NCBI GenBank assembly: GCA_016744535.1
Contig: JADGEE010000007.1
Coordinates: forward strand, 1-51,601
Direction of reading: 5' to 3'
Source of the DNA: Campylobacteraceae bacterium
GTDB taxonomy: Bacteria > Campylobacterota > Campylobacteria > Campylobacterales > BB28
DNA length: 51,601 nucleotides
The notes below the pieces were generated by a model. It was not told the DNA's origin. It saw nothing but the letters and a program-made list of their open reading frames with translations, and did no database searches. Below are positions 1 to 51,601 of this stretch, piece after piece (position 1 is the first letter of the stretch; each line of letters opens with the position of its first letter). Position numbers and translations under genes: made by a program.

Positions 1-293
1 TATTTAAAATATCCTAATAATCCTATATTAAAGAATATTCCAATAGTCAATAATACTTTTTTATTTATATTTTTTATCTCTTTTAAAAAAGTTGTACCTA
101 CTGCATAATTAAACACCATTGAAGATAAAATTATGGGTAAATATATTGGATTCCAATAACTATAAAAGAATAGAGATGAGAATACTAAAAATGATTTTGA
201 TGCAACTATTAATCTTTTTGAATTTAAATAAAAATATACAAAAAATGTTATAGGCAAAAAAATAAAAATAAATTCATAAGAGTTAAATAACAT
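1..293 (-). CDS. MBOAT family O-acyltransferase (AlgI/PatA/DltB-like), copy A; 5' part only, runs off the window edge
   Basis: Not in the ORF track. ATG at 293-291 overlaps the neuC stop (TAATG). Translates MLFNSYEFIFIFLPITFFVYFYLNSKRLIVASKSF..., nearly identical to the N-termini of 4533..5987 and 7020..8471 with scattered substitutions. Confidence 0.9.
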   Translation of the reverse strand, partial: MLFNSYEFIFIFLPITFFVYFYLNSKRLIVASKSFLVFSSLFFYSYWNPIYLPIILSSMVFNYAVGTTFLKEIKNINKKVLLTIGIFFNIGLLGYFK

Positions 294-1447
294 TAGTAAG
301 TATTCCTTTTATTTATTTTATCTAAATCAATTGTAGATAAAATTTTAGCTATCTTATCTCCTGCGTCTCCATAACCAAATATTTTATCTGATTTAAATTT
401 TTTATGAGATAACTGTTTGTTTATTTTATCCATAATATCGTCTCTTTCATAAGTTGAAAAAATTACATTTTTGCCATGTTCTCTTCCCTCTTGTCTATCT
501 CCTATAATTACAGCAGGAGTTCCTAAGAATGAACACTCTCTAATAAAACTACTAGAGTTTCCAACTACACAAGAGGCATTATTTATAACTTTTGCATAAA
601 CTTCAGGTGAAAAATTTTTAAAGTATTGAAAATTTTCTTGCATATTAAGTTCCCTAAATTTTCTAATACCTCCAGCAACATCGTCACTTCCAGCATCAAT
701 ATTCGGCCAAAGTATTATTTTTTGAATATCTTTTAACTCTTTTAGTGCATATAAACTCTCTGTTATCTGCTCTCTTCCCTCTCCATAACTTGTAGTAACT
801 GGATGTTGAGAGAGTAAAATATATGGTTTTTCCCAATTAGTTTGAACTCCAACCCCACTATAATTAAACATTAATTCATTATCTATATTTAAATTTTCAT
901 TCTTTAAAATATCCATCGCAGGACACCCAAAATTAAATATATATTTTGGATTTTCACCCATTTTTATTAATCTCTCTTTAGATTCTTCAGTTGATGGAAA
1001 GTGTAAGTCAGAAAGTTTTGTAATTGCGTGTCTTACTCTCTCATCAATATTACCGCTAATTTCACCACCTTGAATATGCACAAGTTTAATATTTAAGTAT
1101 GTTGTAGCAATTGCAGTTGCCATTGTTTCAAACCTATCTGCAACAGTTACAACTAAATTTGGTTTTAAATCTTCAAATACATTTGATAGTTCCATTATCC
1201 CAAGACCAGTAGACTTTGCTTGAGTAGCTAATGTCTCACCCTCAATCACATAATATAGTGACCTATTTGGAATAAACCCATCTTTTTTTAAAACTTCAAC
1301 TGCTTTACCAAATCTATCAAGCATCATAGATGCCCCAACTATAATTTGAAGTTCAACACTTTCAATTTTTTGAAGGGCTTTTAAAAGATATTTAACCCTT
1401 CCGTAATTTGCTCTACTTGCAACTACAACACATATTTTTCTCTTCAA
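293..1447 (-). CDS. neuC: Hydrolysing UDP-N-acetylglucosamine 2-epimerase (NeuC family)
   Basis: SRANYG, DRFE, HIQGGEISGNIDERVRHAITKL and GNSSS motifs; adjacent to a neuB-like gene. Confidence 0.9.
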   Translation of the reverse strand: MKRKICVVVASRANYGRVKYLLKALQKIESVELQIIVGASMMLDRFGKAVEVLKKDGFIPNRSLYYVIEGETLATQAKSTGLGIMELSNVFEDLKPNLVVTVADRFETMATAIATTYLNIKLVHIQGGEISGNIDERVRHAITKLSDLHFPSTEESKERLIKMGENPKYIFNFGCPAMDILKNENLNIDNELMFNYSGVGVQTNWEKPYILLSQHPVTTSYGEGREQITESLYALKELKDIQKIILWPNIDAGSDDVAGGIRKFRELNMQENFQYFKNFSPEVYAKVINNASCVVGNSSSFIRECSFLGTPAVIIGDRQEGREHGKNVIFSTYERDDIMDKINKQLSHKKFKSDKIFGYGDAGDKIAKILSTIDLDKINKRNTY

Positions 1448-2448
1448 TATAAATCCTCTTTATTTAAAAACTCTTGTGCTTGTTTTGAAACTTTTAATTT
1501 TTTACCTATTATATTTTTATACTCTTTTGTTGAAATACCACATCCTGCTGGTTTTTTACTCTCTAAATCTTCAAAACTGATTATATCTCCATCTTTCAAA
1601 TCTTTATTAACTGCCAAAGATTTTCCAAAAATTTTATTCATTTTAGTAAACTCTAAACTATTTTGTTTATCTATTGGATTTAAATTAGCTTCATCTATAA
1701 ATCTAATTCCCTCAACTAACTGTTTAATCTCATTAATTTCTAATGAAGAAGTTGAATCTGGACCAAACATTCTTTTATCAAAAATAGCGTGAAATTCTAT
1801 GAGTGTTGCACCTAGTGCAACAGCTGAAAGTGGTGCGTAAATTGAGCCTGTATGATCAGATAAGCCTATTTGTTTTTTATATCTCTTTTGCATCTGTCCA
1901 ATTACATTTAATCCAACTTTTTTTGCTGGTGTTGGATACATAGAGGTACATTGAAATAGAGAAATATCAACTCCAAAGCCCTCTAAAAATTTTACTGCTT
2001 CATCTAACTCTTTAAAACTACTCATTCCAGAAGATAATAAAATCTCTTTTTTAGTTTTAGCAACTTTTTCTAAAAGTAAAAAATTTTCAACATCACCTGA
2101 ACTTATTTTATATCTCTTAATTCCAATATCTTCTAATAAATTTACTGCTTCTAGAGAAAATGGTGTACTCATAAACTCTAATCCTACATCATCACAATGA
2201 GTTTTTATATCTTGCCACTGCTCTTTAGTAAACTCCATTCGCTTCCAATAATCATATCTAGTATTATCTACATAAGAGAAATTCACTCTAAATGGTTCTT
2301 CTTTGCTACTCTCTGCTTTTGCTATATGAGTTTGAAACTTTATTGCATCAACCCCTGTTTTAGATAAAGCATCAATATAAGAGTGAAGAATGCCTAAACT
2401 TCCATCGTGTGCTTGTGCTATTTCAGCTATTATAAAAGTTTTTTGCAT
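1444..2448 (-). CDS. neuB: N-acetylneuraminate/nonulosonate synthase (NeuB family) with C-terminal SAF domain
   Basis: IIAEIAQAHDG, DAIKFQTH, STPF, QCTSMYP and GLSDHT motifs plus C-terminal SAF/AFP-like region. The exact nonulosonate cannot be determined. Confidence 0.88.
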   Translation of the reverse strand: MQKTFIIAEIAQAHDGSLGILHSYIDALSKTGVDAIKFQTHIAKAESSKEEPFRVNFSYVDNTRYDYWKRMEFTKEQWQDIKTHCDDVGLEFMSTPFSLEAVNLLEDIGIKRYKISSGDVENFLLLEKVAKTKKEILLSSGMSSFKELDEAVKFLEGFGVDISLFQCTSMYPTPAKKVGLNVIGQMQKRYKKQIGLSDHTGSIYAPLSAVALGATLIEFHAIFDKRMFGPDSTSSLEINEIKQLVEGIRFIDEANLNPIDKQNSLEFTKMNKIFGKSLAVNKDLKDGDIISFEDLESKKPAGCGISTKEYKNIIGKKLKVSKQAQEFLNKEDLY

Positions 2449-2472
2449 CTCTTTCCTTTATTAAAAATTAAA

Positions 2473-3516
2473 TTATACTTCTATATAAAACTTTAAAAAT
2501 ATTTTTTGTAATTTGCTCATTTGTTCAGTATTTTTTTTAGGTATTTTCTGATTGTTAGTAACATTCTGTTTTCTAAAGGAGAGACCTCTAAAATTAACTC
2601 TTATAGTATCTCTATATTTATTATTTTTATCTTTAAAGTCATCCCAGTTAGGACCTTTATGAAAACCATTTACATCAGCAATTGCAACTGTTGCTTTTTT
2701 ACCATAAAAAGTAACCCAATCTTTTTTTGGATAAATTTTTTCTACTTCACTATCACTAACTCTTCCATAAATTTCATTAATTCCTAAATCAAAATTAGTT
2801 CTAGGAATACAAGATTTACTATCATGCCTATGAGAATTTGGAACATAAGTTAATGGTCCTCTTGTTCCATCTATATCTATTAAATGAATAAATACCTGAA
2901 CAACATCTCGTTCGTCACTATCTTTATGAAAATTACTTGCTTCGACTGGTTCATCTTGAGGAAAATTTCTCATAATAATAGAGCTATGAGATGGTATATA
3001 TCCTAAGTAATTAGATACAATTTTTAAGATACTCTCATTAAAACATACTTCTATAATTTCTGTTATATTGACTAAAGGGTCTTTTAGAGTAATATTTTGC
3101 TCAAACGCTTCAAGCTCTTCATAAGTAAAATTTTTTAGTGTAGGGATTCTTCCGTGTGAAACATTATATCCACTATCATTAATATTTAACTCTTTAAATA
3201 ATTTATTAGCTTTTTCATCTATTAAATCTATTAATTCATCATTAAAAAGATTTTCAATTACAGTATAACCTTGTTTTTTTAAGTTATCTATATGAGTCTT
3301 TTCAAATTTATTTGGTTTAAAAAGATTAATATTCTCCTCTAAAAATTTTTTATTCTCTTTATTTGCTATTTTTTTAGATAAATATCTCTCAACTCTACAT
3401 ATCACACTATATATAGAGGGAATACTTCTAATTACTTTTAAAATTGGATTAGGAGTGGATTTAGGATTATATTTTACCGCTTTTTTTAACTCTTCTTTTC
3501 TATCCTGACTTAACAT
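2473..3516 (-). CDS. Fe(II)/2-oxoglutarate dioxygenase, phytanoyl-CoA dioxygenase-like
   Basis: QGYTVIENLF, FHKD (HxD), GPLTYVPNSH, distal GFHKG His and a downstream Arg. Strong RBS (AAGGAGG) upstream. Confidence 0.75.
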   Translation of the reverse strand: MLSQDRKEELKKAVKYNPKSTPNPILKVIRSIPSIYSVICRVERYLSKKIANKENKKFLEENINLFKPNKFEKTHIDNLKKQGYTVIENLFNDELIDLIDEKANKLFKELNINDSGYNVSHGRIPTLKNFTYEELEAFEQNITLKDPLVNITEIIEVCFNESILKIVSNYLGYIPSHSSIIMRNFPQDEPVEASNFHKDSDERDVVQVFIHLIDIDGTRGPLTYVPNSHRHDSKSCIPRTNFDLGINEIYGRVSDSEVEKIYPKKDWVTFYGKKATVAIADVNGFHKGPNWDDFKDKNNKYRDTIRVNFRGLSFRKQNVTNNQKIPKKNTEQMSKLQKIFLKFYIEV

Positions 3517-3555
3517 TTTATTTCCTCCTTGTATTTTAATATACGACTATTTTTA

Positions 3556-3573
3556 ATTATACTATTATAGTAT
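3556..3573 (-). promoter_or_regulatory. Putative internal promoter: tandem TATAAT boxes within a 7-1-7 palindrome
   Basis: ATTATA on + at 3556-3561 and 3564-3569; ATACTAT-T-ATAGTAT at 3559-3573, in the widest gap (57 bp) of the locus. Confidence 0.4.
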
Positions 3574-4524
3574 TTAATATTTAATATTTAATATTTTTTT
3601 TGTTACTAAATAATCATCACTCCTATTTCTCAATAAATCAATTAAATAGGTAGTACCTTCTGTATTTATATGGTCATGATTACTAAATAGATGAATATTA
3701 TTTGAGAGATTTTTTACATAATGAAAGTCATAAAAGCCATCTATAACTGATAAAAAATCTTTAAATTGGTTTTTGTATAGATTTAAATCACAAGTTTTTA
3801 AATATGGCAAATTATAAATTGTTGTAAAATAAGTAATTTTTATACTATTTTTTTTACAAAATTCATCAACTTTAGATAGATATTTTATAGCTTTTTTAGT
3901 AGTAATAGGGATTCTCATTATGTCATTTTTACCTATAATTCCATCAAAAACTTTCTCTTTTATTTTAATAGTTTCACCATATTGTGAAATATAGTAAGTG
4001 TTATTTTTATTTAAATTACTAGTTATAGTTCTATAACTAGCTTTAATCTTATCTATATTTAAATTTGAGATACTTTGAGTGATAAAATCTTTTTTTGAGT
4101 GTAAATTTAAGTTAGCATAAACAGAGTTTTTACTATTAAAAGTGTGAGTATCAATTAAGTACCAAATCTCTTTAATATTTTTTAATTGCTTTTTATTAAC
4201 TTGTCTTATTACATTATAAACATCTACTGGATTACCATATAGTGATGATGAAAAATTCAATATATTCTCTTTAGCTAAATCACTATTAATTAATTGCGAA
4301 CGAGATGTTCCGAAAACTAATATATATTTATTATTTTTTAATTTTTCAAGAAGTTTAAATGGAAATGTATCATAAGAGGTAAAAGTTTTAAATTTATTAA
4401 ATTCAAATTTAAATAAATTAAATTCTCCATAAGGATCAATAATTAAATTTATAACTATAAATAGAGAAAAATATACTATTAAAATAATTTTAAGAAGTGA
4501 AAGTATCCATCTCTTATACAACAT
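3574..4524 (-). CDS. Membrane-anchored SGNH-like acyltransferase partner (PatB/AlgJ/DltD-like)
   Basis: N-terminal TM followed by IDPY, FGTSRS (putative catalytic Ser block) and C-terminal SNHDHIN (putative catalytic His); directly downstream of an MBOAT. Confidence 0.65.
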   Translation of the reverse strand: MLYKRWILSLLKIILIVYFSLFIVINLIIDPYGEFNLFKFEFNKFKTFTSYDTFPFKLLEKLKNNKYILVFGTSRSQLINSDLAKENILNFSSSLYGNPVDVYNVIRQVNKKQLKNIKEIWYLIDTHTFNSKNSVYANLNLHSKKDFITQSISNLNIDKIKASYRTITSNLNKNNTYYISQYGETIKIKEKVFDGIIGKNDIMRIPITTKKAIKYLSKVDEFCKKNSIKITYFTTIYNLPYLKTCDLNLYKNQFKDFLSVIDGFYDFHYVKNLSNNIHLFSNHDHINTEGTTYLIDLLRNRSDDYLVTKKILNIKY

Positions 4525-4532
4525 AACTTACC

Positions 4533-5987
4533 TTAAAAATTAAAATATAAAAAGTCTGAAAATTGGGTTAGACTCATTAAAGCATAAAATAGAGTAGATA
4601 AAACAAAAAGTTTATATATAAAATTTGGTTTAAAATTTTTAGATAAATCTATTGAGTTTTTTAAAAATATAATAATAAATGATATAGATAATATTAATAC
4701 AAAAAATTTTGATTTTTCTATCACATACCAAGCTTCAAACTCTATCCCATACTCTTTTAAAAATGATAATCTATTTTCTAAATATAAATGTATAGTTATA
4801 GTGCTAAAACCAAACATAGCCTTTAAAATATTAATAGCATCTTCAAACTCTTTTGCTCTAAAAAAGACCCAAGTTATATTAATAAAATTAAATGTTATAA
4901 ACCAAGCCAAAAATATATTCATTTTAAAATTTAATTTTTGCCAAATACGATGAATTACTAAAGCAAATCCATGTAAAAATCCCCAAAACAGAAAAGTCCA
5001 ACCAGCACCATGCCAAATTCCACCAATTAAAAATGTTATCATTAAATTATTATAAGTTTGTAAATCACCATTCCTATTACCACCTAGAGGAATATAGATA
5101 TAATCTTTTAAAAATCTACTTAAAGTTATATGCCATCTTCGCCAAAAATCTTGTATATTTAATGCTTTATATGGAGAGTTAAAGTTAATTGGTAATTTTA
5201 TATTAAAAAGTAAAGCAATTCCTATTGCCATATCTGTATATCCACTAAAATCAAAATAGAGTTGAAATGTATAACTAAGAGAAGTTGCCCAAGCTTCAAA
5301 AAGTGTTAAAGCTTCAATATTTTCAAACCCAGCATTTACCCATATAGCAAAAGTATCAGCAATTACAACTTTTTTAAATAATCCAATTGAGAATATAAAC
5401 ATACCTAAAGCTATATTTTTATAATTTTTAACTAAATTTTTTGTTTTGAAAAATTGAGGCATCATCTCTTTATGATGTACAATTGGTCCTGCTATTAATT
5501 GAGGGAAAAATGTTACAAATAGTGAATAATTTAAAAAGTCATACTCTTTAGTTTCACCTCTACAACTATCAACTAAATAGGCTATTTGCTGAAAAGTAAA
5601 AAAGCTTATCGCAAGTGGAAGAGTTAAGTTAAGTAAGCCAATTTCAGAATTAAATATAAAATTAAAATTTTCAATAAAAAAATCCATATATTTAAAATAT
5701 CCTAATAATCCTATATTAAAAAGTATTCCTATACTTAATAATACTTTTTTATTTATATTTTTTATCTCTTTTAAAAAAGTTGTACCTACTGCGTAATTAA
5801 ACACCATTGAAGATAAAATTATGGGTAAATATATTGGATTCCAATAACTATAAAAAAACAGAGAAGAGAATACTAAAAATGATTTTGATGCAACTATTAA
5901 TCTTTTTGAATTTAAATAAAAATATACAAAAAATGTTATTGGCAGAAATAAAAATATAAATTGATATGAATTAAATAACATTAACAT
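4533..5987 (-). CDS. MBOAT family O-acyltransferase, copy B
   Basis: LPLAISFFTFQQIAY, FFPQLIAGPI, DFSGYTDMAIG, FWRRWHITLS, GIWHGA (catalytic His) and C-terminal FLYFNF. True start may be 5981. Confidence 0.93.
   Translation of the reverse strand: MLMLFNSYQFIFLFLPITFFVYFYLNSKRLIVASKSFLVFSSLFFYSYWNPIYLPIILSSMVFNYAVGTTFLKEIKNINKKVLLSIGILFNIGLLGYFKYMDFFIENFNFIFNSEIGLLNLTLPLAISFFTFQQIAYLVDSCRGETKEYDFLNYSLFVTFFPQLIAGPIVHHKEMMPQFFKTKNLVKNYKNIALGMFIFSIGLFKKVVIADTFAIWVNAGFENIEALTLFEAWATSLSYTFQLYFDFSGYTDMAIGIALLFNIKLPINFNSPYKALNIQDFWRRWHITLSRFLKDYIYIPLGGNRNGDLQTYNNLMITFLIGGIWHGAGWTFLFWGFLHGFALVIHRIWQKLNFKMNIFLAWFITFNFINITWVFFRAKEFEDAINILKAMFGFSTITIHLYLENRLSFLKEYGIEFEAWYVIEKSKFFVLILSISFIIIFLKNSIDLSKNFKPNFIYKLFVLSTLFYALMSLTQFSDFLYFNF
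4831..5944. repeat. 1114-bp direct repeat, copy 1 (identical to 7321..8434)
   Basis: Line-by-line comparison at offset 2490 found no mismatch; identity breaks at 4830/7320 and 5945/8435. Confidence 0.92.
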
Positions 5988-7010
5988 CTACTCCTTAATA
6001 TAACTTTCATTACAATCACATATTTCTTTATAAATTTTCATTTTTTCATTAAAATTTTTATTATTAACGAAAAAGTTTTTATCTTCACTTAATAAAATAT
6101 TAGTAATATATTCCATACCATCTTTTGAAATATGAGTTGAATTTGTAAAAAGTTCAGCTCTATTTGAAATATTAGACATATAAGTTAAATCATAAAAACC
6201 ATCAATATTATTTAAAAATTTTTTTCGTAAAGAAATTATTAAATTATAATCCATTTTTTTAATATATTCTTGCATAAAAGTAGATGTAAAATATACTATT
6301 TCTATTCCATTGTCTTGAGAAAACTTATCTATTTTTGATAAATATTTAACAATAGAAGTTGAAAACTCTTGTCCATTTTTTATAATTGTTTTACTTTGCC
6401 TTGCGATATCTTTTAAATTATTATTAGCATTTGTAATATCTTTTGTTTGATAGATAGCATAACCATTTTCACTAACATAATGATTAAAATTTAAGGATAT
6501 ATTTTTAAAAACCATTTCAATAGATGAAAATAATTTATCTATTGAAAAAAGCTTTAAATAGTTATAAATAAACTCATAATTAGAGTTTAAATCTATTTTA
6601 AACCTATTATTATATGTTGAATCCTTATCATTAAAACATTGAGAATCAATCAAATAATATATTTTATTTATATTTTTTATCTGTTTTTTAGATAAAGTAT
6701 TTAAAAAATTTAAAATACTAATAGGGTGACCATATATAGGATATAAATTTAAAACTTTATCATTTAATAAATCTGTATCTATTTTTCTAGACCTTGAAGT
6801 TCCAAAAACTAGAGTATATTTATCATCTTTTAATTTTTCAAATAAAATCTTTGTTGTTAATTTTGTCTGTTTAAATTTGTAATTGTTAATTCCATCTATT
6901 TTAATTAAATTAGTTTCATAATATGGGTCTAAAATAATTACTATTAAAAATATAAAAAAAGTTAAAAGAGATGAAAAAATAAAAAAGTTATATACAAATT
7001 TTTTTCTCAT
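5988..7010 (-). CDS. Membrane-anchored SGNH-like acyltransferase partner, divergent paralog of 3574..4524
   Basis: N-terminal TM followed by LDPY, YTLVFGTSRS, YGHP, IDGFYD and FTNSTHIS; lies between the two complete MBOATs. Confidence 0.65.
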   Translation of the reverse strand: MRKKFVYNFFIFSSLLTFFIFLIVIILDPYYETNLIKIDGINNYKFKQTKLTTKILFEKLKDDKYTLVFGTSRSRKIDTDLLNDKVLNLYPIYGHPISILNFLNTLSKKQIKNINKIYYLIDSQCFNDKDSTYNNRFKIDLNSNYEFIYNYLKLFSIDKLFSSIEMVFKNISLNFNHYVSENGYAIYQTKDITNANNNLKDIARQSKTIIKNGQEFSTSIVKYLSKIDKFSQDNGIEIVYFTSTFMQEYIKKMDYNLIISLRKKFLNNIDGFYDLTYMSNISNRAELFTNSTHISKDGMEYITNILLSEDKNFFVNNKNFNEKMKIYKEICDCNESYIKE

Positions 7011-7019
7011 TTGCTAATC

Positions 7020-8471
7020 CTAAAAATTAAAATATAGAAATTCACTATATTTTTTAAGTTCAAAAACTGCATATAAAAACATAAAAGCAATTATAAAAGC
7101 TTTTTTTCTTTCTGATACATTATATTCAATAAAATACTTTTTACTTGGTAAAAATATAAGAATAAATCCTAAAATAATCCAAATAATTATAATATGAAAG
7201 TTTCCAAATACTTGTCCAAATCCTCTAAATACTATACCATATTCTTGTAAAAACGATAGTTGAGATTCAAATGAGATAGGAAAAGATATAGTTGTTAAGC
7301 CTAGCATTGCTTTTAAAACTTTAATAGCATCTTCAAACTCTTTTGCTCTAAAAAAGACCCAAGTTATATTAATAAAATTAAATGTTATAAACCAAGCCAA
7401 AAATATATTCATTTTAAAATTTAATTTTTGCCAAATACGATGAATTACTAAAGCAAATCCATGTAAAAATCCCCAAAACAGAAAAGTCCAACCAGCACCA
7501 TGCCAAATTCCACCAATTAAAAATGTTATCATTAAATTATTATAAGTTTGTAAATCACCATTCCTATTACCACCTAGAGGAATATAGATATAATCTTTTA
7601 AAAATCTACTTAAAGTTATATGCCATCTTCGCCAAAAATCTTGTATATTTAATGCTTTATATGGAGAGTTAAAGTTAATTGGTAATTTTATATTAAAAAG
7701 TAAAGCAATTCCTATTGCCATATCTGTATATCCACTAAAATCAAAATAGAGTTGAAATGTATAACTAAGAGAAGTTGCCCAAGCTTCAAAAAGTGTTAAA
7801 GCTTCAATATTTTCAAACCCAGCATTTACCCATATAGCAAAAGTATCAGCAATTACAACTTTTTTAAATAATCCAATTGAGAATATAAACATACCTAAAG
7901 CTATATTTTTATAATTTTTAACTAAATTTTTTGTTTTGAAAAATTGAGGCATCATCTCTTTATGATGTACAATTGGTCCTGCTATTAATTGAGGGAAAAA
8001 TGTTACAAATAGTGAATAATTTAAAAAGTCATACTCTTTAGTTTCACCTCTACAACTATCAACTAAATAGGCTATTTGCTGAAAAGTAAAAAAGCTTATC
8101 GCAAGTGGAAGAGTTAAGTTAAGTAAGCCAATTTCAGAATTAAATATAAAATTAAAATTTTCAATAAAAAAATCCATATATTTAAAATATCCTAATAATC
8201 CTATATTAAAAAGTATTCCTATACTTAATAATACTTTTTTATTTATATTTTTTATCTCTTTTAAAAAAGTTGTACCTACTGCGTAATTAAACACCATTGA
8301 AGATAAAATTATGGGTAAATATATTGGATTCCAATAACTATAAAAAAACAGAGAAGAGAATACTAAAAATGATTTTGATGCAACTATTAATCTTTTTGAA
8401 TTTAAATAAAAATATACAAAAAATGTTATTGGCAAAAATAAAAATATAAATTCATAAGAGTTAAATAACAA
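7020..8471 (-). CDS. MBOAT family O-acyltransferase, copy C
   Basis: Same motifs as copy B; TTG start; different C-terminal ~95 aa but the same terminal FLYFNF. Confidence 0.93.
   Translation of the reverse strand: MLFNSYEFIFLFLPITFFVYFYLNSKRLIVASKSFLVFSSLFFYSYWNPIYLPIILSSMVFNYAVGTTFLKEIKNINKKVLLSIGILFNIGLLGYFKYMDFFIENFNFIFNSEIGLLNLTLPLAISFFTFQQIAYLVDSCRGETKEYDFLNYSLFVTFFPQLIAGPIVHHKEMMPQFFKTKNLVKNYKNIALGMFIFSIGLFKKVVIADTFAIWVNAGFENIEALTLFEAWATSLSYTFQLYFDFSGYTDMAIGIALLFNIKLPINFNSPYKALNIQDFWRRWHITLSRFLKDYIYIPLGGNRNGDLQTYNNLMITFLIGGIWHGAGWTFLFWGFLHGFALVIHRIWQKLNFKMNIFLAWFITFNFINITWVFFRAKEFEDAIKVLKAMLGLTTISFPISFESQLSFLQEYGIVFRGFGQVFGNFHIIIIWIILGFILIFLPSKKYFIEYNVSERKKAFIIAFMFLYAVFELKKYSEFLYFNF
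7321..8434. repeat. 1114-bp direct repeat, copy 2 (identical to 4831..5944)
   Basis: Direct sequence comparison. Confidence 0.92.
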
Positions 8472-8473
8472 AT

Positions 8474-9970
8474 TTAAGCTCTTATCAAAAATAGTTTAAA
8501 TAGTTTAAAAATTAATGCAATAAAATTATATTCTAAATTAGATTCAAATAAAGTTATCTTTTTTTCATCTTTTTTTAATACTTTTTTATTATTAACTTCA
8601 AGATAAGTAACTTTTTTATCATTTAAATTATCTAACTCATCAACTTTTATAACTCTTATACCATTAAATTTAGTATTATTTGAGTGATAATTATTATAAT
8701 CTAAAATGCAAATACCGGTGATATTAATCTCTTTTAAAAGAAGCATATTTTTAAAAAGATATACAATAAATTTACCATCTCCAATTAAAACTACATCTTT
8801 ACCTATGGCATTTTTCAATTTAGTTGATATTCTCTTTCTTAAATATATATTCATAATTTTTTGTACATATTTTCTTATATAGTGATAAAAAGTATTATAT
8901 GTTCTAAAAAAGTAGAGTTTTTTTAGGCTATTTTGAATAAATTTTAATTCACTATCCATTTTATTTTTATCAATATCTACAGAATAGGTATAATCAAAAA
9001 GACTATTAACTCTATATGGAAAATAAGTTGTAAAGAATTTTAAATATAATAAAAACTTATTATTTACTGGTTTAAAATTTTTATTTAACTTCTTATAATC
9101 TGTATAACTATCACTTTTTATCTCAAAATCTAAAGCACAACCTTCACTTAAATTAGACATACAAGCCATATTATCACTATTTTTAAAGCTTCTATCTACT
9201 AAACTCCAGTAATCAGAGGCATAACACTCTATAAGATCTTTATTTGAATCTGTAAATTTTTTTGGATTAATTGCACCATAAAGAGTATTAAAAGCTTTTA
9301 TATGAATATTTTGACTATCATTAAATTTGTAATTATAGCCTTTCCAATTACTTGGTATACCTACCTTTAAAGAGTAAAAATAATCATTATATGCCCTAAT
9401 ATTATCTATTTTATTAAATATTAAATTTTCATCTATGTAACCATCTTTTTCAAGTATATTAAAAAAATATGATTCTATATTTTCATCATGTGATATTCTA
9501 AGAGGATGATATATTATTAAATCTTTACCTTTCATAATAAAAGATAATATATTAGATAAAAAATATTTTGAATATAAAAGTTCAGGAAGTATTAATATAT
9601 TATATGAATTATTTTCATAACTTTTTTTTAAACTATGTTTTAGTGATTGGTGAAAGATATGGTTACTTTTTGACATATTAGGACTATATATATTAAAACA
9701 ATCCAATATATTTATACTATCTTTTAAAAGCTCTTCGTCAAAAATTATATTATCAAAAAAATTAGTTAATTCGTTAAATTTATTTAAGTTTTTTAAATAA
9801 TTTTTAGCATCGTTATCTGTATAAATAGCAAATTCTGTATAGAAATTATCTTTTAAAATTAATTTAGCTTCTTCTGTAAATAGAGATTTAATAGCAAAAT
9901 TTAAAAATAGTTCTGTATATTTTTCACCCCAAACAACAACTGTAAATCTTAATGAAATTTTCTCTTTCAC
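8474..9970 (-). CDS. Hypothetical glycan-locus protein (possible glycosyltransferase-like N-terminus, Rossmann-like C-terminal segment)
   Basis: 498-aa ORF coupled by a GTGA overlap; FTVVVWGEKY start and VVLIGDGK segment. Function not recognised. Confidence 0.55.
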   Translation of the reverse strand: MKEKISLRFTVVVWGEKYTELFLNFAIKSLFTEEAKLILKDNFYTEFAIYTDNDAKNYLKNLNKFNELTNFFDNIIFDEELLKDSINILDCFNIYSPNMSKSNHIFHQSLKHSLKKSYENNSYNILILPELLYSKYFLSNILSFIMKGKDLIIYHPLRISHDENIESYFFNILEKDGYIDENLIFNKIDNIRAYNDYFYSLKVGIPSNWKGYNYKFNDSQNIHIKAFNTLYGAINPKKFTDSNKDLIECYASDYWSLVDRSFKNSDNMACMSNLSEGCALDFEIKSDSYTDYKKLNKNFKPVNNKFLLYLKFFTTYFPYRVNSLFDYTYSVDIDKNKMDSELKFIQNSLKKLYFFRTYNTFYHYIRKYVQKIMNIYLRKRISTKLKNAIGKDVVLIGDGKFIVYLFKNMLLLKEINITGICILDYNNYHSNNTKFNGIRVIKVDELDNLNDKKVTYLEVNNKKVLKKDEKKITLFESNLEYNFIALIFKLFKLFLIRA

Positions 9971-10692
9971 ATAACTCCTTCTTTATAATTTGTTAAAAAA
10001 AATTTATATATTTGTGCTATTGCATAGCTCTCTAGTGTGCCTATATCTCTGTGATATATATTATTATGGAAAATATATATTTTATTTAAAAAATTTGGTA
10101 TTACTTCTGTACTTAAATCTATCTCTTTTTTATTAAGTTTCTCTAAAAATTCAAATATAGAAGGTTCCATTATGTATACAGCTGCATTTGCTAAGTTTGT
10201 TGGAGGATTTTTTACTTTTTCAAAAAATTCTTCTACTACACCATCTTTATTAAGAGATATTACACCACACTGTGTTGGATTATCTGTTGTAAATGTCATC
10301 ATTGTTATTTCACAACCATTTGGTCTATTTTTATGAGCATCTACAAAAGCATTAAAATCACAAAAACTAAGATTATCAGCGTGTACAACCATAAATACTT
10401 CATCTTTTAAATACTCTTTAGAATTTAAAATAGTACCTCCTGTAAGCAATAACTCCTCTTCATAAATTAATTTAATCATATTTTTATATTTAGAGTTTTT
10501 TACATACTCTTGTACTTGCTCTTTTAAATAGTGTGTATTTACTATAAATTCATTTATTCCAATATTAGATAAATTATCTAACCAATACTCCATTAACGGT
10601 TTTCCATCTATTGGTACTAAACATTTTGGAATATAATTAGTAATAGGTCTTAATCTTGTGCCTAATCCAGCAGATAAGAGTAGTGCTTTCAT
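9967..10692 (-). CDS. Sugar-1-phosphate nucleotidyltransferase (NTP_transferase; HddC/mannose-1-P guanylyltransferase-like)
   Basis: LLSAGLGTRLRPIT..PKCL, FFEK, ANAAVY and DIGT motifs. Confidence 0.88.
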   Translation of the reverse strand: MKALLLSAGLGTRLRPITNYIPKCLVPIDGKPLMEYWLDNLSNIGINEFIVNTHYLKEQVQEYVKNSKYKNMIKLIYEEELLLTGGTILNSKEYLKDEVFMVVHADNLSFCDFNAFVDAHKNRPNGCEITMMTFTTDNPTQCGVISLNKDGVVEEFFEKVKNPPTNLANAAVYIMEPSIFEFLEKLNKKEIDLSTEVIPNFLNKIYIFHNNIYHRDIGTLESYAIAQIYKFFLTNYKEGVM

Positions 10693-12161
10693 TCTAAAAT
10701 CTCTTTCTTTATCTCTTCTAAATTAAGAGGAATATTTCCAACTCTTGCAACTTGACAAGCAGCTGCAATAGATCCTATATATGCACTTTCAATTACACTT
10801 GCTCCTGCTGATATAGCCATTGCTGAAGTTATCAAAAGAGAATCCCCAGCTCCAGCTACATCTTTTGGATTAGAATTAAGTGCTTCGATTTGATCTGTTA
10901 TCCATTTCTCTTTATCATTACTATCTCTATTTGCATGAATTAATACACCTTCAGAACCAAGAGTAATAAAAACATTTTTAATGCTACTTTTATTTCTTAA
11001 TTTTTCTGCTAATACAATTAATCCTGATTCAAAATCATTTACTCCAAGTCTAGCTTCTCTCTCTGTTGGTGTAACTAAAGACATATTTTTAAATTTTGAA
11101 ATATCTCCTGTCTGTGATGACGATTGACTATCAGCTACTATCATAATATTTTTTTCTAAGCCTAATTTAGTGATTTTATCAATTAACCTTTGAGGAAGAG
11201 CCCCATAACTAAAATCAGAAAATACTATTAAATTTTTATTATCTATAACTTCTGTAATATCTTCAAAAATTTTATCCTGAGTCTCTATATCTATATGATG
11301 TTGTTTTAAATGATTTACTCTAAGAAGTGTCTTTTTATTAGCTCTAAATCTCTGTTTTAGAGTAGTTGGTCTTGATGTATCAATATATGTATAGGCATTT
11401 ATTTTATACTCTTTTATTTTATCTTTTGTAAAATCAGCATAATTATCATTACCTAATATTGTAAAAAAATCAACTTTTGCACCAAGTCCAGATGAGTGTG
11501 CTGCTACAATACCTGCTCCTCCAATAAACATATTTGATGAGATGGGACTAACTACAATTGTAGGGTCTTCTTGACTCATCCCCAAAGGCTCACAAGTAAT
11601 ATACTCATCTATAATTGTATCACCTATAACTAATATATTTAAATTTTTAAATTTATCTAAAATAGATACTATTTTATTTGGATCTATTTTATGCCTTTTA
11701 GTATAAGCCAATGGTTTTTTAATATTAGAAATATCTACATCCATAAACTCATTACGTAAAAGCGATAATGATGAAAATCTTATATCACCTGAGCCAAATA
11801 TAAGCTTTCCACCATAAGATTCAATAACTTTTAGTTCAATGTTGAATTTATTTTCATGTTCATTACCTTTTACTACTATATCTGGTCTCAACTCTTTTAT
11901 AAATTCAATAACATCAGTCTCTATAATAAAAGAGTAATCCACAAATAAAGAGTGAGATAATGCTTCTAATCTTAAATTAGCATCTATCAATATATCATCA
12001 CTAGAATCACCTTCTAGTCCTACAACTAGAAAACCACCATTATCTTTTGCAAATTTAAGTAATCTAAGGTGTCCTGGATGAAGAATGTTAAATTTACCAT
12101 AGACAAATACTATTTTTTTATCTTTTGCTTGTTCAATAATTTGCTCTATATTATTAAGCAT
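10689..12161 (-). CDS. Bifunctional cytidylyltransferase-like + PfkB sugar kinase (HldE/RfaE-like, reversed domain order)
   Basis: N-terminal GKFNILHPGH (HxGH) and PDIVVKG; C-terminal VIGDTIIDEY, GGAGIVA, FSDF and DVAGAGD. Confidence 0.85.
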   Translation of the reverse strand: MLNNIEQIIEQAKDKKIVFVYGKFNILHPGHLRLLKFAKDNGGFLVVGLEGDSSDDILIDANLRLEALSHSLFVDYSFIIETDVIEFIKELRPDIVVKGNEHENKFNIELKVIESYGGKLIFGSGDIRFSSLSLLRNEFMDVDISNIKKPLAYTKRHKIDPNKIVSILDKFKNLNILVIGDTIIDEYITCEPLGMSQEDPTIVVSPISSNMFIGGAGIVAAHSSGLGAKVDFFTILGNDNYADFTKDKIKEYKINAYTYIDTSRPTTLKQRFRANKKTLLRVNHLKQHHIDIETQDKIFEDITEVIDNKNLIVFSDFSYGALPQRLIDKITKLGLEKNIMIVADSQSSSQTGDISKFKNMSLVTPTEREARLGVNDFESGLIVLAEKLRNKSSIKNVFITLGSEGVLIHANRDSNDKEKWITDQIEALNSNPKDVAGAGDSLLITSAMAISAGASVIESAYIGSIAAACQVARVGNIPLNLEEIKKEILE

Positions 12162-13215
12162 CGAAACACCACTGTCTAATAGGCTTTTTACTTAAGGTTG
12201 CTTTTAACATACGAATTTTAGCTGTAATTGAAGCTAATAAAAATAGTTTGTTTTTTAGAAAAATAGGAATCCATATGCTACCACCTCTTGGTGTTTGATA
12301 ATATTCAATAACATCTATATATATTTCCGAAGAGCAAACATTTTTAAGTTCATAATACGCCTCAAAAAATGAAAATGGACTATTTTTTTGAAAAATTCTA
12401 ATTATATGTCCCATTATGATGTATGAATAATAATACTTAAGATAATCAAAATTATTATTTGCAAGGCGATTGGAGACTACGCTATAAGAGGTCTCTAACA
12501 TATGAAATTTATCTTTTGTTACTTCGTCAGACAAAGAAGCATAATCTAAATTTACACAATAATGGTAAAGATTATTATTTAATACATATACTTCTTTAAT
12601 TTGAATTAAATAGCATATATTAAATAAAACATCTTCATATCTTCTCAACTTCGTATCAAATTGAAGATTATTTTTTCTTATTACATCAAGCACATATAGT
12701 CTGCCCCAAATATTGCCAGCTGTATGTGCTCTTGCACGAATTGATTGGGAATGTTCCAAGTCAAGCGTATTTAAATTCAAAAAATCATCTATAAATATTT
12801 TTTTAGATTCTAGCTTGAAGGGATTACGTGCCACTTCCTTATTTTCACTAAACATATGGCTCATATATGTACAAATTGCAAGTTCTATATTATTCTTTGT
12901 TATAGTTGCAAGTAAAACTTCAACGATTGAGCTATCTATGAAGTCATCTGCATCAACGAACATCAAATACTCTCCTTTTGCCAAGCTAATACCAAGATTC
13001 CTCGCAGCAGATGGACCAGCATTTTTTGATGATGTATATCTTATTCTGTTGTCAATAGCTGCGTAATTCTCACATATTGCTCCACTATTATCAGTAGAAC
13101 CATCATTAATTAATAAAACTTCAATATTTGCATATGACTGAGAAAGTACACTATCAATACAAGTTGATAAAACAGATTCAGCATTATAAACTGGAATTAC
13201 AATAGAGACTAACAT
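12154..13215 (-). CDS. Glycosyltransferase family 2
   Basis: VSIVIPVYNAE, INDGSTD, NAGPSAARNLG, FVDADD and ED motifs. Confidence 0.92.
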   Translation of the reverse strand: MLVSIVIPVYNAESVLSTCIDSVLSQSYANIEVLLINDGSTDNSGAICENYAAIDNRIRYTSSKNAGPSAARNLGISLAKGEYLMFVDADDFIDSSIVEVLLATITKNNIELAICTYMSHMFSENKEVARNPFKLESKKIFIDDFLNLNTLDLEHSQSIRARAHTAGNIWGRLYVLDVIRKNNLQFDTKLRRYEDVLFNICYLIQIKEVYVLNNNLYHYCVNLDYASLSDEVTKDKFHMLETSYSVVSNRLANNNFDYLKYYYSYIIMGHIIRIFQKNSPFSFFEAYYELKNVCSSEIYIDVIEYYQTPRGGSIWIPIFLKNKLFLLASITAKIRMLKATLSKKPIRQWCFDA

Positions 13216-14483
13216 AGGTTACTACTATCAATATTCAAATATTTTTTATAAGGCAAAGGCTTTTTTACTTGTATGGCCGCTTCTATAAGTCCAACGCTAT
13301 AGTCTCGGCCTGGACAAAAAGAGCAAGCTTTCAGATATTTTTGTCCTGAATTTAATTTAGCAATTTTTCTTTTTATAGAATCATCGTCTAATTTCATTAA
13401 ATCAAATTCATCCTCATAATATTCAGGGGGAATGGCTTTAAGATTTGTAACATTTGCAGAAAATGGGCAAGTATAAACTTTTCCGTGCAACAAAGTTAGT
13501 GCATCATTTACACAACAATTTCCAAAAACACTGCACAACTCATTCTCTGTTCGATTTACAAATTCTATTTTCGCACAGTCTTGCCATTTATCTACATCAT
13601 ATGCAATAAAATGTATTTTCATTTTAATTAATAAATTTTTTAATTCTGTAATCTTTTTAGATATTTTTCCATAGTCTGAAATTATCAATGTAACTTTAGA
13701 ATTTTTCATTGATTCAATCGTATCACTATTTGGAATTATTGTGCCATTTGTAAATATAGTGATTTTTTTACATTTCTTATAATTTGACAACTGTTTTATA
13801 ACCGTAGATATATCTTTATAAAGAAATGGCTCGCCACCAATTACTCTAGCCTCATATAATTCATCTATATTATGCATGAAACGCTCAATTGAAGTCTCTA
13901 GTACTTTAGTGTCATTATCTTTAGGTTTCTCATAGTATTGCATTAAATTTGAACAATTCTCACAACGTAATGAGCATTTTTCAGTTAGTACTACATCTAA
14001 ACTTTTTACTTTTATTACATCTGGTTTTTTGGATGCGTCAATGGCAAACATATATGAATCAAGCATCCAGACCAGGCGGTCAATTGGTGCAAATGCTTTC
14101 ACTTTGGACAAATCAAGTTCAAAAAATAAAAAATCACAATCAAATTTCATGAGATTATCGTTACTTTTAATTTGCTCTGACATGTAATTAAACCTAAGAG
14201 ATGCTATTACTACAGCTGTGTATGAGGTGGATTTTTTTAGTTCATTGACAGATATTACTTTATAGCCCAGAAAATCATTACCGCAATTGGTATCGTTGTA
14301 ATCACAAAAACAACTTATATTAATATTATGTTTTTTTAATGCATGCAAAGCAAGTGCTCCATAATTGCCTGTCCCAAATATAATTATATCTTTATAGTTT
14401 TTCAAGCTTTGCAAGTTATCTTCGATGTTAAAAATTTTTATATCTGATTTATAATTCAACGGGCTATATTTATATTTCATCAA
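13209..14483 (-). CDS. Radical SAM protein with N-terminal Rossmann-like domain and Cys-containing C-terminus
   Basis: CSLRCENC, GGEPFL and FTNGT; N-terminal IIFGTGNYG; C-terminal YTCP...CSFC. Confidence 0.85.
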   Translation of the reverse strand: MMKYKYSPLNYKSDIKIFNIEDNLQSLKNYKDIIIFGTGNYGALALHALKKHNINISCFCDYNDTNCGNDFLGYKVISVNELKKSTSYTAVVIASLRFNYMSEQIKSNDNLMKFDCDFLFFELDLSKVKAFAPIDRLVWMLDSYMFAIDASKKPDVIKVKSLDVVLTEKCSLRCENCSNLMQYYEKPKDNDTKVLETSIERFMHNIDELYEARVIGGEPFLYKDISTVIKQLSNYKKCKKITIFTNGTIIPNSDTIESMKNSKVTLIISDYGKISKKITELKNLLIKMKIHFIAYDVDKWQDCAKIEFVNRTENELCSVFGNCCVNDALTLLHGKVYTCPFSANVTNLKAIPPEYYEDEFDLMKLDDDSIKRKIAKLNSGQKYLKACSFCPGRDYSVGLIEAAIQVKKPLPYKKYLNIDSSNLC

Positions 14484-14493
14484 TTATCCTTTA

Positions 14494-16293
14494 TCATTTA
14501 TTTGCTCTCATTCTTTGTACAATTCTTTTAAGTGAACGCTCTATTCTCTTTTTAGACATATCATATATATCTGGATATATTTCTTTTAGTTGAGGAACTT
14601 CTATAGAGTTATTTTGCCTTCTCTCTTTTTTTAAATAAGATATCATTAAGTGAGTATACCAAAATAAATTTTTTATAAACCAATCTACTAATTTATCTGG
14701 AAAAACTGTAATTAATTTAGAAGCAAAAGAAATAGCAACTAATCTCTCTATCTTCATTTTATAGTAAATTATCTTATTATGTTTTTTATAATGATTAGAT
14801 GTTAAATTATATCTTGCTCTCGTAGCATTAAAAAGATTTAATATATCTTGATTTATTTTACTCTTTTTAGAGATGTTTTTATAAAAATATCTGGTCGCCT
14901 CAAGAATTATTAGCCGTTTCCAAAACATCACATCTTTTAATGGTATTCCAGTAACATTAACATAAGTATATAGTCCAGCTTTTTGCTCAACTAATCCCTC
15001 TAAATATTTCTCTTCCTCATCAATAGTTTTAAAAATACCAATTTCTCTAGCATAATCATAAGTTGGCGTTCCTGGAAATATTATAAGTAAATTAGTTGAT
15101 ATATAACCAGAATTAAAAAATTCACTTGGTTCAACTCCAATTTGCAAACAAAGCTCACCTAACATCTTTCCAGTTTCTCTGACTGTATCATTATTCTCAC
15201 CAGGAAGTCCAATCAACATCTGTAAACGAGACATAATACTATTTTGCATTGTATTTACTATTCTAGATAAAACTCTCTGAACTGTAAATTTTTTTTCCAT
15301 AACATCTAATATAACTTGGCTTCCAGATTCAACACCATATTTTAACTCTACACAGTTATGATTTTTATAAAAAATAATATCATCATCATCTACATTCACA
15401 CATCTCACTCCACTAGCAGACCAGAACAGTTTATGTTTTTTAAATAACTTTGCAACTTCGTGTGCTTGTCTCTTATTAGCACCGAAATTTTCATCCATTA
15501 TATTAATAAAACCTACATTAAATTTCTCTATTAAATAAATTAAATATTTTTCAATCTCTTTAACATCATAAACATCATAACCTGAAGATGATCTTTGACA
15601 AAATGTACATGTTGCCGTACACCCTTTGGAAGTATTAATTGAACCAACACCTTTATTAAGTGCTAAATATTCAGCAGTTATTTTATTATGTATCCATGCT
15701 GCTGAATCAGTGGCTTTACTATCATATGAAAAGTTAAAAATTTCATAATCAGGGTTTTGCAGATTATTTACTTTCTCCCCATAACCATTACTATATAATT
15801 TACTTTTATATTTATAAGCAATCCCCTTAATCTTTTTCAACTCTTCATGAACTATCTCTCTTCCATATTTTTTATGATAATTCAAAAGCTCTATCCATGA
15901 CTTTTCACCAGCACCTAAAACACATATATCTAAATCTGTTCTCTCTAATAAAACATGGTAAGTAATAGCCATATTACCACCAACAATAATTAAACAATCT
16001 TTTAGTGTTTCTCTAATAATTTTTGACATTCTTTTAACTTGAGAGTATGAACTAGATATTACCGCACTCATACCTACTACTGTAGGCTTAACTCTTAAAA
16101 GATATTCTCGTATCTTTTGGTCATCAGGTAATATTGTTGCAGTATCATAATAATCATATGTCTCACTATCATAACCAAATTGTTCCATATATTTTATTAT
16201 AGATTGAATCCCCATACGAACTGGTTTTGTATCTTCATTATTTTTAATAAGTTCAACTGATTCATTAGATATTGAAAACAATGATATCATCAT
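14494..16293 (-). CDS. Cobalamin-binding radical SAM protein (class B methyltransferase-like)
   Basis: VVGMSA/IIVGG/GAGE B12-binding-type segment; SKGCTATCTFC, DENF, GVESGS, IGLPGE and FPGT. Confidence 0.85.
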   Translation of the reverse strand: MMISLFSISNESVELIKNNEDTKPVRMGIQSIIKYMEQFGYDSETYDYYDTATILPDDQKIREYLLRVKPTVVGMSAVISSSYSQVKRMSKIIRETLKDCLIIVGGNMAITYHVLLERTDLDICVLGAGEKSWIELLNYHKKYGREIVHEELKKIKGIAYKYKSKLYSNGYGEKVNNLQNPDYEIFNFSYDSKATDSAAWIHNKITAEYLALNKGVGSINTSKGCTATCTFCQRSSSGYDVYDVKEIEKYLIYLIEKFNVGFINIMDENFGANKRQAHEVAKLFKKHKLFWSASGVRCVNVDDDDIIFYKNHNCVELKYGVESGSQVILDVMEKKFTVQRVLSRIVNTMQNSIMSRLQMLIGLPGENNDTVRETGKMLGELCLQIGVEPSEFFNSGYISTNLLIIFPGTPTYDYAREIGIFKTIDEEEKYLEGLVEQKAGLYTYVNVTGIPLKDVMFWKRLIILEATRYFYKNISKKSKINQDILNLFNATRARYNLTSNHYKKHNKIIYYKMKIERLVAISFASKLITVFPDKLVDWFIKNLFWYTHLMISYLKKERRQNNSIEVPQLKEIYPDIYDMSKKRIERSLKRIVQRMRANK

Positions 16294-16302
16294 AAATTTT
16301 CC

Positions 16303-17415
16303 TTAGATAAAATTAATATGCTGTGGCTTTTCGCCTTTAGGTTCTCTTAATTTTATGTCACCTTTTTCATAAGAGTCTAAAAATTCATTTACTTTATGTT
16401 GCAAACATAATGAACCACACATTTTTTGAGCATTAAAATTTGGTGATGCTAAATAGTTCATCACTTCCCAATATCTATCACTTTGTAACATATCTTTAAA
16501 TCTTGTATGTACAATATTACCTATATGAAATTTTTTATATTTTTCGTTAAACAACATTCCACAAGGAGCTACAAGTCCTGAACCTGACATTTGTATTTGA
16601 AATGGAGGGCCATAACATCTTTGATAATCTCTTTTACCATCAGAACTTATTTTAGACCATTTTACTACCACTTTATACTCATCATCAGAATAACTCTCTG
16701 CCTCTTTTAATATAGGTTCTATCTCTGCATATTTTGAATAATCAACTCCCAATGCACCATCTTCACTATCTGATGTATGTTTTATTACCAAATAATCTGG
16801 TCTTAACTCTTTACCTAATTTTGCAAGTGGAATAACTTGGTCTGCATCTTGTGGCATTAATACCATTTGCATACCTATTGTTACATCAAGATTATTTTTT
16901 TTCTTTATCTCTACCATATCTTTAATATTTTGACAAACTTGTTCAAACCAAGCCTCTTTAACACCCATAACTTCCGAATATCTTTTTGCTTCACCAGCAG
17001 AAATATTTACTCTTAGGTAAGTAAGATGAGGTAAAATTCTCTCTAAAGCATCTTTTTTTAAATTGTATCCGTGTGTAGCAGTTGCCATTGATAGCCCAAG
17101 TTTAGAGCCTCTCACTACCATATGTTCAAAGTGTGGAGATAATGTACTCTCTCCATCACTTACTAAACTAATAGCTTTAACTCCAACTTCTACACAATCA
17201 TCTAAAAAATTATCAACAACTTCTCTTGTTATATCAAATCTGTCATTTTCTTGTAATCTTGCATAACAAAAACTGCAACCAAAATTACAAGCTCTAGTTA
17301 ATGACATATCTATTGTAATAGGAGCAATTCTTTCACCTTTTGCCCACTTCTCTATCCTCTCTTTATGCCAAGCTATTTTTGTAGCATCTAAAATCAACTC
17401 TTTGTTTTCAATCAT
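16303..17415 (-). CDS. Radical SAM / SPASM-twitch domain protein
   Basis: CNFGCSFC and DGES; C-terminal CYGP..APC..IGNI..CGSLC; ends HINFI. Confidence 0.88.
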   Translation of the reverse strand: MIENKELILDATKIAWHKERIEKWAKGERIAPITIDMSLTRACNFGCSFCYARLQENDRFDITREVVDNFLDDCVEVGVKAISLVSDGESTLSPHFEHMVVRGSKLGLSMATATHGYNLKKDALERILPHLTYLRVNISAGEAKRYSEVMGVKEAWFEQVCQNIKDMVEIKKKNNLDVTIGMQMVLMPQDADQVIPLAKLGKELRPDYLVIKHTSDSEDGALGVDYSKYAEIEPILKEAESYSDDEYKVVVKWSKISSDGKRDYQRCYGPPFQIQMSGSGLVAPCGMLFNEKYKKFHIGNIVHTRFKDMLQSDRYWEVMNYLASPNFNAQKMCGSLCLQHKVNEFLDSYEKGDIKLREPKGEKPQHINFI

Positions 17416-17419
17416 AATA

Positions 17420-18127
17420 CTATTTCCTACTCTTTTGTCTTACTCTATTATTATCTATTTTTTCTGTATACATTACCTCAATAGGTACTTTTAAAACTTT
17501 TTGTATATATTTTTCTAACTCTAATAAAAAGTGACCAACATTTTTTAAACTTTCGTTATAGACTAAAAATTCTACTCTCATTGGCTTAATAACAGATATA
17601 GAATAGTCACAATCATTTTGATTTATATCTTTAAAATAGCTATCTATTAATTCATTTAATTTTTCTTTTTTTATATTATCACTTAACTTTACCCACTCTT
17701 TTACTGATGCCACTATATAAGCATTACCTGTTGGTGCATTTTTTATTTTTTGTTTATATTGTTTAAAACAATCTCTTATTAAGTCTTGAAGTATTAAAAA
17801 CTCTTTTAATGTATTATTTGGTGTGATAATTCCATCAATAGGCTTTTTACTTGCATCTCTTAATAAATATTCTAATCTTAATACTCCATGATTGCTAGCT
17901 TCTATAATTGGTAAATTAATAATAACACTACAAAAAGCATTTAAAATACCTTTCATAATATCATCTATATTACTTTCATTATAGCTGACACTTGTTATCA
18001 TATGACTTTTTGTATCTACTTCTAACTTTAATGTAATATCACTACTTATAGATATTATCTCTATTTTATTTTCTACAAATTTGAGTATATTATTTTTATA
18101 TATTTCTATCACTATTTTCTTCCTCAT
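17420..18127 (-). CDS. Hypothetical protein resembling a degenerate NifU (IscU-like + Nfu-like domains) without canonical Cys motifs
   Basis: ORF is coupled by an ATGA overlap. Pattern similarity by eye only: LKLEVD...ITSV, LPIIEA, LSDNIKKEKLNELI, LEKYI..VL...IEV. Confidence 0.45.
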   Translation of the reverse strand: MRKKIVIEIYKNNILKFVENKIEIISISSDITLKLEVDTKSHMITSVSYNESNIDDIMKGILNAFCSVIINLPIIEASNHGVLRLEYLLRDASKKPIDGIITPNNTLKEFLILQDLIRDCFKQYKQKIKNAPTGNAYIVASVKEWVKLSDNIKKEKLNELIDSYFKDINQNDCDYSISVIKPMRVEFLVYNESLKNVGHFLLELEKYIQKVLKVPIEVMYTEKIDNNRVRQKSRK

Positions 18128-18612
18128 CTACATCTTAAATAAACTGGACCATTATGTTTAAACATCTGCTTAATTTGCTTTTTTAAATTATCTTTATTTG
18201 GTGCAAGTAGTAAAAAATTTTTAAAAATTGACATCATAGTAATATCATCTTCATCCATACAATGACTTCTACCTAATTTATCAAAATAGTTATTAGCCCC
18301 AACTCCAATTAATTTAATATTCATATTATGCTCGTTCAAGTCATATCTAATTTGCTCATAAGCTCTCATTACTAAAAATGGAACTTGCGAATAAACTAAA
18401 GGTTTTAGTCCTGCTAAATACATTCCTCCAGCCATACTAATAGTTGCTTGTTCACAAATACCAACATTAAAGGTCCTATTTGAGTAATTATCAAAAAAAT
18501 CGTCCAGTACTGCAAAACCCATATCACCAACTAAAAGAGCCATCTTTTCATCATATTTAAAGTAGTTATAAACTTCACTCATAACCTCTTGTTTTGAAAC
18601 TAACTCACTCAT
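18124..18612 (-). CDS. Transketolase-like pyrimidine-binding subunit (no C-terminal domain)
   Basis: LVGDMG, NVGICEQ, MRAYEQIR, GRSH and GPVYLR. ATG at 18612 preferred over the GTG at 18621. Confidence 0.85.
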   Translation of the reverse strand: MSELVSKQEVMSEVYNYFKYDEKMALLVGDMGFAVLDDFFDNYSNRTFNVGICEQATISMAGGMYLAGLKPLVYSQVPFLVMRAYEQIRYDLNEHNMNIKLIGVGANNYFDKLGRSHCMDEDDITMMSIFKNFLLLAPNKDNLKKQIKQMFKHNGPVYLRCR

Positions 18613-19399
18613 CACTACCACCTATTACATAACCATCTTCAGTTGGACATCTAAAATGGTGAGAAATTGAATTTTCTAATATATCAATCCCTTTACCCTT
18701 TACTGTATCACATACTAAAATAGAAAAATTGCTATTTTTATTGTTAAAAAATTTATCAATAGAGTTAAACAACTCATCTTCATTATGTCCATCAACTTTA
18801 TTAAAATTATCACTATAAGAGTTTAATACTTTTGCCAATCTATCATTATCTAAACCAACGTCGGCAACTCTATCCATAGCTTGTAGACCATTTGCATCTA
18901 CAATTAAGAGTAAATTATCAAGTTTAAATCTATAAGCGAGTGCTAATGCTTCAAAATTACTTCCCTCTTGCATTTCGCCATCACCAACTATACAAACAAC
19001 TCTATTTGGTAAATTTTGCATTTTAAATGCTTGTGCTATCCCAACAGCTATAGGTAAACCGTGTCCTAATGAACCAGTTGAAGCCTCAATCATATAATCT
19101 AAATTTTGTGTCAAACACCCTTTTATAGTTGCACCATCTCCATAAAATTTTTCTAATTCAAAATCTGGTAAAAAACCAAGCTCATTTAATATGATATAAT
19201 AAGAATAAGAGCCGTGTCCTTTACTAAATATTACTCTATCTCTAGTATTATCGGTTGCATCACTTTTATTATATTTTAAAAAGTCACGAAATAGAACTGT
19301 TAGCATTTCAACACAAGAGAGTGAAGGGGCTAAGTGTCCAGCTCCTGTTTTACAAGATAATTCAATCGTTTTTTTTCTAATTTCATAAGAATTTAACAT
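18605..19399 (-). CDS. Transketolase-like N-terminal (ThDP-binding) subunit
   Basis: GHLAPSLS, SKGHG, STGSLGHG, GDGEMQEG..N, DGH and TVKGKG. Confidence 0.9.
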   Translation of the reverse strand: MLNSYEIRKKTIELSCKTGAGHLAPSLSCVEMLTVLFRDFLKYNKSDATDNTRDRVIFSKGHGSYSYYIILNELGFLPDFELEKFYGDGATIKGCLTQNLDYMIEASTGSLGHGLPIAVGIAQAFKMQNLPNRVVCIVGDGEMQEGSNFEALALAYRFKLDNLLLIVDANGLQAMDRVADVGLDNDRLAKVLNSYSDNFNKVDGHNEDELFNSIDKFFNNKNSNFSILVCDTVKGKGIDILENSISHHFRCPTEDGYVIGGSDE

Positions 19400-20388
19400 T
19401 ATTTTTTACCTAAGTATTTAAACCAATCTTTGGTGGCTTTGCCAATATTTTTTTCATCCCATAGTGGAGCTTCTCGCCATAATTCTATATTTTCAAGCAT
19501 AATTTTAACTCCATCTTCAAATTTCACTTTAGGTTTCCATCCAATAGCCTCTTTTAATTTTGTAATATCTGCATATGTACAATCTGGCTCACCTGGTCTT
19601 TTTGGAATATAAACTTTCTCACCACCAAGAAGCTCAACCAAATAGTTTACGCTATAAGTGTTATCACTACCTACATTAAATATCTCTCCAGTTATGTTTG
19701 AAATAGCCATAGAGTAACAAGCATCTACAATATCAGTTACATAAGTAAAGTCTCTAGTTTGTTTGCCATCACCCACTATTGTAAGAGGTTTATTATTTAA
19801 TATTTGTGCTAAAAAGACACCAAAAACTGCACCATAAGTACCACTTGTTCTATGCCTTATGCCATATACATTAAAAAATCTCATAGATACAACAGGGATA
19901 TCATAAATTTGTCCCCAATGCATAACATACTGCTCACCTACTGTTTTTGTAAGTGCATAAGGATATTCTGGTTTTATAGGAGATATTTCAGGTGTAGGGT
20001 AAATTTCTGGAATACCATAACAAGATGAAGATGCAGCATATACAAATTTTTTTAAGTTTTTAGATTTTTTAGAGGCTTCTAAAACATTAATTGTTCCATC
20101 TACATTAGCTTTATGATATTTTAATGGATTATTTATTGACGGAACAATGTCTGCAAGTGCTGCATAGTGAAACACATAATCTACATCTTCAAAATACTCA
20201 TCTAAGTTAATTGAATAATCACTTATATCTATATTCAAAAATATTACTTTATCTTTATGGTGAGCAATATTTTGTAATTGACCATTTGCTAAATTATCTA
20301 TAACCGTTACTTCAAAATTTCTATCTATTAATAAGTCAACCATATGAGAGCCTATAAACCCAGCACCTCCTGTAACTACTGCTTTCAT
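19399..20388 (-). CDS. NAD-dependent nucleotide-sugar epimerase/dehydratase (extended SDR)
   Basis: VTGGAGFIGSH, ASSSCYG, YALTK (YxxxK), RFFNVYG and RDFTYV. Confidence 0.93.
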   Translation of the reverse strand: MKAVVTGGAGFIGSHMVDLLIDRNFEVTVIDNLANGQLQNIAHHKDKVIFLNIDISDYSINLDEYFEDVDYVFHYAALADIVPSINNPLKYHKANVDGTINVLEASKKSKNLKKFVYAASSSCYGIPEIYPTPEISPIKPEYPYALTKTVGEQYVMHWGQIYDIPVVSMRFFNVYGIRHRTSGTYGAVFGVFLAQILNNKPLTIVGDGKQTRDFTYVTDIVDACYSMAISNITGEIFNVGSDNTYSVNYLVELLGGEKVYIPKRPGEPDCTYADITKLKEAIGWKPKVKFEDGVKIMLENIELWREAPLWDEKNIGKATKDWFKYLGKK

Positions 20389-20397
20389 TAATATTCC

Positions 20398-21492
20398 TTA
20401 TATAAAATTAATATGCTTATTTGGATGTTTTAATTTCCATAAATATCTATTTACCTCATCCATTCTACAATTTACTCTACAATTTTTTATATCTAATTCA
20501 TTTTTAATATAATTATAAGATTTTTTTCTCTTATCACTTTCCCATATCTCTTCAAAACTATTTTCATAAATATTTCCATAACAAAACTTATCTTCTCCTA
20601 GATATGCACTACATCCAAATACATTTCCGTCAGTTGCAATATAAGCCCAAAAAAATGGAGTGGAATAACATTTATCGTAAGGTTGTTTTTTTTCAATATA
20701 TTTTTTCATTGTATTTGCTCTAAAAACTACATTAAAGTTTTCATCAGAAATCTCTTTTAACTCATCTTCTATATCTACCATTTTAGAGTAATCTATATTT
20801 TCATATTGAGTAGTTTCACTAAAAAGATGTTGTGAATATGGCTTTACAACCAAGTAATTAACTCCTAAGCTTTTACAAGATGATGCTAAAATTTTTGCTT
20901 CATCTTTATTCTCTGGAAGTAATAACATCTGTACACCTATTGTGCAATCTAAATTATTTGCTCTTTTATGCTCTATTGCATATTTTATATTGCTCATAAC
21001 TCTCTCAAAATCTTTCTCTTTTGTTTGATGAATTTGAGCATAAGTCTTAGCAGTTCCTGCGTTTAAACTAATTTTTATCCAAGAGCAATTCTCAACACAT
21101 CTTTCAATATTTTTCTTATTAAGAGGTACAAAATTAGTAGTAAGAGAGGTATCAATTCCTACACTCGTACAATGCTCTACTATTAAATCTAAATCTTTAA
21201 ATAGTAGCGGTTCACCCTCTCCTGCAAACATAACACTTTTAACACCTTTTTTTGCCATATTTGTAAGTGTATTTTTTAAAACTTCAAAATCTAATCCTAT
21301 GTTCTCATATCCCATATAGTCTAATGCACAAAAAGTACATCTATGGTTACAGCCTCCATAAGGGGAAATTTCCACATAAATTGGATATACACTCTTTAAT
21401 TTTTCCCACTCACTATTAGATTCATACCATCTTGAGACTCTTGTTGGATGATAAATTAACTTATGGCTATCAATAGCATACTTATCACTCAT
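20398..21492 (-). CDS. Radical SAM / SPASM-twitch domain protein, paralog of 16303..17415
   Basis: CNHRCTFC and GEGEPL; CYSTP..FGC..YGNI..CRVNC; ends HINFI. Confidence 0.88.
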   Translation of the reverse strand: MSDKYAIDSHKLIYHPTRVSRWYESNSEWEKLKSVYPIYVEISPYGGCNHRCTFCALDYMGYENIGLDFEVLKNTLTNMAKKGVKSVMFAGEGEPLLFKDLDLIVEHCTSVGIDTSLTTNFVPLNKKNIERCVENCSWIKISLNAGTAKTYAQIHQTKEKDFERVMSNIKYAIEHKRANNLDCTIGVQMLLLPENKDEAKILASSCKSLGVNYLVVKPYSQHLFSETTQYENIDYSKMVDIEDELKEISDENFNVVFRANTMKKYIEKKQPYDKCYSTPFFWAYIATDGNVFGCSAYLGEDKFCYGNIYENSFEEIWESDKRKKSYNYIKNELDIKNCRVNCRMDEVNRYLWKLKHPNKHINFI

Positions 21493-22066
21493 TTATAGTA
21501 CCTTTATGGATATAATATGAGTATATAATATGGTCAAGTATCATATGAACATCTTCAACTAAACCATACTCACCTTTTGGTGCATCTACATGAAAGTTTA
21601 TATTACTTAAAGATTTTAACTCTCCACCATCAAAACCGGTCACACCAATAATATTTGTGCCTATCTCTTTAGCATATTGAACAGCTTTTATAATGTTTGG
21701 TGAGTTTCCGCTACAAGATATAGCTATAATTATATCTTTTGGTTTTAATATATTTTTAAGTTGCATATAAAAAATATTTTCATATCCAATATCATTAGCA
21801 ATTGCTGAAGTTACAGCTGAATTATCTCCCAAAGAGATAATATCAATATCTCTTATATCTCTTCTTTTTAAGCCTATACCTAAATCATTTGCCATATGTG
21901 AAGCAGTTGCAGAACTTCCTCCATTGCCTATTACATAAACTTTAGAGTTATTTTTTATAGTTTTTTCAATACTAATTTGAATATCTTTTATTGCATCTAA
22001 ATCTATTTGAGTTAATAATTCTTTTAATCTATTTATATAATTAATTGTAAATTCTTTAATTTCCAT
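21485..22066 (-). CDS. gmhA: Phosphoheptose isomerase-like SIS protein
   Basis: GNGGS, AIANDIGY, ISCSGNSPN and EDVH. Confidence 0.82.
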   Translation of the reverse strand: MEIKEFTINYINRLKELLTQIDLDAIKDIQISIEKTIKNNSKVYVIGNGGSSATASHMANDLGIGLKRRDIRDIDIISLGDNSAVTSAIANDIGYENIFYMQLKNILKPKDIIIAISCSGNSPNIIKAVQYAKEIGTNIIGVTGFDGGELKSLSNINFHVDAPKGEYGLVEDVHMILDHIIYSYYIHKGTINE

Positions 22067-22067
22067 T

Positions 22068-22580
22068 TTATAACCCTTTTCCTTTTAACTTAGAAATAGA
22101 TATAGTTTCATTTTCATCTAAAAGTATATTTTTACCTATTTTAGCTTTTTGACCTGCTAAAATATCTCTTTTTTTATCTCCTATTAAAATTGATTTCTCT
22201 AAATTTATATTAAACTCTTTTTTAGCTTTTAAAATCATACCCGCTTTTGGCTTTCTACATTCGCACTCTATTTTATACTTTTCTTTAGCATTAGTTGGAT
22301 GATGTGGACAATAATAAACCTTTTCTATTCTAACATTTTTATTTTTAAACTCTTCTATCATCCATTTTGTCAATTTTAAAAAATCATCTTCACTATAATA
22401 ACCTCTTCCTATTCCAGATTGATTAGTTATTACAAATATCATAAATCCTTTATCTTGGAAAAATTTACAAACTTCAAATATACCTTCTATAAATTCAAAA
22501 TCATCTATTTTATAAAGATAATTTTTATCTTTATTTATTACTCCATCTCTATCTAAAAAAAGAGCTTTAGAAAGTTTCAA
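22068..22580 (-). CDS. gmhB: Heptose 1,7-bisphosphate phosphatase (HAD IIIA)
   Basis: FLDRDGVIN, TNQSGIGRG, CPHHP..CECRKP and IGDK..D. Confidence 0.9.
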   Translation of the reverse strand: MKLSKALFLDRDGVINKDKNYLYKIDDFEFIEGIFEVCKFFQDKGFMIFVITNQSGIGRGYYSEDDFLKLTKWMIEEFKNKNVRIEKVYYCPHHPTNAKEKYKIECECRKPKAGMILKAKKEFNINLEKSILIGDKKRDILAGQKAKIGKNILLDENETISISKLKGKGL

Positions 22581-23623
22581 AATTCTCTTTTTTTTAATAA
22601 AATATGCACTTCTGATGAAGTTTCACTCTTATCTAATTGAAGTTGTAATCCGTCAATTAAAGGTAAAAATTTTTTATCAAATCCATCTAATGCCGTTAAT
22701 GGTTGAGAGTTTTTCTCCATCATAACTCTTAAACTTCTATATAAATCGTGAATATCTGAGCTAAACCACCATTCTGATTTTATTTCAAAATTATATCTAT
22801 TTACTAAATAATTTATAGATTCTTTTGTATATAAATGTGTATGTCCACTATATAAAATTCTCTCAAAAACATCAGGAAAAGCCAATTGAAAATATGTAGT
22901 TAAATTAAATAGTGGCACAGCTAAATAGAAATATTTTATATTTTTATTATTATTTATAGCTTGAAAAAATATACTTGGAGATTGTAAATGCTCTAGAACC
23001 ATAATAGCTGATAAAACATCAACTTTTGCACTCTTTATATAATCTATTATCTCATTTAAACCAACCTCTTTTAATTTATTGGTTTTTAATATCTCATTTC
23101 CCATTTCAACTTGTGACTTAGATACCTCAATTCCTTCTATTTTATCTATATTAAACTCTTTATTCATTGCATACACAAGATGTCCAACACCTGTACCTAC
23201 ATCTAAATATGATAAATTAGAGGGATCAATATTATCCTCTTTTAGTGATTTAAATAAAAAATCAACTTTAGGTACATAAACATTTTTTACTTTATTTAAA
23301 TAATTTTCTACATCTACTCTTTGATATTCTCTTCTATAATCATCTGGATTCTCTTTTGTATAGTTAAATTCTAAAAACTCATTAGTATCTTCAAATTGAC
23401 CATTTAAATGTCCACAAGTTTTACATTGATAATAATTAATGCTTTTTCTAATTAAAGAGACTTCTATTAAGTTACTAGAACATATTTTACAATTTAATCT
23501 TTTAGGTTGTAACTTATAAAAATCTATAGATTTTTTCTCTTCTGATACTAATTTATCATTTTGTTCTGAAAAATAACTCTTAGTAGATATTACATCTTTT
23601 ATACTTTTACCATATTTTTTCAT
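22577..23623 (-). CDS. Class I SAM-dependent methyltransferase with N-terminal CxxC/CxxC zinc-binding motif
   Basis: CKIC..CKTC, YLDVGTGVG and VLEH. Confidence 0.8.
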   Translation of the reverse strand: MKKYGKSIKDVISTKSYFSEQNDKLVSEEKKSIDFYKLQPKRLNCKICSSNLIEVSLIRKSINYYQCKTCGHLNGQFEDTNEFLEFNYTKENPDDYRREYQRVDVENYLNKVKNVYVPKVDFLFKSLKEDNIDPSNLSYLDVGTGVGHLVYAMNKEFNIDKIEGIEVSKSQVEMGNEILKTNKLKEVGLNEIIDYIKSAKVDVLSAIMVLEHLQSPSIFFQAINNNKNIKYFYLAVPLFNLTTYFQLAFPDVFERILYSGHTHLYTKESINYLVNRYNFEIKSEWWFSSDIHDLYRSLRVMMEKNSQPLTALDGFDKKFLPLIDGLQLQLDKSETSSEVHILLKKREF

Positions 23624-23640
23624 AAATTTATACCTTAAGT

Positions 23641-24720
23641 TTATTTATCAAATATATATCTATTTTCACCAACACCATATTTCCATATAATATCATCTCT
23701 ATTCTTCATATTATAAATATTCTCTACTCTATCAAAATCAACACCTCTAGTTAATCTTTTAATATTTTTAAATCCAATATTACTTAAAATCTCTTCTAAC
23801 TCCTTTGGAGTAAGCCTTGTATTAATAGGAACCATAATATGGTCAAGTATATAAAAAATTCTATTCTCAGGAACACCAAACATTTTAAATAAATCTCTTG
23901 CATATTGATGATTAACAGGCTTCATCACAAGTCTTAATAACTCTACAACATCCCAGTGTACTCCACCTGGTTTTTCCATTAAATATAAAAATCCCTGTGC
24001 ACCACTTTTCATAATTCTAAAAATTTCTCTCAAACCTTCTTGAATAGATACAGTGTGATGTAAAACACCATTTGAAAAAACAAAATCAAATTTACCATCT
24101 TCGAAAGGTAATTTTAAAACATCTCCTTGTTTATATTCAACATTTTCAATATTTTTTAAATCTTTTCTATAATTAGCTGTCTTGAGATTAATTACACTCC
24201 AATCGATTCCATAAACCTTTTTAAAACCCATCTTTTTTAAAGCAAGAGTATATCTTCCTCCACCACAACCGTCATCTAAAGCTACTTTATTTTCAATATT
24301 ATCTATAACAATACTATTTCTATTAAATCTTGTTTTTAATAACTCAAAAGCCTCTTCATAGTAATGGTATTCACTAAAATTTTCAAAAAGTTTTCCATAG
24401 TGCTCTTTTGTTATTTCATCAAAAGCACTCTTCTCTTTTGATAGAGATTTAAAATCTATTTTATCTTTATATATCTCTAAGTTATTAGCTAATATTTTTG
24501 CTACTTCAATTTCAGATAGTAAAATTTTACTTATTTCTGAAACAGAGAACTCTTTCGTTTGTAATTTTTCTATTTTATGAAATAAATCATAAGTTATATA
24601 AGTTCTTATAAAAAAGCTATCCTCTTCTTCACTTAAATTTGAAAAAAAATCAACAAACTTTTTTGCCTCTTTTGAGTATGGAGAACCATTTGTTAAACAA
24701 TCTATATCTGCTGTAAACAA
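23641..24720 (-). CDS. Class I SAM-dependent methyltransferase
   Basis: LDDGCGGG, GID and LPFEDGKFDFVFSNGVLHH; TTG start. Confidence 0.88.
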   Translation of the reverse strand: MFTADIDCLTNGSPYSKEAKKFVDFFSNLSEEEDSFFIRTYITYDLFHKIEKLQTKEFSVSEISKILLSEIEVAKILANNLEIYKDKIDFKSLSKEKSAFDEITKEHYGKLFENFSEYHYYEEAFELLKTRFNRNSIVIDNIENKVALDDGCGGGRYTLALKKMGFKKVYGIDWSVINLKTANYRKDLKNIENVEYKQGDVLKLPFEDGKFDFVFSNGVLHHTVSIQEGLREIFRIMKSGAQGFLYLMEKPGGVHWDVVELLRLVMKPVNHQYARDLFKMFGVPENRIFYILDHIMVPINTRLTPKELEEILSNIGFKNIKRLTRGVDFDRVENIYNMKNRDDIIWKYGVGENRYIFDK

Positions 24721-24722
24721 CT

Positions 24723-25424
24723 CTAAACTCCTTTTTGTTTTTTATTTAAAATATCTTTAGCTCTATTAAAATCTTCAATTGTGTCTATATTTACACTTTT
24801 ATTTTTTGGCATTACAAAAGGGAGAGTCTTTTTTAGCATTAATGATTTATTTTTTAAAAATAAGCTAGTTTTTATCATATAAATTGCTCCATTTGCTAAA
24901 TAAGCCTTGGGTAAATCTTGTCTTCTAGTAAAAGGATATTTATCATCAAATGCACCTTGTAAATATCCATCTTTATTTACTATATAAGATTTTAACACTT
25001 CAATATCAGGCTCTACTACTGAAATTAAAGCATCTACATCTTTATTAATAAATGATTTAATTGCACCATCAATATCTATACTATCTCTAAGTGGTGAAGT
25101 TGGCTGTAAAATTATAACTATATCAAATTCTCTTTTTTGAGATAATAATTCATTTATAGTGTGAATAATAACAGGCATAGTTGATGCTGTATCACTTGCT
25201 AACTCTTCTGGTCTATTTATAATTTCAGCTCCAAAACTTTTTGAAACTTGAAGAATTTCCTTATCTTCACTAGAAACAATAGTTGTATCAATAAAAGATG
25301 AATTAATTGAAGATTCAATTGTGTAAGCTATTAATGGTTTACCATTTAAATTTTTAATATTTTTTCTCTTAACACCTTTTGAGCCACCTCTTGCAGGGAT
25401 TATTGCTAAAATTTTACTTTTCAT
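24723..25424 (-). CDS. neuA: Acylneuraminate cytidylyltransferase (CMP-nonulosonate synthetase)
   Basis: IIPARGGSKG..KN, LQPTSPLR, RRQDLP and NGAIY. Confidence 0.9.
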   Translation of the reverse strand: MKSKILAIIPARGGSKGVKRKNIKNLNGKPLIAYTIESSINSSFIDTTIVSSEDKEILQVSKSFGAEIINRPEELASDTASTMPVIIHTINELLSQKREFDIVIILQPTSPLRDSIDIDGAIKSFINKDVDALISVVEPDIEVLKSYIVNKDGYLQGAFDDKYPFTRRQDLPKAYLANGAIYMIKTSLFLKNKSLMLKKTLPFVMPKNKSVNIDTIEDFNRAKDILNKKQKGV

Positions 25425-26874
25425 AACTACTCAATTCAATATCCAATATTTTTTCTAATCCAATGGCAATACTTTTTTCAAACTCATCATATAAAGGAAA
25501 ACCTCTTTGGTAAAAAAATTTCACCATTTTATCTTGTTCTTGATTCTTTTCAATATCAAGGATTTCAAAATCTAAAAAATATTTTATTTCATTAAACATA
25601 GTTAAAATATTCTCTAATGACCTTATTAATTTAGAATCTGTATATATATAATCTTTTGTTAATAAAAAATATTTTTTACCAAAAGCTACAGCTTCAAAAA
25701 GAGTTGTTCCTCCAAACCCAATAATTAACTCTGACTTTTTAATTAAATCTTTTCCACTAAAACTACTAGTTAATAAAATAACATTATTTAATGAATTTAT
25801 CTTTTTATAAAATGATAAACCTCTCATTCCATATCCCATTGGATGCTCTTTTACAATTAAAGTATATCCTAAAGGAAGTGATTTAGAGATATTAAAAATT
25901 ACTTCTAATTGATTCATAAAATATGGAGCTCTTGACGAGGTTGATGCTTCTGGTTGAATTTGAAGAGGAAAATATATTATTTTTAAATTTTCCTCTATAT
26001 TATTAGCTTCAATAAAGCCTTTAGCACAAGTTAAAATTAGTTTATTATAAGCTCTCGTAAGGTTTGCTAAAATTTTATTATATATTGAAGGCTTATCTAT
26101 GTTCATAAATTTTTTTATCTTTTTATTTCTACTCTCATATCCAAACAACATAAATTTTAATTTCTCTCCATCAAAAATATTAGGAGAAATTATTCCAAAT
26201 AGACCTTTTTTCACATCTTTTCTCTTTTTTGTATACTCTTTAAAATGAGTTTTATTATCATAATTTTTTATATGTTCTTTTTTTTTCTCTTCTACATTAG
26301 AATCTTTTTTCGTAATATAATTTTTAACAGGTGTACATCTTATACCCTCATTTATATAACAAGTTTTATTATCAACTATCCAGTGTGGATGAAAAGATAA
26401 ACACTCTTTATTAAAGTGTTCAGAAAGCAAATAAGTTAGAGTAGAGATAAAATTATCTGCATAACCACCAAATATTATTTTTGAATTTAAAAAATATTGT
26501 TCTAAAAATAGAGTATAACTTTTGATTAAAAATTCTATCTCTTTATAAGAAAAATTTTTATTACCCAAAGTTTTTTCAATTCCAAAGTAGTAATTTGAAA
26601 TATTTCTCTCTGCTATAACAGCTCTCATAAAATTTACATTTTTATATCTATTTTGTAATTCATTCACGGAGTAATTATTTATATAATCAAAATTATTTTC
26701 GATAAATTCTTCATAAGAGATAGAGTTTTTAATATTAGTTTTTCTATAACTCAATATTTTATATTTTATATCTTTATCTAAATTTTCAGCTACTTCATTT
26801 AATACACTATTTAATGAATCAGAATAGTTTGATACAAATAATATGTCAATCTCTTCATTATTTTGTTTCTTCAT
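25414..26874 (-). CDS. Capsule-synthesis-family protein (KpsS/LipB-like GT-B fold; possible ulosonic acid transferase)
   Basis: YFPLQIQPEAS, LIVKEHP and GTTLFEA..GK motifs; first gene of the locus, coupled to neuA. Confidence 0.6.
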   Translation of the reverse strand: MKKQNNEEIDILFVSNYSDSLNSVLNEVAENLDKDIKYKILSYRKTNIKNSISYEEFIENNFDYINNYSVNELQNRYKNVNFMRAVIAERNISNYYFGIEKTLGNKNFSYKEIEFLIKSYTLFLEQYFLNSKIIFGGYADNFISTLTYLLSEHFNKECLSFHPHWIVDNKTCYINEGIRCTPVKNYITKKDSNVEEKKKEHIKNYDNKTHFKEYTKKRKDVKKGLFGIISPNIFDGEKLKFMLFGYESRNKKIKKFMNIDKPSIYNKILANLTRAYNKLILTCAKGFIEANNIEENLKIIYFPLQIQPEASTSSRAPYFMNQLEVIFNISKSLPLGYTLIVKEHPMGYGMRGLSFYKKINSLNNVILLTSSFSGKDLIKKSELIIGFGGTTLFEAVAFGKKYFLLTKDYIYTDSKLIRSLENILTMFNEIKYFLDFEILDIEKNQEQDKMVKFFYQRGFPLYDEFEKSIAIGLEKILDIELSSYEK

Positions 26875-26913
26875 ATTTATATTCCCTCTGTTCTTAAATC
26901 TTCTGTATTAGAA

Positions 26914-26922
26914 ATTATATCA
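26914..26922 (-). promoter_or_regulatory. Extended -10 promoter (TGATATAAT) for the glycan locus
   Basis: ATTATATCA on + strand, 40 bp upstream of the 26874 start, with a GAGGGA RBS in between. Confidence 0.6.
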
Positions 26923-27398
26923 TTGCTTTATGAAATCAAATCTATTTTCACAATAATTAAAAAATTTTTGATAGATATTTAATAAAGTATAACTAACTTC
27001 ATAAATTAAATTAATACTATCAACGATTTCATCTATATTAAACGAGTACTCGTGTGCTATCTCGTTTCTATTTTTTCTAAGTTCCATCCATTTATCTTTA
27101 GATAAAAATTCTAATCTCTCTAATCTATTTAAAATATCAATAAATGGCTTGTTTTTAAAATTTTCACCTAAATTTAATAATAATACTATAAAAGTTTTTC
27201 TCTCATTGTGTCTTGTAATTTTGAAAATCTAAAGATAAGTTGGTCTATAAAGCTAATATACTCTTCACTTAAATTAGAATATTTATTTTGATTTAAAGGT
27301 ATAATAGGTTTTAATTTTTTTCTAACAAAAGTCACTCTTTTTTTATGTTGATTACACTCATATAATAACTCTTTTAATCTATTTTCAATTTGCTTCAT
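26920..27398 (-). pseudogene. HEPN-domain toxin / nucleotidyltransferase substrate-binding protein, frameshifted
   Basis: Frame 1 ends ...FRFSKLQDTMREKLL*. Restoring one T in CTTTTATAG (~27190) continues FIVLLLNLGENFKNKPFIDILNRLERL...WMELRKNRNEIAHEY (Rx4H) to TGA at 26920. Confidence 0.82.
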
Positions 27399-27686
27399 AA
27401 TTCTATTCCATTTTTTACAGCTTCTTGCTCTATTAACCTGCCTTTATCTTTAGATATAATTACATCAATCTTTTGTTCTCCAATTTTAAATTCTAAATCT
27501 ACTAAAAATTTTATTTTTTGCTTATAAAGGTTCTCTTTTTTTAATGTTTCTATTATACAAGTCAATATCTCCACCTCTTTTTGTATCATCTACACGACTT
27601 CCAAAAAGAGTGATTTTTACACTTTCGCCAAAATTTTTTTTTGCAACTTCCTTTATAGATTTAATTTCAAAATCACTCAACCTCAT
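27395..27686 (-). pseudogene. Minimal nucleotidyltransferase (MNT) antitoxin, frameshifted
   Basis: ATG 27686 gives MRLSDFEIKSIK...LFGSRVDDTKRGGDIDLY. One extra A near 27554 shifts the frame; the other frame continues IETLKKENL...IGEQKIDVII...GIEL*. Confidence 0.85.
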
Positions 27687-27777
27687 AAAATTTATCTCAC
27701 TTTACTTTTTTCATAACTGCATTATACAATTATTTTAGATAAAATAGTAAAAAAATATTTATAATAAGGAGTAATCA

Positions 27778-28083
27778 TTGAGTAGAGATATAGACTTAAG
27801 AGAAGAATATGAAACAAAACTTGATATTGATACTCCAAAAATGTATAAAGTTATTTTATTAAATGATGACTACACTATTATGGATTTTGTAGTTGAGATT
27901 TTAATGAAAATTTTCCATAAACAATATGAAGAGGCAGTTGATATTATGATTACTATTCACAAAGTTGGAAAAGCATTATGTGGAGTTTATCCCTATGATA
28001 TTGCAGAAGCAAAAATTATACAAGTTAAAAAATTAGCAAGAAAAAATGGCTTTCCATTGAGAGCTATTATGGAGGAGGAGTAA
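27778..28083 (+). CDS. clpS: ATP-dependent Clp protease adaptor
   Basis: YKVILLNDDYT.MDFVV, IHK.GKA.CGVY and FPLRA.ME; RBS AAGGAG; upstream of clpA. Confidence 0.95.
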   Translation: MSRDIDLREEYETKLDIDTPKMYKVILLNDDYTIMDFVVEILMKIFHKQYEEAVDIMITIHKVGKALCGVYPYDIAEAKIIQVKKLARKNGFPLRAIMEEE

Positions 28084-30314
28084 TGGTAAGTAGAGAATTA
28101 AGTGTAATTTTAAAAAATGCCTTAAAATTTGCAAAAGATAAAAGACACGAATATTTAACAACAGAGCATCTATTTTTAGCACTTTTATCAAATAGGGATA
28201 TAAAAGATATTTTAAAGAGTTCTAATGTAGATATAGATATTATAAAACTTAAAATTTTTAATTATTTAAATCAAAATATTCGAATAATACCCTCTGAAGA
28301 GAAATATGAACCCTATGAGACGCCAACTCTTACAAGAGTAATGAGTGCTATGGTAAAACAAGTCCAGAGTGCTGATAAGAAAAAAGCTAATGTAGGTGAT
28401 TTATTAGTTGCTATCTTTAGTGAAAATAGATCATTTACCTCTAATATTCTTAAACGATTCGGTTTAAAAAGAGTTGATATATTAGAGGCAATTACAAGTT
28501 TAGAGAATATTGATGAAAAAAATAGTGATAAGAGTAATAAAAAAGAGAAAGAGAGTTATTTAGAAAAATACACTATTAACTTATCAGAATTAGCAAAAGA
28601 TAGTAAAATTGACCCAGTAATTGGAAGAGTTAGTGAAATCAATAGAGTCGTTCAAACACTTTGTAGAAGAAAAAAAAACAATCCAATATTAATTGGTGAA
28701 GCAGGAGTTGGTAAGACGGCAATTGCAGAGGGATTAGCTATAAAATTAGCTGATAATGATATTCCAACTATTTTAAAAAATTCAATTTTATTCTCACTTG
28801 ATATGGGTGCACTTTTAGCAGGAACAAAATATAGAGGCGATTTTGAAAAGAGAATAAAAGGTGTTTTAGATGAAATTGATGAAATAGGAAATGTAATTTT
28901 ATTTATTGATGAGATTCATACAATTGTCGGAGCTGGAGCTACAAATGGTGGAAGTATGGACGCATCAAACTTACTTAAACCAGCCCTTGCAAGTGGAAAA
29001 ATAAAATGTATCGGTGCTACTACCTATTTAGAGTTTAAAAACTTTTTTGAAAAAGATAAAGCATTAACTAGAAGATTTTCTAAAATAGATGTAGATGAAC
29101 CGTCACTTGAAGATAGTTTTAAAATTTTAAAAGGTTTAAAGAGTAGATACGAAACACACCACGGCATAAAATATCAAGATAATGCTTTATATTCAGCAAT
29201 TGAGTTGAGTAATAAATATATAAATGATAGATTTTTACCTGATAAAGCAATTGATATTATCGATGAAGTAGGTGCTAGTTTTCATATACTAAAAAGAAAA
29301 CGCAAAATAGCCACTGTTAGCGATATTGAAAATATGGTAGCAAAAATTGCAAATATTCCATCAAAAAGAGTCTCTCAAGATGATAAAGATATTTTATTTA
29401 ATTTAGAAAATAATTTAAAATCAAAAATATTTGGACAAGATGAAGCTATAACAAATTTAGTAAATTCAATTAAACTCTCTCGTGCTGGACTTAGAGAAGC
29501 AGATAAACCTGTTGGCTCATTTTTATTTACTGGTCCCACTGGAGTTGGTAAGACTGAAGTTGCCAAAGAGTTAGCAGATGAGTTAGGAATATATTTTGCT
29601 AGATTTGATATGAGTGAATATATGGAGAAACATAGTGTTTCAAAATTAATTGGAGCACCTGCTGGTTATGTTGGCTTTGAAGGTGGTGGACAACTTAGTG
29701 AAATAATCAAAAAACACCCTTACTCTATTTTACTTTTAGACGAAGTTGAAAAAGCTAATGTGGATGTTTTAAATATACTACTTCAAATAATGGATAGTGC
29801 CTCAATGACAGATAATAGTGGAGCTAAAATTAATTTTAAAAATGTGATTATTATTATGACTTCAAATATAGGAGCTAGTGAAGCCCCAGTAATGGGATTT
29901 CAAAAAGATGAAAATAGAAAACAAGAGAGTGCAGTTAAAAATCACTTTTCACCTGAATTTAGAAATAGATTGGATAAAATAATTAACTTTAAATCTTTAG
30001 AGAGTGTTCAAGTTGTTCATATTGTGGATAAATTTATAGCTGAACTTGAAAATAATTTAAGTGATAAAGGTATAAAAATAAATTTAAATAAAAGGGCAAA
30101 AGAGTATTTAGCTAATTTAGGATACGATAAAGACTTAGGGGCTAGACCACTGGCTAGAGTAATTCAAGAGGAGTTAAAAGCTAAATTGACAGATGAGATT
30201 TTGTTTGGTGGACTTCAAAATGGAGGAGAAGTAAAAGTGACTCTAAAAAACTCTAAATTAAATTTTATAATACAGAATAAAAAAACAGTTAAAAAAGAGC
30301 CAGAGAGGGTCTGA
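28083..30314 (+). CDS. clpA: ATP-dependent Clp protease ATP-binding subunit
   Basis: Clp N domain, two AAA+ modules (GEAGVGKT, GPTGVGKT) and MGF loop. Confidence 0.95.
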   Translation: MVSRELSVILKNALKFAKDKRHEYLTTEHLFLALLSNRDIKDILKSSNVDIDIIKLKIFNYLNQNIRIIPSEEKYEPYETPTLTRVMSAMVKQVQSADKKKANVGDLLVAIFSENRSFTSNILKRFGLKRVDILEAITSLENIDEKNSDKSNKKEKESYLEKYTINLSELAKDSKIDPVIGRVSEINRVVQTLCRRKKNNPILIGEAGVGKTAIAEGLAIKLADNDIPTILKNSILFSLDMGALLAGTKYRGDFEKRIKGVLDEIDEIGNVILFIDEIHTIVGAGATNGGSMDASNLLKPALASGKIKCIGATTYLEFKNFFEKDKALTRRFSKIDVDEPSLEDSFKILKGLKSRYETHHGIKYQDNALYSAIELSNKYINDRFLPDKAIDIIDEVGASFHILKRKRKIATVSDIENMVAKIANIPSKRVSQDDKDILFNLENNLKSKIFGQDEAITNLVNSIKLSRAGLREADKPVGSFLFTGPTGVGKTEVAKELADELGIYFARFDMSEYMEKHSVSKLIGAPAGYVGFEGGGQLSEIIKKHPYSILLLDEVEKANVDVLNILLQIMDSASMTDNSGAKINFKNVIIIMTSNIGASEAPVMGFQKDENRKQESAVKNHFSPEFRNRLDKIINFKSLESVQVVHIVDKFIAELENNLSDKGIKINLNKRAKEYLANLGYDKDLGARPLARVIQEELKAKLTDEILFGGLQNGGEVKVTLKNSKLNFIIQNKKTVKKEPERV

Positions 30315-30316
30315 TT

Positions 30317-31513
30317 TTGGAAAAAGATTTGCAAAATATAAAAATATTAATTGTTGAAAATAGTGAAGATGCAAGAAAATTTTATTTAGATTTATTAAAA
30401 AAATACAATTTTAATGTATATGAAGCATCAAATGCTAAAGAGGGAATTGAAAGTTATAAAAAAAATTTACCTGATATTATAATAACTGATATTATTATGC
30501 CTGAAATGAGTGGATTTGAGTTAATAGCAAAAGTTAAACAAATTAATAAAAATACTTCAATTATTATTATAAGTGCATTTGAGAGTATAGAAATTTTACA
30601 TCAAGCAATTGATTTAGAAGTATGTAAATTTATTAAAAAACCTATACATTGGGATAAGCTTTTAAATGCTATTGAAATGTTATCTAAAGATATTAAGTCA
30701 AAAAAACTCATAAAATTTCAAAAAAACTTGATAGAAAAACAAAAAAAGATTCTTGAAAATAGAGTTGAAAATGAAATTGAAAAAAATCAAGAAAAAGAGA
30801 GTTTAATGTTTCAACAATCTAGGTATGCTCAAATGGGTGAAATGCTATCAATGATAGCACATCAGTGGCGACAACCTTTAAATGCTATAAGTGCTTCTGC
30901 TATGAATATTGAGATAGAAAACTCCTTTGGAGAATTGACTGAAGAAAGCATTGAGAGTAATATTAAATTTATTCATAATCAAATTCAAAATATGTCAAAT
31001 ATAATAAATGACTTTATGAACTTTTTTAAAGTGGAAAAAGAGAGTCTAGAATTTACTATCACATCTTTAATGAAAGGAATTGAAGATTTAATAGGAGCTC
31101 AATTTAGAAGCAGAGGAATTGAATTAATTTTAAATTTCAAAGAAGATATAACTCTTAATAGTTATAAAAAAGAGATAATACATATATTAATAAATTTAAT
31201 TATAAATTCAAGAGACGCATTTGATGATATGGATATTAAAAAAAATAAAATAGTGACACTGAATTTTAAAGATAAAAGAGATACTTTTGAGATAGCTATA
31301 ATAGATAATGCTGGTGGAATTGATGAAAATATAATAGATAGGATATTTGAGCCTTACTTTACAACAAAAGAGCAAGGTAAAGGGACTGGGATTGGACTTT
31401 ATATGACAAGAAGTATAATTGAAAAAAATTTATCTGGTGAAATTAGTGTTAGAAATATAGATAGCAAAAATGGAAAAGGTGTCTGCTTTATAGTAGAAAT
31501 TCCCAAAGGATGA
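30317..31513 (+). CDS. Hybrid receiver-histidine kinase
   Basis: REC domain (IITDIIMP, KP), H-box IAHQWRQPL, DNAGG, FTTK and GTGIGL. Confidence 0.9.
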   Translation: MEKDLQNIKILIVENSEDARKFYLDLLKKYNFNVYEASNAKEGIESYKKNLPDIIITDIIMPEMSGFELIAKVKQINKNTSIIIISAFESIEILHQAIDLEVCKFIKKPIHWDKLLNAIEMLSKDIKSKKLIKFQKNLIEKQKKILENRVENEIEKNQEKESLMFQQSRYAQMGEMLSMIAHQWRQPLNAISASAMNIEIENSFGELTEESIESNIKFIHNQIQNMSNIINDFMNFFKVEKESLEFTITSLMKGIEDLIGAQFRSRGIELILNFKEDITLNSYKKEIIHILINLIINSRDAFDDMDIKKNKIVTLNFKDKRDTFEIAIIDNAGGIDENIIDRIFEPYFTTKEQGKGTGIGLYMTRSIIEKNLSGEISVRNIDSKNGKGVCFIVEIPKG

Positions 31514-31516
31514 AAT

Positions 31517-33214
31517 TTGCTTGATATGAAAAAATTAAAACATTTAGGAGAAGAGTTTAGAGTCTTATATGTTGAAGATGAAGACAATGTAAGAGTACAA
31601 ACTCATATGCTCCTAGAAAAATTTTTTAAAGAAGTAACTTCTGCCTCAAATGGATTAGAAGGATTAAATTATTTTAAAGAATCGAAATTTGATTTAATTA
31701 TAACTGACATTATGATGCCTAAAATGAATGGCTTTAAAATGATTGAAGAGATTAGAAAAATAGATTATTCTCAAAAAATTTTAATAACTTCAGCATATCA
31801 AGAGATAGACTATTTTTTAGAAGCTATTAAATATACAGTAGATGGATATATTTTAAAACCAATCGAGACAAAACAATTTTTATTAGCGATTCAAAAAGTT
31901 TGTATGAATTTAAGAGATAACATAGATAATAAAAATTACAAATTAAAGCTTGAAGAGATGGTCAAAGATAAAACTTTTGAACTTCAAGAGAAATCAGAAG
32001 AGTTACAAAAAGAGTTAATAAAAGATTCTCTTACAACTTTATATTCAAAGCGTAAATTAAGTGAAGATTTAAAAAAAAATGAACTCTATGTTATGGCTTT
32101 AATAAATATAGATAATTTTTCAAAAATAAATTTAACTTATGGTTACTCAATAGGAGATAAACTCTTAAAATATATAGCTCTATTTTTAAGAGATAAATTA
32201 ATTTCAAATTCAACTATTTATAGATTTAATTCAGATGAATTTATATATCTATTTTCAAATTCAAATTTAGATAAAGTTGAAAAATTTATAGATACTCTAA
32301 GAGTTGAATTTTTTAAGAGAGAATTTAAAATAGAAAATTTAACTTTTAAACTCTCTTTTACTGCATCAATAGTTCAAACAGATGGAAAAAAATTAATCTC
32401 TAAAGCTGAAGTTGGTTTAGAAAAAGCTAGATTAATAGGGAAAAATAGAATAATTGTATTTAGTGGAGATGAGGAGTTAGAGAGAGAATTAAAAACAAAT
32501 TTATATTGGATGCGTAAAGTAAACTCTTCACTTGAATATGACTTAATTACGCCATTTTATCAACCAATTGTCAATAATAAAACTCTGAAAATTGAAAAAT
32601 ATGAAGTGTTAGCTAGAATCGTTGAAGATGATAAAATAATTGAGCCATACTTCTTTTTAACTCCAGCCAAAGTTGTTGGGTTAATTCCAGATATTACAAA
32701 AGTAATAATAGAGAAAAGTTTTAAATATTTTGATAATAGAGATATATCATTTTCAATAAATATTACTGAAATTGACTTAAAAGAGAATTATCTACTTGAA
32801 ATATTTAAAGAATTTTTTAAAATATATAATATAAAACCCTCAAATGTAATTCTTGAAATACTTGAAGATATAAGCGTTTTTAGTTCGCCTGAAACTATAA
32901 AACAGATAAATAAATTAAAAGAGATGGGAATTTTAATCTCATTAGATGATTTTGGTGCAGAGAAAGCAAACTTTTCAAGAATACTAGATTTAAATGTAAA
33001 TTTTATAAAAATAGATGAGCTTTTTATTAAAAATATTGCTCTTAATAAAAAAAGTTTGATTATAACTAAGGCAATTGTATATATGGCAAAAGAGTTTAAT
33101 ATTCAGACAATAGCCGAATATGTCCATAATAGAGAAACTTTTGAAGTTGTTAGAGATTTAGGGGTCGATTTTTCACAAGGCTACTACTTTTCTAAACCAA
33201 AGCCTAATATTTAA
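31517..33214 (+). CDS. REC-GGDEF(degenerate)-EAL protein, probable c-di-GMP phosphodiesterase
   Basis: REC domain; NSDEF replaces GGDEF; EVLAR, LDDFG, IKID, AEYV and QGYYF. Confidence 0.88.
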   Translation: MLDMKKLKHLGEEFRVLYVEDEDNVRVQTHMLLEKFFKEVTSASNGLEGLNYFKESKFDLIITDIMMPKMNGFKMIEEIRKIDYSQKILITSAYQEIDYFLEAIKYTVDGYILKPIETKQFLLAIQKVCMNLRDNIDNKNYKLKLEEMVKDKTFELQEKSEELQKELIKDSLTTLYSKRKLSEDLKKNELYVMALINIDNFSKINLTYGYSIGDKLLKYIALFLRDKLISNSTIYRFNSDEFIYLFSNSNLDKVEKFIDTLRVEFFKREFKIENLTFKLSFTASIVQTDGKKLISKAEVGLEKARLIGKNRIIVFSGDEELERELKTNLYWMRKVNSSLEYDLITPFYQPIVNNKTLKIEKYEVLARIVEDDKIIEPYFFLTPAKVVGLIPDITKVIIEKSFKYFDNRDISFSINITEIDLKENYLLEIFKEFFKIYNIKPSNVILEILEDISVFSSPETIKQINKLKEMGILISLDDFGAEKANFSRILDLNVNFIKIDELFIKNIALNKKSLIITKAIVYMAKEFNIQTIAEYVHNRETFEVVRDLGVDFSQGYYFSKPKPNI

Positions 33215-33223
33215 AGTTAAAAT

Positions 33224-33886
33224 ATGAATAAAGTTGTTTTTCCATCAGTAGAAAATGCTCCTAAAGATTTACCTCTTGCTTTGGGTGGAGATTTAAATCC
33301 AAATACATTAATATCAGCTTACTCACAAGGAATTTTTCCTTGGTATAATGAAAATGAGCCAATTTTATGGTGGTCACCTGAACCTAGACTAGTTCTATAT
33401 TTAAATGATTTAAGAATCAATAAAAGCTTAAAAAAAACTATTAAAAATAATAAATTTGAAATTAAATTTGATACAAATTTTAAAAAAGTTATAAAAGAGT
33501 GTGCAAAAATACCTAGAAAAACACAAGATGGAACTTGGATACAAGAAGAAATAATAGAAGCTTATAGTGAACTATATGAGTTAGGTTATGCCCATTCAGT
33601 AGAATCTTATTTAAATGGAGAGTTAGTTGGAGGACTTTATGGAGTCTCTTTAGGGAAAACTTTTTTTGGAGAATCTATGTTTGCAAAAGTGAGTGACGCT
33701 TCTAAAGTTGCATTTGTTGAATTAGTCGAAAAGTTAAAAAAGTGGGAGTTTGATTTTATAGATTGTCAAGTTCCAACAGAGCATTTAAAATCACTTGGGG
33801 CAGTTGAAATTTCAAGAGAAAAATTTTTAAAAGAGTTAAAAATTGCTTTAAATAAAACATCTCATATAAATAAATGGAAAATATAA
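33224..33886 (+). CDS. aat: Leucyl/phenylalanyl-tRNA-protein transferase
   Basis: AYSQGIFPW, WWSPEPR, TWI, AHSVE, GGLYG and FGESMF. Confidence 0.95.
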   Translation: MNKVVFPSVENAPKDLPLALGGDLNPNTLISAYSQGIFPWYNENEPILWWSPEPRLVLYLNDLRINKSLKKTIKNNKFEIKFDTNFKKVIKECAKIPRKTQDGTWIQEEIIEAYSELYELGYAHSVESYLNGELVGGLYGVSLGKTFFGESMFAKVSDASKVAFVELVEKLKKWEFDFIDCQVPTEHLKSLGAVEISREKFLKELKIALNKTSHINKWKI

Positions 33887-33897
33887 ATTTTTTTACT

Positions 33898-33925
33898 TTG
33901 CTTTTGTACTAAGTAGTGCTATAAT
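33898..33925 (+). promoter_or_regulatory. sigma70 promoter of tetR (TTGCTT-N16-TATAAT with TG extension) overlapped by a degenerate operator
   Basis: TGCTATAAT at 33917-33925; TTTTGTACTA-AG-TAGTGC at 33902-33919 matches the palindrome at 34548. Confidence 0.65.
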
Positions 33926-33931
33926 TAATTT

Positions 33932-34534
33932 ATGGCAAAAAAATCTATAAAAAACAGTATCGGAAGACCTAAAACATTTGATAGAGATGAAGTTATTAAA
34001 TTAGCAATGAATCACTTTTGGGAAAATGGTTATGAGAGTAGTCTTGATGATTTATTAGTTGCAATGGGAATAAAAAAGAGTAGTTTTTATAGAACATTTA
34101 AATCAAAAGAGGAAATTTTTTCTTTATCACTACATCTATACAGAGAAGAGACTTTTAATTTATTAACTGAATTAAAAAGTGAAATAGGTACGAAAAAAGC
34201 TTTAATTTTTTTAATTAAAGAGAGTGTTGAACAGTTAAAAAATAGCGGGAAAATAAAAGGTTGTTTGTTAATGAATTCTGGAAAAGAGTGTTATTTAAAA
34301 TATAATGAACTTAGTAGACAGATTCATATAGAGCTTAATGCTTTTACTAAATTTATTACAAAATTTATAGATGAAGCCCAACAGAAAAATGAGATTTCAA
34401 ATAAAATTAATTCAGAAAAATTGTCTATAAGATTTTTAACTCTTTATAGTGGAATTATGATAATGTTACAAGCTGGAAGTGATATTAAAATTATAGATGA
34501 TTTAATACTTTATGTTGAAGATTTATTGAGTTAG
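33932..34534 (+). CDS. TetR/AcrR family transcriptional regulator
   Basis: GRPKTFD, FWENGY, SFYRTFKSKEE HTH and GCL in the C-domain. Confidence 0.92.
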   Translation: MAKKSIKNSIGRPKTFDRDEVIKLAMNHFWENGYESSLDDLLVAMGIKKSSFYRTFKSKEEIFSLSLHLYREETFNLLTELKSEIGTKKALIFLIKESVEQLKNSGKIKGCLLMNSGKECYLKYNELSRQIHIELNAFTKFITKFIDEAQQKNEISNKINSEKLSIRFLTLYSGIMIMLQAGSDIKIIDDLILYVEDLLS

Positions 34535-34547
34535 TTTTTTTTGTTTA

Positions 34548-34571
34548 ATTTTGTACTAAATAGTACAAAAT
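34548..34571. promoter_or_regulatory. Probable TetR operator, perfect palindrome ATTTTGTACTA-AA-TAGTACAAAAT
   Basis: 11-bp arms; a second copy overlaps the tetR promoter. Confidence 0.75.
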
Positions 34572-34596
34572 AATTAATTTAAAAAAAGGAATAAAA

Positions 34597-35154
34597 ATGA
34601 AAAATATACTTATAATTGTAGCAAATCCAAAAAAAGAGAGTTTATCTTTTGCAATAGCAAATAAATATAAAGAGTTGTCATTAGAGCATAATAATAGTGT
34701 AGAGATATTAGATTTATATAGAGATGAGAATCAACAACCATTTTTTACATATATAGATAATCCTTATGCGAGGGAAGCTACAAAAGAGATGAAATATTAT
34801 CAAGGAAAAATTTCAAAAGCAGATGAAATTGTATTTATATTTCCATATTGGTGGGGAAGTATGCCAGCTATTTTAAAAAATTTTTTTGATTGGAATTTAT
34901 CTATGGGATTTGCTGCAAAATTTATAGATGGAAAACCAAAAGGACTTTTAACTAATAAAAATGTCAAAGTTTTTACAACAACTGGAACACCATATTTTTT
35001 ATATATGCTAACTGGAGCAAATAGAAGATTAAAAAATATGTTTAAAAAGGAAATTATAGAGTTTTGTGGGATGAAACTTGAAAAATTTAATATATTTGGT
35101 GGAGTTGATACTAATTTAAAAGATATTAACAAAATATTTAAAAAAATTAAATAG
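34597..35154 (+). CDS. NAD(P)H-dependent oxidoreductase, flavodoxin-like fold (quinone reductase family)
   Basis: ANP..ESLS, FP.WWGSMPAILKNFFD and TTTG. Confidence 0.88.
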   Translation: MKNILIIVANPKKESLSFAIANKYKELSLEHNNSVEILDLYRDENQQPFFTYIDNPYAREATKEMKYYQGKISKADEIVFIFPYWWGSMPAILKNFFDWNLSMGFAAKFIDGKPKGLLTNKNVKVFTTTGTPYFLYMLTGANRRLKNMFKKEIIEFCGMKLEKFNIFGGVDTNLKDINKIFKKIK

Positions 35155-35170
35155 TAAAATATTAGTTATA

Positions 35171-35199
35171 ATTTGATATAATAAAATATTATATCAAAT
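35171..35199. promoter_or_regulatory. Perfect inverted repeat ATTTGATATAATA-AAA-TATTATATCAAAT containing TGnTATAAT on both strands
   Basis: 13-bp arms and 3-bp spacer, 14 bp upstream of the kinase start. Confidence 0.6.
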
Positions 35200-35212
35200 A
35201 AAGGTCTAAGAG

Positions 35213-37408
35213 ATGAATGAAGAGAGGCTCTACTCAAAATTATTAAAAAGAAAAGTATTATTAACTATTTTTTTATTAATGTTTATACTACTTAGTATTA
35301 TATTCTCTTTTTTACTTTATAATGAAACTAAATTTACAAAAGAAGTAGAAAGTGCATTTAATAAAGGCTTAGATGGTATTGTTGAACATATTGTAAAAGA
35401 ACATATTATTGATACATATATGTTCAAAGCTAATGAAATATTAGAGATTCCTAAAGTAAAAGAGTATTTAAAAATAAGAGATAGAAAAAGCCTCCATAAG
35501 TTAGTAAACCCTCTGTGGAAGAGAATGACTAAAAAAAATCCATATTTAAAAATTATGCTTTTTCACTCACCTGATGGAAAAGCATTTTTAAGAATGCATA
35601 AACCTAAAACCTTTGGAGATAAGTTATCAAATATAAGAAAAATGATTAAAGAAATTCATAAAGAGAGGAGAGTTTTAATTGGTTATGAGACTGGAAAATA
35701 TAGCACAGTTTATCGAATCATAGTCCCAATTTTTGATAAAAATGAATATTTAGGAGCATTGGACTTTGGTATCAACCCAAATTATTTTATTGAAAAATTA
35801 AATAAAACTATAGAAGGAGAGGGAGTATTATTTGTAAATAAAAAAGATTTAAAACTATTTAAAAGAGATTTTAACTTCTCTATTGGAGATTATCAACTTC
35901 AAAGCACTTCAACTAAACAGATTTTACTTTTACTTAATTATGTAAAAAAACATTGTAATTCTCTCTTGATAGATAATTATAGATGTAAAATTAATGGTAA
36001 TTATTATATTGTACATATAAAAAATTTAACTGGTTTTAAAGGCGAAATAAAGGCGAAATTACTCTTTTTTCAAGATATTACAGAACATAAAAAATTCTAT
36101 AATAGTGCTGTTTTTTATATAATCACCTCTGCTTGGATTCTATTAATAGTAATATTCATTATTTTAAATTACTCATTTAACTACTTTATTAGTAAATTAA
36201 AAAAATTACATAACATCAGTATGGAAAAAGAGAAAGAAGCTAAAAAAAAGTTAATATTTAAAGAAAAATATTTAAAAACTATTTTAGATAGTAATGAAAA
36301 TATAATTATAACTACAATCGAAGGTGAAGAGTTAGATAGAGCAAATAGTATATTTTTTGAATTTTTTAACTATAAAAATATAGAGGAATTTAAAAAAAAG
36401 CATAGTTGCATTTGTGACTTTTTTGAAGCTGAAAAAGATTATGTTACAAAATATGTGAATAGTCAAAATTGGCTGAAATACATACTAAACAATAGAGATA
36501 AAACTCATAAAGTTTTAATGAAAAAAGATAATCAAAATTATATTTTCAAAGTAAATGCAAATTTAATGGAATTTGATGAAAAATCTAGAAGTGTTGTAAG
36601 TTTTACTGATATTACAGAAATTGAAGAGTATAAAGAGAGCTTAGAAAATAGAGTTAAAAATGAGATAGAAAAGAGAAGAAAACAAGAGCAATTATTAATT
36701 CAACAATCTAAAATGTCATCTCTTGCAGAGATAATGAGCAGTATTGCACATCAATGGCGTCAACCATTAAATGTCATAGGTTTAGCTATTCAAGGTCTTA
36801 ATATAAAGATTGACTTAGAAGAAAAAATTACAGAAGAGGATGTAGATGATTTAAATGAAAGTGTAATGAAGCAAATTAAATATATGTCAAATACAATTGA
36901 TGACTTTAGAAACTTTTTTAGACCCTCAAAAGGGAAAAAAGAGTTTGATATTAAAAAAGCCATTTTAAATGTAGAACATTTAATAAAAGCTCAATTAGAA
37001 AATAATTCTATTAATATTTATTTTGAATTTAATGAAAAAAATAGTTTTTTAGTTTTGGGTTATGCAAATGAGTTTGAGCATATAATTTTAAATATTATCT
37101 CAAATGCAAAAGATGCAATTGAATCTCAAATTAAAAAAGATAAAATAGTAGATAATGGATTAATTCAAATTAAATTAAATTACTTAGAATCTAAAGCAGT
37201 TATAGAGATAATAGATAATGGTGGTGGAATTAAAGATGAGATAATAGATAAAATTTTTGATCCATACTTTACTACTAAATTTGAAGCAATGGGAACAGGA
37301 ATTGGGTTATATATGGCAAAAATAATGATTGAAAAAAATATGAGAGGCAAAATTTATGCTCAAAACTTTGAAAGTGGTTCTAAATTTATAATTGAAATTC
37401 AAAAGTAA
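35213..37408 (+). CDS. Membrane sensor histidine kinase (Cache-like periplasmic domain, PAS-like linker)
   Basis: Two TMs, FLRMHKP..FGD, IAHQWRQPL, DNGGG and GTGIGL. Confidence 0.9.
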   Translation: MNEERLYSKLLKRKVLLTIFLLMFILLSIIFSFLLYNETKFTKEVESAFNKGLDGIVEHIVKEHIIDTYMFKANEILEIPKVKEYLKIRDRKSLHKLVNPLWKRMTKKNPYLKIMLFHSPDGKAFLRMHKPKTFGDKLSNIRKMIKEIHKERRVLIGYETGKYSTVYRIIVPIFDKNEYLGALDFGINPNYFIEKLNKTIEGEGVLFVNKKDLKLFKRDFNFSIGDYQLQSTSTKQILLLLNYVKKHCNSLLIDNYRCKINGNYYIVHIKNLTGFKGEIKAKLLFFQDITEHKKFYNSAVFYIITSAWILLIVIFIILNYSFNYFISKLKKLHNISMEKEKEAKKKLIFKEKYLKTILDSNENIIITTIEGEELDRANSIFFEFFNYKNIEEFKKKHSCICDFFEAEKDYVTKYVNSQNWLKYILNNRDKTHKVLMKKDNQNYIFKVNANLMEFDEKSRSVVSFTDITEIEEYKESLENRVKNEIEKRRKQEQLLIQQSKMSSLAEIMSSIAHQWRQPLNVIGLAIQGLNIKIDLEEKITEEDVDDLNESVMKQIKYMSNTIDDFRNFFRPSKGKKEFDIKKAILNVEHLIKAQLENNSINIYFEFNEKNSFLVLGYANEFEHIILNIISNAKDAIESQIKKDKIVDNGLIQIKLNYLESKAVIEIIDNGGGIKDEIIDKIFDPYFTTKFEAMGTGIGLYMAKIMIEKNMRGKIYAQNFESGSKFIIEIQK

Positions 37409-37410
37409 AA
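37375..37410 (+). repeat. 36-bp direct repeat, left copy (35/36 identical to 38661..38696)
   Basis: TGG(T/C)TCTAAATTTATAATTGAAATTCAAAAGTAAAA at the 3' ends of both kinases. Confidence 0.9.
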
Positions 37411-37470
37411 ATTTTAAATTATATTTTTCCTAATACTATTTTACTATCTTTTACTTAGTTAATAATATCT

Positions 37471-37489
37471 ATTGATAATCAATATCATT
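37471..37489. promoter_or_regulatory. Fur/PerR-box-like palindrome ATTGATAAT-C-AATATCATT
   Basis: Two mismatches to the 9-1-9 form AATGATAAT-N-ATTATCATT. The AT-rich background weakens significance. Confidence 0.4.
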
Positions 37490-37602
37490 ATTAATTATAG
37501 ATTAAGTTTAAAAAAGATAAAATTTTTTTTAAACTAAAAATAAGGTCTTTTTATGATAGATGCTGAAATAGGGAAAATTCCTTAATAAAATTAGGAAACA
37601 TT

Positions 37603-38694
37603 ATGAGTATTAAAAATTTTACAACTTCGTGTCATTTTCAATTTATATTTCAAAAGAGTAACTTAGGCATTACACTCTTGGATTTAGATGGAAATATTTT
37701 AGATGCAAATGAGAAATATTTAAAATTAATAAATTCAAATAAAGAAGATATTTTTAAAAAAAGTCTCTTTGAATTTATAGATAACACAAATATAGAGATA
37801 TTAAAAAAATCTTTTGATAAATTAATAGATAAAAAGAGTTTAACATTTAATATAGAATTAAAAAAAGCTATTACCAAAGATAATTTTTTATGGTTTGATG
37901 TTCACGGTTCATCCATAGAAGAGAGCGAAGAGATTAAATATATAGTTCTATTTTTAGAAGACATTACAGAAATTAAAAAATTAAAAGAGGAAAATTTAAA
38001 AAAAGAGCAAATATTAATACAACAACTAAAATTAGCTCAAATGGGAGAGATGATAGATGCCATAGCACACCAATGGAAACAGCCACTAAATATTATAACA
38101 ACCAATTTATTAAATTTTACACTTGAGTTAGAATTAAAAGATATTAAATTAAAAGGAGTAGGAGAGCTTAATAGTGAAATTTCATCCCAAATAAAACATA
38201 TGGTGGATACATTAGATAAGTTTAGAGGTTTTTTTAGACCAAATAAATATAGAACAAATTTTAATTTATTTAATATAATTCAAAATACAATAAATTTAGT
38301 TAAAGATGAATTTATAAAAGAAAATATTAATATAAAAATTATAGGCGATAAAAATTTAAATATATTTGGAGTAGAGACTGAATTTAAACATATTATATTA
38401 AATATTATCAATAATTCAAAAGATGCTTTTAAAGAACAAAAAATAGAAGATAAAAAAATAGTTTTTTATCTTAAAAAAAATATTAATATCGATATATTAG
38501 AAATTGAAGATAATGCAGGAGGAGTTCCTAAAAATATCGTAAATAAAATTTTTCAAGCTAACTTTACTACAAAAAAGAAAGGGACAGGAATAGGGCTTTA
38601 TATGAGTAAAAATATTATTGAGAGTATGAATGGAAAAATAAGTGTTAAAAATATTAAAAATGGCTCTAAATTTATAATTGAAATTCAAAAGTAA
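37603..38694 (+). CDS. Cytoplasmic PAS-domain histidine kinase
   Basis: PAS (LDLDGNILDAN...EDITE), IAHQWKQPL, DNAGG and GTGIGL. Confidence 0.9.
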   Translation: MSIKNFTTSCHFQFIFQKSNLGITLLDLDGNILDANEKYLKLINSNKEDIFKKSLFEFIDNTNIEILKKSFDKLIDKKSLTFNIELKKAITKDNFLWFDVHGSSIEESEEIKYIVLFLEDITEIKKLKEENLKKEQILIQQLKLAQMGEMIDAIAHQWKQPLNIITTNLLNFTLELELKDIKLKGVGELNSEISSQIKHMVDTLDKFRGFFRPNKYRTNFNLFNIIQNTINLVKDEFIKENINIKIIGDKNLNIFGVETEFKHIILNIINNSKDAFKEQKIEDKKIVFYLKKNINIDILEIEDNAGGVPKNIVNKIFQANFTTKKKGTGIGLYMSKNIIESMNGKISVKNIKNGSKFIIEIQK

Positions 38695-38696
38695 AA
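38661..38696 (+). repeat. 36-bp direct repeat, right copy
   Basis: Matches 37375..37410. Confidence 0.9.
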
Positions 38697-38769
38697 GTTA
38701 AAATTGTAAAAATAATCTTTTTCTGATATTATTTTGATTTAATAAAAACTATTTTTAGTAGGAAACTTA

Positions 38770-39690
38770 ATGGAAAAAGCAAAGTATATATGGATGGATG
38801 GAGAGCTAGTTAATTGGAACGATGCTAAAGTTCATATTTTAACTCATACACTCCATTATGGAAATGGTGTATTTGAGGGAACTAGAGCTTATAAAACTGA
38901 TAGAGGTTTAGCTATTTTTAGATTGAAAGAACACACACAGAGACTTTTAAATTCGGCTAAAATCACTATGATAAAATCGCCTTATAGTGTTAAAGAGTTA
39001 GAAAAAGCTCAAATTGAAGTATTAAAATCAAATAATTTTAAAGCTAATACTTATTTAAGACCGTTAATCTATTTAGGTTATGGTGTTATTGGTGTTCATC
39101 ATATAAAAGCCCCAGTAAATGTAGCGATTGCTGCGTGGGAATGGGGAAGTTATTTAGGTGATGAAGGACTTGAGAAAGGGATTAAAGTAAAAGTTAGCTC
39201 ATTTACTAGAAACTCAATTAAATCTACAATGGGTAAAGCAAAAGCTGCTGCAAATTATTTAAATTCTCAAATGGCAAAATTTGAAGCTATTAATGATGGA
39301 TATGAAGAAGCTTTACTGCTTGATGATAATGGATTTGTAGCAGAGGGAAGTGGAGAGTGTTTTTTTATTATTAGAGATGGAGTTTTAATAACTCCACCAA
39401 ATGATAACAGCTTAGAATCAATTACTCAAGATACAGTTTTAAAATTAGCTAATGATATGGGGATTGAGATTCAAAGAAGAAACATTACAAGAGATGAAGT
39501 TTATATTGCAGATGAAGCATTCTTTACAGGAACAGCCGCAGAGGTTACTCCTATTAAAGAGGTGGATGCAAGAGAAATTGGAAGTGGAAAACGAGGTGAA
39601 ATTACACAAAAACTTCAAAGTGCTTACTTTGATGTGGTGTATGGTCGAAATGAGAAGTATATAGATATGCTAACTTTTATAGAGGAGTAA
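38770..39690 (+). CDS. ilvE: Branched-chain amino acid aminotransferase
   Basis: LHYGNGVFEG, AKAAANY, EGSGE, LESIT and FTGTAAEVTP. Confidence 0.95.
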   Translation: MEKAKYIWMDGELVNWNDAKVHILTHTLHYGNGVFEGTRAYKTDRGLAIFRLKEHTQRLLNSAKITMIKSPYSVKELEKAQIEVLKSNNFKANTYLRPLIYLGYGVIGVHHIKAPVNVAIAAWEWGSYLGDEGLEKGIKVKVSSFTRNSIKSTMGKAKAAANYLNSQMAKFEAINDGYEEALLLDDNGFVAEGSGECFFIIRDGVLITPPNDNSLESITQDTVLKLANDMGIEIQRRNITRDEVYIADEAFFTGTAAEVTPIKEVDAREIGSGKRGEITQKLQSAYFDVVYGRNEKYIDMLTFIEE

Positions 39691-39693
39691 GAA

Positions 39694-40776
39694 TTGCCAG
39701 CAGATATTAATGATTATTTTAAGAGAAATTCAAACGGAGGTGGAGGGGGAAACAGTCCTCAAAATATGCCTCAATTTGAGCCACCTGAATTTATGAAAAA
39801 TTTAGGTAATAAAGCTTGGATTGTCTATGCAATCGTAGTTTTAATCGCTATTTTAGTGATTACAAAACCATTTAAAGTTATTAACTCTGGTGAGGTTGGG
39901 ATTAAAGTAACAGCCGGTAAATTTGAGAGTGTTCCATTAAATCCAGGAGTTCATTTTTATGTCCCTGGGATTCAACAAGTGCTATTAGTTGATACTAAAG
40001 TTAGGGTAATTAATTATAAAAAACTTGAAGATGTAGGCGGAATTGGTTTTACAGAAGGTATTAAAACAAATAATGCAATTACGCTACTTGATACTAGAGG
40101 TTTAACAGTTTCGATTGAGCTAACAGTTCAATATAGCTTAAAACCAATGGGAGCTCCTCAAACTATTGCAACTTGGGGGATTAGTTGGGAAGAGAAAATT
40201 ATTAATCCAGTTGTTAGAGATGTAGTTAGAAGTGTTGTAGGTAGATTTACAGCTGAAGAGCTTCCGGCTAAAAGAAATGAAATTGCTGATTTAATTGAAA
40301 ATGAAGTTAGAACAAAAATTGAAAAGTTAGAAAATCAACCTGTAAAGCTTGAATCTGTTCAACTTAGAGAAATTGTATTACCTCAAAAGATTAAAGACCA
40401 AATAGAGAGAGTTCAAATCGCAAGACAAGAGGCTGAGAGAGCGAAATATGAAGTAAAAAGAGCTCAACAAGAAGCAGAGAAAAAAGCAGCACTTGCAATT
40501 GGTAATGCTGAAGCTGTTAAAATTGAATCTCAAGGTAAAGCAAATGCTATTATGATTGAAGCAACATCTCAAGCTAAAGCAAATAATCTAATTTCAAAAT
40601 CATTAACCAACGATTTATTGACACTTAGACAAATTGAAGTTCAAGGAAAATTTAATGATGCACTAAGCGTTAATAAAGATGCAAAAATATTCTTAACACC
40701 AGGTGGTGCAGTTCCTAATATTTGGGTAGATACTAAAAATGCTAAAAGAGATACTGCAATTAATGATGGAAAATAA
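39694..40776 (+). CDS. SPFH/prohibitin family membrane protein
   Basis: N-terminal TM, GEVGIK, band-7 domain and Ala/Glu-rich coiled coil. Confidence 0.9.
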   Translation: MPADINDYFKRNSNGGGGGNSPQNMPQFEPPEFMKNLGNKAWIVYAIVVLIAILVITKPFKVINSGEVGIKVTAGKFESVPLNPGVHFYVPGIQQVLLVDTKVRVINYKKLEDVGGIGFTEGIKTNNAITLLDTRGLTVSIELTVQYSLKPMGAPQTIATWGISWEEKIINPVVRDVVRSVVGRFTAEELPAKRNEIADLIENEVRTKIEKLENQPVKLESVQLREIVLPQKIKDQIERVQIARQEAERAKYEVKRAQQEAEKKAALAIGNAEAVKIESQGKANAIMIEATSQAKANNLISKSLTNDLLTLRQIEVQGKFNDALSVNKDAKIFLTPGGAVPNIWVDTKNAKRDTAINDGK

Positions 40777-41770
40777 AAATCACTTAAGAGCATTAGCTCT
40801 TTTTAGTGGTGGACTTGATAGTCTTTTAGCAATAAAAGTTATACAAGAACAAGGTATAGAAGTAATTGCACTAAATTTTGATACAGGTTTTGGTTCTGTT
40901 AAAGACAAAAAAGAACAATTAGAAAAAATGCTCAATCAAATTGGTGCAAAACTTGAAATTATTAATATCAAAGATGATTTTATTAAAAATACACTCTTTA
41001 CTCCAAAATATGGCTATGGTAAAAATTTTAATCCCTGCATTGACTGTCACGCCAAAATGATAAATATAGCAAAAAATTTACTCAAAACATATGATGCACA
41101 ATTTATAATTAGTGGTGAAGTTTTAGGGCAGAGACCTATGAGCCAAAATTCTCGTTCACTAAAAGATGTAAGTAGATTAAGTAATGAAGGTGGAATACTT
41201 TTGCGACCTCTATCTGCAAAACTGCTTGAGCCTACAATTCCTGAAAAAGAGGGTTGGGTTGATAGAGAAAAACTTTTAAATATTGAAGGTAGAAGTAGAT
41301 CTGTACAGATTAGCTTAGCAGATGAATTTGGAATAGATGAGTATGAATCACCATCAGGTGGATGTCTATTAACTGACGAAGGATTTGCTATAAAAATTAG
41401 AGATTTTGTCAAATATGATGATACTTTTACTATATCAGATATTGATGTTTTAAAGTATGGAAGACAATTACGATTACCTAATGGTGCAAAATTAATAATA
41501 GGTAGAAATAAAGATGATAATGAGGGTATCTCTAAAATAGATAATCCAAAATTTTCACTAGCTTATGTAGAAGATATTACAGGACCTATTGCACTATTAT
41601 CAAAGAGTGCAACCGAAAACGAAAAAAAATTAACTGCTAAACTACTTATAACTTATGCTAAAAATCCAACTGATGAAAATTATAGTGTAAAAATAGGTCA
41701 AGAGATAATTAAAGAGATAAAATTTAATTCAAAAAATAATGCCAAAGAGTATTTTGTAATTAAGAATTAA
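40766..41770 (+). CDS. PP-loop ATPase, ThiI/MnmA-like putative tRNA thiolation enzyme with C-terminal RNA-binding domain
   Basis: FSGGLDS, NPCIDCH, GQRPMSQ, GGCLLTD and IIGRN. Start likely 40763/40766 rather than 40739. Confidence 0.75.
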   Translation: MENKNHLRALALFSGGLDSLLAIKVIQEQGIEVIALNFDTGFGSVKDKKEQLEKMLNQIGAKLEIINIKDDFIKNTLFTPKYGYGKNFNPCIDCHAKMINIAKNLLKTYDAQFIISGEVLGQRPMSQNSRSLKDVSRLSNEGGILLRPLSAKLLEPTIPEKEGWVDREKLLNIEGRSRSVQISLADEFGIDEYESPSGGCLLTDEGFAIKIRDFVKYDDTFTISDIDVLKYGRQLRLPNGAKLIIGRNKDDNEGISKIDNPKFSLAYVEDITGPIALLSKSATENEKKLTAKLLITYAKNPTDENYSVKIGQEIIKEIKFNSKNNAKEYFVIKN

Positions 41771-41795
41771 TTTAAAGTAGTTAGTGGAGTTTGAA

Positions 41796-41815
41796 AGAAG
41801 AGATAACTCTCTTCT
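41796..41815. terminator. Hairpin between convergent genes (AGAAGAGA-TAAC-TCTCTTCT)
   Basis: 8-bp perfect stem in a convergent gap; U-tracts are weak. Confidence 0.5.
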
Positions 41816-41844
41816 ATGGAATTTAGAATTTTTAAATACTTAAA

Positions 41845-42234
41845 TTAAGCTACGAAATCTTTAATATCTTCTGCAAAATTAAAATGTGGATACTCTAATG
41901 CAGATAAAACAATTTGCCCAACTGTATTATTATCTTCATTAAATATAAGTGGAGCTAAAAAATTAACTTTTGATTCAGCCATTGGTTGTTGAAGCACAAC
42001 AACATTATAAATTTTAATATTACTACTCTCTCCTACATCTAGTAAAACTTTCATAGAAGTAGACATATTAAACTCATACTCTCTTAAAACAAATGGATTT
42101 ACTAGAGTAAATACTACATCCCCATTATCAGCATCTTTGATAGTTACAAAGAAATTATCAACTTTTTCTAACTCTATTCTCTTGATATCCTCAAATCCTA
42201 AAATTGGAGATTTTACTTCATAAACTTTTCCCAT
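41845..42234 (-). CDS. fliW: Flagellar assembly factor FliW
   Basis: SPILGFE, FTLVNPF.LREYEF, S.VNFLAPLIFN and GQIVL. Confidence 0.92.
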   Translation of the reverse strand: MGKVYEVKSPILGFEDIKRIELEKVDNFFVTIKDADNGDVVFTLVNPFVLREYEFNMSTSMKVLLDVGESSNIKIYNVVVLQQPMAESKVNFLAPLIFNEDNNTVGQIVLSALEYPHFNFAEDIKDFVA

Positions 42235-42266
42235 TTTTTATCCTTTCTTTTTAGTTTAAATTAAAT

Positions 42267-43754
42267 TTATTGTAATAGTTTCATTACATTTTGTTGAACT
42301 TGATTAGCTTGTGACATCGCAAAACTACCAGATTGTGCGAGTAAATTATGTTTGTTAAAGTTTGCAGATTCTGATGCAAAATCAACATCTCTAATACCAG
42401 ATTCACTACTCTTTACATTTACTTGAGTTGTTGTAATATTATTTATAGTTGAGACTAATTGGTTTTGTACAGAACCTAAATCACTTCTAACACTGTTTAA
42501 AAATCGAATAGCATTATCTGCAATATTCATAACACTCATAGCACCTGTCATTGTAGTAACACCTGCCCCTAATTGCTGACCATATAATTCTGTATTAGTA
42601 TTTTCAAATGCACCCATTGCACTTGCGTCATCAGCAGTAAACCCACCTCTAACACTTCCAGCATTAATTACAGTTTCAGCTACACTTCCAGCATCAAATC
42701 CAATTACTCCACCAGTTGAGCTTACAATAATATCTTTTGCTCCATATTTTGTAAGTGTTAATCGTCCGTAGTTTTCTACTGAAGTACTAGCTAATCCTAA
42801 TACTGTATCAACACCTGTACCACTAACAGCTATACCTCTACCATCTGTACTTCTTAAATTTAAATTACCTCTAGTATCGATATATGCTTCAGTTCCTGTT
42901 AAATCTTTTACATTATTAATAGCATTTACAAGTCTTCCATCTCTATCATTAGCTTGAATATTTCCAATATCTCCAATAGTAACTCCATTAATACTAAGTC
43001 CAGTAACACTTCCACTAGCAACAGAACTTCCAGCTGTCTCCAAAACATTCCAACTAGCCTTAATTCCACCTAAAGAGTTTGTATTTTTATTAATAGTTTC
43101 TGCTAATGCTCCAATTCCTGTATTAATTCCTGTAGAAATTACAACACTCTCAAGTGATATGTCGTGAACTCCATCAACAGCAGAAAATTTAAGAGTTACT
43201 TCACTTGAAGCTGAAATATTTGAGCCTGTTTCAAACCTAGTAGCTCCAATTTTAGCAGCATTAGTAGCTCCAATACTAGCTTTAATTGTCTCATTTGAGT
43301 AAGCCCCAATTTGAAACTCTTTATTATTAAATGAACCAGCTAATAGATTTTGTCCGTTAAAACTTGTAGTAAAAGAGATGTTATCTAACTCTTCTAAAAG
43401 TCTTACAATATCAGCTTGTAGTGCCTTTCTTGTCTGTTCAGTTTGCCCATCTTGAGCAGCTTGTGTAGATTTAACTTTAACAGTATCAAGAATTTTAATT
43501 TGCTCATCCATTGCTTTATCAGCAGTTTGAATAATACCAACTGCATCGTTAGCATTTCTAATTGCTTGTCCAAGAGAATTTGCTTGATTTCTCAAACTAT
43601 CTGCAATTGCCATTCCAGAGGCATCATCTGCAGCTTTATTAATTCTCAAACCTGAACTAAGCTTTTCAAGGGATGAGTTAATACTTCTATTATTTCCAAG
43701 TCCAATTGCATGGGAATTCATCGCAGCAATGTTTGTATTTATTCTAAATCCCAT
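42267..43754 (-). CDS. flaB: Flagellin, FlaB-like
   Basis: [23 protein letters not shown] and IRDVDFA; sigma54 promoter upstream, as for Campylobacter/Helicobacter flaB. Confidence 0.85.
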
Positions 43755-43804
43755 TTAACTTCCTTTCTGTTAGTTTTTATTAACTTAACTTATTGGAAGT
43801 ATTA

Positions 43805-43822
43805 AAGCAATTAGTGTTCCAA
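43805..43822 (-). promoter_or_regulatory. sigma54 (-24/-12) promoter TTGGAACACTAATTGCTT
   Basis: GG-N10-GC spacing is exact; about 50 bp upstream of the flagellin ATG. Confidence 0.85.
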
Positions 43823-43956
43823 ATATTTATTATGAGTAGAAAAAAAATGTACTAAAAAGCTTTAAAATTTTGAACTTAAATTATCAAATATGTATAAAAT
43901 ATCTTATAAAGTCTATGGAGTGGAATGAAAAGAGAGATGAAAAAGTATTTTACTCT

Positions 43957-45144
43957 TTAATGTCCACAGCCACAGCCACCTTGACCATCTCCACCGTGAG
44001 AACCACATCCGCCACCACCGTGACTAGGTTGTTGAGGTGCAGCTGCTGTTGAACAAGCTGATGCTCCACTTGTAGGTTGGATTGCTTCATTAGTTGCTAT
44101 TCCCTCTTCATTAACTTTTTCGATAAATGTCCATAAATTACTAGCTAATAACATATACTCTTTAGCTGTTTTGGATTCTGGTTGATGATAAGTAATAGGT
44201 TTTCCACCATCTCCACCCTCTCTAATTGCTGGTTCAATTGGAATTTCTGAAAGTATTTTAGTGTCATACTCGTTTGCTACAACTTCACTTGTACCTTTTC
44301 CGAAAATATCATACTCTTTATTTGTCTCTGGACAGATAAACCCACTCATATTTTCAACAATTCCAGCGATTGGAATATGAAGTTTTTTAAACATATCTAA
44401 ACTTCTTCTACTATCATCTAGTGAGACTTGTTGAGGAGTTGTAACTGTAAGCCCCGCTGTAACTGGTATACTTTGAGCTAGAGTTAATTGTGCATCACCA
44501 GTTCCTGGTGGCATATCAATAACTAATACATCAAGTTCTCCCCACGAAATATCTTGAAGTAGCTGCTCAATTACTTTCATAATCATAGAACCTCTCCAAA
44601 TTAGAGATTGTCCCTCTTCCATAAGTGAACCCATAGAGATAGTTTGAACTCCATAAGCCTCTATTGGTAAAACACTTTGTCCTTGAACTTCTGGTTTAGC
44701 ACCAACTATTCCCATCATTCGAGGTACATTTGGTCCATAAATATCAGCGTCTAAAATACCTACTTTTTTACCTTGCATAGCCAGTGCCACAGCTAAATTA
44801 ACTGTTGTTGTTGATTTACCAACTCCACCTTTTCCACTACTAACCATTATAAAATTTTTAACTTGAGGAGCTAAATTTTTACCTTTTGAGCTTGTCTCTC
44901 TTGGCTCATCTGGTTTTTTAATATTAATTGTAAGCTCTGTTGCACCAGCTTGTTTTAATTTAAATCCCATTTCACCTTTTAACATCTCTTCAACTTCTTT
45001 AGCTGATGATGTAATCTCTAAATCTATAACTAATGCAGTTTCATTAATATTAATATTTTTTACAAAACCAAATGTAACTATATCTTTTTGAAATCCAGGA
45101 TATAAAATAGTCGATAATACTTCTTTTACTTGTGATTCATTCAT
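43957..45144 (-). CDS. mrp: Mrp/ApbC (NBP35) Fe-S cluster carrier ATPase
   Basis: N-terminal DUF59-like region, SGKGGVGKST, DADIYGP, DMPPGTGD and ENMS; Gly/His/Cys tail. Confidence 0.93.
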   Translation of the reverse strand: MNESQVKEVLSTILYPGFQKDIVTFGFVKNININETALVIDLEITSSAKEVEEMLKGEMGFKLKQAGATELTINIKKPDEPRETSSKGKNLAPQVKNFIMVSSGKGGVGKSTTTVNLAVALAMQGKKVGILDADIYGPNVPRMMGIVGAKPEVQGQSVLPIEAYGVQTISMGSLMEEGQSLIWRGSMIMKVIEQLLQDISWGELDVLVIDMPPGTGDAQLTLAQSIPVTAGLTVTTPQQVSLDDSRRSLDMFKKLHIPIAGIVENMSGFICPETNKEYDIFGKGTSEVVANEYDTKILSEIPIEPAIREGGDGGKPITYHQPESKTAKEYMLLASNLWTFIEKVNEEGIATNEAIQPTSGASACSTAAAPQQPSHGGGGCGSHGGDGQGGCGCGH

Positions 45145-45162
45145 TTAAATTTTCCTTTCTTT

Positions 45163-45191
45163 TTAAATAAGACTAATTTACTCTTATTTAA
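45163..45191. promoter_or_regulatory. 29-bp palindrome upstream of mrp (Rrf2/IscR-type operator candidate)
   Basis: TTAAATAAGACTAATTTACTCTTATTTAA, one mismatched pair. Confidence 0.55.
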
Positions 45192-45292
45192 TTTTAAGTG
45201 AATAAGATACTATTAAAAAAATTAAAATCATATTAAAAATTTTGGAATAAAAGAGTAATATTATAAATAATATAAAAGTATGAGAGGTCATT

Positions 45293-45697
45293 ATGAATAA
45301 AACAAATGTTGATAATATGTTAATAGAGATGATAACTCCAAAAGTTAAAGAGATAGAGGAAAAATTTTCAAGAGGTGAAGGACTTGAACAAGAAGATATT
45401 AATACTCTACTTTTAAAATCTCAATATAATCATATTAATCATTTAGATGAAAAGTTAAATGAAGTTACTGATAGTGTTAAAGCGTTAGAGGGAAAATTTT
45501 TAGGTTTAGAGGGAAAGTTTGAACTTCAAAAGCAAGAGATTAAAGCTGATATTGCAGAGTTTAAATATGAAGTTAAAACTGAAATTGCAAATTTAAAAAT
45601 TTACATAGAAAAGACAATGTCTAGTTTTATGAAATGGTTTATTGGTGGAGCTGGAATTTTAATAGTTTTATTAAAGCTTATTGATAAAGTTTTTTAG
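45293..45697 (+). CDS. Hypothetical coiled-coil protein with C-terminal membrane anchor
   Basis: RBS GAGG; heptad repeat LEGKF-LG-LEGKF; hydrophobic C-terminus. Confidence 0.7.
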   Translation: MNKTNVDNMLIEMITPKVKEIEEKFSRGEGLEQEDINTLLLKSQYNHINHLDEKLNEVTDSVKALEGKFLGLEGKFELQKQEIKADIAEFKYEVKTEIANLKIYIEKTMSSFMKWFIGGAGILIVLLKLIDKVF

Positions 45698-45743
45698 GAT
45701 TAAAATATAGATAAAATTAATCAAATAATATAAAGGTAATGAA

Positions 45744-47570
45744 ATGTTTTATAGATTTAAAGAGTATATAATTTTTTTTACTCTCTTATTAGTTGGCTTT
45801 GTATATTTAGAAATTAAATTTGTAAATATTACTAGTGTAAATGAGTTAATTAATAATAAAAAAAATGAAATTGTTTTACCATTTTTAAGTAGTTCAAATG
45901 ATAAAAATAAGATTCATATTTTTGAAGTTCAAATTGATTCATATATTCCTCAAGAAGTTAAATTAAATATCGCATCTGATGATAAAGTTAGAGAAGTTAG
46001 AGTCAATTCAGAGCGATTAAAATTTAAAGATAAAAGTAAATATAACTATAATTATAGAGAGTGGAAATATGGAGATTTTTACAATATAAATTTACAAAGT
46101 GGAAAAAATATTTTAAAAATAGTCAGTTTAAATAAATCAGGCAATTACTCTCTTAAAATAAAACAAAATATCTCTATATTTGATTATATTTTAATATTTA
46201 TACTAATAATTTATCCTCTTATAGCTTTACTATATAAACTCTATTTAATTATTTTAGATAAATCAAAAGAGGGCTTTTTTAAAAATTATTTAAATATTAC
46301 TTATATAATTATTTTTATGGGAGTTGTACTTAGATTAATTTATTTTTTTAGTTATGAATATAGCTTATTTCAACACGATTTTCCATCACACACAGATTAT
46401 ATTCGGTTTTTTGCACACTACTTTGAAATTGCACCACCTGATAAGTTAATTCAAGCACCTCAACAACCTCTATATCATAGCTTAGCTGGTTTAATGTATG
46501 CCTTTTTTGAGTATTTAAATTATAGTGAAAAAGAAATTTTCTATTTTTTAACTCTATTCTCATTAACTCTATCAATCATTTCACTTATTTTTGCATATAA
46601 GACTCTTAAATTAATTACAGAGAGTAAATTTATTATAAATATCACTTTAGGATTTTTAGCCTTTACACCATCACTTATATATATGTCAGCTAGAATAAAT
46701 AACGATATTTTAAATATGACACTAGCTATCTTAGCACTCTATTATATTATAAAATCATCTAAAGGTTATTTTGAAAACTATTTTTATACAGCACTTATTT
46801 TTACAACTCTGATATTTTTTACTAAACTCTCCTCTATAATTATAGTTTTAACATTTTTTGCACTTTTAACTATAACTTATATGGATAATAAAAAAACAGA
46901 GCTTTTAAAAAGTAGAATCTATATTTTTGGTTTAGTTGGAGTCTTTATTTTAGGACTAACTCTACTTAGAGTCTATTTACCAGTTGAAGGTGAGTTTAAA
47001 TTTGTAAATAGTGGAATATTTAAAGGTCAAGAGATAGGAGTTATGGATATAAATTATTTTTTTAGTTTTAATTTATCAAAATTAATTGAGTTAGCACAAT
47101 CTTACTCTTATGAGAATAAAAGCGATTTAGTGAGACGCTCATTTTTTACATATCAATACGGTACAATGTTATTTGGCGAATTTAATTATCACAGTTTCTT
47201 TAAAAATTCGGATTTTTTAAAACTATTAATTCAAGTAATTCAGGCGTTAGGAGTTATATTTGTAGTTGGTTTTACTCTATTTTTTATAAACTTTTTAAAA
47301 CAGAATAGATTGATAAAAATTTTAGCTTTTGCTTTTATTATAAATATGCTTCTATTAGCAAAATTTGCGTATGATTTCCCTTCTGTTTGTAATACTGATT
47401 TTAGGTATTATTCTCCATCATTTTTAATAATTGGACTTTTAATTGCAATCGGGTTAAATCACTTATCAAATATTGCATATTTTTTAAGAAAAACTGTAAT
47501 ATTTTTAGTTGGTTCTCTATTTATTTTAGAGACAATATTTATCTTAAAATTAGTTATGTTGAAAGGATAA
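45744..47570 (+). CDS. GT-C fold multi-TM glycosyltransferase (GT39/ArnT-like) with N-terminal periplasmic domain
   Basis: QHD...H..YI, QQPLYH, ARINND, TKLS and DFRY motifs; many TMs. Confidence 0.7.
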   Translation: MFYRFKEYIIFFTLLLVGFVYLEIKFVNITSVNELINNKKNEIVLPFLSSSNDKNKIHIFEVQIDSYIPQEVKLNIASDDKVREVRVNSERLKFKDKSKYNYNYREWKYGDFYNINLQSGKNILKIVSLNKSGNYSLKIKQNISIFDYILIFILIIYPLIALLYKLYLIILDKSKEGFFKNYLNITYIIIFMGVVLRLIYFFSYEYSLFQHDFPSHTDYIRFFAHYFEIAPPDKLIQAPQQPLYHSLAGLMYAFFEYLNYSEKEIFYFLTLFSLTLSIISLIFAYKTLKLITESKFIINITLGFLAFTPSLIYMSARINNDILNMTLAILALYYIIKSSKGYFENYFYTALIFTTLIFFTKLSSIIIVLTFFALLTITYMDNKKTELLKSRIYIFGLVGVFILGLTLLRVYLPVEGEFKFVNSGIFKGQEIGVMDINYFFSFNLSKLIELAQSYSYENKSDLVRRSFFTYQYGTMLFGEFNYHSFFKNSDFLKLLIQVIQALGVIFVVGFTLFFINFLKQNRLIKILAFAFIINMLLLAKFAYDFPSVCNTDFRYYSPSFLIIGLLIAIGLNHLSNIAYFLRKTVIFLVGSLFILETIFILKLVMLKG

Positions 47571-47597
47571 AAATTGAAAAAAATTTCACATCAAAGT
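47564..47597 (+). repeat. 34-bp direct repeat, left copy (33/34 identical to 49379..49412)
   Basis: AGGATAAAAATTGAAAAA(A/T)ATTTCACATCAAAGT = RBS plus the first 8 codons of the 49389 gene. Confidence 0.92.
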
Positions 47598-47598
47598 A

Positions 47599-48201
47599 TT
47601 AACATAAACTATTTTTATTTTTACGATACCTATGTTTATAAATTATAATTCTCTTTTTTTCACAAATATTTAATAAAACATTAAAATTTGTATTATTTCT
47701 AATTTTTTCAATAACTTTAGGAGAACAGATAAAACTATGATTTTGATGATATTTTTCTACTATTTTTAATATACGATTATCATCTGTTACTAAAGTTGTA
47801 TTGTTTTTTACAAAAGAGAAGGCTAACATATTTTTATCTGCACTACTTAATCTCTTTTTTCCATTAGTTTGTAACTCTTCTAAGCTAATTCCTGTTTCAG
47901 GTATCTCTTTTAATATCAATTCACTATCTTGATTATTTATTGCTGATAAGTATGTTAGATATGACATTTTTTCTATAACCGTTAATGTATTTATATTTAT
48001 TTCTTGTACATTAGGTGCTTTATTAAGTTTATTTATTAAATCTTTTAAATACGATTTTTTTTTACTTAAACCTTTCAATTCTCTTATTAAATCATCTGTT
48101 TTTAATATAGTTTTATTATTACATTTTTTTGCAATTGAATCAATCCATATTTTAGAAAATTTATAACAATTCATAGCTGAACAGGTATCAAATAATATCA
48201 C
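47599..48201 (-). CDS. PIN-domain-like protein (putative RNase toxin)
   Basis: ILFDTCS, IRE, LSSAD and LVTDD acidic motifs; GTGA overlap with the upstream gene. Confidence 0.7.
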   Translation of the reverse strand: MILFDTCSAMNCYKFSKIWIDSIAKKCNNKTILKTDDLIRELKGLSKKKSYLKDLINKLNKAPNVQEININTLTVIEKMSYLTYLSAINNQDSELILKEIPETGISLEELQTNGKKRLSSADKNMLAFSFVKNNTTLVTDDNRILKIVEKYHQNHSFICSPKVIEKIRNNTNFNVLLNICEKKRIIIYKHRYRKNKNSLC

Positions 48202-49220
48202 TCCTTTATCGCTCCTTCTAATTCTATCTTTCTACTATACGAAATTGAGGCTTCATCACAGTGCCAAGTTAATAAATCATTAATTTCCGTACTTGCAAAA
48301 GGAAAAAAAGTTTTAGTAGTTCTTCCAACTTTAATTGAATTTAACTTTTTCATATCTAATTTTATAGCTAATGCTTCACGACTAACACAATATCTTTTCA
48401 TAGTTTCTTTTAATAAATTTTGTGTTGGATTAGTTCTAAGCTTATTTAATTCTTCATCTGCTTTATATAGTAAAAAATCTATGGCAAACCTATTAGCTCT
48501 TATATCTTCGGCTTTATTATATTGATTTACTTCACTGTTATCAAATAAATCAAAGGTAAAAGTTTTACCATCATCTTTAAAGAAATGATATATTTCGTGT
48601 AATAGAGTAAATATAGCTTTTGTATAATAAGAATAATGTGCATTTATATATATAGTCGCAATAGGTTTATTAAAATAAACTCCATCAAAATTAAATGGTG
48701 ATTTTTCTTCATTAATAAAAAAAGTTTTTAATCCATAAAGATTTTCCATATCTTTAATTAATTCTTTAAGTAAAAAGTTTCTTTGTTTACCATCTGATTT
48801 AGAAAATTTAATAAGAAAATTGTTAAAATCTAAATCTTTATGTATTTTATCAATTAAATCAATATCATCTAAATTATTATAATCATTTGGAAAAATATCT
48901 AGTTTTTTATTTTCTAAAGCTTTTTTTTCTCTGTAAAGAATAGCTATTGTTTTTAAATTTTCAATTAATTCATTAGATACACTTTCACTGTTTGCTTTTT
49001 TAAATTTAACTAATTCGATAGGTTGAAATTCAGATGTCATAATAGACGGCAAAGATAATTCAAATTTTTGCAAAAACTTTTCTATTTGAGATAAATACTC
49101 TATTGGATTAGTTAATAAATTCTTAATAGAAATACCCAATTCAGTAGCAAAAACTTTTGCTTCTTCACTGTTACATTTTATTAATTTATCTAAATTATTT
49201 ACTAATAACTTATCTACCAT
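48198..49220 (-). CDS. ImmA/IrrE family Zn-metallopeptidase (possible degenerate N-terminal HTH)
   Basis: FDG, IYIN, FTLLHEIYH (HExxH), EDIRANRFA and VSREAL. Confidence 0.85.
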   Translation of the reverse strand: MVDKLLVNNLDKLIKCNSEEAKVFATELGISIKNLLTNPIEYLSQIEKFLQKFELSLPSIMTSEFQPIELVKFKKANSESVSNELIENLKTIAILYREKKALENKKLDIFPNDYNNLDDIDLIDKIHKDLDFNNFLIKFSKSDGKQRNFLLKELIKDMENLYGLKTFFINEEKSPFNFDGVYFNKPIATIYINAHYSYYTKAIFTLLHEIYHFFKDDGKTFTFDLFDNSEVNQYNKAEDIRANRFAIDFLLYKADEELNKLRTNPTQNLLKETMKRYCVSREALAIKLDMKKLNSIKVGRTTKTFFPFASTEINDLLTWHCDEASISYSRKIELEGAIKE

Positions 49221-49331
49221 TTATTATCCTTTAAAAGTAATATTATTGTACTATTTTATTTCTTGAAATTAAGTTATACAGTATAGAAACTTCTATTCCT
49301 ATATTTTAAAATAATCATCAATAAAAAATTA

Positions 49332-49360
49332 TTGAATATTTAATACTTTAGAGATATAAT
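49332..49360 (+). promoter_or_regulatory. sigma70 promoter TTGAAT-N17-TATAAT upstream of the PMT-like gene
   Basis: Exact 17-bp spacing; lies inside the repeat-flanked cassette. Confidence 0.6.
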
Positions 49361-49378
49361 CTTTCATTAAAAACCAAG

Positions 49379-49412
49379 AGGATAAAAATTGAAAAATATT
49401 TCACATCAAAGT
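49379..49412 (+). repeat. 34-bp direct repeat, right copy
   Basis: Matches 47564..47597. Confidence 0.92.
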
Positions 49413-51488
49413 TTAAAATTATATCTATACTCTTTTATTTTAATTCCATTAATTGCATTTTATCTGCTGTACTCATTTAAAGGTGAGTTTGAAGTAATAA
49501 AAGCAAATACTCAAAAGTTAAATTATGCAAATGCTGTTGAATATTGCACTAACGAAGAGGGAAGGCTTCCAACTCCTAATGAGATATTTTTAATTTACTC
49601 ATATAGCTTAAATCCTAACTTAAATTTTGATTTCTATTGGGCAGATGAAGAGAAGTTAAAAGAGTCAAGTTCTCAAAGTCTATTTAATATGTCAAAGGGT
49701 AAATCTTATTCAAATAAAAAAGTTGTAAAGCACGGGGTAATGTGTGTTAAAGATTCTCCTAAACAGATTTACTCACTCTTAATCGCTTTTGGACTTTTTA
49801 TATTTTTAATTTATATTTGGGTTAAATATTTAAAAAGAGATAAATTTATTGACTTAAGTCTGCTTAGTTTATTAGTTATTAGTTGGTTGATTTTAGGCTC
49901 TTATAAACTGGGTAGTTTTGAAGTACCTAAAACACTCTGGACATCAACAGATATTGGAGAGATGTTTGTGGTAGATTTAAAACGCGAACGAGAAGTTAGT
50001 AAAATTGCATATTTTCAAGAGATTGATAAAAAAGGTAGTTTTGAAATATCATACTTTAGTAAAGATAGAAGATGGGTTACTTATGATAAAGTAAACAAAA
50101 ATAAATTTCAAAACTCATTTAAGTGGCAATTTTTAAAAGATAATATAAAAACTAGATTTTTAAAATTAAGAGTTAAAAAAGCTCCTGTTTCACTCTTTGA
50201 ATTACGATTTTTAGAAAAAAATTCTCCTATTAAAAGTTTTGAAATAAAAACAAGAAGAGATAAAAAAGATATAAATAAACTCTTTGATGAAGTTAATGTT
50301 CCAGTAAAAGGTGGATATTATAATAATTTCTATTTTGATGAAATTTATCATTCACGAACTGGTTATGAAATCACTAAAGCAATAGACCCTTACGATAAAG
50401 TTCATCCAATGCTTGGTAAAAGTTTAATAGCATTAGGAATATCAATATTTGATATGACTCCATTTGGTTGGCGGTCAATGAATTTTATATTTGGAATATT
50501 TTTAATTATTATTATGTATTACTTTGGAAAAAATCTATTTAAATCAAGATTTTTAGGCTTTTTTGCCGGATTTTTAATGCTGTTTGATTTTATGCATTTA
50601 ACACAATCAAGAATAGGCTTAATTGATACATTTGGAGTCTTCTTTATATTAACAGCTTATTATATGTTATATATGTTTATAGATAGAGTTAAATTTAAAA
50701 AACCTCCTACTAAATATCTATTTTTAAGTGGAGTATTCTTAGGACTTGGAATATCTGTGAAGTGGTCGGCACTCTTTGGAATGGCAGGAATGGGTTTAAT
50801 AATTTTATATCTACTCTACAAAAATATAAGAGAAAAAAACTTACCATACTCAACTTTAAAATTTTTTACTTTAAGTTTTATATTTTTATTGTTAATTCCG
50901 TTAGCAATATATACAGCAAGTTTCTTTTCACTATTTTTAAAAGGTGATAGTTTAATGGATATAGTTAAACTTCAACAATTTATGTATAACTATCATCACG
51001 GTTTAACTGCTACACATCCATACACATCACTTTGGTATATGTGGCCTATAATAACTATTCCTATGGGTTATTTAAGAGAGACTTATCACTCTTTAACTTC
51101 TTCAATTAACGCAATGGGTAATCCAGCTATTTGGTGGATGGGAATTGTTGCTATTTTTTACACTATTTTTGCATTTGTAAAAAAACGAAATATAAAAGCA
51201 GGTATTATTCTAATAGGGTTTTTATCACTATTTATGCCTTACGCTTTTATAGACAGGGTTATGTTTATATACCATTTCTACTATGCTACACCTTTTTTAA
51301 TGTTAGCAATTGTTTATATGGCTAATGATTTAATTAGAAAAAAATTAAATTATATATATATTATTTTTGGATATATGTTTATTATAGTAGTATTATTTAC
51401 TCTATTTTATCCAATATTAACAGGAATTGAAGTTGAACGAACTTTTGTAAATGAGTATATGAAGTGGTTTACTAAGTGGTGGATGTAG
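49389..51488 (+). CDS. Protein O-mannosyltransferase-like (PMT/GT39) with extra N-terminal domains
   Basis: FDEIYH, HPMLGK, FGWR, SRIGLID, VKW, HPY.S.W..WP, GNPAIWW and FIYHF; N-terminal A.EYC..GRLPT..E...YW (DUF1566-like). Confidence 0.82.
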   Translation: MKNISHQSLKLYLYSFILIPLIAFYLLYSFKGEFEVIKANTQKLNYANAVEYCTNEEGRLPTPNEIFLIYSYSLNPNLNFDFYWADEEKLKESSSQSLFNMSKGKSYSNKKVVKHGVMCVKDSPKQIYSLLIAFGLFIFLIYIWVKYLKRDKFIDLSLLSLLVISWLILGSYKLGSFEVPKTLWTSTDIGEMFVVDLKREREVSKIAYFQEIDKKGSFEISYFSKDRRWVTYDKVNKNKFQNSFKWQFLKDNIKTRFLKLRVKKAPVSLFELRFLEKNSPIKSFEIKTRRDKKDINKLFDEVNVPVKGGYYNNFYFDEIYHSRTGYEITKAIDPYDKVHPMLGKSLIALGISIFDMTPFGWRSMNFIFGIFLIIIMYYFGKNLFKSRFLGFFAGFLMLFDFMHLTQSRIGLIDTFGVFFILTAYYMLYMFIDRVKFKKPPTKYLFLSGVFLGLGISVKWSALFGMAGMGLIILYLLYKNIREKNLPYSTLKFFTLSFIFLLLIPLAIYTASFFSLFLKGDSLMDIVKLQQFMYNYHHGLTATHPYTSLWYMWPIITIPMGYLRETYHSLTSSINAMGNPAIWWMGIVAIFYTIFAFVKKRNIKAGIILIGFLSLFMPYAFIDRVMFIYHFYYATPFLMLAIVYMANDLIRKKLNYIYIIFGYMFIIVVLFTLFYPILTGIEVERTFVNEYMKWFTKWWM

Positions 51489-51601
51489 AAAAATTTTTCC
51501 ACTTCTTTTAAATTTTTTTAGATAGAGTAGTTGAGATAGTTCAATTACTAAAGAAAAAAGAAAATTAAATAATTTTCACAAATACTTAATTATATTTATA
51601 T

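Follow-up and report, generated by a model that had tools for sequence, protein, structure and literature searches.

In the desosamine pathway, the radical SAM enzyme DesII (TDP-4-amino-4,6-dideoxy-D-glucose deaminase/dehydrogenase) acts on a nucleotide sugar to give a keto sugar. It naturally acts on a 4-amino sugar, and the genes of this pathway follow the arrangement DesI-DesII-DesV. The available portion of PMC12247030 names three superfamilies of thiamine-dependent (ThDP) enzymes that are reported or proposed to branch keto sugars: YerE-like lyases (yersiniose, erwiniose and caryophyllose), alpha-KADH2/E1 alpha-beta enzymes (aldgarose, kibdelomycin and avilamycin) and split-gene transketolases (proposed for miharamycin and amipurimycin). 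Instead of sugar phosphates, the E1 alpha/beta and YerE-like enzymes take 2-keto acids and NDP-keto sugars as substrates. As described in the same portion, no split transketolase has yet been shown to branch a sugar in vitro, and all candidates so far come from Streptomyces.

Here, we describe a gene block within a 51,601-nucleotide stretch (the window; contig JADGEE010000007.1, assembly GCA_016744535.1) of a Campylobacteraceae bacterium. Judged by its sequences, the core of this block would pair a radical enzyme with a ThDP enzyme that forms carbon-carbon bonds, a combination that occurs in many bacterial phyla and has no described pathway in the sources searched. The block (9967-24720) consists of 15 genes running in one direction, with overlaps or intervening gaps of 1-17 nt between neighbors. 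It forms the centre of a tight minus-strand array of 25 ORFs (293-26874), a glycan locus that may run on past the contig end. No terminator-like site was found on the minus strand between 9000 and 28200, and no flippase, polymerase or ABC exporter was seen in the portion of the array on this contig. All genes and domains listed by the initial annotation were recovered on the minus strand where it had placed them (Pfam/NCBIfam), and the CxxxCxxC motif is present in the translations of all four radical SAM proteins it had counted. Its view of a coupled block holds for the tight, co-directional packing but not for the boundaries, which lie further out on both sides, and its inventory of 14 genes, all of them real, lacked a fifteenth, U235, a conserved neighbor of the radical SAM gene rSAM-370 (Table 1).

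Table 1 Genes of the minus-strand array, with the evidence for each assignment.
Feature	Position	Strand	Evidence
NeuC-like UDP-GlcNAc 2-epimerase	293..1447	-	Pfam Epimerase_2, 222 bits; last array gene before contig end
NeuB-family nonulosonate synthase	1444..2448	-	Pfam NeuB, 234.6 bits
PhyH-like dioxygenase, weak match	2473..3516	-	Pfam PhyH, 25.5 bits vs cut-off 22
MBOAT O-acyltransferase, two copies	4533-5987, 7020-8471	-	Pfam MBOAT, 132.5 bits each
Single-TM proteins of no family, one after each MBOAT	3574-4524, 5988-7010	-	One hydrophobic segment each
498-aa soluble protein, no family	8474..9970	-	No Pfam/NCBIfam match; no TM segment
NT241, sugar-1-phosphate nucleotidyltransferase, core gene 9	9967..10692	-	Pfam NTP_transferase, 125.5 bits
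Reversed HldE-like fusion, CTP_transf_like (N-terminal) + PfkB (C-terminal), core gene 8	10689..12161	-	Pfam, NCBIfam
GT2 glycosyltransferase, local addition	12154..13215	-	Pfam Glycos_transf_2, 122.9 bits
Rossmann-fused radical SAM enzyme, 424 aa, local addition	13209..14483	-	Pfam CoA_binding 24.5, Radical_SAM 30.9 bits
B12-binding radical SAM enzyme, 599 aa, local addition	14494..16293	-	Pfam B12-binding 39.7, Radical_SAM 53.9 bits
rSAM-370, twitch-type radical SAM, core gene 7	16303..17415	-	Radical_SAM + SPASM; DesII-like predicted fold
U235, 235 aa, IscU-like predicted fold, core gene 6	17420..18127	-	No Pfam/NCBIfam match
Split transketolase, pyrimidine-binding subunit, 165 aa, core gene 5	18124..18621	-	Pfam Transket_pyr, 43.6 bits
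Split transketolase, ThDP-binding N-subunit, core gene 4	18605..19399	-	Pfam Transketolase_N, 93 bits
Extended SDR, 4-epimerase type, core gene 3	19399..20388	-	Pfam Epimerase, 195.6 bits
rSAM-364, second twitch/SPASM radical SAM, core gene 2	20398..21492	-	Pfam Radical_SAM 72.8, SPASM 38.5 bits
SIS-domain sugar-phosphate isomerase, GmhA-like, core gene 1	21485..22066	-	Pfam SIS_2, 80.4 bits
GmhB heptose-1,7-bisphosphate 7-phosphatase, local addition	22068..22580	-	TIGR00213, 202.9 bits vs cut-off 149.6
Two class I SAM methyltransferases, 348 and 359 aa, local additions	22577-23623, 23641-24720	-	Pfam
PseF-like CMP-nonulosonate synthetase	24723..25424	-	Pfam CTP_transf_3, 89.8 bits; PseF 180.2 vs cut-off 205.7
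486-aa soluble protein, array's first gene	25414..26874	-	NF046086 BFO_1060 family glycosyltransferase, weak, 35.4 bits vs 200; no TM segment

Synteny comparisons identified a conserved unit of nine of the 15 genes, comprising the SIS isomerase, rSAM-364, SDR, both transketolase genes, U235, rSAM-370, the nucleotidyltransferase-kinase fusion and NT241. This core is kept in loci of Sulfuricurvum and Arcobacteraceae MAGs (L011-L016; 55-83% identity) and in four genomes of the same order, two of which (G235 and G205, but not G252 and G279) lack U235; variants are found in L026, L031, L042 and a Colwellia locus (L032). The comparison sample comprised 55 rSAM-370 loci, 34 of them at least 15 kb long, and its ORF clustering is crude, a longer antisense ORF having displaced that of rSAM-370 in 7 loci. 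Co-occurrence elsewhere extends to the core, while the B12-binding and Rossmann-fused radical SAM enzymes, GT2, GmhB and both methyltransferases are local additions. None of the radical SAM, SDR, transketolase, SIS or kinase proteins of the block reached an NCBIfam equivalog cut-off, no curated equivalog or solved structure matching the core was found, and the literature search returned no published pathway or paper on the module. The initial annotation had been unable to match the block to a characterized pathway, and this still stands: the PDB matches of the radical SAM enzymes are remote, and NCBIfam, the PDB and the literature gave no indication that the enzymes are close orthologs of an already solved pathway.

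The most conserved gene of the system is rSAM-370 (mean column identity of 74% for 30 sequences across phyla), with homologs in 55 loci from many phyla at 55-90% identity. Seven of its cysteines are invariant (C43, C47 and C50, followed by C267, C285, C333 and C337), and the four C-terminal residues suggest an auxiliary cluster. When its AlphaFold model (pLDDT of 86.7) was searched with Foldseek, the top match was DesII (8hzv; E 7.8e-15, TMq 0.68, 13-15% identity), with further matches to BlsE (TMt 0.72), anSME (E 4.5e-11) and BtrN (6.7e-8). At the sequence level, PDB matches were remote (SkfB, 9e-10; BlsE, 6e-5; DesII, 5e-3), and NCBIfam gave weak rSAM_desII and viperin matches, with TIGR04426 at 37.7 bits against a cut-off of 450. 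Natural fusions occur among 17 long homologs, involving YerE-like enzymes (two cases), E1_dh/Transket_pyr (one) and an RmlD_sub_bind reductase (one), all from families with NDP-keto sugars as their known substrates. DegT aminotransferases, which also use keto sugars, are present in 29 of the 55 loci, and in other phyla two often lie beside rSAM-370.

U235 lacks conserved cysteines, and its model (pLDDT of 90) has its best fold matches in IscU (E 4e-3). Its relatives number 1178 representative clusters at E<=1e-3, and a homolog was found in 39 of the 55 loci. None was detected in the other 16, some of which are truncated; together with G235 and G205, where the core is otherwise kept, this indicates that U235 is not always needed. 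Modeling predicts U235 to be a partner subunit of rSAM-370. The predicted complex reached an ipSAE of 0.86 (best of three controls, 0.01). Among solved complexes, 58 of 80 attained this mark, compared with 2 of 110 mismatched pairs; these counts are only rough, as the alignments used were our own. At least 80% of contacts agreed between runs, partner pLDDT was at least 83, and the predicted interface is built on invariant residues of both families.

Both genes of the anticipated split transketolase are present, except that its C-subunit, the 165-aa pyrimidine-binding protein, has no Transketolase_C domain in Pfam (orthologs 67-79% identical). The N-subunit contains the GDG...N motif and has as its top PDB match 6yak, the "N-terminal component of the split chain transketolase" (4.9e-39). 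Within 10 kb of rSAM-370, 37 of 55 loci carry a ThDP enzyme; among the 34 loci that span 15 kb or more, 28 do so and the remaining 6 do not. The enzyme usually adjoins the rSAM-370/U235 pair directly. The types alternate, with split transketolase in 13 loci, E1 alpha/beta in 17 and TPP_enzyme N/M/C in 9 (two loci have two types); the last is nearest to the YerE-like JanthE (8rph, 3.9e-102), compared with 5e-73 for a true acetolactate synthase. Radical chemistry for building a branched or chain-extended sugar, as first proposed, is thus supported, and its branched half is strengthened by the adjacency and fusion of rSAM-370 to ThDP superfamilies that the available portion of PMC12247030 links to sugar branching.

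Among the heptose-pathway genes, GmhB alone passed a curated cut-off; the names GmhA and kinase/nucleotidyltransferase apply at family level. The SIS protein scored 108.6 bits against 209.45 for gmhA (TIGR00441), with a closer copy elsewhere in the genome (contig C69, 201.4 bits), and the fusion protein scored 186.2 against 345 (rfaE_dom_I) and 66.8 against 181.5 (rfaE_dom_II). The CT domain of the fusion carries an HPGH motif (G22, F24, H28, G30 and H31 are invariant in 28 orthologs) and lacks the (F/L)XXGXSTT motif of heptose nucleotidyltransferases (PMC11461863). NT241 scored 87.2 bits against a cut-off of 300 for the HddC equivalog, and its orthologs (58-81% identical) adjoin the CT-PfkB gene in relatives. 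Heptose activation would be dedicated to this cluster, which holds the only RfaE-type kinase and the only RfaE-domain-II-like domain of the genome (99.98% complete), and no GT9 heptosyltransferase was found in that genome.

The second twitch enzyme, rSAM-364, is 31% identical to rSAM-370, and its orthologs (at least 45% identity) are confined, within the 55 loci, to those of the transketolase type, where 10 of 13 have one; BtrN appeared among PDB sequence matches for rSAM-364 only, and remotely (1.2e-4). The SDR (relatives 73-83% identical) has UDP-hexose 4-epimerases as top PDB matches, and its motifs (ASSSCYG and YxxxK) presumably mark it as epimerase-type, not a dehydratase or an obvious ketoreductase. 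For the local additions, no homologs of GT2 or the methyltransferases were found in the 55 related loci. The two methyltransferases share no significant similarity, each having an unassigned N-terminal region of ~110-140 aa. Among 300 genomes of the order, 7 gave matches to the Rossmann-fused enzyme (best PDB match 7wzv, 1.4e-7), all of them partial (28-39% identity). The B12-binding enzyme met no NCBIfam equivalog cut-off and is a candidate C-methyltransferase, with orthologs (77% identical) at the same position only in L009 and G004. In these two, homologs of the 498-aa protein (62% identical) follow the nucleotidyltransferase; weak Atlas leads for this protein (WavE, RgpF and GT2 at 0.78-0.80) point to its possibly being a glycosyltransferase. 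The 486-aa protein is a possible nonulosonate transferase. The MBOAT genes with their partners (3574..8471) are a tandem duplication. The MBOAT copies share 86% identity at the protein level and 97.5% over 1240 bp of DNA, and the single-TM partners are 37.5% identical.

The core product is most likely a nucleotide-activated, C-branched (or side-chain-extended) heptose. We infer each step of the route from in silico evidence, and consider its central proposal, conversion of an NDP-heptose into a keto sugar by the radical enzyme and C-branching by the transketolase, to have an even chance of being correct. Sedoheptulose-7-phosphate would be converted to NDP-heptose by the SIS isomerase, the PfkB kinase domain, GmhB and a nucleotidyltransferase, whose families are established and whose substrate is presumed. 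The rSAM-370/U235 complex, acting as DesII or BtrN does, would then abstract a sugar hydrogen to give a keto or deoxy-keto sugar nucleotide. Going by the known chemistry of the three ThDP families that alternate at this position, the split transketolase is proposed to attach a two-carbon hydroxyacetyl unit at this carbonyl. Because aldehydes are the usual preference of ThDP carboligases, extending a side chain at an exocyclic aldehyde is no less feasible than branching the ring. Stereochemical adjustment or removal of oxygen may fall to rSAM-364 and the epimerase-type SDR, and here the core is extended by the B12-binding enzyme (probable C-methylation), the Rossmann-fused enzyme, two methyltransferases and GT2. 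With genes for nonulosonic acids and O-acylation around the core, the product probably forms one residue of a complex glycan, either on the cell surface or linked to protein. Against this reading, the route does not account for the presence of two nucleotidyltransferase activities in the core. Also counting against it are the epimerase-type motif of the SDR, a CT domain without the heptose nucleotidyltransferase motif, the loci lacking U235 or a nearby ThDP enzyme, and the absence of flippase, polymerase and exporter genes from the array portion on this contig. The DesII-like part is also weakened by the 4-amino sugar substrate of DesII, the lack of a DegT aminotransferase in the array and the distance from TIGR04426.

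Chain extension could instead come first, as in lincosamide biosynthesis, with the transketolase building an octulose or nonulose phosphate, activation by the SIS isomerase, PfkB kinase, GmhB and one nucleotidyltransferase yielding an NDP-octose or NDP-nonose, and the radical SAM enzymes only tailoring afterwards. Sugar phosphates are the normal substrates of transketolases, the gene set parallels isomerase-kinase-phosphatase-nucleotidyltransferase sets, and the closer gmhA copy elsewhere, along with SIS and HldE-like domain scores low enough to make a non-heptose substrate possible, fits this variant. However, the transketolase genes adjoin U235/rSAM-370 in the conserved order, not the SIS gene, no transaldolase is present among the 25 array proteins, and in other phyla the transketolase position is occupied by, or rSAM-370 is fused to, ThDP enzymes with the keto-acid and keto-sugar substrates given in the available portion of PMC12247030. 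Extension at the sugar-phosphate level is therefore the less likely variant, and we regard it as unlikely.

A role for the ThDP and radical SAM enzymes in making a two-carbon substituent (glycolyl, acetyl or hydroxyethyl) that decorates an amino sugar or the nonulosonic acid of the array would account for the flanking NeuB, NeuC and PseF-like genes, for PseF-like homologs in 10 of the 55 loci (some also with NeuB-like genes) and for the frequent DegT neighbors. Natural-product pathways also include split transketolases that pass glycolyl units to carrier proteins. The core, however, showed no acyl carrier protein, lipoyl E2 component or N-acyltransferase. In fold, rSAM-370 comes closest to enzymes acting on the sugar ring of nucleotide sugars, and a sugar substrate is more in keeping with its fusion to an RmlD-type NDP-keto-sugar reductase, leaving this explanation quite improbable. 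That there is no joint pathway at all, and an ordinary NDP-heptose operon lies beside unrelated radical SAM enzymes such as peptide or cofactor maturases, is suggested by the top NCBIfam matches of both twitch enzymes (tungsten cofactor maturase, 74.7 and 75.2 bits; SkfB), all far under cut-off. This seems very improbable given a gene order kept across families and phyla, the fusions to ThDP and SDR sugar enzymes, a block with neither precursor-peptide nor cofactor genes and a genome without heptosyltransferases to consume plain ADP-heptose.

The preferred route, through a keto intermediate of an NDP-heptose, shares parts with several known systems. With the HldE/GmhA/GmhB pathway to ADP-heptose it has in common the RfaE-type PfkB domain, the HxGH cytidylyltransferase-fold domain, the SIS isomerase and a bona fide GmhB; unlike in HldE, the nucleotidyltransferase domain comes first, both domains fall under their cut-offs, the STT motif (PMC11461863) is missing, a second, RmlA/HddC-type nucleotidyltransferase always adjoins, and the genome has no GT9 heptosyltransferase. 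The lincosamide GDP-octose route (transaldolase, isomerase, kinase, phosphatase and guanylyltransferase) follows the same activation logic with a carbon-carbon bond-forming enzyme, which here is a ThDP transketolase coupled to radical SAM enzymes and interchangeable with keto-acid-using ThDP enzymes. BtrN and anSME, twitch-SPASM dehydrogenases among the fold matches, share CxxxCxxC and a Cys-rich C-terminal domain with rSAM-370, and they turn secondary alcohols into ketones, the chemistry proposed for rSAM-370. Sequence similarity is remote, however, and in place of nucleotide sugars they act on an aminocyclitol and a protein. DesII remains the best structural match, and rSAM-370 with two DegT neighbors in other phyla resembles DesI-DesII-DesV, whereas four invariant C-terminal cysteines, a predicted dedicated partner, 13-15% identity and an array without an aminotransferase set rSAM-370 apart. 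Deoxy-keto acceptors for ThDP branching arise from SDR 4,6-dehydratases. The acceptors named in the available portion of PMC12247030 are deoxy-keto sugars (e.g., CDP-3,6-dideoxy-4-keto-D-glucose); that portion mentions no radical SAM enzyme, and its Streptomyces split-transketolase candidates belong to secondary metabolism. The pyrimidine-binding subunit of the window further differs from these branching systems in lacking Transketolase_C. The same three ThDP superfamilies alternate beside rSAM-370, and the window has the split-gene transketolase type.

Pfam searches confirmed every domain that the initial annotation had named in the 15-gene span, and the CxxxCxxC motif was found in the translations of all four radical SAM proteins. 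All genes listed there proved real, but one protein of 235 aa (U235), which has no match in Pfam or NCBIfam, had been overlooked, and the GmhA and kinase/nucleotidyltransferase fusion assignments hold at the family level but lie clearly below equivalog cut-offs. No core enzyme passed an NCBIfam equivalog cut-off; GmhB alone did so. The span belongs to an array of 25 ORFs arranged head to tail, in which its genes overlap by 1-17 nt or are separated by gaps of 1-17 nt. No terminator-like site was found on the reverse strand between 9000 and 28200, an Rfam scan of the window returned no match and thus no riboswitch, and a promoter scan did not exceed shuffled sequences (129 sites vs. 140.3 expected). 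The G+C content of the core genes at 10-22 kb is 28-30%, compared with 20-25% for neighboring genes; the window corresponds to contig C128 in a low G+C genome of 3.02 Mb (99.98% complete).

Coordinates of the gene array, the core genes and other features discussed in the text
Feature	Position	Strand	Description
Array	26874-293	-	25 ORFs, head to tail
Span	9967-24720	-	15 genes
PhyH-like gene	2473-3516		2-oxoglutarate/Fe dioxygenase family, adjoins NeuB
Tandem duplication	3574-8471		MBOAT O-acyltransferase and single-TM partner
NT	9967-10692	-	second nucleotidyltransferase
CT-PfkB	10689-12161	-	reversed HldE-like fusion
117-aa ORF	12713-13066	+	antisense to GT2 gene; probably no gene
rSAM-370	16303-17415	-	twitch radical SAM enzyme
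U235	17420-18127	-	predicted partner of rSAM-370
TK-C	18124-18621	-	split transketolase, pyrimidine-binding subunit
TK-N	18605-19399	-	split transketolase, N-subunit
SDR	19399-20388	-	epimerase-type
rSAM-364	20398-21492	-	second twitch/SPASM radical SAM enzyme
SIS	21485-22066	-	GmhA-like isomerase
FliW	41845-42234
Flagellin	42267-43754
PMT-family gene	45744-47570		glycosyltransferase-like, membrane; weak match
PMT-family gene	49389-51488		glycosyltransferase-like, membrane

A scan for rSAM-370 using one genome per species identified 55 loci at 55-90% identity, spanning Campylobacterota, Pelagibacter/SAR11, SAR116, Verrucomicrobiota, Elusimicrobiota, Planctomycetota, Bdellovibrionota, Nitrospinaceae, Colwellia and others; in Pelagibacter, SAR116, Verrucomicrobiota, Elusimicrobiota and Campylobacterota the module is located in strain-variable glycan loci. 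The core was defined by tblastn of 25 window proteins against these loci combined with ORF clustering. The ORF caller retained the longest overlapping frame, and in 7 of the 55 loci an antisense ORF (cluster c16) displaced rSAM-370, which tblastn detected in all 55. Nine genes in a fixed order (SIS, rSAM-364, SDR, TK-N, TK-C, U235, rSAM-370, CT-PfkB and NT) recur at 55-83% identity in Sulfuricurvum and Arcobacteraceae MAGs, and the core is rearranged in four loci of other lineages, including a Colwellia MAG. Of 300 other genomes sampled from the window's own taxonomic order, five carry an ortholog of rSAM-370 (at least 62% identity); four of them keep the core (two without U235), while in the fifth, which belongs to the window's genus, a contig end truncates the locus. 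None of the 55 loci has a counterpart of the GT2, the Rossmann-fused radical SAM enzyme or either methyltransferase, and only two have one of GmhB; the B12-binding radical SAM protein recurs just in the same-genus genome and in one MAG. The locus thus combines a conserved module with lineage-specific additions.

The genes for heptose activation were compared with curated families. GmhB exceeded its cut-offs (TIGR00213, 202.9 vs. 149.6 bits; NF006506, 189.6 vs. 178 bits), whereas the SIS protein fell below the GmhA model (TIGR00441, 108.6 vs. 209.45 bits) and passed SIS_2 (80.4 vs. 27 bits). The kinase domain of CT-PfkB was likewise below its cut-off (TIGR02198, 186.2 vs. 345 bits), although this was its top match by far (ribokinase, 53 bits), as was the nucleotidyltransferase domain (TIGR02199, 66.8 vs. 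181.5 bits). The domain order of CT-PfkB (CTP_transf_like, residues 20-106; PfkB, residues 175-477) is opposite to that of HldE, and its CT domain contains HPGH but has ...GDIRFSS... in place of the (F/L)XXGXSTT motif described for heptose nucleotidyltransferases (PMC11461863). Together with NT, the core holds two predicted nucleotidyltransferase activities. The genome was found to lack a GT9 heptosyltransferase, none of its proteins exceeded the HldE or HldD cut-off, CT-PfkB is its sole RfaE-type kinase, and a classical GmhA-HddC-GmhB-HddA-type set is present separately on contig C69. With no GT9, the sole RfaE-type kinase located here and a separate set elsewhere, the heptose-activating genes of the cluster would serve this pathway and not the LPS core, which apparently lacks L,D-heptose. 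The second glycan locus (C69, 1-16000) begins with asparagine-synthase-like and FAD oxidoreductase genes, followed by GmhA, NTP_transferase, GmhB and GHMP kinase genes of the classical GDP-heptose type and then by a DegT aminotransferase, a xylose-isomerase-like TIM barrel, a B12-binding radical SAM enzyme (643 aa) and two SDRs.

Both twitch proteins scored against Radical_SAM (rSAM-370, 55.1 bits; rSAM-364, 72.8 bits) and SPASM (22.5 and 38.5 bits, cut-off 21.5), and with CxxxCxxC plus C-terminal cysteines they qualify by sequence as predicted radical SAM enzymes with a SPASM/twitch auxiliary domain. Mean column identity of rSAM-370 was 74% across 30 orthologs from many phyla, with C43, C47 and C50 (cluster) and C267, C285, C333 and C337 (C-terminal) invariant in all 30; the latter four would bind one cluster. 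At E<=1e-20, 6119 clusters were retrieved from the protein database, paralogs included, none with a name more specific than ‘radical SAM protein’ or the like. Insertions of ~300 aa are present in 13 of 17 long homologs (P0126-P0134 and P0136-P0139), 11 of which have intein, Hint or LAGLIDADG domains in precomputed or recomputed Pfam assignments. Most insertions lie directly after residue ~50, at CxxxCxxC, with one near residue 285 and one near 214. Inteins are unusual for a sugar-tailoring radical SAM enzyme and are consistent with the extreme conservation of rSAM-370. In five genomes from the window's taxonomic order (L079-L083), a second tier of rSAM-370 relatives was found at 39-44% identity; these group neither with rSAM-370 nor with rSAM-364.

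Homologs of U235 were found in 39 of the 55 loci, most of them in a longer form of ~360 aa, and the family comprises 1178 representative clusters in a library of 1.84 billion proteins without a Pfam model. A PDB sequence search gave no match, and an Atlas search returned unnamed clusters only. In the structural model (pLDDT 90), the N-terminal half resembles IscU: the best Foldseek matches were all IscU/ISCU, weak (E 4e-3 to 3e-2, TMt 0.5-0.6) and limited to ~111-118 columns. No cysteine that could ligate a cluster, and indeed no cysteine at all, occurs among the invariant or near-invariant columns of a 32-sequence alignment. In this alignment, homologs outside Campylobacterota mostly have ~130 additional N-terminal residues with a conserved LRGF...WVPD motif, a region missing from the window's U235. 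Complex prediction with rSAM-370 yielded an ipSAE of 0.86, and the highest of three controls stood at 0.01. Among solved complexes, 58 of 80 attain this mark, as do 2 of 110 mismatched pairs, a calibration that is only rough here because custom alignments were used. Runs agreed in at least 80% of contacts with a partner pLDDT of at least 83, and the predicted interface (rSAM-370 residues 24-30, 263-271, 291-297 and 313-332; U235 residues 78-105, 134-138 and 197-223) is built from residues invariant in both families. The model supports binding of U235 to rSAM-370, and the U235 family is a new candidate partner family. We also considered U235 as the missing C-terminal domain of the transketolase, as TK-C (165 aa) contains Transket_pyr alone and no Transketolase_C domain. 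However, U235 homologs mostly occur without any transketolase and the fold is IscU-like, which argues against this role. Orthologs of TK-C in L012-L016 (163-175 aa) likewise consist of the pyrimidine-binding domain only. The natural E1/pyr-radical SAM fusion P0124 also has no Transketolase_C.

The two transketolase subunits matched Transketolase_N (93 bits) and Transket_pyr (43.6 bits), and the best PDB match of TK-N was the N-component of a split-chain transketolase (4.9e-39). Their translations contain GDGEMQEG...N and GICEQ, which we take to be the ThDP motif and the activating Glu, respectively. A ThDP enzyme lies within 10 kb of rSAM-370 in 37 of the 55 loci (28 of 34 among loci of at least 15 kb), mostly adjoining the rSAM-370/U235 pair, and is a split transketolase in 13 loci, E1 alpha/beta in 17 and acetolactate-synthase-like in 9, with two types in two loci. 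Among the 17 long rSAM-370 homologs, two are fused to YerE-like enzymes, one to E1_dh/Transket_pyr and one to an RmlD-type reductase, all of them members of families that handle NDP-keto sugars. DegT aminotransferases, which also require keto sugars, occur in 29 of the 55 loci. rSAM-364 was detected in 10 of the 13 transketolase-type loci and in none of the others. The best solved relative of the acetolactate-synthase-like enzyme is 8rph (3.9e-102), which PMC12188165 identifies as JanthE, a YerE-like lyase. According to a 2025 review (PMC12247030), these three ThDP superfamilies are the only ones known with ketone acceptors, YerE-like and E1-type enzymes branch deoxy-keto sugars, and branching by split-gene transketolases has been proposed for miharamycin and amipurimycin, with no in vitro proof and with the known candidates all from Streptomyces. 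By analogy, the window's transketolase would transfer a C2 unit to an NDP-keto sugar.

From domain families, conserved gene order, fusions, fold similarity and the predicted complex, all of them computed, we infer the following pathway. SIS, PfkB, GmhB and a nucleotidyltransferase would make NDP-heptose, which rSAM-370/U235 would oxidize or dehydrate to a keto sugar by radical chemistry. The split transketolase would then add a hydroxyacetyl unit, placing the new C-C bond either at a ring ketone (branch) or at an exocyclic aldehyde (chain extension), and rSAM-364 and the epimerase-type SDR would tailor the product. In the window's genome, the B12-binding and Rossmann-fused radical SAM enzymes and the two methyltransferases may modify the sugar further before its transfer by GT2. 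The original proposal of a branched or extended sugar built by radical SAM chemistry is supported and sharpened to NDP-heptose followed by radical SAM and ThDP-dependent branching.

Several other readings were considered. rSAM-370 and the ThDP enzyme, which form a single polypeptide in some organisms, could act as one catalytic unit in which a sugar radical generated by 5'-deoxyadenosyl couples directly with the ThDP-bound C2 enamine/ketyl, with the auxiliary Fe-S cluster and the IscU-fold subunit handling the odd electron and no keto intermediate being formed. We regard such direct coupling as improbable; if true, it would amount to radical acylation of an unactivated sugar carbon, an enzyme logic without known precedent in glycobiology, and bacteria that abound in aquatic habitats, SAR11 among them, would carry branched higher sugars of an unrecognized class. 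The B12-binding radical SAM protein (B12-binding, 39.7 vs. 32.1 bits; Radical_SAM, 53.9 vs. 29.5 bits) is a candidate methyltransferase that reached no subfamily or equivalog cut-off, the best being BchE (108 vs. 481 bits). Its match to the PhpK family (82.6 vs. 600 bits) raised a phosphonate pathway, which was rejected on this score and on the failure to find a PEP mutase. Roles as PtmF, PtmE and LegB for SIS, the nucleotidyltransferase and the SDR were dropped given a LegB score of 153 vs. 475 bits and the lack of an aminotransferase in the array.

Genes flanking the span encode NeuC, NeuB, a PseF-like synthetase, two MBOAT O-acyltransferases and two soluble proteins without a family assignment, both possible transferases; for the 498-aa protein, an Atlas search gave weak glycosyltransferase leads only. 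NeuB (234.6 bits) and Epimerase_2 (222 bits) were recognized at the Pfam level, and the synthetase scored below the PseF cut-off (180.2 vs. 205.7 bits). The remaining pseudaminic/legionaminic pathway genes, as well as transporter and polymerase genes, are not on the window's contig. The MBOAT gene and its partner form a tandem duplication in which the recently duplicated MBOAT copies are 97.5% identical over 1240 bp but the partner proteins only 37.5%. A possible role of the PhyH-like protein is hydroxylation of the nonulosonate or of its acyl group. Flagellin and FliW genes ~15 kb away suggested a flagellin glycosylation island; however, the locus was not classified as such because the genes in between are unrelated (ClpA/B-type ATPase, two-component and c-di-GMP genes) and a search for Maf-family proteins gave no match at E<=1. 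Two PMT-family (dolichyl-phosphate-mannose-type) genes lie near flagellin and FliW.

Overall, rSAM-370 constitutes a large, well-defined family without a function, as does its partner family without a Pfam model, and the three interchangeable ThDP families together with the natural fusions provide a testable hypothesis in which a radical-made carbonyl is followed by ThDP branching. If true, branched sugars would arise without the classical 4,6-dehydratase route, and surface-glycan loci would be the first non-Streptomyces setting for sugar-branching split transketolases. The sugar may be a common surface feature with a bearing on phage and grazer recognition in aquatic bacteria. Among the main texts of the literature searched, a scope outside which the ThDP survey of Krug et al. 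falls, no paper connected radical SAM enzymes with sugar branching by ThDP enzymes, with the tailoring of heptose in loci for capsule or flagellin, or with this gene set; NDP-heptose synthesis, radical SAM tailoring and ThDP branching are each of a known kind, and we could not find their combination described. PDB sequence searches with the four radical SAM proteins gave remote matches only. The closest structural counterpart of rSAM-370 (AlphaFold model, pLDDT 86.7) is DesII, a radical SAM enzyme that turns a nucleotide sugar into a keto sugar: DesII structures 8hzv and 8hzy were the best Foldseek matches (E 7.8e-15, TMq 0.59-0.68), followed by SkfB, SuiB, BlsE, anSME and viperins. Although the fold is shared, rSAM-370 scored far below the DesII model TIGR04426 (37.7 vs. 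450 bits), as did rSAM-364 (42.8 vs. 450 bits). As the window contains no aminotransferase, the likeness to DesII would be one of fold and logic and not of the exact reaction.
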